The notes below the pieces were generated by a model. It searched no databases, was not told the DNA's origin, and worked only from the letters and a program-made list of their open reading frames with translations. A DNA stretch of 14,440 nt from IMG/VR virus record IMGVR_UViG_2939147180_000003. One strand, written 5' to 3'. Both the position numbers and the translations under genes were made by a program. Of the stretch, positions 1-14,440 are shown piece after piece (within the stretch, counting starts at the first letter, position 1; the number at the start of each line of letters is the position of its first letter). Source of the DNA: a virus (Duplodnaviria; Heunggongvirae; Uroviricota; Caudoviricetes).

Positions 1-798
1 TTAATGAACATTCGTCGCCGAAAACGAGTCTGTATCATTAGTGCGATGCAGTCTCTGCAAAGGATCTTGTTGATAAAATTGGCAGAAACGTTGCCACAAT
101 GAAGGGAAACGAGGAGCAAAAAGTTCTGGGGCGCTAAAGAAATATTCAGAAAGTACGGCAAAACATTCAGCAGGATCACTGGCAGCATAAGCATCAATGC
201 TCGCCGCATTCTCGCCAACCAATTCGATTTCTTCCTGAATGTTGTTCATTGCAGCATGAAGATCGTGTTCCCAGCCAGCAACCTCACGCAACGGAATAAA
301 GGGAACTCCGCTGGCGCGATCGCCGTTACGGGTGTCCAGCTTATGAGCGACTTCATGAATAATCAGGTTAAAACCAGAAGCATCAAAAGAATCTTGTATA
401 TCCAACCAGTTCAAAACGATAGGCCCTTGCTGCCAGCTCTGACCTGACTGAACAATACGTTGGTTATGCACCAGACCGATATCGTCTTCCCATTCATCAT
501 CGACCACAAATGGCGCAGGATAAATTAAGACTTCATGAAAACCATCCAGCCATTCCAGTCCTAACTCCAGAACGGGTAGGCAAAATAGAAGTGCTATCCG
601 GCAGCTTCTTAATGAATCCAGTTCAAAGCCCTGTAAAGGAACAAGCCGCTTTTGCTGTAAAAAACGTTCGGCAAGAGTGACTAATTTGCTTTGTTCCTGT
701 TCCGTCAGACCCGTTAAAAGGGGGATCGATAGTGCTTCCTGCCAGGGAAGGGCAGTTTGATGTGCTGATTCTTGTACTTTCCAGGGCCACTTAATCAT
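1..798 (-). CDS. mtfA: MtfA (Mlc titration factor A, Zn-dependent peptidase fold)
   Basis: ORF 1..837 (-); conserved N-terminus MIKWPWK places the start at 798; HEVAH zinc-binding motif; full-length resemblance to enterobacterial MtfA from memory; stop codon at 1-3. Confidence 0.9.
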
Positions 799-891
799 CG
801 TTTTGCTCGCAAACTCGTCACTTGAACAAAATTGCACGGACAGGGACTGTTAAAATGCCAAATTTCCTGGCATCATGGCAACCATCTGAAC

Positions 892-981
892 GGAGAGATG
901 CCGGAGCGGCTGAACGGACCGGTCTCGAAAACCGGAGTAGGGGCAACTCTACCGGGGGTTCAAATCCCCCTCTCTCCGCCA
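892..981 (+). tRNA. serU: tRNA-Ser (anticodon CGA)
   Basis: 90-nt sequence GGAGAGATGCCGGAGCGGCTGAACGG...CTCTCTCCGCCA: 7-bp acceptor stem GGAGAGA/TCTCTCC, anticodon stem CCGGT/ACCGG with loop CTCGAAA (anticodon CGA), long variable arm typical of Ser, T-arm GGGGGTTCAAATCCCCC, 3' CCA encoded. Matches enterobacterial serU from memory. Confidence 0.9.
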
Positions 982-1027
982 CTATTCAAACACTTACAGC
1001 ATTCCCTTTCAGTGACCTGCATCCCGA

Positions 1028-1061
1028 TGAGAAAAATTGAGAAAATCCACTGAGAAAAATT
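1028..1061. repeat. Tandem TGAGAAAA(A)T motifs between tRNA and int; candidate integrase arm-type sites
   Basis: TGAGAAAAATT at 1028-1038 and 1051-1061 (identical), variant TGAGAAAATCC at 1038-1048; lies between the tRNA 3' end and the int stop, where P'-arm sites of tRNA-targeting integrases usually sit. Function is inferred. Confidence 0.3.
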
Positions 1062-1093
1062 CTAGCGCCGAAGCATGCTCCGACGCCAAAGAA

Positions 1094-2071
1094 TCATCTC
1101 ATTTTCTTGTTCAACGTGGGGCTGATTTTAACTTTCCTGTCGTAAACAAGTACCTGTGATTCTGTCTTATGACCACTGAATTTTTGCTTATCCCTGCCAG
1201 ATCCTTCATAGTCTGAGATCCCTTTAGCCTTTAGATCATGGAAGGTGCAATCAAGTGGCCTACCAAGTTCTTCAGAAGCCGCGTTTCTCGCTTTTCTCCA
1301 TGCTTCATTAAATCCCTTGTATGAATAACGCTCACCATACATTGTCCTGATAACAGGGCCATCCTGTCCCCATTCCCTGCAAATATCCACAGCCGCACTA
1401 AGACGCTCAGTCCAGGCTTTGATCTGTTTAATACCAGTTTTACCTTGCTGTATGAAAATTCCTTTATCAAGAATCTGATTCCAGTTCATTTTAAGAACAT
1501 CAGATACCCTTGCAGCGCAAAGATACGCAATTTCCATCGCGGCTTTAACTGCAGGTGTCGCATGAGTGAAGATAGCTATGTACTCTTCATCAGTTATGTA
1601 GCGGTCGCGCTGGGGTTTAGGAAACTTATCGACACCAACACACGGATTACCTGGTACATAACCACGCTGATAACCCCAGCGGTATACACGAGACATTGAA
1701 CTATGCTCGTGATTAGCCTGAACACGGCTTCTTTTACCACGTGCATCCATGTAGCGTCGGACGTGTTCTGGTTTAATGGCCTTTGCTTCTGCATCGCCGA
1801 AAACCGCTAACAAGTATTTTTCATGTGCCAGGTAATCTTTTTGTGTCCTGGGGGCAAGGTCTGCATAGTCAGCACTATTTAAAAATTTTTTCCACAATTG
1901 TTGAAAGGTGAGTAGTTTTTTTCGACCTTCAACGACTTTCTCGTAAGCTAACCAAACCTCCGCTTTAGAAGCGTTTGCTGGGGCTAGATTCTCGGTAGTA
2001 CCTCCTGGCTTCCAGTAGTAACCGGAAGGGCGGAAAAACACACCCTTCGGCATCCACTCATTCAGCATCAA
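1094..2071 (-). CDS. int: Phage integrase, tyrosine recombinase (lambda Int family)
   Basis: ORF 1094..2071 (-); first codon at 2071 is TTG, first ATG at 2068. Alignable to lambda Int catalytic region: CAARVSD (Arg I), QQGKTGIK (Lys), TFHDLKAKG (HxLR box but with Lys), SGHKTESQVLVYDRK (His, Tyr nucleophile). Adjacent to the tRNA 3' end. Confidence 0.9.
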   Translation of the reverse strand: MMLNEWMPKGVFFRPSGYYWKPGGTTENLAPANASKAEVWLAYEKVVEGRKKLLTFQQLWKKFLNSADYADLAPRTQKDYLAHEKYLLAVFGDAEAKAIKPEHVRRYMDARGKRSRVQANHEHSSMSRVYRWGYQRGYVPGNPCVGVDKFPKPQRDRYITDEEYIAIFTHATPAVKAAMEIAYLCAARVSDVLKMNWNQILDKGIFIQQGKTGIKQIKAWTERLSAAVDICREWGQDGPVIRTMYGERYSYKGFNEAWRKARNAASEELGRPLDCTFHDLKAKGISDYEGSGRDKQKFSGHKTESQVLVYDRKVKISPTLNKKMR

Positions 2072-2216
2072 TCACATCTTGGGATACAGACGCTTGGATA
2101 ATATCTGCTTCGCTATAGTCGCCCCGCATAACCAGAAAACGAGCCTCATCGGAGCAGAGGTAATCAACTGCCCCATCAAATTTCCCCTTGCTGGTTGGTT
2201 TGGTTACGTTGCTCAT
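2058..2216 (-). CDS. Small acidic hypothetical protein (52 aa), translationally coupled upstream of int
   Basis: MSNVTKPTSKGKFDGAVDYLCSDEARFLVMRGDYSEADIIQASVSQDVIDAE; ATG at 2216 overlaps the stop of the preceding ORF (ATGA), and its 3' end overlaps the int start. Occupies the usual excisionase position but is acidic, unlike typical basic Xis proteins. Confidence 0.4.
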   Translation of the reverse strand: MSNVTKPTSKGKFDGAVDYLCSDEARFLVMRGDYSEADIIQASVSQDVIDAE

Positions 2217-2347
2217 GCTGTCCACCATTCAATAAACATGCAGATACCAACGGTTACTACGGCAATCAGCACCCAGCAGATCACATCTAACAGGGCGGCG
2301 AGCCGACGCAGGGTGTATTTGCTGTAATTCTCAGGTTCAAAATTCAT
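2213..2347 (-). CDS. Small hydrophobic protein (44 aa, one predicted TM helix)
   Basis: MNFEPENYSKYTLRRLAALLDVICWVLIAVVTVGICMFIEWWTA; start ATG (2347) overlaps the ParB-like stop (ATGA), stop overlaps the next start (ATGA). Below the 60-aa cutoff of the ORF track; supported only by the coupling geometry. Confidence 0.4.
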   Translation of the reverse strand: MNFEPENYSKYTLRRLAALLDVICWVLIAVVTVGICMFIEWWTA

Positions 2348-3129
2348 TGCGCCTCCCCAAGCACCCAGCGCAGAGCCTCGGCATATTCGCCACTGGCATC
2401 TTCGAGTGCTTTTGTAATTTCTTTGCGGGTTTTCAGGCGCGGCTTTGCATCACCGAGGATCTGACGCTGACGCCGAGCTTTTTCATGGCCCGTGGTGCCG
2501 GCGGTCGCTGTCTCGATCTGCTTGACCTTCTCCCGTTGCTCTTCGGGTTTAAGCGATGCCAACTGACGCGCCTGGGTAACAGTGACCGTTCCGGACTCCA
2601 CTGCATCGCGAACAGCTTGGGTGGCATCCAGCAGTGACAGAGTTGCGCGTACGGTCTGGACACTCACGCCAAACATCAGCGCTAAATCATCCTCATCGTG
2701 CCCGCGCTCCAGCGCATCAGCCATTTTCTTTGCTCGGCCTAGCGGCGTATCTGCCTGGCGGATTTCGTTAGCACTTACCATCGCCTGCGCCATGCGAATG
2801 GCAGAGCCACGTTTAGGGACTCCCGGAACCAGTAACGGTTCTTTGCCCAATTTTGACAGACGCTTATTGGCTTCCAGTGTATGGCGCACACGCTGGCGAC
2901 CATCAACCACACAAGACAGCCCTGTTTCCGGGTCTTTCCAGACGATAATCGGCTCAAGAACGCCCTGGTCCATGATGTTCAGCACCATTGCCTCGCTGAT
3001 AGGCAGGTGGATACGCTCATCGTAAAGCGGGTGCGTTTTGTCGGTAACCAGGTGCAGTTTTTCAGGTTCAAACGCTAAAACGTTCGTTTTGCCACTCGCG
3101 CCATATACCAGCTTTGAGTCTTTAGCCAT
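2344..3129 (-). CDS. ParB/Spo0J-family protein (ParB N-terminal nuclease-like domain plus HTH)
   Basis: 261 aa; ParB-box-like motif VVDGRQRVRH, followed by an HTH-like segment LALMFGVSVQTVRATLSLL and a charged C-terminal region; ATG 3129 overlaps the upstream stop (ATGA). No parA partner in the window. Confidence 0.75.
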   Translation of the reverse strand: MAKDSKLVYGASGKTNVLAFEPEKLHLVTDKTHPLYDERIHLPISEAMVLNIMDQGVLEPIIVWKDPETGLSCVVDGRQRVRHTLEANKRLSKLGKEPLLVPGVPKRGSAIRMAQAMVSANEIRQADTPLGRAKKMADALERGHDEDDLALMFGVSVQTVRATLSLLDATQAVRDAVESGTVTVTQARQLASLKPEEQREKVKQIETATAGTTGHEKARRQRQILGDAKPRLKTRKEITKALEDASGEYAEALRWVLGEAQ

Positions 3130-3428
3130 CAGAGAGCCTCCACGTTACGGAAGCTGGTGGGGCAAATTGCCTTCAAATCGCGCATAGCCTCTAGAACATG
3201 CATATTTGTGCGATTCTTGGTGTGTCGCTCGGTCAGGCGATCACACTCTTTCGCCCATGATTTGACCTCTGCAAGAAGGGCGTCACGTTCGGTGCGCGTC
3301 TGGCGCAGAGCTACATTCGAAACATCGAGGACGGTAGCCAGTTCCTTGATGATTGCTGCCTGTTCTGGTGGCATAGTTTTGGCTATTTCGTACGCCTGTT
3401 TAATCAGTTGTTTTGCTGTCTTAGCCAT
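3129..3428 (-). CDS. Hypothetical protein (99 aa), first gene of the leftward early operon
   Basis: Track ORF 3129..3479 trimmed to ATG at 3428 (MAKTAKQLIKQ...) preceded by GGAGA 7 nt upstream; stop overlaps the ParB-like start. Confidence 0.6.
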   Translation of the reverse strand: MAKTAKQLIKQAYEIAKTMPPEQAAIIKELATVLDVSNVALRQTRTERDALLAEVKSWAKECDRLTERHTKNRTNMHVLEAMRDLKAICPTSFRNVEAL

Positions 3429-3724
3429 CTTTTGTTCTCCATCTGACGCTCTGCAACGCGTAAATTTAGGGTGCAGCAACCCAACCCATGAGAATGGGTG
3501 AATAGCTGGTTAAAATTTCTTGCTGATGGGGGACCGCCACTGCAATGGCGGTACGTTAGTTCTCCACACAACACAGAAGAGCACCTGCGGCCGCAAATCC
3601 GCTCGGGCGGATTGTGTTAGGGCACGTCACTCGGTGGTGCTCTGATGTCTTTTGTAAAAGGGCGAACCAGAAACAATGGGGAAACTGGTGCCGCCAAGAT
3701 GACATAGTCCATCAGACTCACTTG

Positions 3725-3768
3725 ATGTTAGGTTATGCCTAATGTCATGTCAATAGGCTTAGCCTAAT
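3725..3768 (-). promoter_or_regulatory. PL-like leftward promoter overlapped by two operator palindromes (OL-like)
   Basis: On the minus strand TTGACA (3753..3748), 17-nt spacer, TAACAT (3730..3725). Operator-like 17-mers GTTAGGT-TAT-GCCTAAT (3727-3743) and AATAGGC-TTA-GCCTAAT (3752-3768), centres 25 bp apart, related to the perfect palindrome at 5776-5792. Confidence 0.5.
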
Positions 3769-3782
3769 GTTGGTCGGCGGTC

Positions 3783-3806
3783 AAAAAAAATCCCGCATAA
3801 GCGGGA
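3783..3806 (-). terminator. Intrinsic terminator-like hairpin (reads as hairpin plus U-tract on the minus strand)
   Basis: Stem TCCCGC (3791-3796) / GCGGGA (3801-3806), loop ATAA, flanked by A8 at 3783-3790 (T8 on the minus strand). Sits between the IS5 left end and the PL-like promoter. Confidence 0.5.
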
Positions 3807-3826
3807 TTTGTGTGAAATAAAGCTAG

Positions 3827-5021
<1,195 letters not shown>

Positions 5022-5247
5022 CTAACATTTTTAACATGTTCAATGTGATTTTTAAGACGTACTTTGAAGTTTTCCATGCATCCTCCATGCAAAGTGAAAA
5101 CCTGCTGTTAAATCAAAGCAAGTCACAATCCCGGATAGGCTTCATACAAGCCAATCCCCCACAGGGATTGAGTTATGCAAGCGAATCAATCTCAGAGCTT
5201 TTAACATGTATGGAGCTTAGAGATATTGTCCGTTAGACCATATAAGC

Positions 5248-5724
5248 TTAAGCTCTGGCTTTCGTTTGTTTTTTTCCATCTTCCTCCTGCTCTGCCCATC
5301 TCCTTATCTTCATCTCTAATGAGTCTAAATATGCTTTAGCATCGCTATCTACCCAGCCAGGTATACGCTGTCCTTGCTCTAAGAGGACAAAATCAATGAT
5401 AGCCTTTTTTTCTCTCGAAGCCTTATTATAGAGCTCGTCAATAGAACCATTTTTAACTATGGGATCTGTTGCGGGCTCACATGTATCAGTTAGCGGGTAT
5501 CCCTTTAGTCCCCAGTGCTCGGGGCCCACAACATCAGAAAAGTAGTTCCAAAGCTCTGGTAGCTTCTCTTTCGATATGGAGCCTTTATTGATCCAGTCAT
5601 GGATTGATGGGGGTTTTATTTTGAAATGACGTGCGATTTCCGCCTTACTCTTGGCAGAACCTATTGAAAGCTTCTTGTCTATGGCCTGCTCGATCGCTCG
5701 GCCCAATTCTTTACCACTAAGCAT
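5248..5724 (-). CDS. Prophage repressor, HTH (Cro/C1-type) with non-peptidase C-terminal domain (RacR-like architecture)
   Basis: 158 aa; N-terminal HTH (SKAEIARHFKIKPPSIHDWINKG); no GDSM / Ser-Lys S24 motifs in the C-terminal half; divergent from a cro-like gene across an operator cluster; GAGGA upstream of ATG 5724. Confidence 0.7.
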   Translation of the reverse strand: MLSGKELGRAIEQAIDKKLSIGSAKSKAEIARHFKIKPPSIHDWINKGSISKEKLPELWNYFSDVVGPEHWGLKGYPLTDTCEPATDPIVKNGSIDELYNKASREKKAIIDFVLLEQGQRIPGWVDSDAKAYLDSLEMKIRRWAEQEEDGKKQTKARA

Positions 5725-5793
5725 TGCCTAATAATCCTCATAACCTATAGCTTAGGCAATTCCTATTGGTTGTTTATTAGGCTTAGCCTAATA
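5716..5793. promoter_or_regulatory. Divergent immunity control region: three operator-like palindromes and a PR-like promoter
   Basis: Perfect 7-3-7 palindrome ATTAGGC-TTA-GCCTAAT at 5776-5792; degenerate copies at about 5751-5767 (CTTAGGC-AAT-TCCTATT) and 5716-5732 (ACTAAGC-ATT-GCCTAAT, overlapping the repressor start). Plus-strand TTGGTT (5765-5770), 17 nt, TAATAT (5788-5793). Confidence 0.55.
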
Positions 5794-5825
5794 TCTGCTT
5801 GTGTGGAAATCATAGGAATCCGTTT

Positions 5826-6089
5826 ATGAGAAGTAGCCTTGAAGCAATCAGTGAAGCCTGCCGCATTGTTGGGGGACAAGCCGCTTTGTCAAGGAATCTA
5901 GGCATCTCATCACCAACAGTGAATCAATGGACAACGGGCATTAGGCAAATACCTGCGGAACGATGTCCTGCGATTGAGAAAGCTACTGGTGGTGCTGTCA
6001 CCTGCGAAGAGCTTCGTCCTGACATTGACTGGGCCTATTTAAGAGGTGCAGCAATGCGAAAGCTTAATGTCACTGCATCAAATTTGTAA
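5826..6089 (+). CDS. Cro/YdaS-like HTH regulator
   Basis: Track ORF 5799..6089 trimmed to ATG 5826 with AGGAA upstream; MRSSLEAISEACRIVGGQAALSRNLGISSPTVNQWTTGIRQIPAERCPAIEKATGG... resembles the YdaS/Cro family of the Rac prophage from memory. Confidence 0.75.
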   Translation: MRSSLEAISEACRIVGGQAALSRNLGISSPTVNQWTTGIRQIPAERCPAIEKATGGAVTCEELRPDIDWAYLRGAAMRKLNVTASNL

Positions 6090-6117
6090 CTACCACCCGA
6101 GTTTGAAAGGAGTAGGT

Positions 6118-6570
6118 ATGAACCTCAAAGAAGTCGTGAAATCTATGTGCAAAGCATATCCAGGTGGGCGCGAAGCAATGGCTGGCGCACTGGGAATGAC
6201 GGTGACGCAGTTTAACAACAACCTTTACGAGAAAAACGGCTGTCGTTTCTTCGAAGTCAGCGAACTGGAAGCGATGGAGGACATCTCGAATACATCTCAC
6301 CTGGCTGAATATTTTGCCCGCCGTCGTGGTGCTCTGCTGGTGGATGTTCCGCACCTGGAAGAACTGGACCGCGTGGACTTGTTTAGCCGGGCAATGCGTA
6401 CCTCTGCCGCCAGGGGGCAGGTTGATCAGATTATCGAACAGGCGCTTGAAGATGGCGTTATTGAAAGGCACGAGGCCGAAGAAATCATGGTGCATCACCG
6501 CCGTCACCTGGCAGCTCGTGAAGAAGAGATTGCCGCAATCATCACGCTTTTTTCACGCAAAAAGAAGTGA
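6118..6570 (+). CDS. YdaT/CII-like regulatory protein
   Basis: Track ORF 6046..6570 trimmed to ATG 6118 preceded by AAGGAG (gaaaggagtaggtATG); position immediately after cro-like gene as in Rac racR-ydaS-ydaT. Family assignment is by position and recalled similarity only. Confidence 0.55.
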   Translation: MNLKEVVKSMCKAYPGGREAMAGALGMTVTQFNNNLYEKNGCRFFEVSELEAMEDISNTSHLAEYFARRRGALLVDVPHLEELDRVDLFSRAMRTSAARGQVDQIIEQALEDGVIERHEAEEIMVHHRRHLAAREEEIAAIITLFSRKKK

Positions 6571-6597
6571 CGCCAGCGAGTTGCAGCTCCTGGCGTC

Positions 6598-7437
6598 GTG
6601 GCGTGTCGTTATCAGTGGAGATTACTAACGCATGAACAGTTTATCAACACAATACCGCAGGTCGCAACTTGTAGCGCGGCCAGTTCCTGGTGGAGCAGGG
6701 CCGGTGCAGTTCGTGTAGAGCCATTCGTTGGTGGTGGGTCGGTATTCCTGAACAGCGAAAAGCACGCAGATTACCTGCTGGCGGACGTTAACCCGGACCT
6801 GATTAATCTGTATCAGATGTTAGCGGTCGTGCCGGATGAAGTGGAATTGAAGGCCCGCTGGATGTTCGAGCACATGCGGTCACCAGAGCGCTATGAGCTG
6901 ATCCGTTCCGAGTTCAACTCTCAGACGCTGGATGCTACTGAACGCGCAGCTGCATTCCTGTATCTCAACCGGCATTGCTTCAATGGTCTGATGCGCTACA
7001 ACCAGGCGAACAAGTTCAATGTGGGCTGGGGAGGCTACAAGGCTCCGTATTACCCGATGGATGAGATGAAAGCCTTCGCGGCTATGGCGCATAACTGCGT
7101 ATTCATGACGGCTGATTACCGCCGGACAATCAGCCTGGCCGGGAAAGGGGATGTGGTTTACTGCGATCCGCCTTACGAACCGATGCCGGGAACAACCGGA
7201 TTCACCGCCTACGCCGCTGGTGGTTTTAACTGGGAGAACCAGGTAGACCTGGCGAAGCAATGCGTATCAGCCTTTCACCGTGGGGCTCGGGTAGTGATTT
7301 CTAACTCATCTGCACCGAAGGTTCTCGACCTGTACCGGGAGCATGGTTTTAACCTGCAATTCATCAACGCGCGCCGTTCGATCTCCTGCAAAAGCAGTAC
7401 GCGGGAAGTCGCAAAAGACGTTGTAGCGATCCTTTAA
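6598..7437 (+). CDS. dam: DNA adenine (N6) methyltransferase, Dam family
   Basis: VEPFVGGGSVF (SAM motif I) and CDPPYEP (DPPY catalytic motif); alignable along its length to E. coli Dam from memory. Only in-frame start is GTG at 6598 with no good SD; same frame as the upstream gene, separated by a single TGA. Confidence 0.8.
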   Translation: MACRYQWRLLTHEQFINTIPQVATCSAASSWWSRAGAVRVEPFVGGGSVFLNSEKHADYLLADVNPDLINLYQMLAVVPDEVELKARWMFEHMRSPERYELIRSEFNSQTLDATERAAAFLYLNRHCFNGLMRYNQANKFNVGWGGYKAPYYPMDEMKAFAAMAHNCVFMTADYRRTISLAGKGDVVYCDPPYEPMPGTTGFTAYAAGGFNWENQVDLAKQCVSAFHRGARVVISNSSAPKVLDLYREHGFNLQFINARRSISCKSSTREVAKDVVAIL

Positions 7438-7446
7438 GGGGGCTAA

Positions 7447-8289
7447 ATGAAACTGACTTTACCATTTCCACCGAGCGTAAATAGTTACTGGCGCGCCCCG
7501 AGCAAGGGACCGCTGAAAGGCAGGCATCTGGTAAGCGAGACAGGGCGCAAGTTCCAGCAGGCAGCGAGAGCGGCGATTATTGAGCAACTGCGGGCCGTTC
7601 CCCGGCCATCCTCAGATCTGGCCGAGGTTCACATAAACGTTGTTGAGGGCGCGGGGCTTGAGCTTGATCCTGATGATGATTCACAGGTTCTTAAAGCGAT
7701 TGGTGGCGGTCGCCTGCTTAATATTGTCACCTTTACTAAGTCAGGGACTTACACTCCAACTAAAGGGACGAAAAGAGTGCGGGTGAAAGTTTGGGGAGCG
7801 GGGGGAGGTGGCCAGAATGCTCCAGTTAGTGTGGGCGCATCTGGAGGTTGTGCTGGTGGATTTTCGGAAGGGTTATTTAATATTTCTGATAACGAAACTA
7901 TATCTGTGACGATAGGTACTGGTGGCAGTGCTGTTGCTGCTGGTGTCTCGTCTAAAGGCGGGAATGGTGGTGATACAAGGTTCGGGAGTTTAATCTCAGC
8001 TACTGGAGGGAGTGGTGGCGGGGCTACAGTTCCTGCTGGAGGTATCGGAAGTGGCGGGAACATTTTAAATATTACTGGCGGAATATCTCAAGGTGGTCTG
8101 TATTATGGTTCTGATGCTTTTATTGGCGGGGCTGGAGGATCTGCATTTTCATCAACGGGTGGCAATGGCCACTTCGGTAGTTCTGGCGATGATGGCGGTT
8201 TCCCCGGCTCAGGTGGTGCCGGGGGGAATGGTAACTATTCATCAGGAAAAGGAGCGAATGGTTTAGTTTACCTTGAAGAGTTTTCCTGA
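7447..8289 (+). CDS. Chimeric ORF: RusA-like Holliday-junction resolvase N-terminal region fused to a glycine-rich tail-fibre-type C-terminal domain
   Basis: aa 1-96 RusA-like (LPFPPSVNSYWR, DPDDDSQV, GGGRLLNIVTF); aa 111-280 Gly-rich repeats (VKVWGAGGGG ... GANGLVYLEEFS). Synonymous codon usage shifts from G/C-ending to A/T-ending near nt 7720-7780. ATG 7447 with AAGGGGG upstream. Confidence 0.65.
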   Translation: MKLTLPFPPSVNSYWRAPSKGPLKGRHLVSETGRKFQQAARAAIIEQLRAVPRPSSDLAEVHINVVEGAGLELDPDDDSQVLKAIGGGRLLNIVTFTKSGTYTPTKGTKRVRVKVWGAGGGGQNAPVSVGASGGCAGGFSEGLFNISDNETISVTIGTGGSAVAAGVSSKGGNGGDTRFGSLISATGGSGGGATVPAGGIGSGGNILNITGGISQGGLYYGSDAFIGGAGGSAFSSTGGNGHFGSSGDDGGFPGSGGAGGNGNYSSGKGANGLVYLEEFS

Positions 8290-9359
8290 TTATTTTTGCT
8301 TTGAGCGTCCGCCCTTATTTTTGCTCTAATTTTAATTAGTGGCTTGTCTATTAATATTACACAAACGATCCCAAGTGCAATTGATATTGGGTAGCCTAAT
8401 AAAAAGATGGATAAGCCACGATTTTCACCACCAATAGCAAGCCATGCTAGAAATCCACCAAAATATTGACAAAGAAAAATTGGATAGGCCAGGTCACCAA
8501 ACCACTTGAGTATTTTCTCAAGATGTATGTTTGTCTTTATTTTTAATAATACCAGGGTTGTAAACAATGCTATTACATTATTGGTGTAGTAAAGTATTAT
8601 GTTGTACTGACCTAATGGATTAATTGTATATAAATGCCAATTGGTAATAAAAATCCCGATGCAAATAAATGTTATTAAAAAAGCTTTGTGTGGAGAAAGA
8701 TACATAGCTTTGAACTTTCTATGGGCAAAATAACCCAGAGAACCCATGCTAAAAGGAAGTGTTGCAGCAAGGAATGGGAAATACGCCATATCAAAAGAAT
8801 GGTGTACTACATATACGTAAGCATGATAAAGCAGTGAAAGCAGAATCGACGTAATGGCTGTAAATTTATTTCGGGCTATGAAAAGCCACAATAAAAAATA
8901 ACATGTTATCTCAACACCCACTGACCATGATGATGTGACTATTCTGAATCTATTACCATCAATAGCAAAGTGATAAATGGATGAAAAGGCACCGAATGGA
9001 TTTGCTACAGCATTATCAGAAAGGAAAGCCCAGGGGAAGATTAAGAGGTTTCCTAATAAATCTCCAGGTAAGAAATTGCCTGTCCAGTTTGAGTGGAATT
9101 CCTTTGCGGATGGAATTAATTTTATAATAAGAAAGCCCATGACGAGAAAAAATATATATGCCGGGAATAACCTCAGTATTCTATTTTTCCAAAACATAGA
9201 GAAGTTGAACTTGTATGTTTCATGCAAAATGTATGTTATTAAAAAACCACTAATAACATAGAAGCAATTCACTGCAAAGTTGCCAAGTGCAGGTATGCGA
9301 GCCGTTAAGTGAAAAGCAATGACGCACGATGCCAAAAAAAACCTTATTAGGCCAAGCAT
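8268..9359 (-). CDS. Acyltransferase family 3 integral membrane protein (O-antigen / polysaccharide O-acetyltransferase-like)
   Basis: 363 aa, about 10 hydrophobic segments, AT-rich coding sequence; resembles phage Oac/OafA-type acyltransferases. Start ATG 9359 overlaps the stop of the upstream small ORF; 3' end overlaps the convergent 7447..8289 ORF by 22 bp. Confidence 0.8.
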   Translation of the reverse strand: MLGLIRFFLASCVIAFHLTARIPALGNFAVNCFYVISGFLITYILHETYKFNFSMFWKNRILRLFPAYIFFLVMGFLIIKLIPSAKEFHSNWTGNFLPGDLLGNLLIFPWAFLSDNAVANPFGAFSSIYHFAIDGNRFRIVTSSWSVGVEITCYFLLWLFIARNKFTAITSILLSLLYHAYVYVVHHSFDMAYFPFLAATLPFSMGSLGYFAHRKFKAMYLSPHKAFLITFICIGIFITNWHLYTINPLGQYNIILYYTNNVIALFTTLVLLKIKTNIHLEKILKWFGDLAYPIFLCQYFGGFLAWLAIGGENRGLSIFLLGYPISIALGIVCVILIDKPLIKIRAKIRADAQSKNNQENSSR

Positions 9360-9622
9360 TATTTTATCTCCGCGCCAATATCGCGCATTTTATTTATTAC
9401 ATTGTTAAGTTGCTCATCAGACAGAACAAGCTGAGCTGCAATATAAAACAGTATGTGTCTTGACATTACCCTGGGGCTCTCTCCGCCAGTGTATTTCCGC
9501 CATTGGCTATCGCTGGCTACACCTGCGAGCCCTGCCATTTGGTTTCCGGAGTAATTTAGTGCGGATTTCAGTCTGGCTAAATCTTCCTGCGTTGGAGGGG
9601 TGTATTTATTTATTAAAATCAT
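9359..9622 (-). CDS. Small XRE-like HTH protein upstream of the acyltransferase
   Basis: Track ORF 9359..9646 trimmed to ATG 9622; segment YSGNQMAGLAGVASDSQWRKYTGGESPRVMS fits an HTH_3-type pattern; stop/start overlap with the acyltransferase gene (TAATG). Confidence 0.45.
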   Translation of the reverse strand: MILINKYTPPTQEDLARLKSALNYSGNQMAGLAGVASDSQWRKYTGGESPRVMSRHILFYIAAQLVLSDEQLNNVINKMRDIGAEIK

Positions 9623-9723
9623 TCTCTTATTTAACCGTTTAAACACGTAAGGCGATGTTAGCCCTGAAGGGGCGGGGCGTCAATCTTAATTGCTTCATTG
9701 AAAAGATGAAGACAGGAACAGGT

Positions 9724-11718
9724 ATGGACAAAAGATATAATACCGGCAATCCAAGACCTTCAAATAGCATGAAGGATCTGAATGATAACGCCCTGGCGTA
9801 CGATGATTTCCTGAACAGCGAAAGCGATACTTTTATAGATCGTTTTGGTAACGCCCAGGATACGATAATTGGGGCTACTAAAAAAATGGCAGCTGCTACC
9901 GACGCTGTTATTGATGAAGCCCGCCAAAACCTGATCCCTCTCAGCCGGCAGTACATGACGCTGGCGGCGGCGCAGGCGGATATTGCGAATATTCCGGCAG
10001 GTTCAACAACCTATGTCCGCAGTCAGGACGGAAGCTCTCTGGCCGATGAGTATATCAACCTCGCTGGAACGCTGCAGCCAACCGGACGGCGGATGGTTCG
10101 TGACGACTACGCATACCAGGTATCGCCAGACAGCGTGACCCTGGCAGCATATGATCCGGAGACTTCCCGCGTGGCTCCATTTTTAAATACAAGCGGCAGA
10201 TTAATTCAAATCGGTCCTGACGGAAAATATTACGAACTTTTAACCCAACAAGAATCCGAACTCTATGCGCTGGGCCGGGAGGGTTCTATACCGCAGTTTA
10301 TTGGCGGTGAAAAAGTGTGGCGGATGACGGTTGATTCAACCACAAACCAGATCGTTGAAGCTTATACGGTTGGTGGGAAGCACTGGATTTACTCAGACGG
10401 TGGCCTGGTAGCTGTTAATAACGGAAATGGCGGTGGTGGTGGCGACGATGATGCCAACCAGCTCCCTGAGTATGGACTTCATTTGTCAGGGTCTACTGTG
10501 TACCCCTACTCAGAGACAGTGCCTGTATGTTTTATCTTTGTGACTGCTGGGCAATCCAACGCTCGAGGATATTGTCCTGACGCCGATCAAACCATTGTCG
10601 CAGCAACGCCGATATATCCTGATAACGCTTTCATGCTCAGCGGCGGGGTTAGGCGTACAGGGACACGCAGCACTACTCTGGTGCCACTGGTTGAGGCAGT
10701 AAGTGGGACAGATAAAGAAACGGCCGCAAGCGGCCTCGCGAACACCTTCATTCGCGATATGGCTGCAGCTACCGGAATCATGCCGCGCACGCTATCAATC
10801 GTATGTGCGCAGTCTGGTCAGGCTTACGAGTACCAGAAACGGGGTAACCAGGTATATCAGTATCTGCTCGATTCAATCGAAGACTGCGTAACGGCCTGTA
10901 AAGCACGCGGCTGGCTGCCGATTGTTCTCTGCGTTGACTGGATGCAGGGAGAGTCCGACGAGGACTGGTCAGGATTACGAGAAGGAATGTATGAATCACG
11001 GATGAGGCAGTACCAGAGACAAATCACCAGCGACATCATCGCAAGAACGGGTCAAAACGAACCGCCGATTATCGCCATTACCCAGCTGGGGTATGTCAAT
11101 GACGGGCATGGTGCATTTACAGGCCAGTACGCGCGACTGGCGTCGACGCGATTGCACGGAAAAGAGCAATTCAGGCTGGTCAATAGTTTGTACCAGTACG
11201 ATTTTATTTCAGACGGTCTGCACTTGACGTGTGCGGGCCAGAACCGGCGCGGAGCAGCTGTGGCGAGAGCGCTTCTCCAGGAGTGGTTTACGAGCGGCTG
11301 GTCAGGGATGGTTCCGACCAGTTTCGTGTGGAACTCACCCACGCAGATACAAATCAATGTCCCAGCGTATACGAACCTGGTGCTGGACACGACTACGATC
11401 AACACCTCCGGTCTGGCCAATTACGGCTTTAGCTACACGGATGAGACTGGTGCTCCACCTGCTATATCGAGCATCGCGATCAGCTCGGACGGCAAGGGCG
11501 TGCTGATTAACCTGGCGACCGCCCCCTCTGGACGTTTTGGGCGCGTTTCCTATGCGACAGCAGAAAACCCACTTCAGAGCGGCGCATCTGTAAAACCTTC
11601 CGGGCGGACTCTTGGTGCAAGAGGGTGTGTTCGATCTTCCGCTGGAATCATATGGGTGTATGACACATCCGTGACTCTTTACGACTGGCTCCCCGCTTTT
11701 CGTATTAACGTTTTCTGA
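9724..11718 (+). CDS. Tail-fibre/tailspike-like protein with central SGNH-type (sialate O-acetylesterase-like) hydrolase domain
   Basis: Track ORF 9655..11718; likely start ATG 9724 (AGGAACAGGT upstream). GQSN block at aa 276-279 (nt 10549-10560, FIFVTAGQSNARG) and DGLH block at aa 497-500 (nt 11212-11223); Gly-rich linker NNGNGGGGGDDD before the esterase domain. Tail-fibre role inferred from context. Confidence 0.7.
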   Translation: MDKRYNTGNPRPSNSMKDLNDNALAYDDFLNSESDTFIDRFGNAQDTIIGATKKMAAATDAVIDEARQNLIPLSRQYMTLAAAQADIANIPAGSTTYVRSQDGSSLADEYINLAGTLQPTGRRMVRDDYAYQVSPDSVTLAAYDPETSRVAPFLNTSGRLIQIGPDGKYYELLTQQESELYALGREGSIPQFIGGEKVWRMTVDSTTNQIVEAYTVGGKHWIYSDGGLVAVNNGNGGGGGDDDANQLPEYGLHLSGSTVYPYSETVPVCFIFVTAGQSNARGYCPDADQTIVAATPIYPDNAFMLSGGVRRTGTRSTTLVPLVEAVSGTDKETAASGLANTFIRDMAAATGIMPRTLSIVCAQSGQAYEYQKRGNQVYQYLLDSIEDCVTACKARGWLPIVLCVDWMQGESDEDWSGLREGMYESRMRQYQRQITSDIIARTGQNEPPIIAITQLGYVNDGHGAFTGQYARLASTRLHGKEQFRLVNSLYQYDFISDGLHLTCAGQNRRGAAVARALLQEWFTSGWSGMVPTSFVWNSPTQIQINVPAYTNLVLDTTTINTSGLANYGFSYTDETGAPPAISSIAISSDGKGVLINLATAPSGRFGRVSYATAENPLQSGASVKPSGRTLGARGCVRSSAGIIWVYDTSVTLYDWLPAFRINVF

Positions 11719-11727
11719 GGATAAAAA

Positions 11728-12528
11728 ATGAGACTGATTTACACACTAACTGGACTGAATAACCCCTTACTCCCTGTGTACTCACAAACAGCGGCAGAGA
11801 AAGCGATCTCAGAACTATCCCCATCAGTATGGACACCAGTGAAGACAGAGTTTCTAAAAATGGGGTCTGGTGCAAAAGTAGTAGCTATCTCTAACCGATT
11901 AGATGGCGGACTTTTCAAGTCACTGGAGACCCTCGAGCCATCCACAAAGCTGAATGGTTCTGTTTTGCAGGGGCTTAATTTCTCCGGTGCATCCGGCATG
12001 GCTGGTGATACGGCGGTGGTTATGGACGCAAACATCAATACTTTTGCATTCATCTATCAGCTGCCAGGTGGGGCGCTTCCGGCTACGCCACAGGACAGAG
12101 CGGTTATCGCAACCCAGGAAAGCACACCTCATGGCGTCGGCATTCGTACAACGTCAGCAGGTTCATTCCCGATTTTTCTGAATGGAGGGATCGAGGCCGA
12201 TCTGGCATTTACTCCTAACAATATAGGGCAATCTTTATTCTGCGCTGTAGTTATGTGCTCTAACAAGGCTGCTGGATCCTATGCAATTGCATACCAGCGG
12301 TCAGATCAGTCTGCAGTGACCAGCCGACAAGTGACGGGCTATACAATCCCAGCGTATAGCCCGTCTCAAAAAATGAGTATTGGCGGAGCAGGCAATGGTT
12401 CAGTGTCTCCGTTAACATCCGTTTTGTCAGAATGTTTGGTTTTCCCCGGCAAATATGCATATGGGACCAGCACACTGGATGTCATCCTGGCATATCTGAT
12501 GGAGAGGATTGGAAAAATCACGGCCTAG
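11728..12528 (+). CDS. Hypothetical protein (266 aa) co-transcribed with the esterase tail-fibre gene
   Basis: GAGGA 7 nt upstream of ATG 11728, 10 bp after the upstream stop; no family motif recognised. Position is analogous to tail-fibre assembly or distal fibre genes. Confidence 0.55.
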   Translation: MRLIYTLTGLNNPLLPVYSQTAAEKAISELSPSVWTPVKTEFLKMGSGAKVVAISNRLDGGLFKSLETLEPSTKLNGSVLQGLNFSGASGMAGDTAVVMDANINTFAFIYQLPGGALPATPQDRAVIATQESTPHGVGIRTTSAGSFPIFLNGGIEADLAFTPNNIGQSLFCAVVMCSNKAAGSYAIAYQRSDQSAVTSRQVTGYTIPAYSPSQKMSIGGAGNGSVSPLTSVLSECLVFPGKYAYGTSTLDVILAYLMERIGKITA

Positions 12529-12721
12529 AATTTGCCGAATGCATCCGAGTCGGTCCGCAGCGATGGAGCAGGAGAGAGTCGGCGGCCGCCGCCGGATAAT
12601 GACTGAAGAAGTGGTGGAGCGGTGCCGCAGAATGCTGGAGAACGGCGCTACCCGGCAGCAGGTGGCTGATGTGACAGGCGTGGACGTGAAAACAATCTAC
12701 AAGTACCTCCCGGCGACTTGA
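12509..12721 (+). pseudogene. Remnant of a Hin/Gin/Pin-type serine DNA invertase (C-terminal HTH fragment only)
   Basis: AAMEQERVGGRRRIMTEEVVERCRRMLENGATRQQVADVTGVDVKTIYKYLPAT resembles the invertase C-terminus (GRIGGRRPKLT ... RQQ.A...GV..T.Y+Y.PA) with an apparent internal deletion; the resolvase catalytic domain is absent. Confidence 0.5.
12662..12717 (+). repeat. Direct repeat copy 1 (invertase 3' end, about 55 bp)
   Basis: TGGCTGATGTGACAGGCGTGGACGTGAAAACAATCTACAAGTACCTCCC; related copies at 13241-13292 and 13449-13505. Confidence 0.6.
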
Positions 12722-12798
12722 AGGCAAAGATTTCACTACTTTTCCTGATATGTTACGTTTGGCTTAATCAATTCATTCAGCTTTGAAAACAGTTTGGT

Positions 12799-13221
12799 TT
12801 GTTCGTGAACGGTAAGAAAACAATAAGTTTTGAGCAATTTTTAACTATTAACAGCAATCTTGTTTCCATCTCAGATACATGGGCTGACTTGTGGGCGTTA
12901 ATTTTTCACACGGGTTTAAGCGCTGGAAGGCTGCTGAGTATTCGATATGATGATATTGATGGTGACTTGATACTGATACGAAAACAGGGTCACCTGAAGG
13001 AGCTACGTGTTAAATCAACCCCTCCAGTGGAGGGGATCATTGCTCGTAGAAGAGAACGCTATCCAGAAGATGTTTTTTTATTTCAGAGCCATTCTAACCG
13101 TGTGAAGTACCAATGCCGGCCGGTCACTATAATTGCTTTCAACGCCGCTTTACGTCGCGCCGCTAGATCATTACCAGACGTTAACGTAAGCAGTAGTAGC
13201 GCGAGAAACATACCGGACTAA
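12799..13221 (+). pseudogene. Tyrosine-recombinase-like fragment (FimB/FimE-like core, truncated at both ends)
   Basis: No ATG anywhere in frame (TTG/GTG only); ALIFHTGLSAGRLLSIRYDDIDGDLILIRKQG resembles the box-I region of small tyrosine recombinases; the HxLRH and Tyr-containing C-terminal region are missing. Followed in frame after one stop by a copy of the invertase-3' repeat. Confidence 0.35.
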
Positions 13222-13240
13222 CCGCCTGTCCAGTCGCGTG

Positions 13241-13292
13241 TGGCCGATGTGACAGGCGTGGGGGTGAAGACTATTTACAAATATTTGCCAGT
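13241..13292 (+). repeat. Direct repeat copy 2 (invertase 3' end)
   Basis: TGGCCGATGTGACAGGCGTGGGGGTGAAGACTATTTACAAATATTTGCC; high identity to copy 1 with scattered substitutions; encodes VADVTGVGVKTIYKYLP in the frame of the upstream recombinase-like ORF. Confidence 0.6.
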
Positions 13293-13304
13293 ACAATACG
13301 GCGA

Positions 13305-13338
13305 TAAAAACCCCCTTGAGCAGGCACACTCAAGGGGA
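13305..13338. terminator. Strong hairpin, terminator-like on the minus strand
   Basis: Perfect 9-bp stem CCCCTTGAG (13313-13321) / CTCAAGGGG (13330-13338), 8-nt loop; A-run 13307-13311 upstream gives a T-run after the hairpin on the minus strand; no U-tract on the plus strand. Confidence 0.3.
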
Positions 13339-13448
13339 AAATACTACATAACATCATTGCTGTGTGCGTCTTTGCGCTCGTCTATCTTCCAAGAATATGC
13401 CTAAAGCTTCCAGATATTTCTGGTCTGAGCTGTTACATCATGGAGTAG

Positions 13449-13505
13449 GTGCCGATGTGATAGGTTAAGAGCGAAGATGATCTGTAAGTACCTTCCGACG
13501 TCGAG
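13449..13505 (+). repeat. Direct repeat copy 3 (degenerate)
   Basis: GTGCCGATGTGATAGGTTAAGAGCGAAGATGATCTGTAAGTACCTTCCGACG; clearly lower identity than copy 2, with in-frame stops. Confidence 0.45.
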
Positions 13506-13841
13506 GGGCAATGACCATGAATTTGGGTCTATACCATCCCAATTCATATATTCTTTGTAAGTCTATGAAATATAGAGCAAAGTATTCTGTTCGAAATGAA
13601 CCATATGGAATAGCCAAAGGCTAAAATGCCCAGAGTAAAAACAACAATCAGCAAGTCCGTCTGTGACATCTTATATCCATTTTGCAGTAGCAGGTTTTGA
13701 GAAAAGATAGTTCATAGTTGGCACATAGACAACATAATCACTAAGTGAAACCAATATCAGAGGCTAAAAGGTGACTGGTTTCCTCCTCAGTGTTCCTGAT
13801 TGATAGCTGGAACCTGTATTGATCAGATCTCTTAATGAATC

Positions 13842-13861
13842 TACTGTATATAAAAACAGTA
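13842..13861. promoter_or_regulatory. LexA box (SOS operator)
   Basis: TACTGTATATAAAAACAGTA: CTGT-N8-ACAG with AT-rich spacer, full match to the LexA consensus and, as I recall, identical to the E. coli umuDC operator. Lies 18 nt upstream of ATG 13880, just before GGGAGGTG. Confidence 0.8.
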
Positions 13862-13879
13862 TTTTCGGGAGGTGAAGTT

Positions 13880-14038
13880 ATGCCGCGAAACTCAGATATC
13901 GAAATAGCCTGGCGTCAGGCAATTGTCATTGAGCCTAATGGCCGTCGCACCGTGACAACGTCCGGTTTTATCCGGGAACTCGCAAAAGTTAACTGGATAT
14001 GGTCACCGCGCCAGGCTAACCAGTGGATAGAGCACTGA
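13880..14038 (+). CDS. Small protein (52 aa) immediately downstream of the LexA box
   Basis: Track ORF 13835..14038 trimmed to ATG 13880 with GGGAGGTG 5 nt upstream; MPRNSDIEIAWRQAIVIEPNGRRTVTTSGFIRELAKVNWIWSPRQANQWIEH; no family recognised. Confidence 0.5.
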   Translation: MPRNSDIEIAWRQAIVIEPNGRRTVTTSGFIRELAKVNWIWSPRQANQWIEH

Positions 14039-14047
14039 CATTCCGGG

Positions 14048-14440
14048 ATGTCTCAACGCAGGAAGGCGATGAGCTCACGTTCCAGTTATACAACCCAAAC
14101 GGAGGGCTATAACGTGGGATTTCCGTCGCCAGCTGCTGACTATGTTGAACGGCGTCTGACCGTTGATTCACTCTGCGGTACCGGCCCCAATACTCGGATA
14201 GTACAAACAGAAACCGGCTATGCCGTAGTGGATTGCTTCGTAAAACCAAAGCAAGGAGATACCGTTTTAATTCAATACGGCGGCGGCACTGATTTTGCAA
14301 AAATTATGGGCCGGGCATTTATTACACGAGACGGTGAAGCGTTGGAAGGTGAGGCCCTGGATGATGTTACAGTTGTCGGGGTAGTGACATTCGTTATCAA
14401 TCGGATAGGGAAGGATGATGATGATTATCCAGTAATATGA
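14048..14440 (+). CDS. UmuD-like (peptidase S24 fold) protein, apparently lacking the Ser nucleophile motif
   Basis: GFPSPAADYVERR at aa 24-36 matches the UmuD region around the Cys24-Gly25 cleavage site; C-terminal DDVTVVGVVTFVINRI resembles the UmuD C-terminal strand; TGYAV occupies the place of SGDSM. Alternative start ATG 14069. Stop TGA is the last codon of the window and overlaps an ATG (ATATGA). Confidence 0.65.
   Translation: MSQRRKAMSSRSSYTTQTEGYNVGFPSPAADYVERRLTVDSLCGTGPNTRIVQTETGYAVVDCFVKPKQGDTVLIQYGGGTDFAKIMGRAFITRDGEALEGEALDDVTVVGVVTFVINRIGKDDDDYPVI

Follow-up and report, generated by a model that had tools for sequence, protein, structure and literature searches.

The window, as we call the whole 14,440-nt stretch analysed here, is part of an E. 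coli chromosome (100% identity to strain KMi012) and carries, in order, mtfA, serU and a phage-derived element. Three references served to resolve its breakpoints to the base, namely the 43.5-kb serU prophage of strain MIN9, the genome of Klebsiella phage KpF5 and E. coli HS, and the IS5 locus was compared with PCN061. The features are as follows.

1–798, minus strand: mtfA, host flanking gene outside the element (RefSeq annotation, identical KMi012 locus)
892–981, plus strand: serU, tRNA-Ser(CGA), the integration target (ARAGORN; Rfam tRNA, 57 bits)
920–983: attL core, an exact 64-bp copy of the serU 3' end, repeated directly at attR (alignment and exact-run extension)
1094–2062 (native part; ORF 1094–2068), minus strand: 5'-truncated tyrosine integrase (Pfam PF00589; alignments with MIN9, KpF5 and lambda integrases)
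2063–2228, minus strand: N-terminal half of an early-left gene (PHROG phrog_28696, profile positions 1–51 of 102), cut by deletion 1
2344–3129, minus strand: ParB/HTH_ParB-like early-left gene (Pfam PF17762; syntenic in MIN9 and KpF5)
3129–3428, minus strand: 99-aa early-left phage gene (PHROG phrog_15091, 3e-63)
3827–5021, minus strand: IS5 of the ISKpn26 family, 1195 bp long and ending in 16-bp inverted repeats (transposase Pfam matches; sequence reads)
5248–5724, minus strand: intact RacR-type prophage repressor (NCBIfam equivalog NF049929)
5826–6089, plus strand: YdaS/Cro-like HTH protein, divergent from racR (Pfam YdaS_toxin, 104 bits; P22_Cro)
6118–6570, plus strand: CII-like (CP76/YmfL family) regulator (Pfam PF06892; NCBIfam YmfL equivalog, 205 bits)
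6643–7437, plus strand: chimeric, N-terminally truncated Dam methylase (KpF5 alignment; sequence read)
7447–8289, plus strand: in-frame fusion ORF rusA'::tail-protein' (three-way alignment with rusA of MIN9 and the tail gene of HS; PHROG RusA and tail-fibre matches; Pfam Gly_rich_2)
8268–9359, minus strand: intact Acyl_transf_3 membrane O-acetyltransferase, a low-GC moron (34–38% GC; Pfam PF01757; GC profile)
9359–9646, minus strand: 95-aa ORF of unknown function (PHROG phrog_20491), upstream of and co-directional with the acyltransferase
9724–11718, plus strand: modular tail fibre with a C-terminal SASA-family carbohydrate O-acetylesterase domain (Pfam SASA; full-length match to PHROG 4201 tail fibre)
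11728–12528, plus strand: 266-aa gene that accompanies the SASA fibre, in Klebsiella phage ST16-OXA48phi5.2 as well (synteny)
12557–12721, plus strand: serine DNA invertase remnant with C-terminal HTH_7, catalytic domain deleted (Pfam PF02796, 1.9e-9; PGAP pseudogene)
12799–13221, plus strand: 140-aa ORF similar to the central part of a tyrosine integrase catalytic domain (PHROG phrog_19751)
13835–14440, plus strand: UmuD/pol V-like genes, the last before attR, comprising a frameshifted fragment and a 130-aa UmuD-like ORF (PGAP; PHROG)

The original prediction placed attR outside the window, and proposed a search for a second serU 3' end downstream of position 14440 and a comparison with strains lacking the insertion. 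The second copy of the 64-bp core, attR, was found at window-equivalent positions 14711–14774, 271 nt past the window end. Of 5426 complete E. coli genomes, 3855 carry the reconstructed empty site without interruption, with a 100% identical match in strain H3. Because the core gene yodB comes straight after attR, there are no morphogenetic genes directly downstream, where finding them would have counted against the prediction. The same serU core adjoins int in the attP of phage KpF5.

At the left end, alignments with MIN9 and KpF5 show that native int codons 1–8 (MGRKRAPG) are gone at the junction 2062/2063. Also absent are xis (DUF4224) and the ea genes, which the MIN9 and KpF5 gene maps place between the phrog_28696 gene and int; we refer to this combined loss as deletion 1. 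The lysine that had been read as a sign of integrase decay is real, in that the HxxR box reads HDLK with Lys at the position of lambda R311. It is nevertheless a family trait and not decay, since it is invariant across 24 homologues down to 55% identity, isolated phage KpF5 included. The true lesion in int is the 5' truncation plus the loss of xis; the remaining reading frame and all catalytic-box residues found in its family are kept.

The IS5 that had been predicted is present, but not as a simple insertion, because its 4-bp flanks differ (CTAG at 3823–3826, CTAA at 5022–5025, with no target duplication) and, by alignment, it replaces 1.87 kb of PCN061. In PCN061 this segment contains an IS1 together with a DUF450 gene (‘type I restriction endonuclease’-like) downstream of racR; loss of this gene constitutes the IS5-adjacent deletion 2. 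In the immunity region all three predicted regulator classes were recovered, with the RacR equivalog matched at 254 bits against a cut-off of 200, although the third gene belongs to the CII/YmfL family and not to YdaT. The description of the element as Rac-like holds for the RacR-type repressor and the YdaS-like Cro only, and fails for the integration site, the integrase and all other genes. Rac kinship for the whole element was rejected, the nearest relatives being Klebsiella temperate phages such as KpF5.

The two nin-type genes that had been predicted, dam and a rusA-like gene, are there in damaged form. The Pfam match of dam begins at profile position 23 of 253, and alignment with KpF5 places deletion 3 at the junction 6717/6718, with the loss of a small ORF, an O-like replication gene and approximately the first 24 dam codons. 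The fusion ORF joins rusA codons 1–63 (7447–7636) to the C-terminal ∼217 aa of a glycine-rich tail protein (to 8289). Three-way alignment puts the joint of deletion 4 at ∼7634–7636, where ∼25 kb with the Q-like, lysis, terminase, head, sheath/tube and baseplate genes has been lost. Both junctions lie at a TA microhomology, so that two of the four deletions occurred at 2-bp repeats. Searches with Pfam, PHROG and NCBIfam bear out the predicted absences: nothing in the window encodes replication, Q, lysis, terminase or capsid functions, or the tail shaft.

Beyond the fusion, the tail-fibre-region genes, invertase remnant and recombinase fragments that had been described were all found close to their expected places. 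PHROG matches of the acyltransferase are to O-acetyltransferase and O-antigen acetylase, making it a candidate for acetylation of O-antigen or another surface polysaccharide. The SASA fibre has a conserved N-terminal anchor of ∼124 aa, and its N-terminus is 93% identical in an intact prophage in which a GDSL C-terminus has been swapped in. The neighbouring 266-aa gene, which has no Pfam or PHROG match, may encode a fibre partner or chaperone; the gene in the equivalent position beside the GDSL fibre is unrelated to it. HS and MIN9 carry the same invertase remnant. The 140-aa ORF matches phrog_19751 (5e-46) and the phrog_1 integrase (2e-8), and the UmuD-like ORF (14048–14440) matches UmuD-like PHROG proteins at 7e-49, with a partial NCBIfam HumD/UmuD match below the cut-off.

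The closest relatives of the early region, at 93–95% nucleotide identity, are KpF5 and related Klebsiella temperate phages and prophages (ST101-KPC2phi6.3, P7641 and the Kp48xx series). They share with the window int (99% amino acid identity), the ParB-like gene, phrog_15091, the RacR-type repressor, the CII-like gene, dam and rusA; the likeness is listed also for the DUF450 gene, which the window itself has lost at IS5. KpF5, however, is complete at 38 kb: it has an O-like gene for replication, Q, genes for lysis and terminase, and a siphovirus-type set of tail genes, none of which are in the window, whose right arm is myovirus-type. This disparity is what would be expected if a Klebsiella-type lambdoid fragment (int to rusA') and an island of acyltransferase, esterase and recombinase fragments lay in tandem at serU: the best phage match of the left arm, KpF5, is siphovirus-type with a tape-measure gene, the right arm matches myovirus-type prophages, and the right arm holds remnants of two further recombinases. 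We nevertheless consider such a composite very unlikely. There is one attL/attR pair with no internal copy of the serU core, and the rusA'/tail-gene joint is a clean in-frame deletion joint and not an att junction. Furthermore, MIN9 unites the early region, a contractile-tail module and the same right-end genes in one continuous element between the same att cores.

MIN9 has in common with the window the att site, the integrase, the int-to-rusA segment and the right end of invertase', 140-aa ORF and pol V genes. Its rusA is followed by a DUF1133 gene, in the position of the antiterminator Q annotated in KpF5, and then by lysis, terminase, head, sheath, baseplate and fibre genes. Its fibre and moron genes are different (HAD hydrolase, GT-A glycosyltransferase), and because its cI is LexA-type and not RacR, MIN9 is a relative of the window element and not its parent. 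HS shares the att site and integrase (583 nt at the 3' end of int match with a single mismatch), and its whole right arm is 99.9% identical. In contrast to the window, it kept the terminase-to-decoration and baseplate genes and lost the entire early region; HS carries a different deletion derivative of the same ancestor, and the deletions are therefore independent. The references used for the left arm differ from those used for the right, and some apparent ‘deletions’, such as those of the early-left region, could instead reflect lambdoid mosaicism. No genome examined holds the exact unrearranged ancestor, a point against an account by decay.

An integrase beside a tRNA att site, a divergent repressor/Cro pair, the lack of structural genes and a length of ∼14 kb, within the satellite size range, would also suit a phage satellite or PICI-like island in which integrase, master repressor and cargo hijack a helper phage. 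This is extremely improbable, as truncated genes mark each module boundary, their junctions mapped against full-length phages (int', dam', rusA'::tail-protein'), orphan tail-fibre genes are present, and HS represents a different deletion of the same ancestor. Moreover, Pfam and PHROG revealed neither a primase or other replication gene nor any gene for packaging or capsid redirection, and an alpA-type activator was likewise missing.

We are highly confident that the element is a 13.8-kb, multi-deletion remnant of a ∼44-kb temperate phage at serU, nearly all of it inside the window. The core of the original prediction, a cryptic lambdoid prophage remnant at serU with blocks missing, is supported, and is shown directly by four breakpoints relative to fuller relatives at the same site; every gene class it listed is present near the stated position. 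On this reading, the early region of the ancestor was lambdoid, its head lambda-like and its tail, which had a baseplate, contractile and Mu/e14-like; it entered the serU 3' end by tyrosine-integrase recombination. Illegitimate deletions, two at TA microhomologies, took out four blocks: the int start codon region with xis and the ea genes; the DUF450 gene downstream of the repressor, in an IS5-associated event; the O-like replication gene with the 5' end of dam; and ∼25 kb from rusA to the first tail-fibre-region gene. Such a remnant should not excise efficiently, replicate, lyse its host or form particles, although rare Xis-independent excision might occur, given the int frame, the catalytic-box residues and both att cores. 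Together with the Cro-like and CII-like regulators, the intact RacR-type repressor is predicted to repress the rightward operon and could confer immunity to homoimmune KpF5-like phages; by analogy with Rac, its loss may carry a penalty. The O-acetyltransferase moron could acetylate a surface polysaccharide (lysogenic conversion). The esterase fibre with its partner gene, the UmuD-like gene and the recombinase fragments are stranded passengers.

The original prediction also called the remnant domesticated, which is unproven. Were selection acting, amid decay of the remainder, to maintain the RacR/YdaS switch (for immunity or addiction) and the O-acetyltransferase, one would expect, as is seen, that racR, the ydaS-like and CII-like genes and the acyltransferase are intact among truncated neighbours, and that the acyltransferase right arm survives in both of the independent deletion derivatives, HS and the window lineage. 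Nevertheless, we regard this as unlikely. The element is rare (9 of 5426 complete genomes, with the acyltransferase cassette in 31), and non-functional passengers such as the orphan fibre and recombinase fragments are kept equally well. All copies are at least 98.5% identical, a similarity that leaves no power to detect purifying selection, and the flank alleles common to carrier strains (identical mtfA, yodB and zinT proteins) fit simple clonal inheritance.

Two known systems resemble parts of the locus. The fibre shares with NanS-p of Stx phages a prophage-encoded SASA (PF03629) esterase domain and the PGAP product name ‘sialate O-acetylesterase’. In the window, however, this domain forms the C-terminus of a modular tail fibre, many Klebsiella and E. 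coli prophage fibres share the N-terminal anchor, and the gene comes after baseplate genes and not downstream of stx or Q. Its tblastn matches are to phage tail fibres, with no Stx phage among the matches listed or in the organism and host tallies of 70 phage records (E ≤ 1e-5), and Pfam found no further domain, DUF1737 included. A NanS-p identity was therefore rejected.

The closer parallel is with the cryptic prophages of E. coli K-12 (e14, Rac, DLP12 and Qin), which are likewise deletion remnants of lambdoid phages, with an integrase adjoining att, a retained immunity region, most morphogenetic genes lost, IS elements, and tail-fibre and invertase leftovers at the far end. With e14 the element shares a YmfL-family CII-like gene and, in its fuller relatives, e14-type baseplate J and YmfQ genes (family-level matches). 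With Rac it shares the RacR equivalog repressor and a YdaS-like partner, but its third immunity gene is CII/YmfL-type where Rac has YdaT. RecET-type recombination genes belong to the Rac cargo, and general profile searches with Pfam, NCBIfam and PHROG gave no match suggesting these or other Rac cargo. The serU site, we presume, differs from the K-12 integration sites of e14 and Rac. We conclude that the element is an ordinary cryptic prophage, one whose nucleotide-level relatives are Klebsiella phages and not the K-12 prophages.

What sits at serU, a known integration hot spot, is an ordinary cryptic prophage; the interpretation originally offered for it was essentially correct and the kind is not novel. 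That it is a cryptic prophage remnant lacking essential modules is borne out by an att repeat, an empty site, syntenic relatives and mapped junctions. The window matches the chromosome of Escherichia coli KMi012 at 100% over 14,440 bases and five other complete genomes at 99.9–100%, and the element without IS5 is present in three further genomes. In RefSeq, the 48 kb around the window comprise mtfA, serU, the element, a 137-nt 'tRNA-OTHER' and yodB-zinT-msrQP. The window contains a single tRNA, tRNA-Ser(CGA) at 892–981 (ARAGORN and Rfam), and the Rfam scan of the window returned nothing besides it. Outside the window, the neighbouring KMi012 genes yeeO and yeeJ contain internal stops and carry a pseudogene annotation (1756–3243 and 9435–16511 of the KMi012 locus, L001).

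An exact direct repeat of 64 bp places positions 920–983 against 14711–14774 (window-equivalent numbering), the second copy lying 271 nt past the window end. The empty site was rebuilt by placing the left flank directly before what lies to the right of the second att copy; searched for in all complete E. coli genomes, it was uninterrupted in 3855 of 5426, with strain H3 at 100% identity. In Klebsiella phage KpF5 this 64-bp core directly adjoins int on its 3′ side and is the phage attP. The att repeat and the empty site therefore define an element of ∼13.8 kb, of which only the last 0.3 kb falls outside the window. A 348-bp surplus in the matches H4–H6 was considered as an indel and rejected: it is the attR copy, which had been appended to the main match. 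When morphogenetic genes were sought just downstream of the window, the next gene, following attR, was the core gene yodB. Many asn-tRNA genes and known island insertion sites crowd the region around serU. E. coli commonly carries cryptic prophage remnants in tRNA genes, and the element alone matters little. That serU is an integration hot spot is known (PMC7067040, PMC7545054), and the literature describes it as one for PAIs and lambdoid prophages; a description of this serU element was not found in the literature searched for a named serU prophage.

Gene content of the element
1094–2062, minus strand, left arm: tyrosine integrase
Left arm, minus strand, beside int: truncated phrog_28696 gene
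Left arm, minus strand: 44-aa ORF
Left arm, minus strand, in this order: ParB-like gene, phrog_15091 gene, IS5
Immunity region: RacR equivalog, YdaS/Cro-like HTH protein, CII/CP76/YmfL-family protein
After the immunity region: dam, then a rusA fragment
Start of the right arm: C-terminus of a glycine-rich tail protein
Right arm, minus strand: Acyl_transf_3 O-acetyltransferase (GC 34–38%), preceded by a 95-aa ORF
Right arm: SASA-esterase protein, 664 aa
11728–12528, plus strand: 266-aa ORF with no Pfam, NCBIfam or PHROG match
Right arm: serine-invertase HTH_7 remnant
12799–13221, plus strand: integrase-like fragment, 140 aa (phrog_19751)
End of the right arm: UmuD/pol V-like genes

Searches with Pfam, PHROG and NCBIfam found no genes for replication, late activation, lysis, packaging, head or tail in the window. 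Phage satellites and PICIs possess their own replication module together with helper-exploitation or packaging genes, and their genes are intact by design. An origin as such an element is contradicted here: Pfam and PHROG revealed no satellite or PICI module in the window (primase/rep with ori, helper-exploitation or packaging genes), and the genes at the junctions are truncated. Consensus scans were not clearly above chance for promoters (11 sites versus 19.7 expected from shuffled sequence) or terminators (21 versus 14.1 ± 4.4 expected); weak hints were promoter-like sites upstream of racR and of the 95-aa ORF/acyltransferase pair, and a terminator after int. As candidate crossover sites for the invertase, the best inverted repeat, 8241–8258 with 12732–12749 (18 nt, 89% complementary), lies 3′ of the invertase remnant and is about what chance would give in 6 kb. 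The phrog_19751 profile is itself 140 positions long, and the 140-aa ORF is kept in strain HS, which has another serU remnant, and in strain MIN9, and so may be no random fragment but a small ORF that recurs.

Homology and synteny extend to complete phages and prophages, namely KpF5, MIN9, ST16-OXA48phi5.2 and the ECCTRSRTH03 prophage. In the relatives, the tail/baseplate modules hold baseplate J- and YmfQ-family genes. The MIN9 prophage, of 43.5 kb, is bounded by the same att cores as the element.

Modules of the MIN9 prophage
Early part: int, xis-like DUF4224, ea genes, ParB-like, cI/cro/YmfL, DUF4222, replication HTH gene
Next part: dam, rusA, DUF968, DUF1133 (the position that KpF5 annotates as antiterminator Q)
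Lysis part: holin, lysozyme, lysis protein (Rz position)
Head part: terminase, gpW, portal, S49 protease, decoration protein, major capsid
Tail part: sheath, tube, baseplate J, YmfQ, fibre and assembly genes
Right end: a different moron pair, then the same invertase remnant, 140-aa ORF and pol V-like gene

This contiguous prophage, together with the single att pair, contradicts the reading of the element as a composite of tandem islands. The MIN9 prophage (loci L003 and L009) is itself decaying, with internal stops in rusA, lysozyme and gp46 and an IS1 fragment near its right end. In HS, the int fragment agrees with the 3′ end of the window int along ∼583 nt, apart from one mismatch, and departs from it beyond that point; the right arm is 99.9% identical to window 7640–14440; HS keeps the terminase-to-decoration genes and baseplate-YmfQ. 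The MtfA, YodB and ZinT proteins are identical between the window lineage and HS. The window lineage and HS thus represent independent deletion derivatives of one ancestral prophage. The element is in this respect a tidy worked example, with all breakpoints mapped and a sister strain that carries an independent deletion from the same ancestor.

The junctions were mapped by DNA alignment. Deletion 1, at 2062/2063, leaves int without its native first eight codons (MGRKRAPG) and abutting the N-terminal half of the phrog_28696 gene; xis and the ea genes are absent. Deletion 3, at 6717/6718 with TA microhomology, joins sequence downstream of the CII-like gene to dam at about codon 25, having removed a small ORF and an O-like replication gene. 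Because the D12 methylase Pfam match begins only at profile position 23, dam lacks its N-terminal motif region, and what is annotated as 'DNA adenine methylase' is a chimera. Deletion 4, at ∼7634–7636 and also with TA microhomology, is ∼25 kb relative to MIN9 and places rusA codon 63 in frame with about codon 44 of the glycine-rich tail protein. The product is a 280-aa fusion ORF (7447–8289, plus strand) of RusA residues 1–63 and the glycine-rich tail C-terminus, which sits downstream of the truncated dam in a rightward operon; PGAP marks only the rusA part as a pseudogene.

IS5 occupies 3827–5021 (1195 bp), with ends GGAAGGTGCGAATAAG and CTTGTTCGCACCTTCC. Reference IS5 is 1195 bp long, has terminal inverted repeats of 16 bp, encodes a DDE_Tnp_1 transposase and targets YTAR, and the window copy agrees in length, inverted repeats, transposase and YTAR-fitting flanks. 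These flanks, CTAG and CTAA, differ from each other while each fits YTAR, and an identical 4-bp target duplication around IS5 was not found. In the comparison strain PCN061, 1.87 kb separates the corresponding points, and within this stretch lie IS1 and a DUF450 'type I restriction endonuclease'-like gene; a DUF450 gene follows the RacR gene in KpF5 too. The differing flanks, together with the absence of 1.87 kb of PCN061 sequence, point to an IS-associated deletion or to recombination between two copies; IS5 here therefore goes with a deletion and is not a simple insertion. The lost DUF450 gene was the next one downstream of racR and shared its strand (window 3823–5025; 5447–7269 of the PCN061 locus, L004); in PCN061 it is interrupted by IS1 instead. 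Defence or exclusion genes of prophages typically occupy this position downstream of the repressor.

The catalytic set of lambda Int-family tyrosine recombinases is R-K-H-R-H/W-Y. The R, K, H, H and Y of the window integrase align with those of lambda Int (PDB chains), and the Arg II position (lambda R311) is a lysine in the box HDLK. This residue, K281 of the 325-aa ORF at 1094–2062 (minus strand; motif FHDLKAKGISDYEGS), had been read as a sign of decay. It is invariant in 24 homologues with identity down to 55%, which span Klebsiella, E. coli, Citrobacter, Dickeya, Pectobacterium, Sodalis and Hamiltonella prophages and include the isolated phage KpF5; the lysine is therefore a subfamily signature and not a lesion, and a trap in reading this integrase is corrected. 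An HxxK tyrosine recombinase, evidently still integrating at serU, may deserve biochemical attention.

A second trap concerns the protein annotated 'sialate O-acetylesterase'. NanS-p carries a SASA domain in a non-structural cargo protein of the late region of Stx phages. PHROG 4201 'tail fiber protein' matches the SASA protein at full length; by tblastn it matched, among others, proteins called tail fibre in Vibrio and Acinetobacter phages and proteins encoded after baseplate J in Klebsiella prophages, and no Stx phage is among the matches listed. Over its first 124 residues, counted from M24 (window 9724), it shares 93% identity with a fibre of the intact ECCTRSRTH03 prophage; the C-terminus of that fibre is a GDSL esterase and not SASA. 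NanS-p identity is rejected on PHROG, synteny and the modular N-terminus: the SASA domain is common to both, and the window protein is a modular tail fibre. The SASA fibre is always followed by the 266-aa protein, also in Klebsiella phage ST16-OXA48phi5.2, and the GDSL fibre has an unrelated 249-aa neighbour in its place. Gene order suggests that the 266-aa protein may be a fibre-specific partner or chaperone.

The acyltransferase cassette, found in 31 of 5426 complete genomes and at least 98.5% identical in all, lies directly upstream of a tail fibre in two prophage lineages at 98.5% nucleotide identity (8268–11718; 19979–23210 of the ECCTRSRTH03 prophage, L010), and the esterase domains of the two fibres are unrelated, SASA in the window and HS versus GDSL/SGNH in ECCTRSRTH03. 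It is conceivable, if improbable, that the O-acetyltransferase moron and the esterase fibre form a co-adapted O-acetyl 'writer/eraser' pair acting on a surface-polysaccharide receptor. Were this so, a lysogen would acetylate the receptor and exclude other phages, the fibre of its own phage could strip the acetyl group, and the pair in the remnant would be the fossil of such a system. The pairing may also be coincidence.

These data show that the element arose by integration at serU and was then cut back by deletions. With xis, the int 5′ end and the morphogenetic genes lost, the element would be unable to excise efficiently or to make particles, and is predicted not to replicate, lyse the cell or assemble virions. 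The RacR-type switch is plausibly active, conferring immunity to homoimmune phages and repressing the Cro/CII operon, and the O-acetyltransferase may likewise be active in modifying a surface polysaccharide. Passengers are the UmuD-like gene, the recombinase fragments and the orphan fibre with its partner gene. The description 'domesticated' is not demonstrable from a remnant present in 9 of 5426 genomes and a cassette present in 31, with identity of at least 98.5% throughout.

The remaining comparison is with Rac, in which RacR is encoded with a divergent ydaS-ydaT operon, and the cargo includes recET, kilR, sieB, trkG and others. The repressor of the element is a RacR equivalog (254 bits versus a cut-off of 200, NCBIfam) and the YdaS Pfam match scores 104 bits; the third immunity gene belongs to the CII/CP76/YmfL family and is not YdaT. 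Pfam, NCBIfam and PHROG family scans of the window gave no match suggestive of Rac-type recombination or other cargo. The best DNA matches of the early region are Klebsiella temperate phages at 93–95% nucleotide identity, documenting recent transfer of phage from Klebsiella to E. coli. True Rac identity is rejected on these grounds and on the site, since the element is at serU and not at the Rac integration site of K-12. The original label 'Rac-like' thus holds for the type of repressor, whereas the DNA-level kin are the Klebsiella phages, with an integrase 99% identical in protein sequence to KpF5 Int.

Follow-up and report, generated by a model that had tools for sequence, protein, structure and literature searches.

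HumD of phage P1 is reportedly a functional analogue of UmuD' that works with host UmuC. Plasmid TP110 is said to carry a three-gene umu-like operon, impCAB, with a small first gene whose product, ImpC, has been reported as DinI-like, and phages phiKO2 and N15 reportedly bear LexA-controlled, divergent dinI and umuD homologues. The SOS anti-repressor of N15 is a separate gene, AntC (PMC3121763). Another arrangement is found in the Gifsy phages (dinI-gfoA-irsA) and in phage 186 (Tum), where the prophage end distal to immunity holds a LexA box with a small gene and the repressor carries no S24 domain (PMC3121763). More generally, umu-like genes are common among plasmids and phages, where their role is described as unclear (PMC11541004, which cites McLenigan 1999 for HumD and Lodwick 1990 for impCAB).

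The stretch of DNA analysed here (the window, 14,440 nucleotides of the viral genome IMGVR_UViG_2939147180_000003; Table 1) shares with the Gifsy and 186 prophages both the position of the LexA box and small gene and the lack of an S24 domain in the repressor. A preliminary description took the small ORF under LexA control, or the UmuD-like gene behind it, for a candidate SOS-dependent anti-repressor. On the basis of sequence comparisons we read positions 13819-14440, with a probability of about 0.6, as a decayed mobile two-gene SOS cassette derived from umuDC-type operons, encoding an orphan UmuD' analogue of the HumD type and not a function that inactivates the repressor.

Table 1. Features of the window considered in this analysis
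Feature	Position	Strand	Description
tRNA-Ser(cga), integration site, attL side	892-981	+	ARAGORN; E. coli HS annotation
IS5 insertion, prophage left arm	3816-5032	-	Transposase ORF 3973-4953; terminal inverted repeats 3816-3842 and 5006-5032
RacR-family immunity repressor	5248-5724	-	158 aa; NCBIfam NF049929, 254 bits (cutoff 200)
YdaS/Cro-like gene	5799-6089	+	Pfam YdaS_toxin, 3.7e-30; phrog_35/phrog_101 for the two-gene pair
CII/YdaT-like gene	6046-6570	+	Pfam Phage_CP76, 3.9e-14; phrog_35/phrog_101 for the two-gene pair
RusA::tail-fibre fusion ORF	7447-8289	+	Junction 7633/7634; marks an internal deletion
Promoter-like sequence	13819-13847	+	TTGATC, 17 nt, TACTGT; homology with the promoter region of E. 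coli umuDC
LexA box	13842-13861	+	TACTGTATATAAAAACAGTA; sole perfect CTGT-N8-ACAG in the window
Leader pseudogene (phrog_3893 family)	13880-14112	+	Frameshifted according to PGAP; DNA alignment with three phage relatives
UmuD'-like gene, non-catalytic, pre-truncated	14114-14440	+	108 aa; GTG start; Shine-Dalgarno GGAGGG at 14101-14106

LexA box and promoter region

The LexA box has the properties of E. coli LexA operators, namely the CTGT-N8-ACAG palindrome, an AT-rich centre and a location at a promoter. Its sequence, TACTGTATATAAAAACAGTA, is letter for letter that of the umuDC operator of E. coli K-12. It is followed by a Shine-Dalgarno sequence, GGGAGG (13867-13872), and an ATG at 13880, in agreement with the earlier observation of a consensus LexA box ahead of a strong ribosome binding site and a small ORF. 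Comparison of the window with the DNA upstream of K-12 umuD revealed equal hexamers at equal spacing, and the flanking sequence ATTGATAGC is common to both. As a generic promoter scan passed over this segment and the comparison was made by eye, we regard the promoter as putative.

The leader gene

The small ORF of 52 codons is a pseudogene and not a native gene: only its 5' part (13880-14038) is open, a 7-bp deletion after position 14036 creates a TGA in the alignment with three phage relatives, and the relict TAA stop is found at 14110-14112. Related proteins are 79 aa long, and the ORF corresponds to positions 1-52 of the 79 of phrog_3893. The 7 nucleotides lost here are kept in 29 of the 44 E. 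coli genomes matching this segment. Residues 53-79, missing from the 52-aa ORF, form the most conserved part of the family alignment. The complete 79-aa protein is predicted to fold as a winged helix.

The leader protein shows neither sequence nor profile similarity to known anti-repressors of the Gifsy/186 kind, here represented by Rem as the sole GfoA-family member and by DinI, to which the C-terminal half of 186 Tum is related. BLASTP against Rem gave no alignment, Rem falls into a separate family (phrog_340), and hhalign gave the leader family a probability of 0.2% with Rem and of 0.1% with DinI. The leader therefore also differs from the reportedly DinI-like ImpC, although impCAB and the cassette family share SOS control and the succession of a small leader, a UmuD-like gene and sometimes a UmuC-like gene.

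The UmuD'-like gene

The UmuD-related ORF ends exactly at 14440. Its true start is most likely the GTG listed in Table 1, giving a protein that opens with MGFPSPAADY; an ATG at 14048 was rejected in favour of this GTG and its Shine-Dalgarno sequence. MGFPSPAxDY is invariant at the N-terminus of the family, whose members carry Ala, Val or Thr at the position of Ser60 and variable residues at that of Lys97. Both the Ser-Lys dyad and the Ala/Cys-Gly cleavage site are absent from the window protein, which begins at the Gly. The UmuD-like gene announced behind the small ORF is thus present, but without the catalytic serine and with a start that probably lies at this GTG.

The protein has the S24 beta-fold and, more precisely, the fold of UmuD'. 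It has no Pfam match at E <= 0.01 and so falls short of the PF00717 threshold, which a 125-aa subtype of the family reaches with 43.4 bits (L026). Its N-terminal 27 residues match the HumD model (NCBIfam NF051876) at 33.7 bits for a cutoff of 120, only residues 23-49 being aligned. It also lacks a 12-aa hairpin and, for this reason, may no longer bind UmuC. The RecA-binding pocket of UmuD includes Y52, the residue at position 54 and F94 (PMC9926225); in our alignment these residues are only partly kept.

Distribution of the cassette

Our sample comprised 73 species-level enterobacterial loci with the leader gene. The gene is followed by a non-canonical UmuD'-like gene in 48 of them, directly by umuC in 8 and by canonical umuD and umuC in a single one (L060), umuC thus adjoining in 9/73 loci. 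Pantoea and Erwinia versions carry their own umuC. In 61 of the 73 loci a perfect LexA box lies 13-45 nt 5' of the leader ATG. The leader and UmuD'-like pair with its LexA box also occurs on one phage-plasmid and on 1,095 plasmids, of which 956 are conjugative. For the cassette, the comparisons show homology, the structure of the operon, a conserved LexA box and the absence of the catalytic residues.

In an alternative reading, the cassette modulates SOS functions or mutagenesis and does not supply a polymerase subunit. A catalytically dead UmuD' mimic would fill the groove of the RecA* filament or heterodimerise with host UmuD/UmuD', and by analogy with DinI and PsiB would tune the cleavage of LexA, CI or UmuD or damp Pol V, the winged-helix partner assisting or regulating it. 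The abundance on conjugative plasmids, known carriers of anti-SOS genes (PMC11541004), is in keeping with such a role, as are the invariance of the cleavage-site-like GFPSPAxDY despite loss of the dyad, the use of one RecA groove by UmuD, LexA, CI and DinI (PMC9926225) and the situation in HK225, where the leader gene and a divergent dinI share one LexA box. However, conservation is poor at the positions where UmuD contacts RecA, about 90% of the umu-like genes on plasmids lack the orientation needed for early expression from the T-strand (Samuel et al., PMC11541004), and the direct linkage to umuC in nine loci points to a polymerase partner. We consider a modulator rather unlikely.

The HK225 layout, with divergent dinI, LexA box and leader gene, is the one reported for phiKO2 and N15, where, as in the window, accessory SOS-regulon genes of a temperate phage adjoin the tail-fibre region. 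PhiKO2 was not among the tblastn matches for the 79-aa leader protein.

Prophage context

The element is an E. coli prophage remnant of about 13.5 kb. A partial copy of the tRNA gene, found in E. coli HS about 200 nt past the end of the window, represents attR (window 920-996 matches 17062-17139 of the HS locus at 95%). The DNA after 14440, examined in this strain, holds attR and yodB, and no umuC stands beside the UmuD'-like gene; the umuC-like gene envisaged beyond the end of the window is therefore absent. The fusion ORF matches phrog_34 (RusA) over residues 1-63 and tail-fibre phrogs over residues 81-280. Its junction is common to 9 genomes, and 100% identity to HS starts only at 7634. Of the late region, nothing upstream of the tail-fibre gene remains. 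Loss of everything between rusA and the tail-fibre gene has brought the SOS module to a distance of only 8 kb from the immunity region. E. coli HS carries another deletion derivative of the same element, which has kept the cassette and wholly lost the immunity region.

With its leader frameshifted, umuC absent and the prophage itself a remnant, the cassette in the window is decaying. It could even be inert in this strain and merely survive at the edge of the prophage, a case to which the frameshift, the missing late region, the IS5 copy, the distinct derivative in HS and the reduction of the UmuD'-like gene to its 3' 236 bp in phage KpF5 would all be congenial. Against this, neither the UmuD'-like ORF and its Shine-Dalgarno sequence nor the LexA box and promoter region are disrupted, 15 genomes show 100% identity over a 791-bp query covering the cassette (13650-14440), and the protein is 94% identical to a Klebsiella phage copy, so that complete inactivity appears improbable.

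Immunity region and repressor inactivation

As previously described, the repressor is restricted to an N-terminal HTH and is free of S24 motifs: no other domain was recognised, a Pfam search gave no Peptidase_S24 match, and neither Ala-Gly nor Cys-Gly dipeptides occur in its 158 residues. This RacR equivalog is divergent from the ydaS/ydaT-like genes, the organisation of a RacR-type immunity module, and the latter two genes form the lytic side of the switch.

Under the anti-repressor proposal, modelled on GfoA/GftA of the Gifsy phages or Tum of 186, LexA cleavage would induce the small protein, the UmuD-like protein or both, which would displace the RacR-type repressor from its operators. Besides the absence of an S24 domain, several observations fit. 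The non-cleavable GfoR/GtgR group is listed as including RacR and DicA (PMC3121763), the latter of which is countered by the anti-repressor Rem (PMC10448788). Like the Gifsy dinI-gfoA-irsA operon (PMC3121763), the cassette is found at the attR end; the only LexA box of the window belongs to it, with the small gene directly behind and outside the immunity region. Finally, UV induces phage phiES15, whose 134-aa repressor consists of an HTH alone and whose single LexA box is that of its cassette.

The family as a whole behaves differently from the Gifsy and 186 genes, as it is not associated with non-cleavable repressors and occurs on plasmids. Among the cassette-bearing phages whose repressor could be typed, 9/10 have cleavable HTH+S24 proteins, either as such (Kp4882-3, Kp4856-1, ENT1, PDP110P1 and HK225) or as their close homologues (klb_E, PDP110P2, Kp4871-1 and Kp4864-1). 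In Kp4882-3, a cassette 94% identical at the protein level stands beside a repressor unrelated to that of the window. Conversely, the KpF5 'prophage repressor' is 100% identical to that of the window, yet this phage has no LexA box and no small leader gene. The plasmids bearing the cassette carry no phage repressor, and HS has retained the cassette despite the loss of its immunity region. Since the small gene is a pseudogene deprived of its most conserved third, the family is embedded in umuC/umuD operons and common on conjugative plasmids, most phage repressors beside it are cleavable and KpF5 has no box, the proposal is unsupported. All the tests run (truncation, plasmids and KpF5 among them) argue against it, and it is very unlikely that the SOS genes at the right end are a switch inactivating the prophage repressor. 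The fallback offered at the same time, an umuDC-like operon with an extra leader ORF, was essentially right, except that umuC is absent and the UmuD-like gene is pre-truncated and non-catalytic.

Proposed origin and function

Descent from umuDC-type operons is suggested at the sequence level by the operator identical to that of K-12, the homologous promoter region, the invariant MGFPSPAxDY, the replacement of Ser60 and the variable Lys97. Compared with E. coli umuDC, the window retains the operator, the promoter region and the UmuD' fold, whereas umuC, the cleavable 24 N-terminal residues and the Ser-Lys dyad are missing and an inserted leader gene separates the promoter from the umuD'-like gene. 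Like P1 HumD, with which it agrees in length, the window protein is phage-borne and orphan, with no umuC alongside. Both begin where the cleavage product of UmuD does, and should therefore need no RecA-mediated processing. It differs from HumD in its score below the family cutoff, in the missing catalytic serine and 12-aa hairpin, and in the conserved 79-aa leader gene that precedes it; we know of no leader of this type for humD of P1. The scores below both the Pfam S24 and the HumD thresholds, together with the missing hairpin, may speak against a HumD-type role.

For the biochemical role of both proteins we infer the following. LexA would bind the umuDC-type operator overlapping the promoter, and DNA damage, through LexA cleavage, would lead to transcription of the operon. 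Intact copies would then produce the 79-aa winged-helix protein and a translationally coupled UmuD' analogue of about 108 aa, starting at the residue that becomes N-terminal in UmuD after cleavage stimulated by RecA (Gly25, GFPSPAADY...). As its Ser-Lys cleavage machinery is lost, this analogue would not depend on RecA for activation. Its most likely mode of action is that of P1 HumD, pairing with a UmuC-type polymerase (host UmuC where the cassette is orphan, its own in the Pantoea and Erwinia versions), and the result would be early translesion synthesis on element or host DNA. Translesion synthesis alone leaves the induction of phiES15 unexplained; that the cassette doubles as an SOS inducer in phages with HTH-only repressors, such as this one, is nonetheless highly improbable.

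As found in the window, the cassette is ordinary, but it belongs to a family that is, leader gene included, uncharacterised. Tentatively, the pair, sometimes together with umuC, may correspond to an unrecognised cleavage-independent variant of Pol V spread by plasmids and temperate phages, in which the 79-aa protein could be a third subunit or a regulator replacing the RecA-dependent activation checkpoint of UmuD.

The LexA-controlled gene pair

The right end of the window carries a LexA box, a small leader gene and a gene for a UmuD'-like protein, referred to here as the cassette. The LexA box, TACTGTATATAAAAACAGTA, is the sole perfect CTGT-N8-ACAG in the 14.4 kb and, as the preliminary description had indicated, it precedes a ribosome binding site (GGGAGG) and an ATG. 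Sites with one mismatch to this motif are as frequent in the window as expected by chance. The only other LexA site, the one-mismatch AGCTGCAATATAAAACAGTA, is located inside an ORF lying between the acyltransferase and SASA-esterase tail genes and is probably a chance match. The promoter-operator region shows homology to its counterpart in chromosomal umuDC: TTGATC and TACTGT show the same 17-nt spacing, the flanks are shared and the operator is identical. A generic sigma-70 scan did not flag a promoter at the LexA box and the promoter assignment therefore leans on this homology.

Coordinates of the features of the prophage remnant and of its right-end cassette
Feature	Position	Strand	Remarks
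mtfA			left start of window
tRNA-Ser(cga)	892-981		left start of window
Tyrosine integrase and ParB-like genes			after tRNA-Ser(cga)
IS5	3816-5032		with terminal inverted repeats; interrupts early leftward arm, between repressor and ParB-like gene
Repressor	5248-5724	-	RacR family
RacR/YdaS/YdaT-type immunity region, then Dam methylase			right of IS5
RusA::tail-fibre fusion ORF	7447-8289		junction 7633/7634
Acyltransferase and SASA-esterase tail protein			between fusion ORF and DNA invertase relics
ORF with LexA-like site	9359-9646	-	phrog_20491, weak RstR-like match
LexA-like site	9434-9453		one mismatch
DNA invertase relics			right end of window, followed by LexA-box module
Region of the direct repeat	12509-13404
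44-nt direct repeat, copies	12662-12705; 13240-13283		84% identical
Integrase-like fragment	12799-13221		140 aa, phrog_19751
Cassette	13819-14440
LexA box	13842-13861		perfect
Leader pseudogene	13880-14112		open part 13880-14038; TGA 14036-14038
Shine-Dalgarno of UmuD'-like gene	14101-14106		GGAGGG
UmuD'-like gene	14114-14440	+	108 aa, GTG start
Acidic tail	14414-14437		DDDDYPVI

The frame downstream of the LexA box is open from ATG 13880 over 52 codons, as first described. It does not, however, represent a native gene, its TGA being created by a 7-bp deletion after 14036, as read from the alignment with three phage relatives. An undamaged leader gene encodes a 79-aa protein, with its stop at the TAA equivalent to 14110-14112; PGAP annotates 13880-14112 as a frameshifted pseudogene. 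Of 44 E. coli genomes matching this stretch, 15 carry the deletion while 29 have kept the 7 nt. Because the deletion is 7 bp, a 52-codon stub and a 130-codon ORF lie in one frame, split by the TGA. Natural leader::UmuD'-like fusions were also observed in the representative protein library (P0268, P0318 and P0354), some of which may be assembly artefacts.

The small protein showed no homology by BLASTP, PHROG assignment or hhalign against Rem and DinI, nor any match in Pfam, NCBIfam or PADLOC; with PADLOC, all cassette and neighbouring ORFs were negative. An exhaustive search of 1.84 billion representatives with its profile retrieved only 172 small proteins and no tie to any characterised family; in the longer matches it is fused to UmuD'-like or UmuC sequence. 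This winged-helix leader protein may be a regulator or a third subunit. The two genes are arranged in an operon with a geometry of translational coupling: the leader stop TAA is found 1-2 nt before the GTG of the UmuD'-like gene, whose Shine-Dalgarno is included in the last leader codons.

A UmuD-like gene is indeed present behind the small ORF, as had been proposed, with a revised start. On sequence grounds, it almost certainly begins at GTG 14114, since the alignment with the PHROG profile begins at residue 23 of the long frame, annotated relatives measure 108 aa and the family opens with an invariant MGFPSPAxDY. The protein has a UmuD' fold and has lost the cleavage apparatus: Ala, Val or Thr occupies the Ser60 position, and the residue at the Lys97 position varies. 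The protein also lacks a 12-residue hairpin, has an additional acidic C-terminal tail and scores under the Pfam S24 and HumD thresholds. The start at Gly, the lost Ser60 and Lys97, the missing hairpin and the low scores thus make it a pre-truncated, non-catalytic UmuD' analogue.

Comparison of the window tail with the downstream ORFs of loci L022-L085 shows that both UmuD'-like subtypes end with an acidic run, a Pro and a hydrophobic residue (DDDDYPVI, EFDDCPVM, DDGNPFI). These ends resemble the SSB C-terminal tip (DDDIPF), which recruits repair and replication proteins.

Distribution and gene order

Of 73 loci compared (one per species genome), 61 have a perfect LexA box before the small gene, at a distance of 13-45 nt (median 20). 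The following gene encodes a non-canonical UmuD'-like protein in 48 loci and is umuC in eight, from Pantoea and related genomes (L049, L050, L054, L055, L058, L059, L069 and L077). In seven of these eight, L050 being the exception, umuC is followed by a UmuD'-core-like ORF without the GFPSPA arm. A single locus (L060) combines the leader gene with a canonical cleavable umuD-umuC under one LexA box. Both the leader-umuC and the leader-umuD-umuC orders are unusual among Pol V operons. Locus L018, in which umuC also follows the small gene, was set aside as a frameshift-ridden long-read assembly and cleaner genome loci were used instead.

A perfect LexA box accompanies the pair on 1,095 plasmids of PLSDB, of which 956 are conjugative, and a SopA/ParB phage-plasmid carries it as well; the cassette is found in 63 phage records. 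In phage HK225, the small gene and a divergent dinI share one LexA box and there is no UmuD' partner. The pair is common in the backbone of conjugative enterobacterial plasmids (loci L092 and L093 and the PLSDB records), and in pENT-c88 it adjoins a primase gene. Its genes bear no annotation other than 'DNA polymerase V' or 'hypothetical', and no functional study of the pair was found in the searchable literature. Samuel et al. described umu-like genes as widespread on plasmids and phages, with an unclear role there (PMC11541004). The umuDC-type promoter, the umuC and umuD neighbours and the presence on both plasmids and phages therefore make the cassette an accessory SOS module of mobile elements, rooted in umuDC-type operons. 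The preliminary description, whose fallback was a umuDC-like operon with a leader ORF, was in this respect near correct. Within the umu-like operons of mobile elements, the cassette family forms an uncharacterised variant.

The prophage remnant and the anti-repressor model

Fifteen complete E. coli genomes, among them HS, PCN061 and 13P484A, match the rightmost 791 bp of the window at 100% identity. The match to E. coli HS starts only at 7634, within the RusA::tail-fibre fusion ORF, whose junction is common to nine genomes and which is the mark of a large internal deletion. In HS, the same serU prophage has undergone a complementary deletion: packaging and tail (structural) genes are retained whereas the integrase N-terminus and the whole early region (immunity, replication) are gone. 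About 200 nt past the module, HS shows a partial tRNA (attR) and then yodB, and not the umuC-like gene for which a check beyond 14440 had been advised. The deletion junction and the HS layout therefore indicate that the window element is a prophage remnant of ~13.5 kb without lysis or head genes, and the module lies 'near' the repressor only because ~25 kb are missing. Upstream of the cassette, both copies of the direct repeat encode relics of a DNA-invertase HTH_7 C-terminus and flank the integrase-like fragment; phage vB_EcoS-733R5 has the same trio upstream of its cassette.

The repressor passes the RacR equivalog model (254 bits, cutoff 200) and, in agreement with the preliminary description, lacks S24: it has an N-terminal HTH only, and Ala-Gly and Cys-Gly are absent from its sequence. 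Gifsy short repressors are inactivated by ~80-aa anti-repressors, which are encoded towards one end of the prophage in the LexA-controlled dinI-gfoA-irsA operon, and RacR and DicA are listed among short repressors (PMC3121763). Rem is an anti-repressor acting on DicA (PMC10448788). The small ORF of the LexA-controlled module had accordingly been put forward as a possible SOS anti-repressor of the non-cleavable repressor. However, neither anti-repressor homology nor association with short repressors was found. Rem belongs to another PHROG, and BLASTP and hhalign link the small protein neither to it nor to DinI. Among ten cassette phages with an identifiable repressor, nine have the cleavable type, either HTH+Peptidase_S24 by Pfam (Kp4882-3, Kp4856-1, ENT1, PDP110P1 and HK225) or close homologues of these (klb_E, PDP110P2, Kp4871-1 and Kp4864-1). 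The Kp4882-3 cassette proteins are 94% (102/108) and 98% (51/52) identical to those of the window, yet an unrelated repressor lies beside them. Conversely, KpF5 has a repressor 100% identical to that of the window, but its 38 kb contain neither a CTGT-N8-ACAG nor the small gene, and of the UmuD'-like gene just the final 236 bp are present. Moreover, pair-bearing plasmids have no phage immunity to counteract, and HS retains the cassette without any immunity region. UV induction yielded the tenth phage, the Cronobacter phage phiES15 (L009), whose repressor of 134 aa is HTH-only and whose 40 kb contain a single LexA box, that of the cassette, before the leader/UmuD'-like pair; a small residual probability is therefore left to the anti-repressor model. 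As a whole, this reading is not supported. No Ant, KilAC or Rem-type match was found elsewhere in the window, the left-arm ORFs belonging to function-unknown PHROGs.

Possible role of the UmuD' analogue

We infer that, once LexA is inactivated, the element would make the UmuD' analogue without need for RecA-stimulated processing. The partner of the analogue would be the UmuC of the host or, in cassettes that encode one, their own UmuC, and the outcome would be early translesion synthesis. Such a role would resemble that of phage P1 HumD, said to have been reported by McLenigan in 1999 as a UmuD' analogue working with host UmuC. A serious alternative is that the protein, as a dead mimic of UmuD', titrates either RecA filaments or UmuD/UmuD'. 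UmuD, LexA, CI and DinI all occupy the same RecA groove (PMC9926225), but the UmuD pocket residues are poorly kept in the UmuD'-like protein of the window. In this window, where the leader gene is dead, the cassette may also be wholly inert.

For this locus the finding is an ordinary one: the module is a decayed passenger, the prophage is defective, and the proposed induction circuit is very unlikely. A non-cleavable repressor and a distal LexA box are insufficient for calling a Gifsy-type anti-repressor circuit. The association of a LexA-controlled winged-helix leader with a UmuD' analogue that is non-catalytic is widespread, extending to more than 70 enterobacterial species, 63 phage records and more than 1,000 mostly conjugative plasmids. 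The RecA checkpoint normally delays error-prone synthesis. If the pair supplies ready-made UmuD' to the UmuC of the host or of the element, mobile elements would bypass this checkpoint, which would bear on SOS mutagenesis and on resistance evolution in plasmid-carrying Klebsiella and E. coli.

Follow-up and report, generated by a model that had tools for sequence, protein, structure and literature searches.

An in-frame junction between rusA and a glycine-rich tail-fibre gene is very probably the scar of a large deletion in a decaying Escherichia coli prophage

Our initial question was how one open reading frame in a viral DNA stretch of 14,440 nucleotides (the window in what follows) comes to combine the beginning of a Holliday junction resolvase gene with the glycine-rich end of a tail fibre. 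The preliminary description of this DNA had left two readings side by side, a deletion scar and a genuinely new fusion architecture. We are close to certain that a ∼25-kb deletion in a decaying E. coli prophage left this open reading frame as its in-frame scar, and that the frame is an ordinary fusion pseudogene.

The open reading frame occupies positions 7447–8289 on the plus strand, runs from ATG to TGA and encodes 280 amino acids, as described before. It is contained in the open reading frame list of the window and is real and composite. A good ribosome binding site (taaGGGGGctaaATG) is located just 5′ of the start codon and corresponds to the native site of rusA. Each of the two halves belongs to the family that had been proposed for it. 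In the PHROGs collection phrog_34 (“RusA-like Holliday junction resolvase”) is matched by residues 1–63, and only these, with E = 1.8e-12, and residues 81–280 match tail families (phrog_863, E = 2.8e-44); the glycine-rich part is also matched by the tail-fibre PHROGs 863, 6202, 454, and 21412. The proposed glycine-rich C-terminal domain is likewise found with Pfam, where residues 99–276 (window 7741–8274, plus strand) align with PF21722 (Gly_rich_2, E = 2.5e-9, profile positions 3–223 of 226), by homology a receptor-binding fibre tip. This is the only domain detected in the chimera with Pfam, which returned no RusA match at E ≤ 0.1. The open reading frame list and the annotation contain no Q, lysis, terminase, head, or tail genes anywhere in the 14,440-nucleotide window, in agreement with the preliminary description. 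RefSeq labels positions 7447–7636 as “RusA family … incomplete; missing C-terminus,” that is, as a partial pseudogene, and either leaves the remainder of the frame unannotated or places there an internal “glycine-rich domain-containing protein” of 168 amino acids. In public databases the chimera is called “phage tail protein” or “hypothetical protein.”

Alignment to intact related prophages maps the endpoints of the deletion to nucleotide 7634. A megablast search with window positions 7300–8400 against 5,426 complete E. coli genomes covered the whole query in nine genomes, and in the remaining genomes among the matches listed, similarity begins at query base 335, which is window position 7634. 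With 97–98% identity, the converse query (6598–7640) matched 40 further E. coli genomes and 23 Klebsiella/Escherichia phage records, and in both sets similarity stops at 7634/7635. Compared base by base, the open reading frame tracks an intact rusA gene through 7634 and a fibre gene of E. coli HS from 7634 to the stop codon. The thymine at 7634 is the sole base common to both parents at the join (1-nt microhomology). The 5′ fragment of the prophage rusA gene (7447–7634, plus strand) comprises codons 1–62 and the first two bases of codon 63, without the catalytic region, and the fibre gene contributes codons 45–261 and the stop codon in their native frame (7635–8289, plus strand). Codon 63 (ATA) straddles the join and retains its isoleucine, and the translated product consists of RusA residues 1–63 followed by residues 45–261 of the HS fibre protein.

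Base composition and protein alignments place the boundary somewhat farther to the right. The reported switch in third-position codon usage is present (GC3 is 0.60 to the left of the junction and 0.33 to the right), but its maximum-likelihood change point lies at about nucleotide 7662 rather than at 7720–7780. In tblastn alignments with the closest phages the RusA similarity reaches chimera residue 117, with ∼63% overall identity. These alignments overrun the true junction, probably because the pentapeptide DDSQV occurs by chance in both parents, at residues 94–98 of the intact RusA and at residues 77–81 of the chimera (window 7675–7689), and we did not accept them as a sign of a longer RusA part. 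The shared pentapeptide probably also misled the preliminary description, which had assigned the first 96 residues to RusA; this segment is RusA-derived but only 63 residues long, and the earlier boundary had been set about 100 nt too far to the right.

The left parent is a prophage rusA gene. The 188-nt piece differs from the intact 378-nt rusA of MLI106K4 at two silent nucleotides, and the encoded amino acids are 100% identical. The stretch from Dam to rusA shares 97–98% nucleotide identity with Klebsiella and E. coli lambdoid prophages and phages that carry an intact RusA of 125 amino acids. The intact protein matches PF05866 (E = 7.7e-16, profile positions 1–124) and can be aligned over its full length with E. 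coli RusA (PDB ID 1Q8R, E = 1.4e-15). The 63-residue fragment alone does not match RusA in Pfam even at E ≤ 10. Because Pfam is negative for both the open reading frame and the fragment, the RusA origin is established through nucleotide collinearity and PHROGs.

In the alignment with the E. coli enzyme, RRRDLDN pairs with RRRDIDN (residues 71–77 of the intact prophage protein) and LDD pairs with EDD (residues 93–95). The catalytic residues, which we take to be Asp-70, Asp-72, and Asp-91 in E. coli numbering, correspond to Asp-74, Asp-76, and Asp-95; chain 2H8C, a D70N mutant, has an asparagine in the column of Asp-70. Because its RusA part stops at residue 63, the chimera contains none of the three aspartates. 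The substitution of a catalytic acidic residue that had been suggested earlier (DLAE for DLDN) is a misalignment, as the true counterpart RRRDIDN is located past the breakpoint and has been deleted, not substituted. The chimera thus shares with RusA proteins (PF05866; 1Q8R/2H8C) an N terminus identical to that of the intact 125-residue prophage enzyme, and the fragment sits in the slot usual for rusA in the nin region of lambdoid phages, after Dam in the early-right operon. The gene order Dam-RusA is also found in MLI106K4, MIN9, and phage vB_EcoS-733R5. The chimera differs from RusA in having the first half only: descent from rusA is evident, but a full-length profile match (∼120 amino acids) and the catalytic triad are missing, the segment with the three aspartates having been deleted. 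As far as can be judged from its sequence, the 63-residue piece cannot be a resolvase.

The right parent is a discrete 786-nt gene of E. coli HS that encodes a protein of 261 amino acids (WP_001310746.1). Right of the junction, the translated chimera is 100% identical to residues 45–261 of this protein. It is a separate gene in the HS prophage remnant, as in the prophages of ECCTRSRTH03 and W21, which are much more complete, and lies directly after the genes for baseplate gp46, J/gp47, and YmfQ, which is the tail-fibre position of a contractile tail. The exact 261-residue sequence is present on 769 contigs, and its 90% identity cluster takes in proteins from E. coli, Shigella, and Klebsiella. 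We rejected ECCTRSRTH03 as a parent, as its prophage has a different integration site and an early region truncated by IS1. The first ∼66 residues of the 261-residue protein match the N termini of many tail-fibre PHROGs and are also common to the otherwise different fibre of MIN9. The matches of the intact parent to PHROGs 1858, 17105, 2617, 6859, and 1833 (residues ∼2–82) are gone in the chimera. The gene that follows on the minus strand (8268–9359) codes for an acyltransferase-3 protein, an O-acetyltransferase-like cargo (PF01757, E = 2e-15; phrog_3333, O-acetyltransferase). It overlaps the fibre gene by 22 nt and is its native downstream neighbor, in the same arrangement in HS, W21, and ECCTRSRTH03.

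From residue 41 to its C terminus, the intact 261-residue protein aligns with gp24 of cyanophage Pam3 (PDB IDs 7YPX/7YFW, E = 0.0017), a weak and compositionally biased match. Pam3 gp24 is a “simplified” fibre made of one protein in three parts, an N-terminal helical domain that docks to the baseplate and accounts for most contacts within the trimer and most of the trimerisation energy, a TNF-like domain, and a glycine-rich tip that recognizes the receptor (PMC9608196). Like gp24, the 261-residue parent has a Gly_rich_2 domain and adjoins the baseplate genes J and YmfQ in prophages with contractile tails, and the chimera retains the whole glycine-rich domain. The chimera differs from gp24 in that it has lost the first 44 residues of the ∼66-residue N-terminal module, two-thirds of it, and in that it is not located beside baseplate genes but follows Dam and the rusA fragment. 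Pam3 gp24 needs a chaperone, gp25. The enterobacterial gene differs from the gp24-gp25 arrangement in having no chaperone gene after it, the next gene being the convergent acyltransferase. We found no tail-fibre assembly or chaperone gene after the 261-residue gene in our loci L007, L008 (gene at 19871–20656), and L001 (the HS remnant, gene at 11871–12656), where the overlap with the acyltransferase is again 22 nt. A tail-fibre assembly gene is present in MIN9, which has a different fibre allele.

Both parental modules occur in one element. The window contains a tRNA-Ser gene (anticodon CGA; 892–981, plus strand, located with ARAGORN) next to mtfA, which forms the left attachment site, and a prophage integrase of the tyrosine recombinase type (1094–2071, minus strand, from the open reading frame list and the annotation), which marks the left end of the remnant. 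Positions 1–2062, including the integrase, are 99.2–99.3% identical to the corresponding loci of MIN9 and MLI106K4. Related prophages of HS, MLI106K4, and MIN9 are integrated at the same site, serU/mtfA, with yodB on the far side. In MIN9 this prophage is nearly complete (∼43 kb) and holds both gene modules. Its early genes are ordered int, xis-like, ParB, repressor, Cro, YmfL, DUF4222, replication gene (O), Dam, RusA, DUF968, and DUF1133, and are followed by lysis genes, terminase, a lambda-like head, sheath and tube, baseplate (J), YmfQ, tail fibre, cargo genes, and umuD-like remnants. On the left, similarity between the window and MIN9 extends to the rusA breakpoint; it resumes at the right end. 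In MIN9 the equivalent of the rusA breakpoint (position 14142 of locus L011) and the start of the fibre gene (39023) are ∼25 kb apart, in line with the earlier proposal that the in-frame fusion marks a large deletion junction. The MIN9 fibre allele differs in its C-terminal part and the identity to the window ranges from 91 to 98%; we consider MIN9 a relative and not the direct ancestor. A direct ancestor with the window's own alleles flanking the undeleted 25 kb was not found.

We propose a single deletion of ∼25 kb, which would have arisen by illegitimate recombination in a contractile-tailed prophage of lambdoid type at the tRNA-Ser (CGA)/mtfA site. Its left end lies in codon 63 of rusA, within the early-right operon, and its right end at codon 44/45 of the small fibre gene behind the baseplate genes. 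The DUF968 and DUF1133 genes downstream of rusA were lost with it, as were the lysis genes and every head and tail gene, and the ends were joined at the one shared thymine. The one-base overlap argues for an illegitimate, presumably microhomology-mediated event rather than for homologous or site-specific recombination. The two genes were joined in the same frame by chance, the rusA start codon now reading through to the stop codon of the fibre gene, and because the prior chance of such a join is one in three, it needs no special explanation. The product would have neither parental activity and most likely has no function, because it contains no RusA active site and no fibre docking module and there is no virion to which it could attach.

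The HS prophage is the complementary remnant. Window positions 7634–14440 are 100.000% identical to E. coli HS over 6,807 nt, up to the end of the window. The HS remnant at serU/mtfA (L001, NC_009800.1 2056940–2081706, and L006) keeps terminase, portal, baseplate, and the intact 261-residue fibre gene, and it has lost its early region and the genes from capsid to tail. The early loss, which begins inside int and stops shortly before the terminase, amounts to ∼14.5 kb, and the loss of head and tail genes to ∼7.8 kb. What remains matches the late region of MIN9 at ∼92%. In the 3′ part of the integrase gene, the window and HS differ at one position, and the window agrees with HS where MLI106K4 differs. 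We infer that the window and HS both descend from one ancestral lysogen, whose prophage decayed independently in the two lineages.

A different history would be that two prophages lay in tandem at serU and recombined. The part from int to rusA would come from a Klebsiella-type lambdoid siphophage, and the fibre gene with the right end from an older remnant of the HS type; the late genes between them, the hybrid att site, and the left part of the HS-type remnant would subsequently have been deleted. The two sides of the junction do resemble such elements: the Dam-rusA stretch is 97–98% identical to prophages and phages such as MLI106K4, KpF5, and vB_EcoS-733R5, which are siphoviral, with HK97-type heads and tape-measure tails and not contractile, the HS remnant is identical to the part right of the junction, and both phage types use the same att site. 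A tandem intermediate is, however, not needed, as a single MIN9 prophage at this very site combines the early module with the late module for a contractile tail. The pattern of single nucleotide differences in the integrase is common to the window and HS, as a single ancestor predicts, which mildly disfavors the two-prophage history, and we have seen no genome with the tandem arrangement. We regard this history as improbable; under it, too, the open reading frame would be a deletion scar.

The rusA-fibre junction is not the only scar in the window. The Dam-type methylase gene of the early operon (6643–7437, plus strand) matches PF02086 with E = 1.3e-45, but only from profile position 23. Compared with MIN9, a 1.3-kb deletion with a 2-nt “TA” microhomology at 6716/6717 has removed the DUF4222 gene and the replication (O-like) genes. 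In Dam itself, unrelated sequence takes the place of the first ∼29 codons, with the conserved KWAGGK stretch among them (the intact N terminus in MIN9 reads MSKPFLKWAGGKYTQLADLFVHIPAGKRL). RefSeq still calls this gene an intact “DNA adenine methylase” of 264 amino acids; we consider its activity doubtful. At window positions 2062–2210, ∼3.3 kb beside int are missing relative to both MIN9 and MLI106K4, among them a DUF4224 xis-like gene. The integrase N terminus is altered as well (LMLNEWMPKG... in the window and MGRKRAPGNEWMPKG... in MIN9). The remnant is probably unable to excise.

An IS5-family element, annotated as ISKpn26 (∼3824–5024, transposase at 3973–4953 on the minus strand), has terminal inverted repeats of 16–19 nt and sits between the ParB-side genes and a RacR-type repressor. 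Of the nine genomes with the junction, six contain this element, and the locus is ∼1 kb longer in the other three. In PCN061, the only one of these three that we examined, IS1A and a “type I restriction endonuclease” gene are found at the IS5 position. Because the rusA-fibre deletion is common to all nine genomes, it is older than the IS events. The window resembles other cryptic or defective E. coli prophage remnants in its several sharp junctions with 1–2 nt of microhomology, in its IS5/IS1 insertions, and in having lost the genes for excision, replication, lysis, and morphogenesis with the repressor region and cargo retained. We see no difference in kind from such remnants; the locus is particular only in that one junction is in frame and creates a long chimeric open reading frame.

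The region to the right of the chimera (8268–12528) contains a cargo or host-range module. The acyltransferase-3 gene is followed by a gene for an HTH-like protein of 95 amino acids, both on the minus strand. The module also contains an open reading frame of 687 amino acids, in which a conserved tail-fibre-type N terminus is combined with a SASA/sialate-O-acetylesterase domain (phrog_4201, E = 1.3e-66), and one of 266 amino acids with no match in Pfam or PHROGs. The latter two are swapped elsewhere, for an SGNH/GDSL hydrolase in ECCTRSRTH03 and for larger hypothetical proteins in W21. The combination of an acetyltransferase with an acetylesterase-type fibre suggests a module for serotype conversion and receptor destruction. 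Two short open reading frames at 12509–12721 and 13240–13404 share the peptide ...VADVTGV(D/G)VKTIYKYLP... and represent duplicated fragments of an HTH gene, which in relatives is annotated as a partial pseudogene. Near the right end of the prophage they are followed by frameshifted remnants of a umuD-like (DNA polymerase V) gene.

Of the 5,426 complete E. coli genomes, 9 contain the junction, invariably at this locus and with 99.9–100% identity over the shared sequence. The nine carriers were sequenced independently, by different laboratories in different countries, from pigs, humans, river water, and salad. The exact chimeric protein is encoded on 386 contigs from several sources. Four variants were found, each with a single-residue change, a number that gives no statistical power for a test of selection. 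A tblastn search with the chimera against 50,697 phage records returned none that covers at least 80% of the protein, and intact phages that encode the full-length architecture, which would have spoken for a conserved protein, were not found in this set. Of the two readings offered by the preliminary description, the deletion scar stands, with parents that are 98–100% identical and collinear, a sharp single breakpoint between them, the undeleted layout in one element, and a clonal distribution. A new protein architecture is not supported, as only nine E. coli loci, nearly identical to one another, contain the junction.

These carriers also bear on a third account, in which the fusion has been domesticated and has a function, for example as a soluble glycine-rich receptor-binding domain that takes part in superinfection exclusion or surface modification. 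The frame is open in every carrier seen, that is, in nine complete genomes and hundreds of contigs, it is preceded by the native ribosome binding site, and its Gly_rich_2 domain is complete. Its retention is, however, uninformative with regard to selection because the carriers are too similar at the locus, and the architecture is absent from phages and from other loci (50,697 phage records and 5,426 E. coli genomes). In addition, the N-terminal helical bundle, which provides trimerisation and docking in the Pam3 homologue, is truncated, the 63-residue RusA piece has no catalytic residues, and the neighboring genes are scarred too. We therefore regard a functional fusion as very unlikely. It is also very unlikely that the fusion is expressed from the early-right operon as a stable protein and displays an intact TNF-like and glycine-rich receptor-binding tip without its baseplate anchor; if this were true, the unanchored tip might bind the host's own receptor and benefit the host, for example by excluding phages that use the same receptor. 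That two prophage regions were mis-joined in assembly, to which only the abrupt change in composition could point, can practically be dismissed given the identical junction in nine independent complete genomes and the exact protein on 386 contigs.

Taken as the scar of a deletion, the chimera carries little biological weight, as it represents textbook prophage decay by microhomology-mediated internal deletions. Its practical value lies in annotation, since some pipelines treat the chimera as an intact gene. The remnants in HS and in the lineage of the window, each of which keeps what the other has lost, make a tidy case for dating the steps in the decay of one prophage, and the locus illustrates how a junction that happens to be in frame yields a long chimeric open reading frame.

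Follow-up and report, generated by a model that had tools for sequence, protein, structure and literature searches.

Gene content of the locus

The element in the window (the whole 14,440-nucleotide stretch of DNA analyzed) is a prophage remnant of ~13.8 kb, located between tRNA-Ser and a tRNA fragment on an E. coli O9 chromosome. Its gene order runs from an integrase through ParB, ISKpn26, repressor genes, Dam, and a truncated RusA directly into the end of a fiber gene. No head or tail (virion) genes were found in the ~13.8-kb element, and hence there is no virion here to carry the long fiber described below. For E. coli HS, a preprint describes two prophage remnants (10.64898/2026.05.19.726188).

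The open reading frame (ORF) at 7447 to 8289 (plus strand) is chimeric. Only the N-terminal 62 codons of a RusA Holliday-junction resolvase (7447 to 7634) are present, joined in frame at ~7634 to the last 218 amino acids (aa) of a glycine-rich short tail fiber/tail protein (7635 to 8289). Residues 1 to 63 match PHROG 34 (RusA-like), and NCBI annotates a RusA pseudogene without its C terminus. The RusA segment is 98 to 99% identical to Klebsiella phage Dam-RusA DNA while homology to E. coli myovirus prophages starts at 7634; 7447 to 7634 is the left side of a deletion/recombination junction. The glycine-rich part matches Pfam Gly_rich_2 (2.5e-9) and PHROG 863 (tail; 2.8e-44) and is 99% identical to aa 44 to 261 of WP_001310746, the intact 261-aa protein of complete prophages.

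Converging on this ORF from the minus strand, with a 22-bp overlap at 8268 to 8289, is the gene of an AT3-only membrane acyltransferase (8268 to 9359; 363 aa). The protein matches Pfam Acyl_transf_3 (PF01757; E = 2e-15, 57.1 bits against a cutoff of 31) and PHROG 3333 "O-acetyltransferase" (5.8e-22), and has several strongly hydrophobic segments. Its motifs, R6-X10-H17, FYVISG, N59-R60-x-L-R63-x-x-P66, WSVGVE (E150), and GDLAYP, are all invariant in 17 homologs with identities as low as 28%. The reading frame was intact in all eight variant copies examined, and pN/pS was 0.13 against the most divergent copy, a figure with few substitutions behind it. The gene is a low-GC moron, with 35.2% GC (GC3, 33%) compared to 43% in the small gene preceding it and 50 to 53% in the flanking fiber genes. 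A preliminary description of this DNA had proposed an AT-rich insert with a family 3 membrane acyltransferase, acquired as a separate cassette. The composition and the domain match agree with a foreign gene of that family. The description's other argument, the convergent overlap with the chimeric ORF, does not carry over: the overlap is real but, since in complete prophages the intact 261-aa glycine-rich gene overlaps the acyltransferase by the same 22 bp, it belongs to the module itself and did not arise with the chimera.

Upstream of the acyltransferase, on the same strand, lies an XRE-like gene of 87 aa (9359 to 9622). Read from a GTG, the ORF (9359 to 9646) would encode 95 aa; the conserved form has 87 aa and begins with the ATG at 9622. 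The stop codon (TAA) of the XRE-like gene overlaps the start codon of the acyltransferase in the sequence TAATG, and from this arrangement the two genes are predicted to be translationally coupled. The family comprises >300 proteins of 66 to 75% identity across Enterobacterales, which NCBI names "XRE family transcriptional regulator." HTH_31 matched 16 of 20 relatives weakly (best E = 0.0018, under the Pfam cutoff), the match to Xre-like-HTH was also weak, and the structure model gave five helices at low confidence (pLDDT, 53). The small XRE-like regulator noted previously is thus confirmed as a conserved, coupled gene, while its helix-turn-helix assignment is tentative.

The divergent intergenic region (9623 to 9723) separates the XRE-acyltransferase operon from the long-fiber gene. 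A sigma-70-like sequence (TTGACG-17-TAACAT) lies at 9683 to 9655 on the minus strand; this was the single consensus match, and overall the promoter scan showed no enrichment over shuffles. No direct or inverted repeats were found in this region.

The long fiber (9724 to 11718, plus strand; 664 aa) starts at an ATG internal to the ORF 9655 to 11718 and matches PHROG 4201 "tail fiber" (1.3e-66). Many tail-fiber PHROGs match only aa 40 to 150. The N-terminal part of the protein is encoded at 9724 to 10095. Comparisons with relatives suggest that aa 1 to ~67 are a virion-attachment adaptor specific to an E. coli Mu-type-baseplate myovirus, and that aa ~68 to 124 (RQNLIPLSRQYMTL...) form a shared linker in which recombination joins different C termini. 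A SASA/SGNH carbohydrate acetyl-esterase domain follows (10534 to 11280; aa 271 to 519), with Pfam SASA matched over the whole profile (positions 4 to 226 of 226; 1.8e-11). The blocks are GQSN (aa 276 to 279), QGESD (408 to 412), and DGLH (497 to 500); S278, E410, D412, and H500 are invariant in 15 homologs down to 23% identity, while D497 varies. The AF2 model has a pLDDT of 75.5, falling below 50 over the nine residues before H500, including D497, in the Asp-x-x-His loop. Foldseek matched the model to the Pan3 tailspike (9vyh; 3e-21), the XAC1771 acetylesterase (7kmm), 2apj, 1zmb, and NanS (3pt5), while phmmer of the fiber against PDB chain sequences returned no esterase or tailspike chain. 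The C-terminal domain (11281 to 11718, including the stop codon; aa 520 to 664) is beta-rich, with strands in the model; it aligns to the Pan3 tailspike together with the esterase domain and is conserved along with it in all homologs. Neither a signal peptide nor a hydrophobic segment was found in the fiber sequence. The preliminary description's tail-fiber-like protein with central SGNH blocks (GQSN and DGLH), divergent from the acyltransferase operon (8268 to 9622, minus; 9724 to 11718, plus), is thus supported, and the domain searches it suggested, for Acyl_transf_3 and SASA/SGNH, both gave profile matches.

Immediately 3′ of the fiber gene is an ORF for a 266-aa partner (11728 to 12528, plus strand), which gave no match in Pfam or PHROG searches. 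It also follows the esterase fiber in E. coli HS, K. pneumoniae prophages, phage ST16-OXA48phi5.2, and lytic AV124, with DNA homology running through the gene (91.8% to K. pneumoniae, 78.4% to ST16-OXA48phi5.2). The ORF in this position changes with the fiber type, and one such ORF carries Laminin_G_3 (7.5e-5). The partner is probably a lectin-like distal or accessory fiber component.

Distribution of the acyltransferase cassette and exchange of the long fiber

Among 5,426 complete E. coli genomes, 31 carried the acyltransferase cassette, in all cases accompanied by the upstream glycine-rich short fiber. The order in intact prophages is baseplate J, Gp48/YmfQ, glycine-rich fiber, antisense AT3 and XRE genes, long fiber, partner, and attachment site, a layout also seen in the genome of Serratia phage vB_SspM_BZS1. 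The downstream fiber varied: SASA at 15 loci, GDSL at 8, TolB-like at 3, beta-helix at 2, CotH at 1, and unknown at 2. An esterase-type fiber of some kind, of at least three sequence types, was thus present at 23/31 loci. At least seven C-terminal fiber types are joined to the same acyltransferase (98.5 to 100% nucleotide identity), and the 15 SASA-type copies are ~100% identical. The E. coli variants share 97.5 to 99.3% identity from 7634 to ~10090 and then diverge, placing one breakpoint within the fiber gene; that of the Klebsiella relatives lies at ~9925.

From about residue 68 to its end, the fiber, together with the 266-aa partner, is 89 to 99% identical to very common K. pneumoniae prophage proteins, and a Klebsiella siphovirus prophage shares 9925 to 12600 with the window at 91.8%. 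The K. pneumoniae esterase-fiber protein was indexed in 156 data blocks, from which 24 contigs were read, representing five distinct places. No acyltransferase adjoined the esterase module in these siphovirus prophages, nor in the induced Klebsiella phage ST16-OXA48phi5.2 or the lytic coliphage AV124 (Vequintavirinae). The module without AT3 was also found in two E. coli genomes. Conversely, AT3 homologs (43 to 53% identity) occupy the same slot in Klebsiella with an 806- to 876-aa fiber and an ArabFuran-type partner, and in Pantoea with no second fiber. In a K. pneumoniae prophage the XRE-like gene is 99% identical to ours and its acyltransferase only 49%; between E. coli and Klebsiella, the glycine-rich C terminus and the acyltransferase body are swapped as one block (window positions 7775 to 9162).

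An O9 polymannan cluster was present in all 24 of the 31 cassette-bearing genomes that were checked, compared to 284/5,426 (5%) overall. Three integration sites and at least seven fiber types are represented among these carriers. K loci differ among cassette carriers while the acyltransferase is nearly identical across them, which makes a capsule-type-specific target seem unlikely.

Two probably independent surface-glycan modules side by side

With a probability that we put at roughly 70%, the acyltransferase moron and the receptor-deacetylating fiber represent two independent surface-glycan modules of known kinds, lying side by side in the receptor-binding region of what was a Mu-type-baseplate temperate myovirus and is here a defective prophage. 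The XRE-like and AT3-only genes would form a two-gene moron, antisense between the short glycine-rich and long fiber genes, whose expression in the lysogen we infer. With a cytoplasmic acyl-CoA as donor, the membrane enzyme would acylate (probably acetylate) a surface glycan, which would alter the serotype and keep some phages from adsorbing, as in classical lysogenic conversion. The first ~67 residues of the long fiber would dock to the baseplate of a Mu-type-baseplate temperate myovirus, the rest of the protein probably having been imported from the Klebsiella prophage gene pool by recombination at the conserved linker. On a virion, the SASA/SGNH fiber would attach to an O-acetylated capsule or O antigen and strip off its acetyl groups, allowing the phage to reach the outer membrane.

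The preliminary description had instead paired the two as acting on the same polysaccharide, and in its strict form this would be one antagonistic system in which the lysogen acetylates the exact position that the virion esterase recognizes and removes. The genes are indeed adjacent and divergent, SGNH-type esterase fibers of three sequence types occur at 23/31 E. coli cassette loci, and for Klebsiella the possibility of an interplay between prophage acetyltransferases and esterase fibers has been mentioned (PMC13123978). However, the fiber is swapped and each module is found without the other: the same acyltransferase is also joined to beta-helix, TolB-like, CotH-like, and unknown fibers, its homologs share the slot with nonesterase fibers or none, and the esterase module had no adjoining acyltransferase in every Klebsiella context examined and in a lytic phage. 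Moreover, acetylating the phage's own receptor would create, not remove, adsorption sites on lysogens, and the remnant here cannot make virions. We therefore regard a matched pair as unsupported and quite improbable. A shared substrate or a looser functional affinity between the acyltransferase and esterase fibers is conceivable, because 23/31 loci combine the former with some esterase fiber; however, SGNH esterases are reported to be the commonest enzymatic domain in Klebsiella prophage receptor-binding proteins (PMC13123978), implying a high base rate for such co-occurrence. Even less credible, to the point of being nearly negligible, is a split O-acetyltransferase in which the AT3-only protein and the SGNH-fold protein act jointly like OafA/OatA or PatA/PatB, the "fiber" being a periplasmic transferase. 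An SGNH-fold gene does adjoin an AT3-only gene here, and a review of AT3 proteins raises the question of whether AT3-only members depend on an SGNH partner, noting that WecH is able to function with PatB (PMC9558356). Against this, the fiber has no signal peptide or hydrophobic segment, its N terminus is matched by many tail-fiber PHROGs, the structure closest to it is that of a phage tailspike, the fiber and acyltransferase genes are transcribed divergently, and the fiber is found in the absence of AT3 in Klebsiella prophages and a lytic phage.

Alternatively, the acyltransferase might go with the O9 polymannan O antigen (or something else that O9 strains have in common) and with the short glycine-rich fiber, which is constant. 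The enzyme would then exclude superinfecting phages by modifying that constant receptor, and the exchangeable long fiber would follow a variable Klebsiella-like K antigen. Consistent with this are the O9-family cluster in 24/24 checked carriers against 284/5,426 genomes overall, the spread of carriers over three integration sites, at least seven fiber types, and differing K loci, the linkage of the acyltransferase and glycine-rich genes in 31/31 genomes, and the joint replacement of the glycine-rich C terminus and acyltransferase body (7775 to 9162). Nevertheless, the association may come from host lineage or phage host range rather than enzyme substrate, and the block replacement may just reflect adjacency. 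Further, we know of no report of O-acetylation of the O9/O3 mannan, and a literature search for one found nothing. This explanation is accordingly doubtful, if less so than the matched pair. Somewhat more plausible, though still unlikely, is that the prophage decayed recently and left both genes inert, with no current function in the host. The element has no virion genes, the RusA/fiber fusion and the IS element show decay, and the ~100% identity of the 15 SASA-type copies means that intactness may only reflect recency. A moron operon can nonetheless act without other phage genes, all 31 genomes have the acyltransferase in intact form, and the low pN/pS of this gene points the same way, albeit from few substitutions.

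Relationship to known systems

Two independent modules would each have known counterparts. The fiber shares with NanS and the SASA family (PF03629; 3pt5) the full-length profile match, the GQSN, QGE(S)D, and DxxH blocks, and the fold (NanS structural match, E = 7.7e-7), but NanS works in the periplasm, on free 9-O-acetyl sialic acid. As there is no sign of a sialic acid substrate for the fiber, the RefSeq name "sialate O-acetylesterase" should be read only as a label for the family. The cyanopodophage Pan3 tailspike (9vyh) is the best structural match across the esterase and C-terminal domains (E = 3.2e-21; TM, 0.59), although it has 18% sequence identity and belongs to a cyanobacterial podovirus. 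Phage G7C gp63.1 (Prokhorov et al. 2017, Mol Microbiol 105:385, as cited in PMC13123978 and 10.1101/2021.06.09.447823) is likewise a receptor-binding protein of the virion, with an SGNH esterase that removes acetyl groups from the host O antigen as the adsorption step; G7C differs in being a lytic N4-like podovirus, with no acyltransferase known to be involved.

Among the enzymatic receptor-binding proteins of K. pneumoniae prophages, SGNH tail fibers are the most frequent; two of them have been shown to hydrolyze p-nitrophenyl acetate, and capsule deacetylation has been proposed (Otwinowska et al., PLoS Biol 2026, PMC13123978). Our fiber has the same plan, a fiber N terminus followed by a C-terminal SGNH-type esterase, and is 89 to 99% identical to abundant K. 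pneumoniae prophage proteins over aa ~68 to 664, whether or not the two assayed proteins belong to its sequence cluster. It differs in its ~67-residue N terminus from an E. coli Mu-type-baseplate myovirus, its E. coli O9 host, and its location in a remnant.

Salmonella phage epsilon15 is a temperate phage that, as described in a preprint and in PMC9558356, combines a tailspike esterase domain with lysogen-encoded control of O-antigen acetylation, its lysogenic conversion abolishing O-acetylation. However, epsilon15 is proposed to act by inhibiting an AT3 enzyme of its host, not by encoding one itself, and the tailspike is chiefly a glycosidase. The acyltransferase resembles Oac/OacA of Shigella phage Sf6 and other AT3-only conversion enzymes, to which PHROG 3333 "O-acetyltransferase" is the sole family-level link. 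Sf6 Oac confers seroconversion and superinfection immunity, and its R/K-X10-H and RXXR motifs are essential (PMC9558356). Shared features are a length of ~330 to 360 aa, a temperate phage origin near the receptor-binding/attachment end, both motifs, and an expected function in seroconversion and superinfection exclusion. What sets our gene apart is the conserved, coupled XRE-like gene that precedes it and its antisense position between two myovirus fiber genes.

Independent exchange of the acyltransferase and the esterase fiber

The preliminary description had read the family-3 (AT3) acyltransferase and the neighboring esterase-bearing tail fiber as a matched pair that acetylates and deacetylates the same surface polysaccharide. 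This interpretation failed a test of co-inheritance. Among 5,426 complete E. coli genomes, the cassette formed by the small XRE-like gene and the acyltransferase is present in 31, at 98.5 to 100% nucleotide identity, and in 31 of 31 it is accompanied by the gene for a short glycine-rich tail fiber. Homology among the 31 loci runs from position 7634 to about 10090 (long-fiber residue ~120) and then ends. The long fibers of these loci comprise the SASA esterase fiber in 15 genomes (four are copies of strain HS, and all 15 loci are ~100% identical and located at mtfA), SGNH/GDSL esterase fibers of two lengths in 8 (the 591-aa form matching Pfam Lipase_GDSL_2 at 5.7e-10, the 626-aa form assigned by annotation only), a “TolB-like” fiber in 3 (annotation only, with no Pfam match), a beta-helix fiber in 2 (Pfam Beta_helix, 5.1e-8), a “CotH kinase family” fiber in 1 (annotation), and fibers with no recognizable domain in 2 (one without a Pfam match, the other annotated as hypothetical only).

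The esterase module has a distribution of its own. Fiber residues ~68 to 664 and the 266-aa partner protein encoded next to them are 89 to 99% identical to proteins encountered extremely often in K. pneumoniae, where the esterase/partner pair lies 3′ of the tape-measure and gpJ genes in a lambda-like siphovirus prophage. The pair is also found 3′ of the baseplate in the induced phage ST16-OXA48phi5.2, and the lytic Vequintavirinae phage AV124 has a 77%-identical copy among its fiber genes. No acyltransferase was found beside the esterase module in the K. pneumoniae siphovirus prophages or in the ST16-OXA48phi5.2 and AV124 loci, and two further E. coli genomes encode an 82%-identical esterase fiber without the cassette. 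Acyltransferase homologues (43 to 53% identity) occupy the same slot in K. pneumoniae, beside an 806- to 876-aa fiber with an ArabFuran-type partner, and in Pantoea, beside a Gp53-like fiber and its chaperone with no second fiber.

Given that the acyltransferase occurs with at least seven fiber types and the esterase module occurs without an acyltransferase, the two genes are not co-inherited. The linked sets are, on the one hand, the short fiber, the acyltransferase, the small gene, and the fiber adaptor and, on the other, the esterase and its 266-aa partner, and these parts are exchanged independently. The fiber in the window is itself a chimera of the adaptor of the former and the esterase module of the latter, joined in a common linker, RQNLIPLSRQYMTL... 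(overlap 9925 to 10090). An empty-site comparator, i.e., the glycine-rich gene directly 5′ of a long fiber, was not found in the complete E. coli genomes, all 31 such loci having the cassette; nor does ST16-OXA48phi5.2 provide one, since the protein encoded 5′ of its fiber is unrelated.

In favor of a functional pairing it could be noted that 23 of the 31 cassette loci encode some esterase fiber. This share may, however, reflect only the base rate, because SGNH hydrolases are reported to be the enzymatic domain found most often in receptor-binding proteins of K. pneumoniae prophages (PMC13123978). The same study already discusses the interplay of acetylation and deacetylation in prophages (PMC13123978). 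If both enzymes acted on one acetyl group, they would offer a compact model of a phage writing and erasing its own receptor; on the comparative data, this is unlikely. The interval, which lies in a prophage remnant, is a mosaic of known modules of an ordinary kind.

Architecture of intact relatives and of the remnant

In intact E. coli prophages (e.g., those of strains ECCTRSRTH03 and 2015-01-2097), genes for the portal, capsid, sheath, tube, and tape measure are followed by a Mu-type baseplate (GP46, baseplate J, Gp48/YmfQ) and then by the glycine-rich tail protein of 261 aa. On the opposite strand, the next two genes are the acyltransferase and the small gene, and the right end consists of the long fiber, one more ORF, the gene for a UmuD-like S24 peptidase, and the attachment site. 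Serratia phage vB_SspM_BZS1 has a genome laid out in the same way. The interval therefore corresponds to the receptor-binding end of a temperate myovirus in which a two-gene moron is inserted antisense between the two fiber genes.

In the window, the ORF at 7447 to 8289 is chimeric, consisting of RusA codons 1 to 62 and the last 218 residues of the 261-aa glycine-rich protein, with the joint at ~7634. Both this chimera and its 22-bp convergent overlap with the acyltransferase gene (8268 to 8289), which had been taken as a sign of separate acquisition, are real, but the intact glycine-rich gene of complete prophages overlaps the acyltransferase by the same 22 bp, which makes the overlap a native feature of the module and not a consequence of the RusA fusion. 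Between the E. coli version and that of a K. pneumoniae locus (L016), homology of 88 to 96% is retained only at two flanks, 7634 to 7774 (the 5′ part of the glycine-rich gene) and 9163 to 10043 (the acyltransferase gene over its first ~200 nt, the small gene, and the start of the fiber), and 7775 to 9162 has therefore been replaced as one block. This block holds the C-terminal part of the glycine-rich short fiber and most of the acyltransferase.

Several E. coli strains, e.g., w264 (NZ_CP095088), have chromosomal sequence 100% identical to the window. At its left end, mtfA and a tRNA-Ser (892 to 981) are followed by a small prophage-derived element whose first gene is an integrase (1094 to 2071, minus strand); then come a ParB-like gene, ISKpn26 (3973 to 4953), genes for a RacR-like repressor, a Cro-like protein, and a YmfL-like protein, a Dam methylase (6598 to 7437), and the first 62 codons of RusA, directly after which the receptor-binding end of another phage begins. 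In the matching w264 genome, the whole element spans ~13.8 kb between the tRNA-Ser and a tRNA fragment. No terminase, capsid, head, tail, or baseplate genes were found in the element, in the window or in the identical genome, and with the virion genes absent from both the fiber does not qualify as a virion component in this genome. The prophage in the window is defective: only the moron could still act, and the fiber gene has no virion to join. Strain HS carries a longer, also incomplete version of the element at the same chromosomal site, and according to a preprint, HS has two complete prophages and two prophage remnants (10.64898/2026.05.19.726188).

The two ends of the remnant have affinities of their own. 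The segment from the integrase to the truncated rusA (1094 to 7634), which carries ISKpn26, resembles Klebsiella phages, and its Dam-RusA DNA is 98 to 99% identical to many of them. This left arm is joined in frame at ~7634 to the fiber end of an E. coli myovirus prophage; at the same chromosomal site, HS has terminase-to-baseplate genes instead. To the right of the partner gene (12557 to 13221 and 14048 to 14440) lie an invertase-type HTH_7 fragment, a 140-aa integrase-like fragment (PHROG 19751), and a UmuD-like gene. Comparable genes (an HTH_7 ORF, a 140-aa ORF, and small terminal ORFs) are found 3′ of the esterase fiber in K. pneumoniae prophages, so the whole right end, in addition to the fiber C terminus, may come from the Klebsiella gene pool.

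The acyltransferase and the small gene at its head

The acyltransferase ORF (8268 to 9359, minus strand) matches PF01757 (Acyl_transf_3) with 57.1 bits against a cutoff of 31 (E = 2e-15; residues 4 to 336, profile positions 6 to 323 of 326) and the PHROG “O-acetyltransferase” at 5.8e-22, in agreement with the family first proposed for it. AT3 proteins are polytopic inner-membrane proteins with about 10 transmembrane helices; a simple hydropathy scan found several strongly hydrophobic segments in this one, six of them at a strict threshold. In 17 homologues, the least similar at 28% identity, the motifs R6-X10-H17 and N59-R60-I-L-R63-L-F-P66 are invariant, as are FYVISG, WSVGVE (E150), and GDLAYP. 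An R/K-X10-H motif in TM1 and an RXXR motif in the first cytoplasmic loop are described as essential in AT3 proteins (PMC9558356), and the acyltransferase has both.

The AT-rich character noted in the preliminary description is borne out by a GC content of 35.2% in the acyltransferase versus 50 to 53% in the flanking fiber genes, with the small gene intermediate at 43%. The reading frame is intact in all eight variant copies translated, and pN/pS against the most divergent copy is 0.13, a value based on only 16 substitutions. In complete prophages and in phage vB_SspM_BZS1 the gene lies antisense within the tail-fiber region, and by this position and its low GC it fits the profile of an independently transcribed accessory gene of a temperate phage. 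The cassette is thus a compositionally foreign antisense insert between two fiber genes, and its acyltransferase is of the AT3-only kind and intact.

The small upstream gene on the acyltransferase strand was likewise found to be present. Called mechanically, its ORF begins at a GTG at 9646 and encodes 95 aa, whereas relatives conserve an 87-aa form that starts at the ATG at 9622. Its TAA stop overlaps the acyltransferase ATG, and the acyltransferase is translationally coupled to this conserved HTH-like gene. The family numbers >300 clusters across Enterobacterales, 66 to 75% identical, and is named “XRE family transcriptional regulator” by NCBI. Our own HTH tests of the 87-aa protein were weakly positive: HTH_31 matched 16 of 20 relatives (best E = 0.0018, below the cutoff) and Xre-like-HTH matched 7 of 20 family members. 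A profile search against the PDB gave the HTH regions of AcrIF24/Aca3 at a nonsignificant E of 0.24 to 0.42, alignment to 434 Cro with hhalign was not significant (probability 5%), and the AlphaFold2 model has five helices at a pLDDT of 53, too poor for a fold search. The weak likeness to the anti-CRISPR-associated AcrIF24/Aca3 includes a common pattern, (W/Y)-x-PPT...L...G...RKYT-G. In the divergent intergenic region there were no repeats that could be operators, and a promoter scan was not enriched over shuffles.

This gene is far better conserved than its cargo, the copy in a K. pneumoniae prophage being 99% identical while the acyltransferase there is only 49% identical. It stands 5′ of a hexapeptide-repeat acetyltransferase convergent with an HtrL/YibB gene in Salmonella (loci L023 to L027), of a WaaZ-like Kdo transferase in Citrobacter (L034 to L036), and of an AT3 protein in Serratia (L028 and L040 to L042), and in lambdoid K. 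oxytoca prophages it occurs without cargo between the Q antiterminator and holin genes (L037 to L039). The 87-aa gene seems to be the portable head of a family of morons that modify the surface.

The long fiber has a complete SASA/SGNH esterase domain

The 664-aa fiber (9724 to 11718, plus strand) starts at the ATG at 9724 and matches the “tail fiber” PHROG 4201 at 1.3e-66, several fiber PHROGs aligning with residues 23 to 150; its N-terminal virion-attachment region is homologous to tail fibers. It covers the full profile of PF03629 (SASA; positions 4 to 226 of 226) with 44.6 bits against a cutoff of 24.8 (E = 1.8e-11), so that both domain searches suggested at the outset, Acyl_transf_3 and SASA/SGNH, gave matches above the cutoff. 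The SGNH blocks pointed out earlier are there, GQSN at residue 276 and DGLH at residue 497, together with QGESD at residue 408. Among 15 homologues as divergent as 23% identity, S278, E410, D412, and H500 do not vary; D497 is present in the fiber and is Asn in 2 of the 15.

An AlphaFold2 model of residues 230 to 664 (pLDDT 75.5) has as its best structural match the tailspike of cyanopodophage Pan3 (9vyh; E = 3.2e-21), followed by the carbohydrate acetylesterases XAC1771 (7kmm), 2apj, 1zmb, and NanS (3pt5). Lack of a catalytic Ser/Asp/His arrangement had been named as evidence that would count against the proposal. In the sequence, that arrangement is present as S278, D497, and H500; in the model it could be checked in part, the nine residues just before H500, D497 among them, having a pLDDT of <50. 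The long fiber has a complete SASA/SGNH esterase domain with a predicted tailspike-like fold. In complete prophages, baseplate J and Gp48 precede its gene, which closes the tail/baseplate operon. Neither the fiber, the partner, nor the small protein has a hydrophobic segment and hence a signal peptide. PDB sequence searches with the fiber, the acyltransferase, and the small protein gave nothing useful, matches of the fiber to AAC(3) at E ~0.1 being spurious, and NCBIfam and PADLOC gave no meaningful matches for any of the genes.

The 266-aa partner (11728 to 12528, plus strand) has no family match. It is encoded 3′ of the esterase fiber not only in E. coli but also in siphovirus and myovirus prophages of Klebsiella and in a lytic phage of the Vequintavirinae (L007:10816-11616, L008:7631-8431, and L010:8972-9772). 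Each alternative fiber type has its own very divergent ORF of 249 to 460 aa in this position, one of them with a Laminin_G_3/ConA-like match, which suggests that the partner is a lectin-like accessory or distal fiber subunit.

Overall, what the preliminary description had observed in this interval is confirmed, and its interpretation is partly supported.

Host O and K antigens

The O9 polymannan is identical to Klebsiella O3. In strain HS, an O9 polymannan cluster (wbdC, wbdA, a methyltransferase gene, wzt, and wzm) adjoins his, and there is also a Klebsiella-type group 1 capsule locus, as stated in the HS preprint too (10.64898/2026.05.19.726188); no acyltransferase is annotated in this locus (L043/L044). 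Strain w264, identical to the window, is O9 too and has a Klebsiella-type group 1 K locus of a different type, which includes a pyruvyl transferase and its own 317-aa acyltransferase (L045:13181-14134). The latter has no detectable similarity to the prophage acyltransferase.

The O9 genes wbdA and the adjacent methyltransferase are present in 284 of the 5,426 genomes (5.2%), and an O9-family cluster was found in 24 of the 24 cassette carriers checked of the 31 (13 of them among the best 60 of the 284 genomes, nine from the region next to his, and two named O9:H10; loci L043, L045 to L047, and L049 to L054). These 24 carriers span three integration sites (mtfA, yecD-aspS, and yciI), at least seven fiber types, and several K loci, which argues against a single clone; lineage effects are possible. 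Both genomes that encode the 82%-identical esterase fiber but lack the cassette are O9 as well. Genes specific to the HS K type were found in 14 genomes, the only SASA-fiber carriers among them being the HS copies, and the SASA fiber is therefore not linked to that K type. Strain Ec1117 (L049, 26883 to 46001) combines a colanic acid locus with both an O30-family wzx/wzy cluster, whose wzx is frameshifted, and an O9-family ABC-transporter cluster, and may be a case of O-antigen replacement.

A joint reading, which we consider improbable when taken as a whole, would be that the cassette and the glycine-rich fiber mark a group of Klebsiella/E. coli myoviruses that in E. coli is restricted to O9 hosts; that the AT3 protein adds to the O9/O3 mannan, or to another O9-linked glycan, an acyl modification not described to date, with superinfection exclusion as the outcome; that the exchangeable long fibers (esterases, beta-helix enzymes, and others) follow the variable Klebsiella-type K antigen; and that the XRE-like gene heads glycan-modifier morons whose cargo is an AT3 protein, a hexapeptide acetyltransferase with HtrL, or a WaaZ-like Kdo transferase. 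As leads, we know of no description of an antisense, XRE-led glycan-modifier cassette with exchangeable cargo, of the tight linkage of the acyltransferase to the glycine-rich short fiber, or of the restriction of E. coli cassette carriers to O9. The possible tracking of the O9/O3 antigen by one prophage lineage and its acyltransferase would bear on serotyping, on the prediction of phage host range, and on vaccine targets in both Klebsiella and E. coli strains with group 1 capsules.

Comparison with known systems

Each component of the interval is of a known kind, the fiber being nearly identical to abundant, annotated Klebsiella proteins. The interval illustrates clearly how temperate phages assemble their receptor-binding end from parts exchanged across genera: the adaptor comes from an E. 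coli myovirus, and the esterase module attached to it comes from Klebsiella. AT3 acetyltransferases carried by phages close to their receptor-binding genes are a classical finding. From what is known of the family, the moron would be transcribed from its own promoter in the lysogen, and the acyltransferase would move an acyl group from acyl-CoA across the inner membrane onto a surface glycan. Such acylation could then change antigenicity and phage adsorption, both of which are altered by Oac of Sf6 (PMC9558356). On a virion, the fiber would be expected, by analogy with its family, to bind and deacetylate an O-acetylated capsule or O antigen to reach the surface. Related Klebsiella prophage SGNH fibers are active on pNPA, and a deacetylating role has been proposed for them (PMC13123978); the putative role of the fiber, deacetylation of a surface polysaccharide, would resemble that of G7C gp63.1.

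What the first reader, a model, noticed from the sequence alone, without database searches (positions are those of the whole stretch)
12509..13510. Three diverged direct copies of an invertase 3' end flanking a truncated tyrosine-recombinase-like ORF
The last ~55 bp of a Hin/Gin-like invertase gene (HTH coding) occur three times in direct orientation (12662-12717, 13241-13292, 13449-13505) with increasing divergence. Copy 2 lies in frame right after a start-less, C-terminally truncated tyrosine-recombinase-like ORF, separated by one stop codon. This resembles scars of repeated site-specific integration into the 3' end of the invertase gene, each event supplying a replacement 3' end, with the 140-aa ORF a decayed integrase of such an element. 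A decayed tail-fibre inversion switch is an alternative.
Basis: partly seen in the sequence, partly recalled or inferred. Interest (0 to 1): 0.55.

Follow-up and report, generated by a model that had tools for sequence, protein, structure and literature searches.

The report
Invertase-end repeats flanking a phage cassette
The three repeats are left-over 3' ends of phage DNA-invertase genes at a recombination-prone module border of an E. coli HS prophage, and they bracket a small, conserved, catalytically dead integrase-like gene that related phages either have or lack; this is ordinary phage mosaicism, not site-specific integration.

Summary
Three direct copies of an invertase 3' end lie at 12662-12717, 13240-13296 and 13442-13505, and a 140-codon tyrosine-recombinase-like ORF sits between copies 1 and 2.

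The topology is as proposed. Ten of 48 related phage contigs, and E. coli prophages L034/L035, have an uninterrupted invertase that runs straight into copy 2, a spacer and copy 3. Thirty-seven contigs, like the window, carry a 578-bp insert (replacement 3' end plus ORF) in the invertase 3' end.

The proposed mechanism and the role given to the ORF are not supported:
- Crossover points inside the repeats vary between lineages, and no active recombinase is present. This fits homologous exchange on about 55-bp anchors that began as truncation scars.
- The ORF (phrog_19751) is not a decaying integrase. It keeps 132-150 codons across at least 8 enterobacterial genera, with median dN/dS of 0.18.
- It has the fold of the N-terminal part of an integrase catalytic domain, but it lacks Arg-I and the tyrosine nucleophile.
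- It also occurs at prophage ends that have no repeats.

Copy 1 is also the remnant of a decayed tail-fibre inversion switch. Interest is modest.

The parts
12554..12721 (+). 5'-truncated Hin/Gin-type serine invertase gene (about residues 128-182: arm plus HTH). Pseudogene remnant of a tail-fibre inversion switch.
   Evidence: Pfam HTH_7 E=1.9e-9. tblastn to a full-length invertase matches aa 128-182. PGAP: 'incomplete, missing N-terminus'. Positions 12555-12660 differ at only about 4 sites from the full-length invertase of L034 in alignment A7 (BLAST windows against L035 93-100%).
12662..12717 (+). Copy 1: the invertase 3' end ('X-type' allele) that travels with the ORF.
   Evidence: Identity between lineages rises from 70-90% to about 100% at roughly 12660-12675.
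12722..12798 (+). Conserved 78-nt spacer between the invertase stop and the ORF. It holds a possible extended -10 promoter for the ORF (read by eye, not tested).
   Evidence: Conserved in L007, L014 and L016 and in 36 of the 37 ORF-carrying viral contigs.
12799..13221 (+). ORF140 (TTG start): a conserved small protein with the N-terminal part of a tyrosine-recombinase catalytic-domain fold. It lacks Arg-I and ends just after the HxxR-equivalent 'SSxSAR', so it has no tyrosine nucleophile.
   Evidence: phrog_19751 E=5e-46 and phrog_1 (integrase) E=2.4e-8. Foldseek: top 37 hits are tyrosine recombinases, best XerA E=2.9e-3, TMq 0.64. 161 homologues of mostly 136-145 aa. dN/dS median 0.18. No Pfam or NCBIfam hit on its own.
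13222..13239 (.). Junction J2: the end of the ORF module joined to about codon 160 of a second invertase gene. Single origin, shared by all carriers.
   Evidence: Homology to ORF-only loci stops within 5 nt of the stop codon. The junction is near-identical (a few point differences) in all 37 class B contigs.
13240..13296 (+). Copy 2: the displaced 3' end of a 'Y-type' invertase. In class A phages the same sequence is the working 3' end of a full-length invertase.
   Evidence: Collinear with L034/L035 from here onward and with 10 of 48 viral contigs.
13297..13440 (.). Spacer B: the native sequence downstream of that invertase. It includes a minus-strand intrinsic terminator hairpin at 13311-13338.
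   Evidence: Homologous to the invertase-downstream spacer of L003, L015 and L010, with stem changes that keep pairing (read by eye from the alignment). Terminator scan.
13442..13505 (+). Copy 3: an older, decayed invertase 3' remnant (1-nt deletion, in-frame TAA). It is also a mosaic joint.
   Evidence: At least four right-hand variants with different downstream DNA, plus the hybrid L076.
13506..13830 (.). 'Down' region that follows copy 3 in both class A and class B phages. It contains a conserved 41-aa hydrophobic ORF on the minus strand (13544-13669).
   Evidence: 91-100% identical in 48 viral contigs. The ORF is intact in every locus where it could be read.

Best explanation
The three copies mark a recombination-prone module border in the late/right arm of lambdoid prophages of Escherichia, Klebsiella and Raoultella.

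Origin of the copies (inferred). Copies 2 and 3 each began as a scar. An incoming tail-fibre/invertase module, with its downstream cargo, was joined illegitimately into the 3' part of the resident invertase gene and left that gene's last roughly 55-60 bp behind. For copy 2, the incoming module was 'invertase, 78-nt spacer, ORF140', which is a native arrangement in many Klebsiella prophages.

Later exchange (shown by comparison). Because invertase 3' ends are conserved between otherwise unrelated modules, these short direct repeats then served as homology anchors.
- Recombination between copy 1 and copy 2 removes the 578-bp ORF140 segment, or the reverse reaction installs it.
- Recombination within copy 1 or copy 3 swaps whatever lies to the left or to the right.

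The result is a presence/absence polymorphism of ORF140 and a patchwork of flanks whose breakpoints all fall inside the repeats, at variable positions.

In HS itself, a further separate deletion removed the invertase 5' part (junction near 12554), so the inversion switch is dead.

ORF140 is cargo, not the agent of these events. It is a selected, non-catalytic derivative of a small tyrosine recombinase. It normally sits at the prophage end or next to the int/att region. Its function is unknown; my guess is that it binds DNA or a recombinase partner near att.
For: Empty and occupied sites:
- L034/L035 and 10 of 48 IMG/VR contigs have a continuous invertase, then copy-2-type end, spacer B, copy 3 and the 'down' region. 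Thirty-seven of 48 have the ORF140 insert.
- Window 12555-12660 differs from the L034 invertase at about 4 sites, and from about 13300 to 13780 the window is 93-100% identical to L034 downstream DNA.

Variable crossovers:
- Class A hybrids differ. L055 has a copy-1-type left part and a copy-2-type right part. L080 crosses over at the left edge of copy 2. The L035 type equals the class B2 copy 1 up to GAAGACGAT followed by the copy-2-type sequence.
- L012 keeps Y-like bases further into copy 1 than HS does.

Breakpoints sit in the repeats:
- The 96-100% identical block shared by HS, SCU-308, Raoultella and three phage records starts at about 12665 (in copy 1) and ends at 13420-13490 (at copy 3).

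Scars are forming now:
- The invertase upstream of copy 1 is full length in 21 contigs and truncated in 14, at six or more different points between aa 71 and 151.
- Other loci carry additional remnants: L014 (aa 118-189) and L010 (aa 162-181 followed by what reads as a umuD 3' remnant).

ORF140 is independent of the repeats:
- It occurs directly after an invertase with no second copy (L003, L007) and after tail fibres with no invertase (L013, L017, L019-L022 and others).

Mechanistic precedent:
- Homology-driven exchange that tolerates diverged substrates, driven by phage Rad52-like recombinases, is the main source of lambdoid mosaics and leaves traces at fragment borders (PMC3945230).
Against: - The longest perfectly identical run between copies 1 and 2 is only 16 nt, which is short for RecA. 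The model therefore leans on Red/RecT/Erf-type recombinases, which I did not look for in this prophage.
- The left limits of copies 2 and 3, and of the extra copies in L010 and L018, all fall within about 20 nt (invertase codons about 155-162). Chance gives this a probability of only a few percent, and my model does not really explain it. Possibly only short remnants survive next to a full-length copy.
- The direction of individual events (gain or loss of ORF140) cannot be told from hybrid sequences.
- No experimental data.
Confidence: 0.72

Rival explanations
1. Small integrative elements insert site-specifically into the invertase 3' end, each carrying a replacement end. ORF140 is the decayed integrase of one such element.
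For: - Empty and occupied sites exist, with a replacement 3' end and a displaced one.
- The left limits of the copies cluster within about 20 nt.
- ORF140 is tyrosine-recombinase-like and abuts copy 2.
- A genuine case of this integration style is visible in L034, where an icd 3' fragment lies at the prophage end.
Against: - Crossover positions inside the repeats vary.
- ORF140 lacks Arg-I and the tyrosine, keeps 132-150 codons across at least 8 genera with dN/dS 0.18, and is widespread without any repeat.
- Its native position directly after an invertase needs no second copy (L003, L007).
- No hix/gix-like site lies at the repeat boundary.
Confidence: 0.1
2. Passive scars only. The copies are inert leftovers of serial illegitimate module replacement and play no later role. 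Class A phages are simply descendants of the lineage that never received ORF140.
For: - Many independent invertase truncations exist.
- Remnants of other genes lie in the same region, such as what reads as a umuD 3' end in L010 and L014.
Against: - Class A hybrids L055 and L080 carry sequence specific to copy 1 or to the left part of copy 2, joined to copy 2's right side.
- High-identity blocks end inside copies 1 and 3 in several lineages.
- Copy 3 has four right-hand variants behind one shared left junction.
Confidence: 0.12
3. The repeats are functional. Examples would be targets or sources of an antisense RNA read from the minus strand through copy 3 to the terminator at 13311-13338, or protein-binding sites.
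For: - A conserved minus-strand terminator, with stem changes that keep pairing, and a conserved 100-nt stretch lie between copies 2 and 3.
- An intact 41-aa minus-strand ORF lies upstream of copy 3.
Against: - No Rfam match and no minus-strand promoter in the scan.
- Copy 3 is replaced by other alleles in related phages.
- Copy 2 lies beyond the terminator.
- Loci with the same spacer lack copy 3 (L003, L015).
Confidence: 0.05

Closest known systems
Mosaic module borders of lambdoid phages made by relaxed homologous recombination (De Paepe et al. 2014, PMC3945230; 'boundary/linker sequences' of Juhala et al. 2000, cited from memory)
   Same: Short, conserved, partly diverged sequences sit at the edges of exchanged blocks. 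Flanking modules vary independently. Breakpoints fall inside the shared sequence at variable positions.
   Different: Here the shared sequence is the 3' end of one gene, present two or three times in direct order on the same genome. It therefore also produces a gain/loss polymorphism of the enclosed gene, and the anchors themselves are truncation scars.
Integration into the 3' end of a gene with a replacement end (e14 in icd; tRNA-targeting islands; from memory). The icd fragment in L034 is an example in the data.
   Same: A direct repeat of a gene's 3' end brackets inserted DNA, the target gene stays intact, and tandem events would stack displaced ends.
   Different: There is no active integrase. 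The repeats are only 84% identical, crossovers are not fixed, and the insert is one 140-codon gene.
Hin/Gin/Cin/Pin tail-fibre inversion switches
   Same: Copies 1-3 derive from such invertase genes. Related loci have the intact switch, with 31-bp inverted crossover sites of hix/gix style (L003).
   Different: In the window the catalytic domain and the crossover sites are gone, so nothing can invert.
Small tyrosine recombinases of about 185-200 aa (FimB/FimE size class, from memory; the ~185-aa PF00589 relatives found here)
   Same: ORF140 shares their start at the catalytic domain and the signature RRRxxYPxD(I/V)(Y/F)(L/V)FQSHSNR.
   Different: ORF140 stops after the HxxR-equivalent box, has Ser in place of Arg-I, and has no His-III or Tyr. 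The 175-aa Franconibacter form keeps the length but not the canonical residues.
Integron gene cassettes
   Same: A single promoter-poor gene is bounded by a recombination sequence and is present or absent at a fixed spot.
   Different: There is no attC structure, no IntI, and no sign of a dedicated mechanism.

Membership tests
Site-specific integrative element targeting a gene 3' end | Empty site in related genomes, with the insert bounded by a duplicated target 3' end | tested here: met
   Class A (10 of 48 contigs, plus L034/L035) against class B (37 of 48, plus the window).
Site-specific integrative element targeting a gene 3' end | Crossover at one fixed core position | tested here: not met
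   Hybrid repeats L055, L080 and the L035 type, and copy 1 of L012 against HS, place crossovers at different positions.
Site-specific integrative element targeting a gene 3' end | A cognate active recombinase encoded by the element | tested here: not met
   The only ORF in the insert lacks Arg-I and the Tyr nucleophile. The invertase's own crossover-site motif is absent from the repeat boundary and from the window.
Homology-driven phage mosaic junction | High-identity blocks end within a short sequence shared by both partners | tested here: met
   Sliding identity shows the block starting at about 12665 and ending at 13420-13490, that is, in copies 1 and 3.
Homology-driven phage mosaic junction | Flanking modules vary independently | tested here: met
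   Upstream: tail spike (HS), retron RT (L032), other tail genes (L033), or a full invertase. Downstream: four copy-3 variants.
Homology-driven phage mosaic junction | A recombinase able to use about 50 nt of diverged homology (Red-beta/RecT/Erf) is available | not tested
   The early region of the prophage lies outside the window and was not examined.
Hin/Gin/Pin serine invertase (copy 1 gene) | N-terminal resolvase catalytic domain with the active-site Ser | tested here: not met
   Only aa 128-182 remain.
Hin/Gin/Pin serine invertase (copy 1 gene) | C-terminal HTH_7 domain | tested here: met
   PF02796, E=1.9e-9.
Hin/Gin/Pin serine invertase (copy 1 gene) | Inverted crossover sites flanking an invertible segment | tested here: not met
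   No match to the L003-type site with up to 3 mismatches in the window.
Tyrosine recombinase (PF00589) - ORF140 | Homology to the catalytic domain | tested here: met
   phrog_1 integrase E=2.4e-8. Foldseek: top 37 hits are all tyrosine recombinases. The family profile reaches proteins that hit PF00589 at E down to 6e-24. Pfam itself gives no hit for ORF140.
Tyrosine recombinase (PF00589) - ORF140 | Catalytic R-K-H-R-H/W-Y set | tested here: not met
   By my reading of the alignment, Arg-I is replaced by Ser (GLSxGRL), HxxR is replaced by SSxSAR, and the protein ends before His-III and Tyr. A conserved Lys67 is present.
Tyrosine recombinase (PF00589) - ORF140 | N-terminal core-binding domain | tested here: not met
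   The protein starts at the catalytic domain.

The most novel reading that the evidence does not exclude
ORF140 (phrog_19751) is a domesticated, catalytically dead half-integrase that temperate enterobacterial phages keep next to their att/int region. It might tune integration or excision, or interfere with rival integrases. The invertase-end repeats would then act as natural 'recombineering arms', letting this gene hop between any phages that carry a Hin-type invertase.
Probability: 0.2. Interest if true: 0.55.

Novelty: new member of a known kind. Interest (0 to 1): 0.3.

Why it matters
This is a clean natural example of how truncation scars of a conserved gene become homology anchors. Those anchors then drive gain, loss and shuffling of neighbouring phage genes. 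Both states and several hybrid junctions are preserved in public genomes.

It also flags an uncharacterised but clearly selected protein family, derived from the N-terminal part of an integrase catalytic domain, that sits at prophage ends in many Enterobacteriaceae. Neither point overturns current understanding.

Tried and rejected
- **Direct family and structure searches for ORF140.** Pfam, NCBIfam, and PDB sequence and profile searches found nothing. Only PHROGs, fold search and a family profile showed the recombinase link.
- **Rfam** on 12400-14100: no credible match.
- **A protein on the minus strand of spacer B.** Frames are not conserved across loci, so I dropped this.
- **Invertase-mediated recombination at a quasi-site in its own 3' end.** The crossover site of these invertases (L003, TTCGC..AAACC..GGTT..GCGAA) has no counterpart at the repeat boundary or anywhere in the window.
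- **Stop-codon readthrough fusing ORF140 to copy 2.** Rejected. The junction has a single origin, homologues without copy 2 end at the same place, and the extension would add only part of an HTH.
- **Tandem duplication of one unit.** Rejected. Copies 1 and 2 are different invertase alleles, and copy 2 is collinear with a working gene end in class A.
- **PADLOC:** no defence-system hit for ORF140 or its neighbours.
- **H50 (strain D53-1):** its context was uninformative.
- **ARAGORN** found no tRNA at the site PGAP calls 'tRNA-OTHER'.
- **A Chi-like octamer** (GCAGGTGG, against Chi GCTGGTGG) at the common left limit is noted only as a thought. It was not tested.
Full report
**Where the window comes from**

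The window is identical to E. coli HS and 14 other E. coli chromosomes; 58 of 5426 complete genomes match part of it. It covers the late genes and right end of a prophage that lies next to yodB/zinT. A 2026 preprint counts two complete prophages (P2-like and P22-like) and two remnants in HS and describes its Klebsiella-like capsule. By elimination this lambda/Mu-type prophage may be one of the remnants, but I did not confirm that. The capsule fits the fact that almost all relatives of the region are Klebsiella or Raoultella phages.

**The observation**

The repeat finder and MAFFT recover the three direct copies at the stated places.
- Copy 1 against copy 2 is 37/44 identical. Its local score is 53, against at most 27 for 400 real 1-kb control segments.
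- Copy 3 is weaker, at about 70% with two 1-nt gaps, but its score of 29 exceeds all controls. It has better preserved counterparts at the same position in related loci.
- Copy 1 closes a 5'-truncated Hin/Gin-type invertase (HTH_7 E=1.9e-9, invertase residues 128-182).
- The 140-codon ORF (TTG start) is followed in frame, after one TAA, by copy 2.

**What the ORF is**

On its own it hits nothing in Pfam, NCBIfam or PDB sequences. Other evidence shows what it is.
- It belongs to phrog_19751 (unknown function, profile length 140; E=5e-46) and matches the PHROG integrase profile at E=2.4e-8.
- An AlphaFold model (pLDDT 68.6) finds only tyrosine recombinases among its top 37 PDB matches: XerA, lambda Int, P2 Int, Cre and IntI.
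- A family profile reaches about 185-aa proteins that hit PF00589 (E down to 6e-24). By my reading these keep the catalytic residues and share the signature RRRxxYPxD(I/V)(Y/F)(L/V)FQSHSNR.
- ORF140 corresponds to the N-terminal part of that domain. It has Ser where Arg-I should be, 'SSxSAR' in place of HxxR, and it ends there, with no tyrosine.

It is not a decaying gene.
- There are 161 homologues, mostly 136-145 aa.
- Of 24 loci examined, 20 have an intact frame of about 132-150 codons, across Escherichia, Klebsiella, Raoultella, Kluyvera, Superficieibacter, Yokenella, Pseudocitrobacter, Scandinavium and an unclassified enterobacterium, down to 39% identity. Two Franconibacter-group loci (one titled Enterobacter pulveris) have a longer form (about 175 aa), and two loci are disrupted.
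- Median pairwise dN/dS is 0.18.
- Its usual place is the last gene of a prophage, after the tail fibres and, when present, the invertase. It often sits near a umuD-like gene. In L011/L012 it converges on the phage integrase, and a 187-aa relative in L038 lies convergent to a 470-aa integrase and a small ORF that is probably xis.
- Many of these loci have no second invertase copy.

**What the copies are**

Copy 2 plus the 150-190 nt after it is homologous to 'invertase 3' end plus its native downstream spacer' in L003, L015 and L010. That spacer includes a minus-strand terminator hairpin whose stem changes keep pairing, as read by eye from the alignment.

The decisive comparison is with E. coli prophages L034 and L035.
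- There, a full-length invertase runs without interruption into the copy-2-type end, the spacer, copy 3 and the following 360 nt.
- The window's invertase remnant (12555-12660) differs from the L034 invertase at about 4 sites, and its sequence from about 13300 to 13780 is 93-100% identical to L034.
- Relative to these phages, the window therefore carries a 578-bp insert made of a replacement invertase end (copy 1), a 78-nt spacer, ORF140 and 18 nt.

A scan of IMG/VR for a 19-mer downstream of copy 3 returned 48 contigs.
- 10 have the empty arrangement (class A).
- 37 have the ORF140 arrangement (class B).
- 1 has neither copy 2 nor the ORF.

**Mechanism**

Crossovers are not at a fixed point.
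- Class A contig L055 joins copy-1-type sequence (gtgGCT...GGCGTGG) to the right side of copy 2.
- L080 switches at the very left edge of copy 2.
- The L035 type equals a class B2 copy 1 up to GAAGACGAT, followed by copy-2-type TTACAAATATTTGCC.
- L012 keeps Y-type bases further into copy 1 than HS does.

Breakpoints fall inside the repeats.
- The 96-100% identical block shared by HS, SCU-308, two Raoultella genomes and three phage records begins at about 12665, inside copy 1. It ends at 13420-13490, at copy 3.
- Copy 3 occurs in at least four right-hand versions, each with different downstream DNA, behind one shared left junction. L076 is a hybrid.

This pattern fits homologous exchange on short, diverged anchors, as shown experimentally for lambdoid phages and their Rad52-like recombinases (PMC3945230). 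It does not fit a recombinase cutting at a fixed core.

The anchors must have started as illegitimate joins, and such joins are visibly frequent.
- The invertase upstream of copy 1 is full length in 21 class B contigs and truncated in 14, at six or more different points between residues 71 and 151.
- L014 and L010 carry further invertase remnants, and what read as umuD 3' remnants.

HS has one such truncation near 12554, and no crossover site is left in the window.

**What remains unexplained**

The left limits of copy 2, copy 3 and the extra copies in L010 and L018 all fall within about 20 nt (invertase codons 155-162). Possibly only short remnants survive beside a full-length copy, or the spot is a recombination hot spot. 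I could not test either idea. The direction of individual gain or loss events is also undetermined, and the function of ORF140 is unknown.

**Verdict**

- The sequence features are real.
- The 'insertion with replacement 3' end' topology is right.
- The site-specific mechanism and the 'decayed integrase' role are not supported.
- This is a well-documented instance of ordinary phage mosaicism, enclosing an uncharacterised but selected integrase-derived gene.

Noticed in passing
window 13842-13861: A near-consensus LexA (SOS) box, TACTGTATATAAAAACAGTA. It lies just upstream of a 52-codon gene (ATG 13880, phrog_3893) and a UmuD-like gene (GTG about 14114 to 14440, phrog_3469). PGAP calls part of this a frameshifted 'DNA polymerase V'.
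   Followed up: partly
window 13544-13669 (minus strand): A 41-aa hydrophobic ORF (MSQTDLLIVVFTLGILAFGYSIWFISNRILCSIFHRLTKNI). It is intact in every related locus where it could be read, with changes mostly confined to the C-terminal third. It has no PHROG or PADLOC hit. It may be a small membrane protein or toxin near the SOS box.
   Followed up: partly
window 13311-13338 and 13339-13435: A minus-strand intrinsic terminator hairpin whose stem changes between loci keep pairing. It is followed on the plus strand by about 100 nt conserved at the DNA level with no conserved reading frame and no Rfam match.
   Followed up: partly
L011 4740-4815; L012; L015 4430-4500; L021, L022, L024-L026, L030, L036: Downstream of ORF140 homologues lies a conserved element. 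It consists of a hairpin with loop (T/C)ATGCAAG and covarying stems, then AGGTGTTCATGCC, then a small second hairpin. In L011/L012 it sits about 20 nt from the 3' end of the phage integrase. It is absent from the window. It could be an att-arm, sib-like or RNA element.
   Followed up: partly
L038 5001-5564; P0159, P0161, P0184, P0199: A family of about 185-aa tyrosine recombinases that consist of the catalytic domain only and appear to keep the catalytic residues. These are the intact relatives of ORF140. One lies convergent to a 470-aa integrase and a small ORF (probably xis) of a prophage.
   Followed up: partly
L028/L029 about 3971-4498: The Franconibacter-group version of ORF140 is about 175 aa. 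It keeps the rest of the catalytic-domain fold, but with non-canonical residues (SSQSARKT; LNHHDAAYTRAW).
   Followed up: no
L032 4173-5657; L008 2089-3573: Reverse-transcriptase genes lie immediately beside the invertase/ORF140 block in some phages: a retron-type RT by annotation in L032, and an RVT_1 protein followed further downstream by an AbiTii gene in L008. This prophage arm appears to be a cargo or defence hot spot.
   Followed up: no
window 8268-9359 (minus strand) and 9655-11718: An acyltransferase gene on the opposite strand lies among the tail genes, followed by a 687-aa SASA/sialate O-acetylesterase-domain protein (likely a tail spike). These look like surface-polysaccharide-directed modules, in keeping with HS's Klebsiella-like capsule.
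   Followed up: no
L001 15937-16073 (just beyond the window end): PGAP annotates a 137-nt 'tRNA-OTHER' at the prophage/chromosome border. ARAGORN finds no tRNA or tmRNA there.
   Followed up: partly
L072, between copy 3 and the 'down' region: About 1.2 kb is inserted right after copy 3 in one viral contig. Its nature was not examined.
   Followed up: no

Follow-up and report, generated by a model that had tools for sequence, protein, structure and literature searches.

A short HumD-like UmuD′ homologue, predicted to lack the catalytic apparatus, in a LexA-box operon of Enterobacterales phages and prophages

Introduction

Stand-alone phage homologues of UmuD′ that are made in pre-processed form, such as HumD of phage P1, have been known since 1999. 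In the work of McLenigan et al. of that year P1 HumD reportedly complements UmuD′ in SOS mutagenesis and binds both UmuC and RecA filaments; the note on HumD in the P1 sequence record reads ‘functionally complements E. coli UmuD′’. Proteins of the same family include gp26 of N15, gp23 of phiKO2, gp28 of HK140 and gp28 of HK639. They are 127-132 residues long and start with MGFPSPA, so that they are made as ‘cleaved’ UmuD′, and they are encoded alone, without umuC, with a LexA box immediately upstream. Such a box stands before the HumD-type gene of N15, and LexA sites are annotated in P1 and phiKO2. The genes occupy a characteristic slot, after the tail-fibre gene in lambdoid and N15-like phages and next to att/int or par, and often lie opposite a homologue of dinI (divergent in phiKO2). 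Their counterpart in E. coli is UmuD/UmuD′, the accessory subunit of Pol V and a member of MEROPS family S24.

Stand-alone, LexA-controlled, pre-processed phage homologues of UmuD′ are, then, already known, and the family considered here is itself catalogued as a PHROG. What our literature searches did not find described is a widespread short form that lacks both the catalytic loop and the catalytic Lys, that the curated HumD, UmuD and Pfam S24 models do not capture and that usually shares an operon with a conserved winged-helix gene. We report such a protein from the window, by which we mean the whole stretch of 14,440 nucleotides that was analysed (IMG/VR record IMGVR_UViG_2939147180_000003, Caudoviricetes).

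Gene model and start codon

The last open reading frame of the window, 14048-14440, was taken in the initial annotation as a single UmuD-like gene. The frame does exist: it opens with ATG and runs uninterrupted for 130 codons. Comparison with homologues nevertheless moves the start downstream, and the true gene, here called B, is 14114-14440, encoding 108 residues from a GTG. It is preceded by a second small gene, A, which in the window is a remnant.

13880-14112, + strand: remnant (pseudogene) of gene A, with a 7-nt deletion; ancestral stop codon TAA at 14110-14112
14101-14106, + strand: Shine-Dalgarno sequence GGAGGG for B, inside the NPNGG codons of A and 7-8 nt before GTG 14114
14114-14440, + strand: gene B, 108 codons opening with GTG and followed by TGA, encoding a short pre-processed UmuD′ homologue of the HumD kind; start placed from homologues
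14117-14149, + strand: N-terminal arm motif GFPSPAADYVE, identical at 11/11 positions to residues 25-35 of E. coli UmuD

The first 22 codons of the longer frame (14048-14113) overlap the conserved C-terminus of A in a different frame, and the substitutions seen in 14040-14112 are nearly all synonymous in the frame of A. Where A is intact and 79 residues long, as in Klebsiella, E. coli MIN9 and phage vB_EcoS-733R5, it ends in a TAA placed 1-2 bases before GTG-GGN-TTY-CC. The spacer between this stop and the GTG of B measures 1 nt in two of the relatives but 2 nt in another two, and the ATG at 14048 therefore keeps no constant frame relative to the GFPSPA codons. In phage mEp390 the B-frame ORF opens at the ATG of MGFPSPA, with no start codon between the preceding stop and that ATG; other species likewise begin the protein at this ATG (77 of 80 loci), where the window has GTG. 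The Shine-Dalgarno sequence is invariant in all four sequences aligned, and relatives, which begin at M/V-GFPSPA, have GGAGG at a distance of 8 nt before the start. PGAP, for its part, places the start of some relatives at an upstream ATG.

With this start, B opens precisely at the counterpart of UmuD Gly25, where processed UmuD′ has its N-terminus. The Val-Gly pair that had been read as a replacement of the Cys-Gly cleavage site loses that meaning, the Val being simply the GTG initiation codon, and no cleavage site is present. As its translation starts from the Gly position of that site, making it ‘born cleaved’ like P1 HumD, B has no scissile bond to process: both the Ala/Cys-Gly bond and the N-terminal segment that precedes it are absent.

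We also considered, and rejected, a fusion of A to B by programmed frameshifting or read-through: from the stop of A to the start of B the spacing ranges from -1 to +3 nt across the loci with A, and B is served by a separate Shine-Dalgarno sequence.

Fold and family membership

The GFPSPAADYVE motif, noticed at the outset as a UmuD signature, is the most conserved part of the B family. Across 29 diverse members G2, F3, S5, P6 and A7 never vary, and P4 and D9 hardly do; the other conserved elements are a DGE-x-x-EG turn (G74, G79), G89 and the C-terminal Pro106, which is likewise invariant. Comparison by hhalign of the family alignment (29 members) with E. coli UmuD gives a probability of 98.3% and an E-value of 2e-14. 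Structure prediction, which had been proposed as a check, points the same way. The AlphaFold model of B (mean pLDDT 74.7, with 80-89 in the core) has UmuD′ as its best PDB matches in Foldseek (1ay9 and 1umu, TM 0.60), followed by the C-terminal domains of LexA and of the lambda and 186 CI repressors. With this hhalign result and with UmuD′ as the best structural matches, the similarity to UmuD is not attributable to chance, and B is predicted to have the UmuD′/S24 β-fold. The C-terminal domain of phage 186 CI is, like B, an S24-like β-barrel without a Ser/Lys dyad, and serves as an interaction module in that repressor. The likeness is one of fold only (2fkd/2fjr, TM 0.52-0.53, with a weak E-value of 0.04), and B differs from it in being a single domain with a UmuD′ arm.

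Curated models place B near, and not within, the described families. A Pfam search gave no match, Peptidase_S24 (PF00717) included, even at E<=10, whereas P1 HumD (36.1 bits) and HK140 gp28 (28.4 bits) both score above the S24 cut-off of 23.3. With the NCBIfam HumD model (NF051876, cut-off 120) proteins of the HumD type score 204-222 bits, against 33.7 for B, in a match limited to residues 1-27 (23-49 of the 130-codon frame), and 35.2 for the mEp390 protein. The NCBIfam UmuD model (NF007621, cut-off 110) gives 27.3 bits, from the N-terminal arm only. Among PHROGs B belongs to phrog_3469, ‘UmuD-like protein’ (E 1e-49), and also matches PHROG 811, which carries the same name. By NCBI's criterion B would therefore be classed as a sister family of HumD and not as a member.

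The closest characterised relative of B is nevertheless P1 HumD, with which hhalign aligns it end to end (probability 99.2%, E 3.5e-19). B has in common with the HumD type the MGFPSPA start, the stand-alone arrangement, the upstream LexA box and the slot described above. To these may be added the C-terminus.

14414-14437, + strand: C-terminal tail DDDDYPVI, an acidic run plus P-x-I, from alignment with HumD-type proteins

An acidic tail of the form DD(C/Y)PV(I/L) is common to B and the HumD type and is not found in UmuD. In the HumD type it reads FDDCPVI in P1, FDDCPVL in N15 gp26, FDDCPV(I/L/M) generally and FDDYPLK in HK140. The two types differ in length: B proteins have 104-110 residues and are some 21 residues shorter. 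HK140 combines A with a long HumD (222 bits) while mEp390 combines an A that is ~80% identical with a short B (35 bits). These pairings show that the long and short forms are swapped within one module, and such swapping argues for equivalent roles.

Loss of the catalytic site

The residues that correspond to the active site of UmuD lie in two short stretches of B.

14210-14227, + strand: site of the deleted catalytic loop, a turn E33-T34-G35 where UmuD has S57-GDSMIDGGISD-G69; includes TGYAV (14213-14227)
14297-14302, + strand: A62-K63, with Ala under the UmuD general base Lys97 and Lys63 under Lys98 (HMMER, hhalign and multiple alignment)

It had been proposed that the SGDSM nucleophile motif is replaced in this protein by TGYAV. 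The reading itself stands, nucleotides 14213-14227 being ACC GGC TAT GCC GTA, and a catalytic Ser is indeed missing, but hhalign, a multiple alignment and the structural model all indicate that loop G58-D68 has been deleted, not substituted. In the hhalign alignment an 11-residue gap in B faces G58-D68 of UmuD, the entire Ser loop, and YAVVD lies under LLIVD; the deletion is the same in the multiple alignment, which includes UmuD′ and six proteins of the HumD type. In the AlphaFold model one strand (residues 27-31, TRIVQ) passes through a tight turn directly into the next (residues 35-40, GYAVVD). HMMER offers an alternative with G-Y-A under G-D-S, which puts Ala37 under Ser60 ahead of a 12-residue gap and still supplies no Ser.

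In the Lys97 column the alignments place Ala62, with a register shift of one residue possible; other members of the family have T, V, F, R or I in place of the neighbouring K63. The profile alignment that had been suggested as a check for a Ser/Lys dyad thus found none at the catalytic positions, nor did any other alignment place a Ser or Lys there, and B is without an identifiable Ser/Lys catalytic apparatus. Since the loop is deleted, Ala stands at Lys97 and no scissile bond remains, self-cleavage of B would be neither possible nor needed. The original view of a non-processing protein of S24 fold is in substance right: the predicted fold is S24/UmuD′-like, the nucleophile loop is gone and Lys97 has become Ala.

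Loosening of the dyad can already be seen in the long HumD type. There the nucleophile column holds Ser in P1 and Thr in N15, phiKO2, HK140, HK639 and APC_JM3.2, and the Lys column holds Met in the HK639 protein, which suggests that constraint on the dyad is relaxed in ‘pre-cleaved’ proteins. Loss of the dyad in B fits such relaxed constraint in pre-processed homologues. Compared with the HumD type, B is missing the entire Ser/Thr loop, is shorter in another segment within its C-terminal half and has Ala at the Lys97 column. The B family is the extreme case: the ends and the slot of HumD are kept, but some ten residues are gone in addition to the catalytic loop.

Set against E. coli UmuD itself, B has the same β-fold, an identical GFPSPAADYVE arm and LexA regulation, but is phage-borne and lacks the 24-residue N-terminal arm, the Cys-Gly site, the Ser60 loop, Lys97 and a downstream umuC. 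The residues with which UmuD docks in the groove of the RecA filament are Y52, F94, D91 and E93 (PMC9926225). In the hhalign alignment these map to R28, T59, G56 and G58 of B, so that the RecA-groove interface does not appear to have been kept.

LexA box, gene A and operon structure

Upstream of A lie two further elements.

13819-13847, + strand: possible sigma-70 promoter, TTGATC (13819-13824), 17 nt, TACTGT (13842-13847); found by eye, weak
13844-13859, + strand: LexA (SOS) box CTGTATATAAAAACAG, an exact CTGT-N8-ACAG, 21 nt before the start of A

The pattern CTGT-N8-ACAG has a single match in the window, with 0.13 expected by chance. Among related genome loci, 71 of 80 carry an exact LexA box upstream, and a box is present also in phages 733R5, mEp390, Midgardsormr38 and phiES15. 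Its distance from B is 270-291 nt in almost all loci that contain A, and 33-40 nt in most of those that do not. The -10 element of the possible promoter overlaps the box; a simple consensus scan reported no promoter there.

Gene A lies directly upstream of B in 61 of the 80 loci and almost always encodes 79 residues. In the window a 7-nt deletion (ATGTGAC) at 14036/14037 brings in a stop at 14036-14038, after codon 52, and PGAP also flags the frameshift; the part of A that is now out of frame carries, in addition, an Arg-to-Leu change specific to the window. Some 19 of the 80 loci have no A at all; in the majority of them the LexA box immediately precedes B.

The protein encoded by A has an α1-β1-α2-α3-β2-β3 winged-helix fold. 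It matches nothing in Pfam or NCBIfam, and hhalign comparison of the A family with UmuD and LexA detects no relationship (probability 0.1%). RefSeq names A ‘DNA polymerase V’. The name is unsupported, as no homology of A to UmuC or UmuD was detected, and appears to have been carried over from its neighbour. A likeness can be seen between TFQLY plus six residues before the A-B junction and TFPLF plus six before Cys24-Gly25 of UmuD, and lies behind the idea that the C-terminus of A is a homologue of the UmuD N-terminal arm. That idea was discarded: hhalign aligns only four columns, at 0.1%, and the motif is missing from A of the mEp390/HK140 type.

Downstream, the terminal ATATGA of B had been taken as a sign of umuD-umuC coupling. 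In E. coli HS its ATG opens an ORF of only 14 codons, followed by attR and yodB. A tblastn search of about 4 kb of flanking sequence, made with an E. coli UmuC sequence and run without a positive control, gave no UmuC match in 79 of the 80 related loci and a 33-residue fragment in the eightieth. B has no umuC partner.

Source prophage and genomic setting

Over its final 741 bases the window matches the chromosomes of E. coli HS and at least 14 further E. coli genomes with 100% identity, and all 58 of the places in E. coli that match the end of the window are chromosomal. At least 15 E. coli genomes carry intact copies of B, its Shine-Dalgarno sequence and the LexA box, with 100% identity.

In E. 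coli HS this stretch forms the right-hand end of a prophage, with B as the final gene. Upstream are genes for terminase, portal, head, baseplate and tail fibre/esterase; downstream, the 14-codon ORF is followed by a 3′ fragment of tRNA-Ser, forming attR some 330 nt from B (the tRNA-Ser 3′ part is visible at ~17027-17073 of L001), and then by the host gene yodB. The left part of the prophage is gone, a truncated integrase adjoins tRNA-Ser, and no immunity, replication or lysis region was found in what remains. The HS prophage carrying B is a decayed remnant. Between its tail-fibre region and attR, A and B form a phage accessory (‘moron’) operon of two genes under the control of a LexA box, with B distal.

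Two other settings were considered and set aside. An origin in plasmid operons of the imp/muc/rum type finds no support, the few matches in PLSDB being mislabelled chromosomes or large prophage-carrying replicons. As to a component of anti-phage defence, PADLOC returned no matches for A, B or the neighbouring genes.

Distribution and selection

The B family comprises 331 clusters at 90% identity; at 50% identity, 308 representatives have E <= 0.001. It is carried by 63 phage records (phages of Klebsiella, Enterobacter, Escherichia, Erwinia, Cronobacter and Pantoea) and encoded in 166 species-level genome loci, 80 of which were analysed. The reading frame of B is intact in 78 of these 80, giving a protein of 103-110 residues in 77. 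Pairwise dN/dS values for B are 0.07-0.16. The family extends across at least 80 species of Enterobacterales and their temperate phages and is under strong purifying selection.

Proposed role of B and alternatives

We consider it somewhat probable that B is a protease-independent surrogate or modulator of UmuD′, a LexA-controlled, born-cleaved relative of HumD that acts on host UmuC and RecA in the SOS response. DNA damage would lead to cleavage of LexA, upon which B would be made at once in its final form. Through its conserved arm and β-core it would act like HumD and UmuD′, engaging host UmuC and perhaps RecA, and would supply or tune translesion synthesis of the Pol V type, bypassing the slow RecA*-mediated processing of UmuD. 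A would be a small winged-helix accessory partner, optional in the family; with A inactivated in the window, only B could still be expressed. Literature searches found no functional study of the short B family or of A. We counted against a UmuD′ surrogate that B scores below the cut-offs of the HumD and UmuD models, that ~21 residues are missing and that the RecA-groove contacts are lost. The state of the HS prophage was likewise counted against it: A is broken in this remnant, and the copy of B there may be decaying.

Loss of the RecA-groove interface, together with the ~21 residues missing relative to HumD, makes a decoy or dominant-negative role a serious rival, if on balance a rather unlikely one. 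B would in that case have kept the UmuD′ arm and the surfaces for dimer or partner contacts but no catalytic cleft, and would sequester UmuC, form heterodimers with UmuD or UmuD′, or block S24 autoproteolysis or access to RecA*, and so damp host SOS mutagenesis or shift the timing of the SOS response for the phage. Such a role would suit a protein whose enzyme core has degenerated, whose conservation is highest in the arm, on the P′ side of the UmuD cleavage site, and whose acidic RecA-contact patch D91/E93 is lost; it would suit, too, the frequent position of the A-B module beside a divergent homologue of dinI, another modulator of RecA*. HumD, however, the closest characterised relative, is recorded as complementing UmuD′ and not as inhibiting it, and the sequence evidence is equally compatible with a surrogate. 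A broader version, similarly doubtful, would see B-type proteins as a distinct class of phage SOS effectors, catalytically dead, born-cleaved UmuD′ mimics which, with or without A, hijack or block host UmuC, UmuD or RecA* and do not simply replace UmuD′; one form of this would be a dominant-negative decoy by which mutagenesis or SOS timing is reprogrammed while the prophage is induced.

For the E. coli HS genome in particular it could be held that the locus is functionless debris in which B has merely not yet decayed. The truncated integrase, the missing immunity, replication and lysis regions and the double damage to A (7-nt deletion and Arg-to-Leu) would all be expected of such debris. We nonetheless find this improbable, given the complete identity of B, its Shine-Dalgarno sequence and its LexA box among at least 15 E. 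coli genomes and the strong purifying selection on the family; moreover, B occurs without A in ~19 of 80 species, so that loss of A need not disable B.

Less likely, and in our view very improbable, is a role for A-B as an SOS-triggered prophage induction module, that is, as a LexA-controlled antirepressor in which B acts on an S24-like repressor domain or A on the immunity region. Its attraction lies in the layout. The Gifsy antirepressors (GfoA/GftA) are encoded by LexA-controlled small genes lying away from the immunity region, close to tail-fibre genes and beside dinI (PMC3121763), and the layout of A-B matches that description. Operons of this kind (186 tum, Gifsy dinI-gfoA-irsA and N15 antC) have in common with A-B small genes behind a LexA box, a position outside the immunity region and an association with dinI, and the fold of B, moreover, also matches the non-cleavable C-terminal domain of 186 CI. 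No sequence relationship between A-B and these operons was detected, however, and 186 Tum, examined as a possible relative of A, has a translated sequence unlike it by eye. In N15 the slot is taken by a HumD-type gene, while the LexA-controlled antirepressor is AntC, a separate protein (PMC3121763). Phage 733R5, the one A-B carrier checked, encodes a classical, cleavable CI with HTH_3 and Peptidase_S24 domains (78.8 bits) and should need no antirepressor, and the ~19 loci without A, most with the LexA box directly before B, are again not what a module of this kind would lead one to expect.

The remaining reading, a full-length 130-residue UmuD-like protein whose Val-Gly site cannot be cleaved, whose nucleophile is substituted and whose gene is translationally coupled to a umuC that follows it, could draw on the uninterrupted frame from ATG 14048, the ATATGA end and the upstream starts given by PGAP in some relatives, but is refuted by the comparative data on the start (the extension frame is not conserved and the mEp390 ORF opens at MGFPSPA), on the overlap with A and on umuC.

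Implications and annotation

As the short form keeps the arm, the β-core and the tail, it may mark the parts of UmuD′ that matter for a non-proteolytic role, and, as a minimal UmuD′ of natural origin, B could help to dissect how UmuD′ contacts UmuC and RecA. Should B-type proteins prove to be decoys or dead mimics, the DD(C/Y)PVI tail and the partner A would be new interaction elements. If B or A were to alter mutagenesis in lysogens of Klebsiella or E. coli, this would bear on the evolution of antibiotic resistance under SOS-inducing drugs.

There are also consequences for annotation. The start of B is often wrongly placed, A is sometimes missed or misnamed ‘DNA polymerase V’, and ‘S24/S26 family peptidase’ is a misleading description of B, which appears to be a protein without an active site. 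Finally, a few database entries of 160-187 residues (P0166, P0217), in which A and B are fused, look like frameshifted copies of the pair.

The upstream partner of the UmuD-like gene

Gene A, the upstream partner of the UmuD-like gene B, is a pseudogene in the window (13880-14112, plus strand). A 7-nt deletion (ATGTGAC) at window position 14036/14037 brings in a stop after codon 52, and downstream of it lies a CGC-to-CTC change that is specific to the window. In intact relatives the product is a winged-helix protein of 79 aa. The minus strand carries a 94-codon ORF (14016-14300) that overlaps with gene B and most probably represents a shadow ORF of that conserved plus-strand gene.

The 79-aa gene A family (database entries P0271-P0371) is widely named 'DNA polymerase V' in RefSeq and UniRef. 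Since homology between the family and UmuC or UmuD is undetectable, and its fold is that of a winged-helix protein, the name looks like an annotation carry-over from the adjoining UmuD-like gene. At the C-terminus of the family (window 14078-14112 in the ancestral frame), the residues TFQLY are followed by six more and then by the A/B junction, an arrangement mirroring that of UmuD, where the beta-clamp motif TFPLF is followed by six residues and then Cys24-Gly25. The likeness is statistically unsupported (hhalign 0.1%), and TFQLY is not kept in the type of gene A found in phages mEp390 and HK140.

Annotation and arrangement in relatives

In mEp390 a 79-aa gene A homologue at 2762-3001, overlapping the UmuD-like gene by TGATG, is missing from the annotation; in its place the record lists a CDS of 42 aa on the other strand. 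The annotation of Escherichia coli MIN9 has no more of gene B than a 58-aa fragment, although the complete gene, 108 codons with a GTG start, is present at 3423-3749. In mEp390, HK140 and phiKO2 a dinI homologue is divergent from the A and HumD-like genes and shares their LexA-box region, all together making up a small SOS island that lies between the tail-fibre gene and att/int or par.

At the Klebsiella pneumoniae strain 176 locus (1061-3002), a group II intron separates the LexA box from gene A.

Features of the K. pneumoniae strain 176 locus
1061-1076, LexA box
1442-2929, ltrA of the group II intron
3002, gene A

PLSDB lists the record in question, CP125156.1, as 'plasmid unnamed2', yet at 5.37 Mb it is evidently the chromosome.

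Among individual proteins, the 141-aa metagenomic representative P0137 joins a UmuD-like N-terminal arm (FIRPAELREI..LFSDSMQC-GFTSPAADY) to a short, Ser-less core of the B type. Recombination at the common GFPSPAADY motif may have produced it, or it may be an assembly chimera. Two further entries, P0166 of 187 aa and P0217 of 160 aa, appear to be A-B frameshift fusions.

Remainder of the window and the prophage

The E. coli HS prophage is a remnant. Its entire early region (immunity, replication and lysis) is absent and, at 2080837-2081957, two truncated genes, one for an integrase and one hypothetical, directly adjoin each other beside tRNA-Ser. Within the window, a 140-aa ORF (12799-13221) resembles the middle portion of phage integrases, matching phrog_1 (E = 2e-8) and phrog_19751 (E = 5e-46). 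Directly before it, at about 12557-12721, PGAP annotates a truncated helix-turn-helix CDS, at the matching position of which phage 733R5 has a Pin-type invertase fragment. The ORF and the preceding CDS look like remains of a recombinase and invertible tail-fibre region. Further upstream, an acyltransferase-family gene (8268-9359, minus strand) adjoins, on the opposite strand, the gene for a 687-aa protein (9655-11718, plus strand) in which Pfam identifies a SASA sialate O-acetylesterase domain (E = 1.8e-11). The pair is probably a surface-polysaccharide modification gene next to an esterase-type tail fibre or spike.
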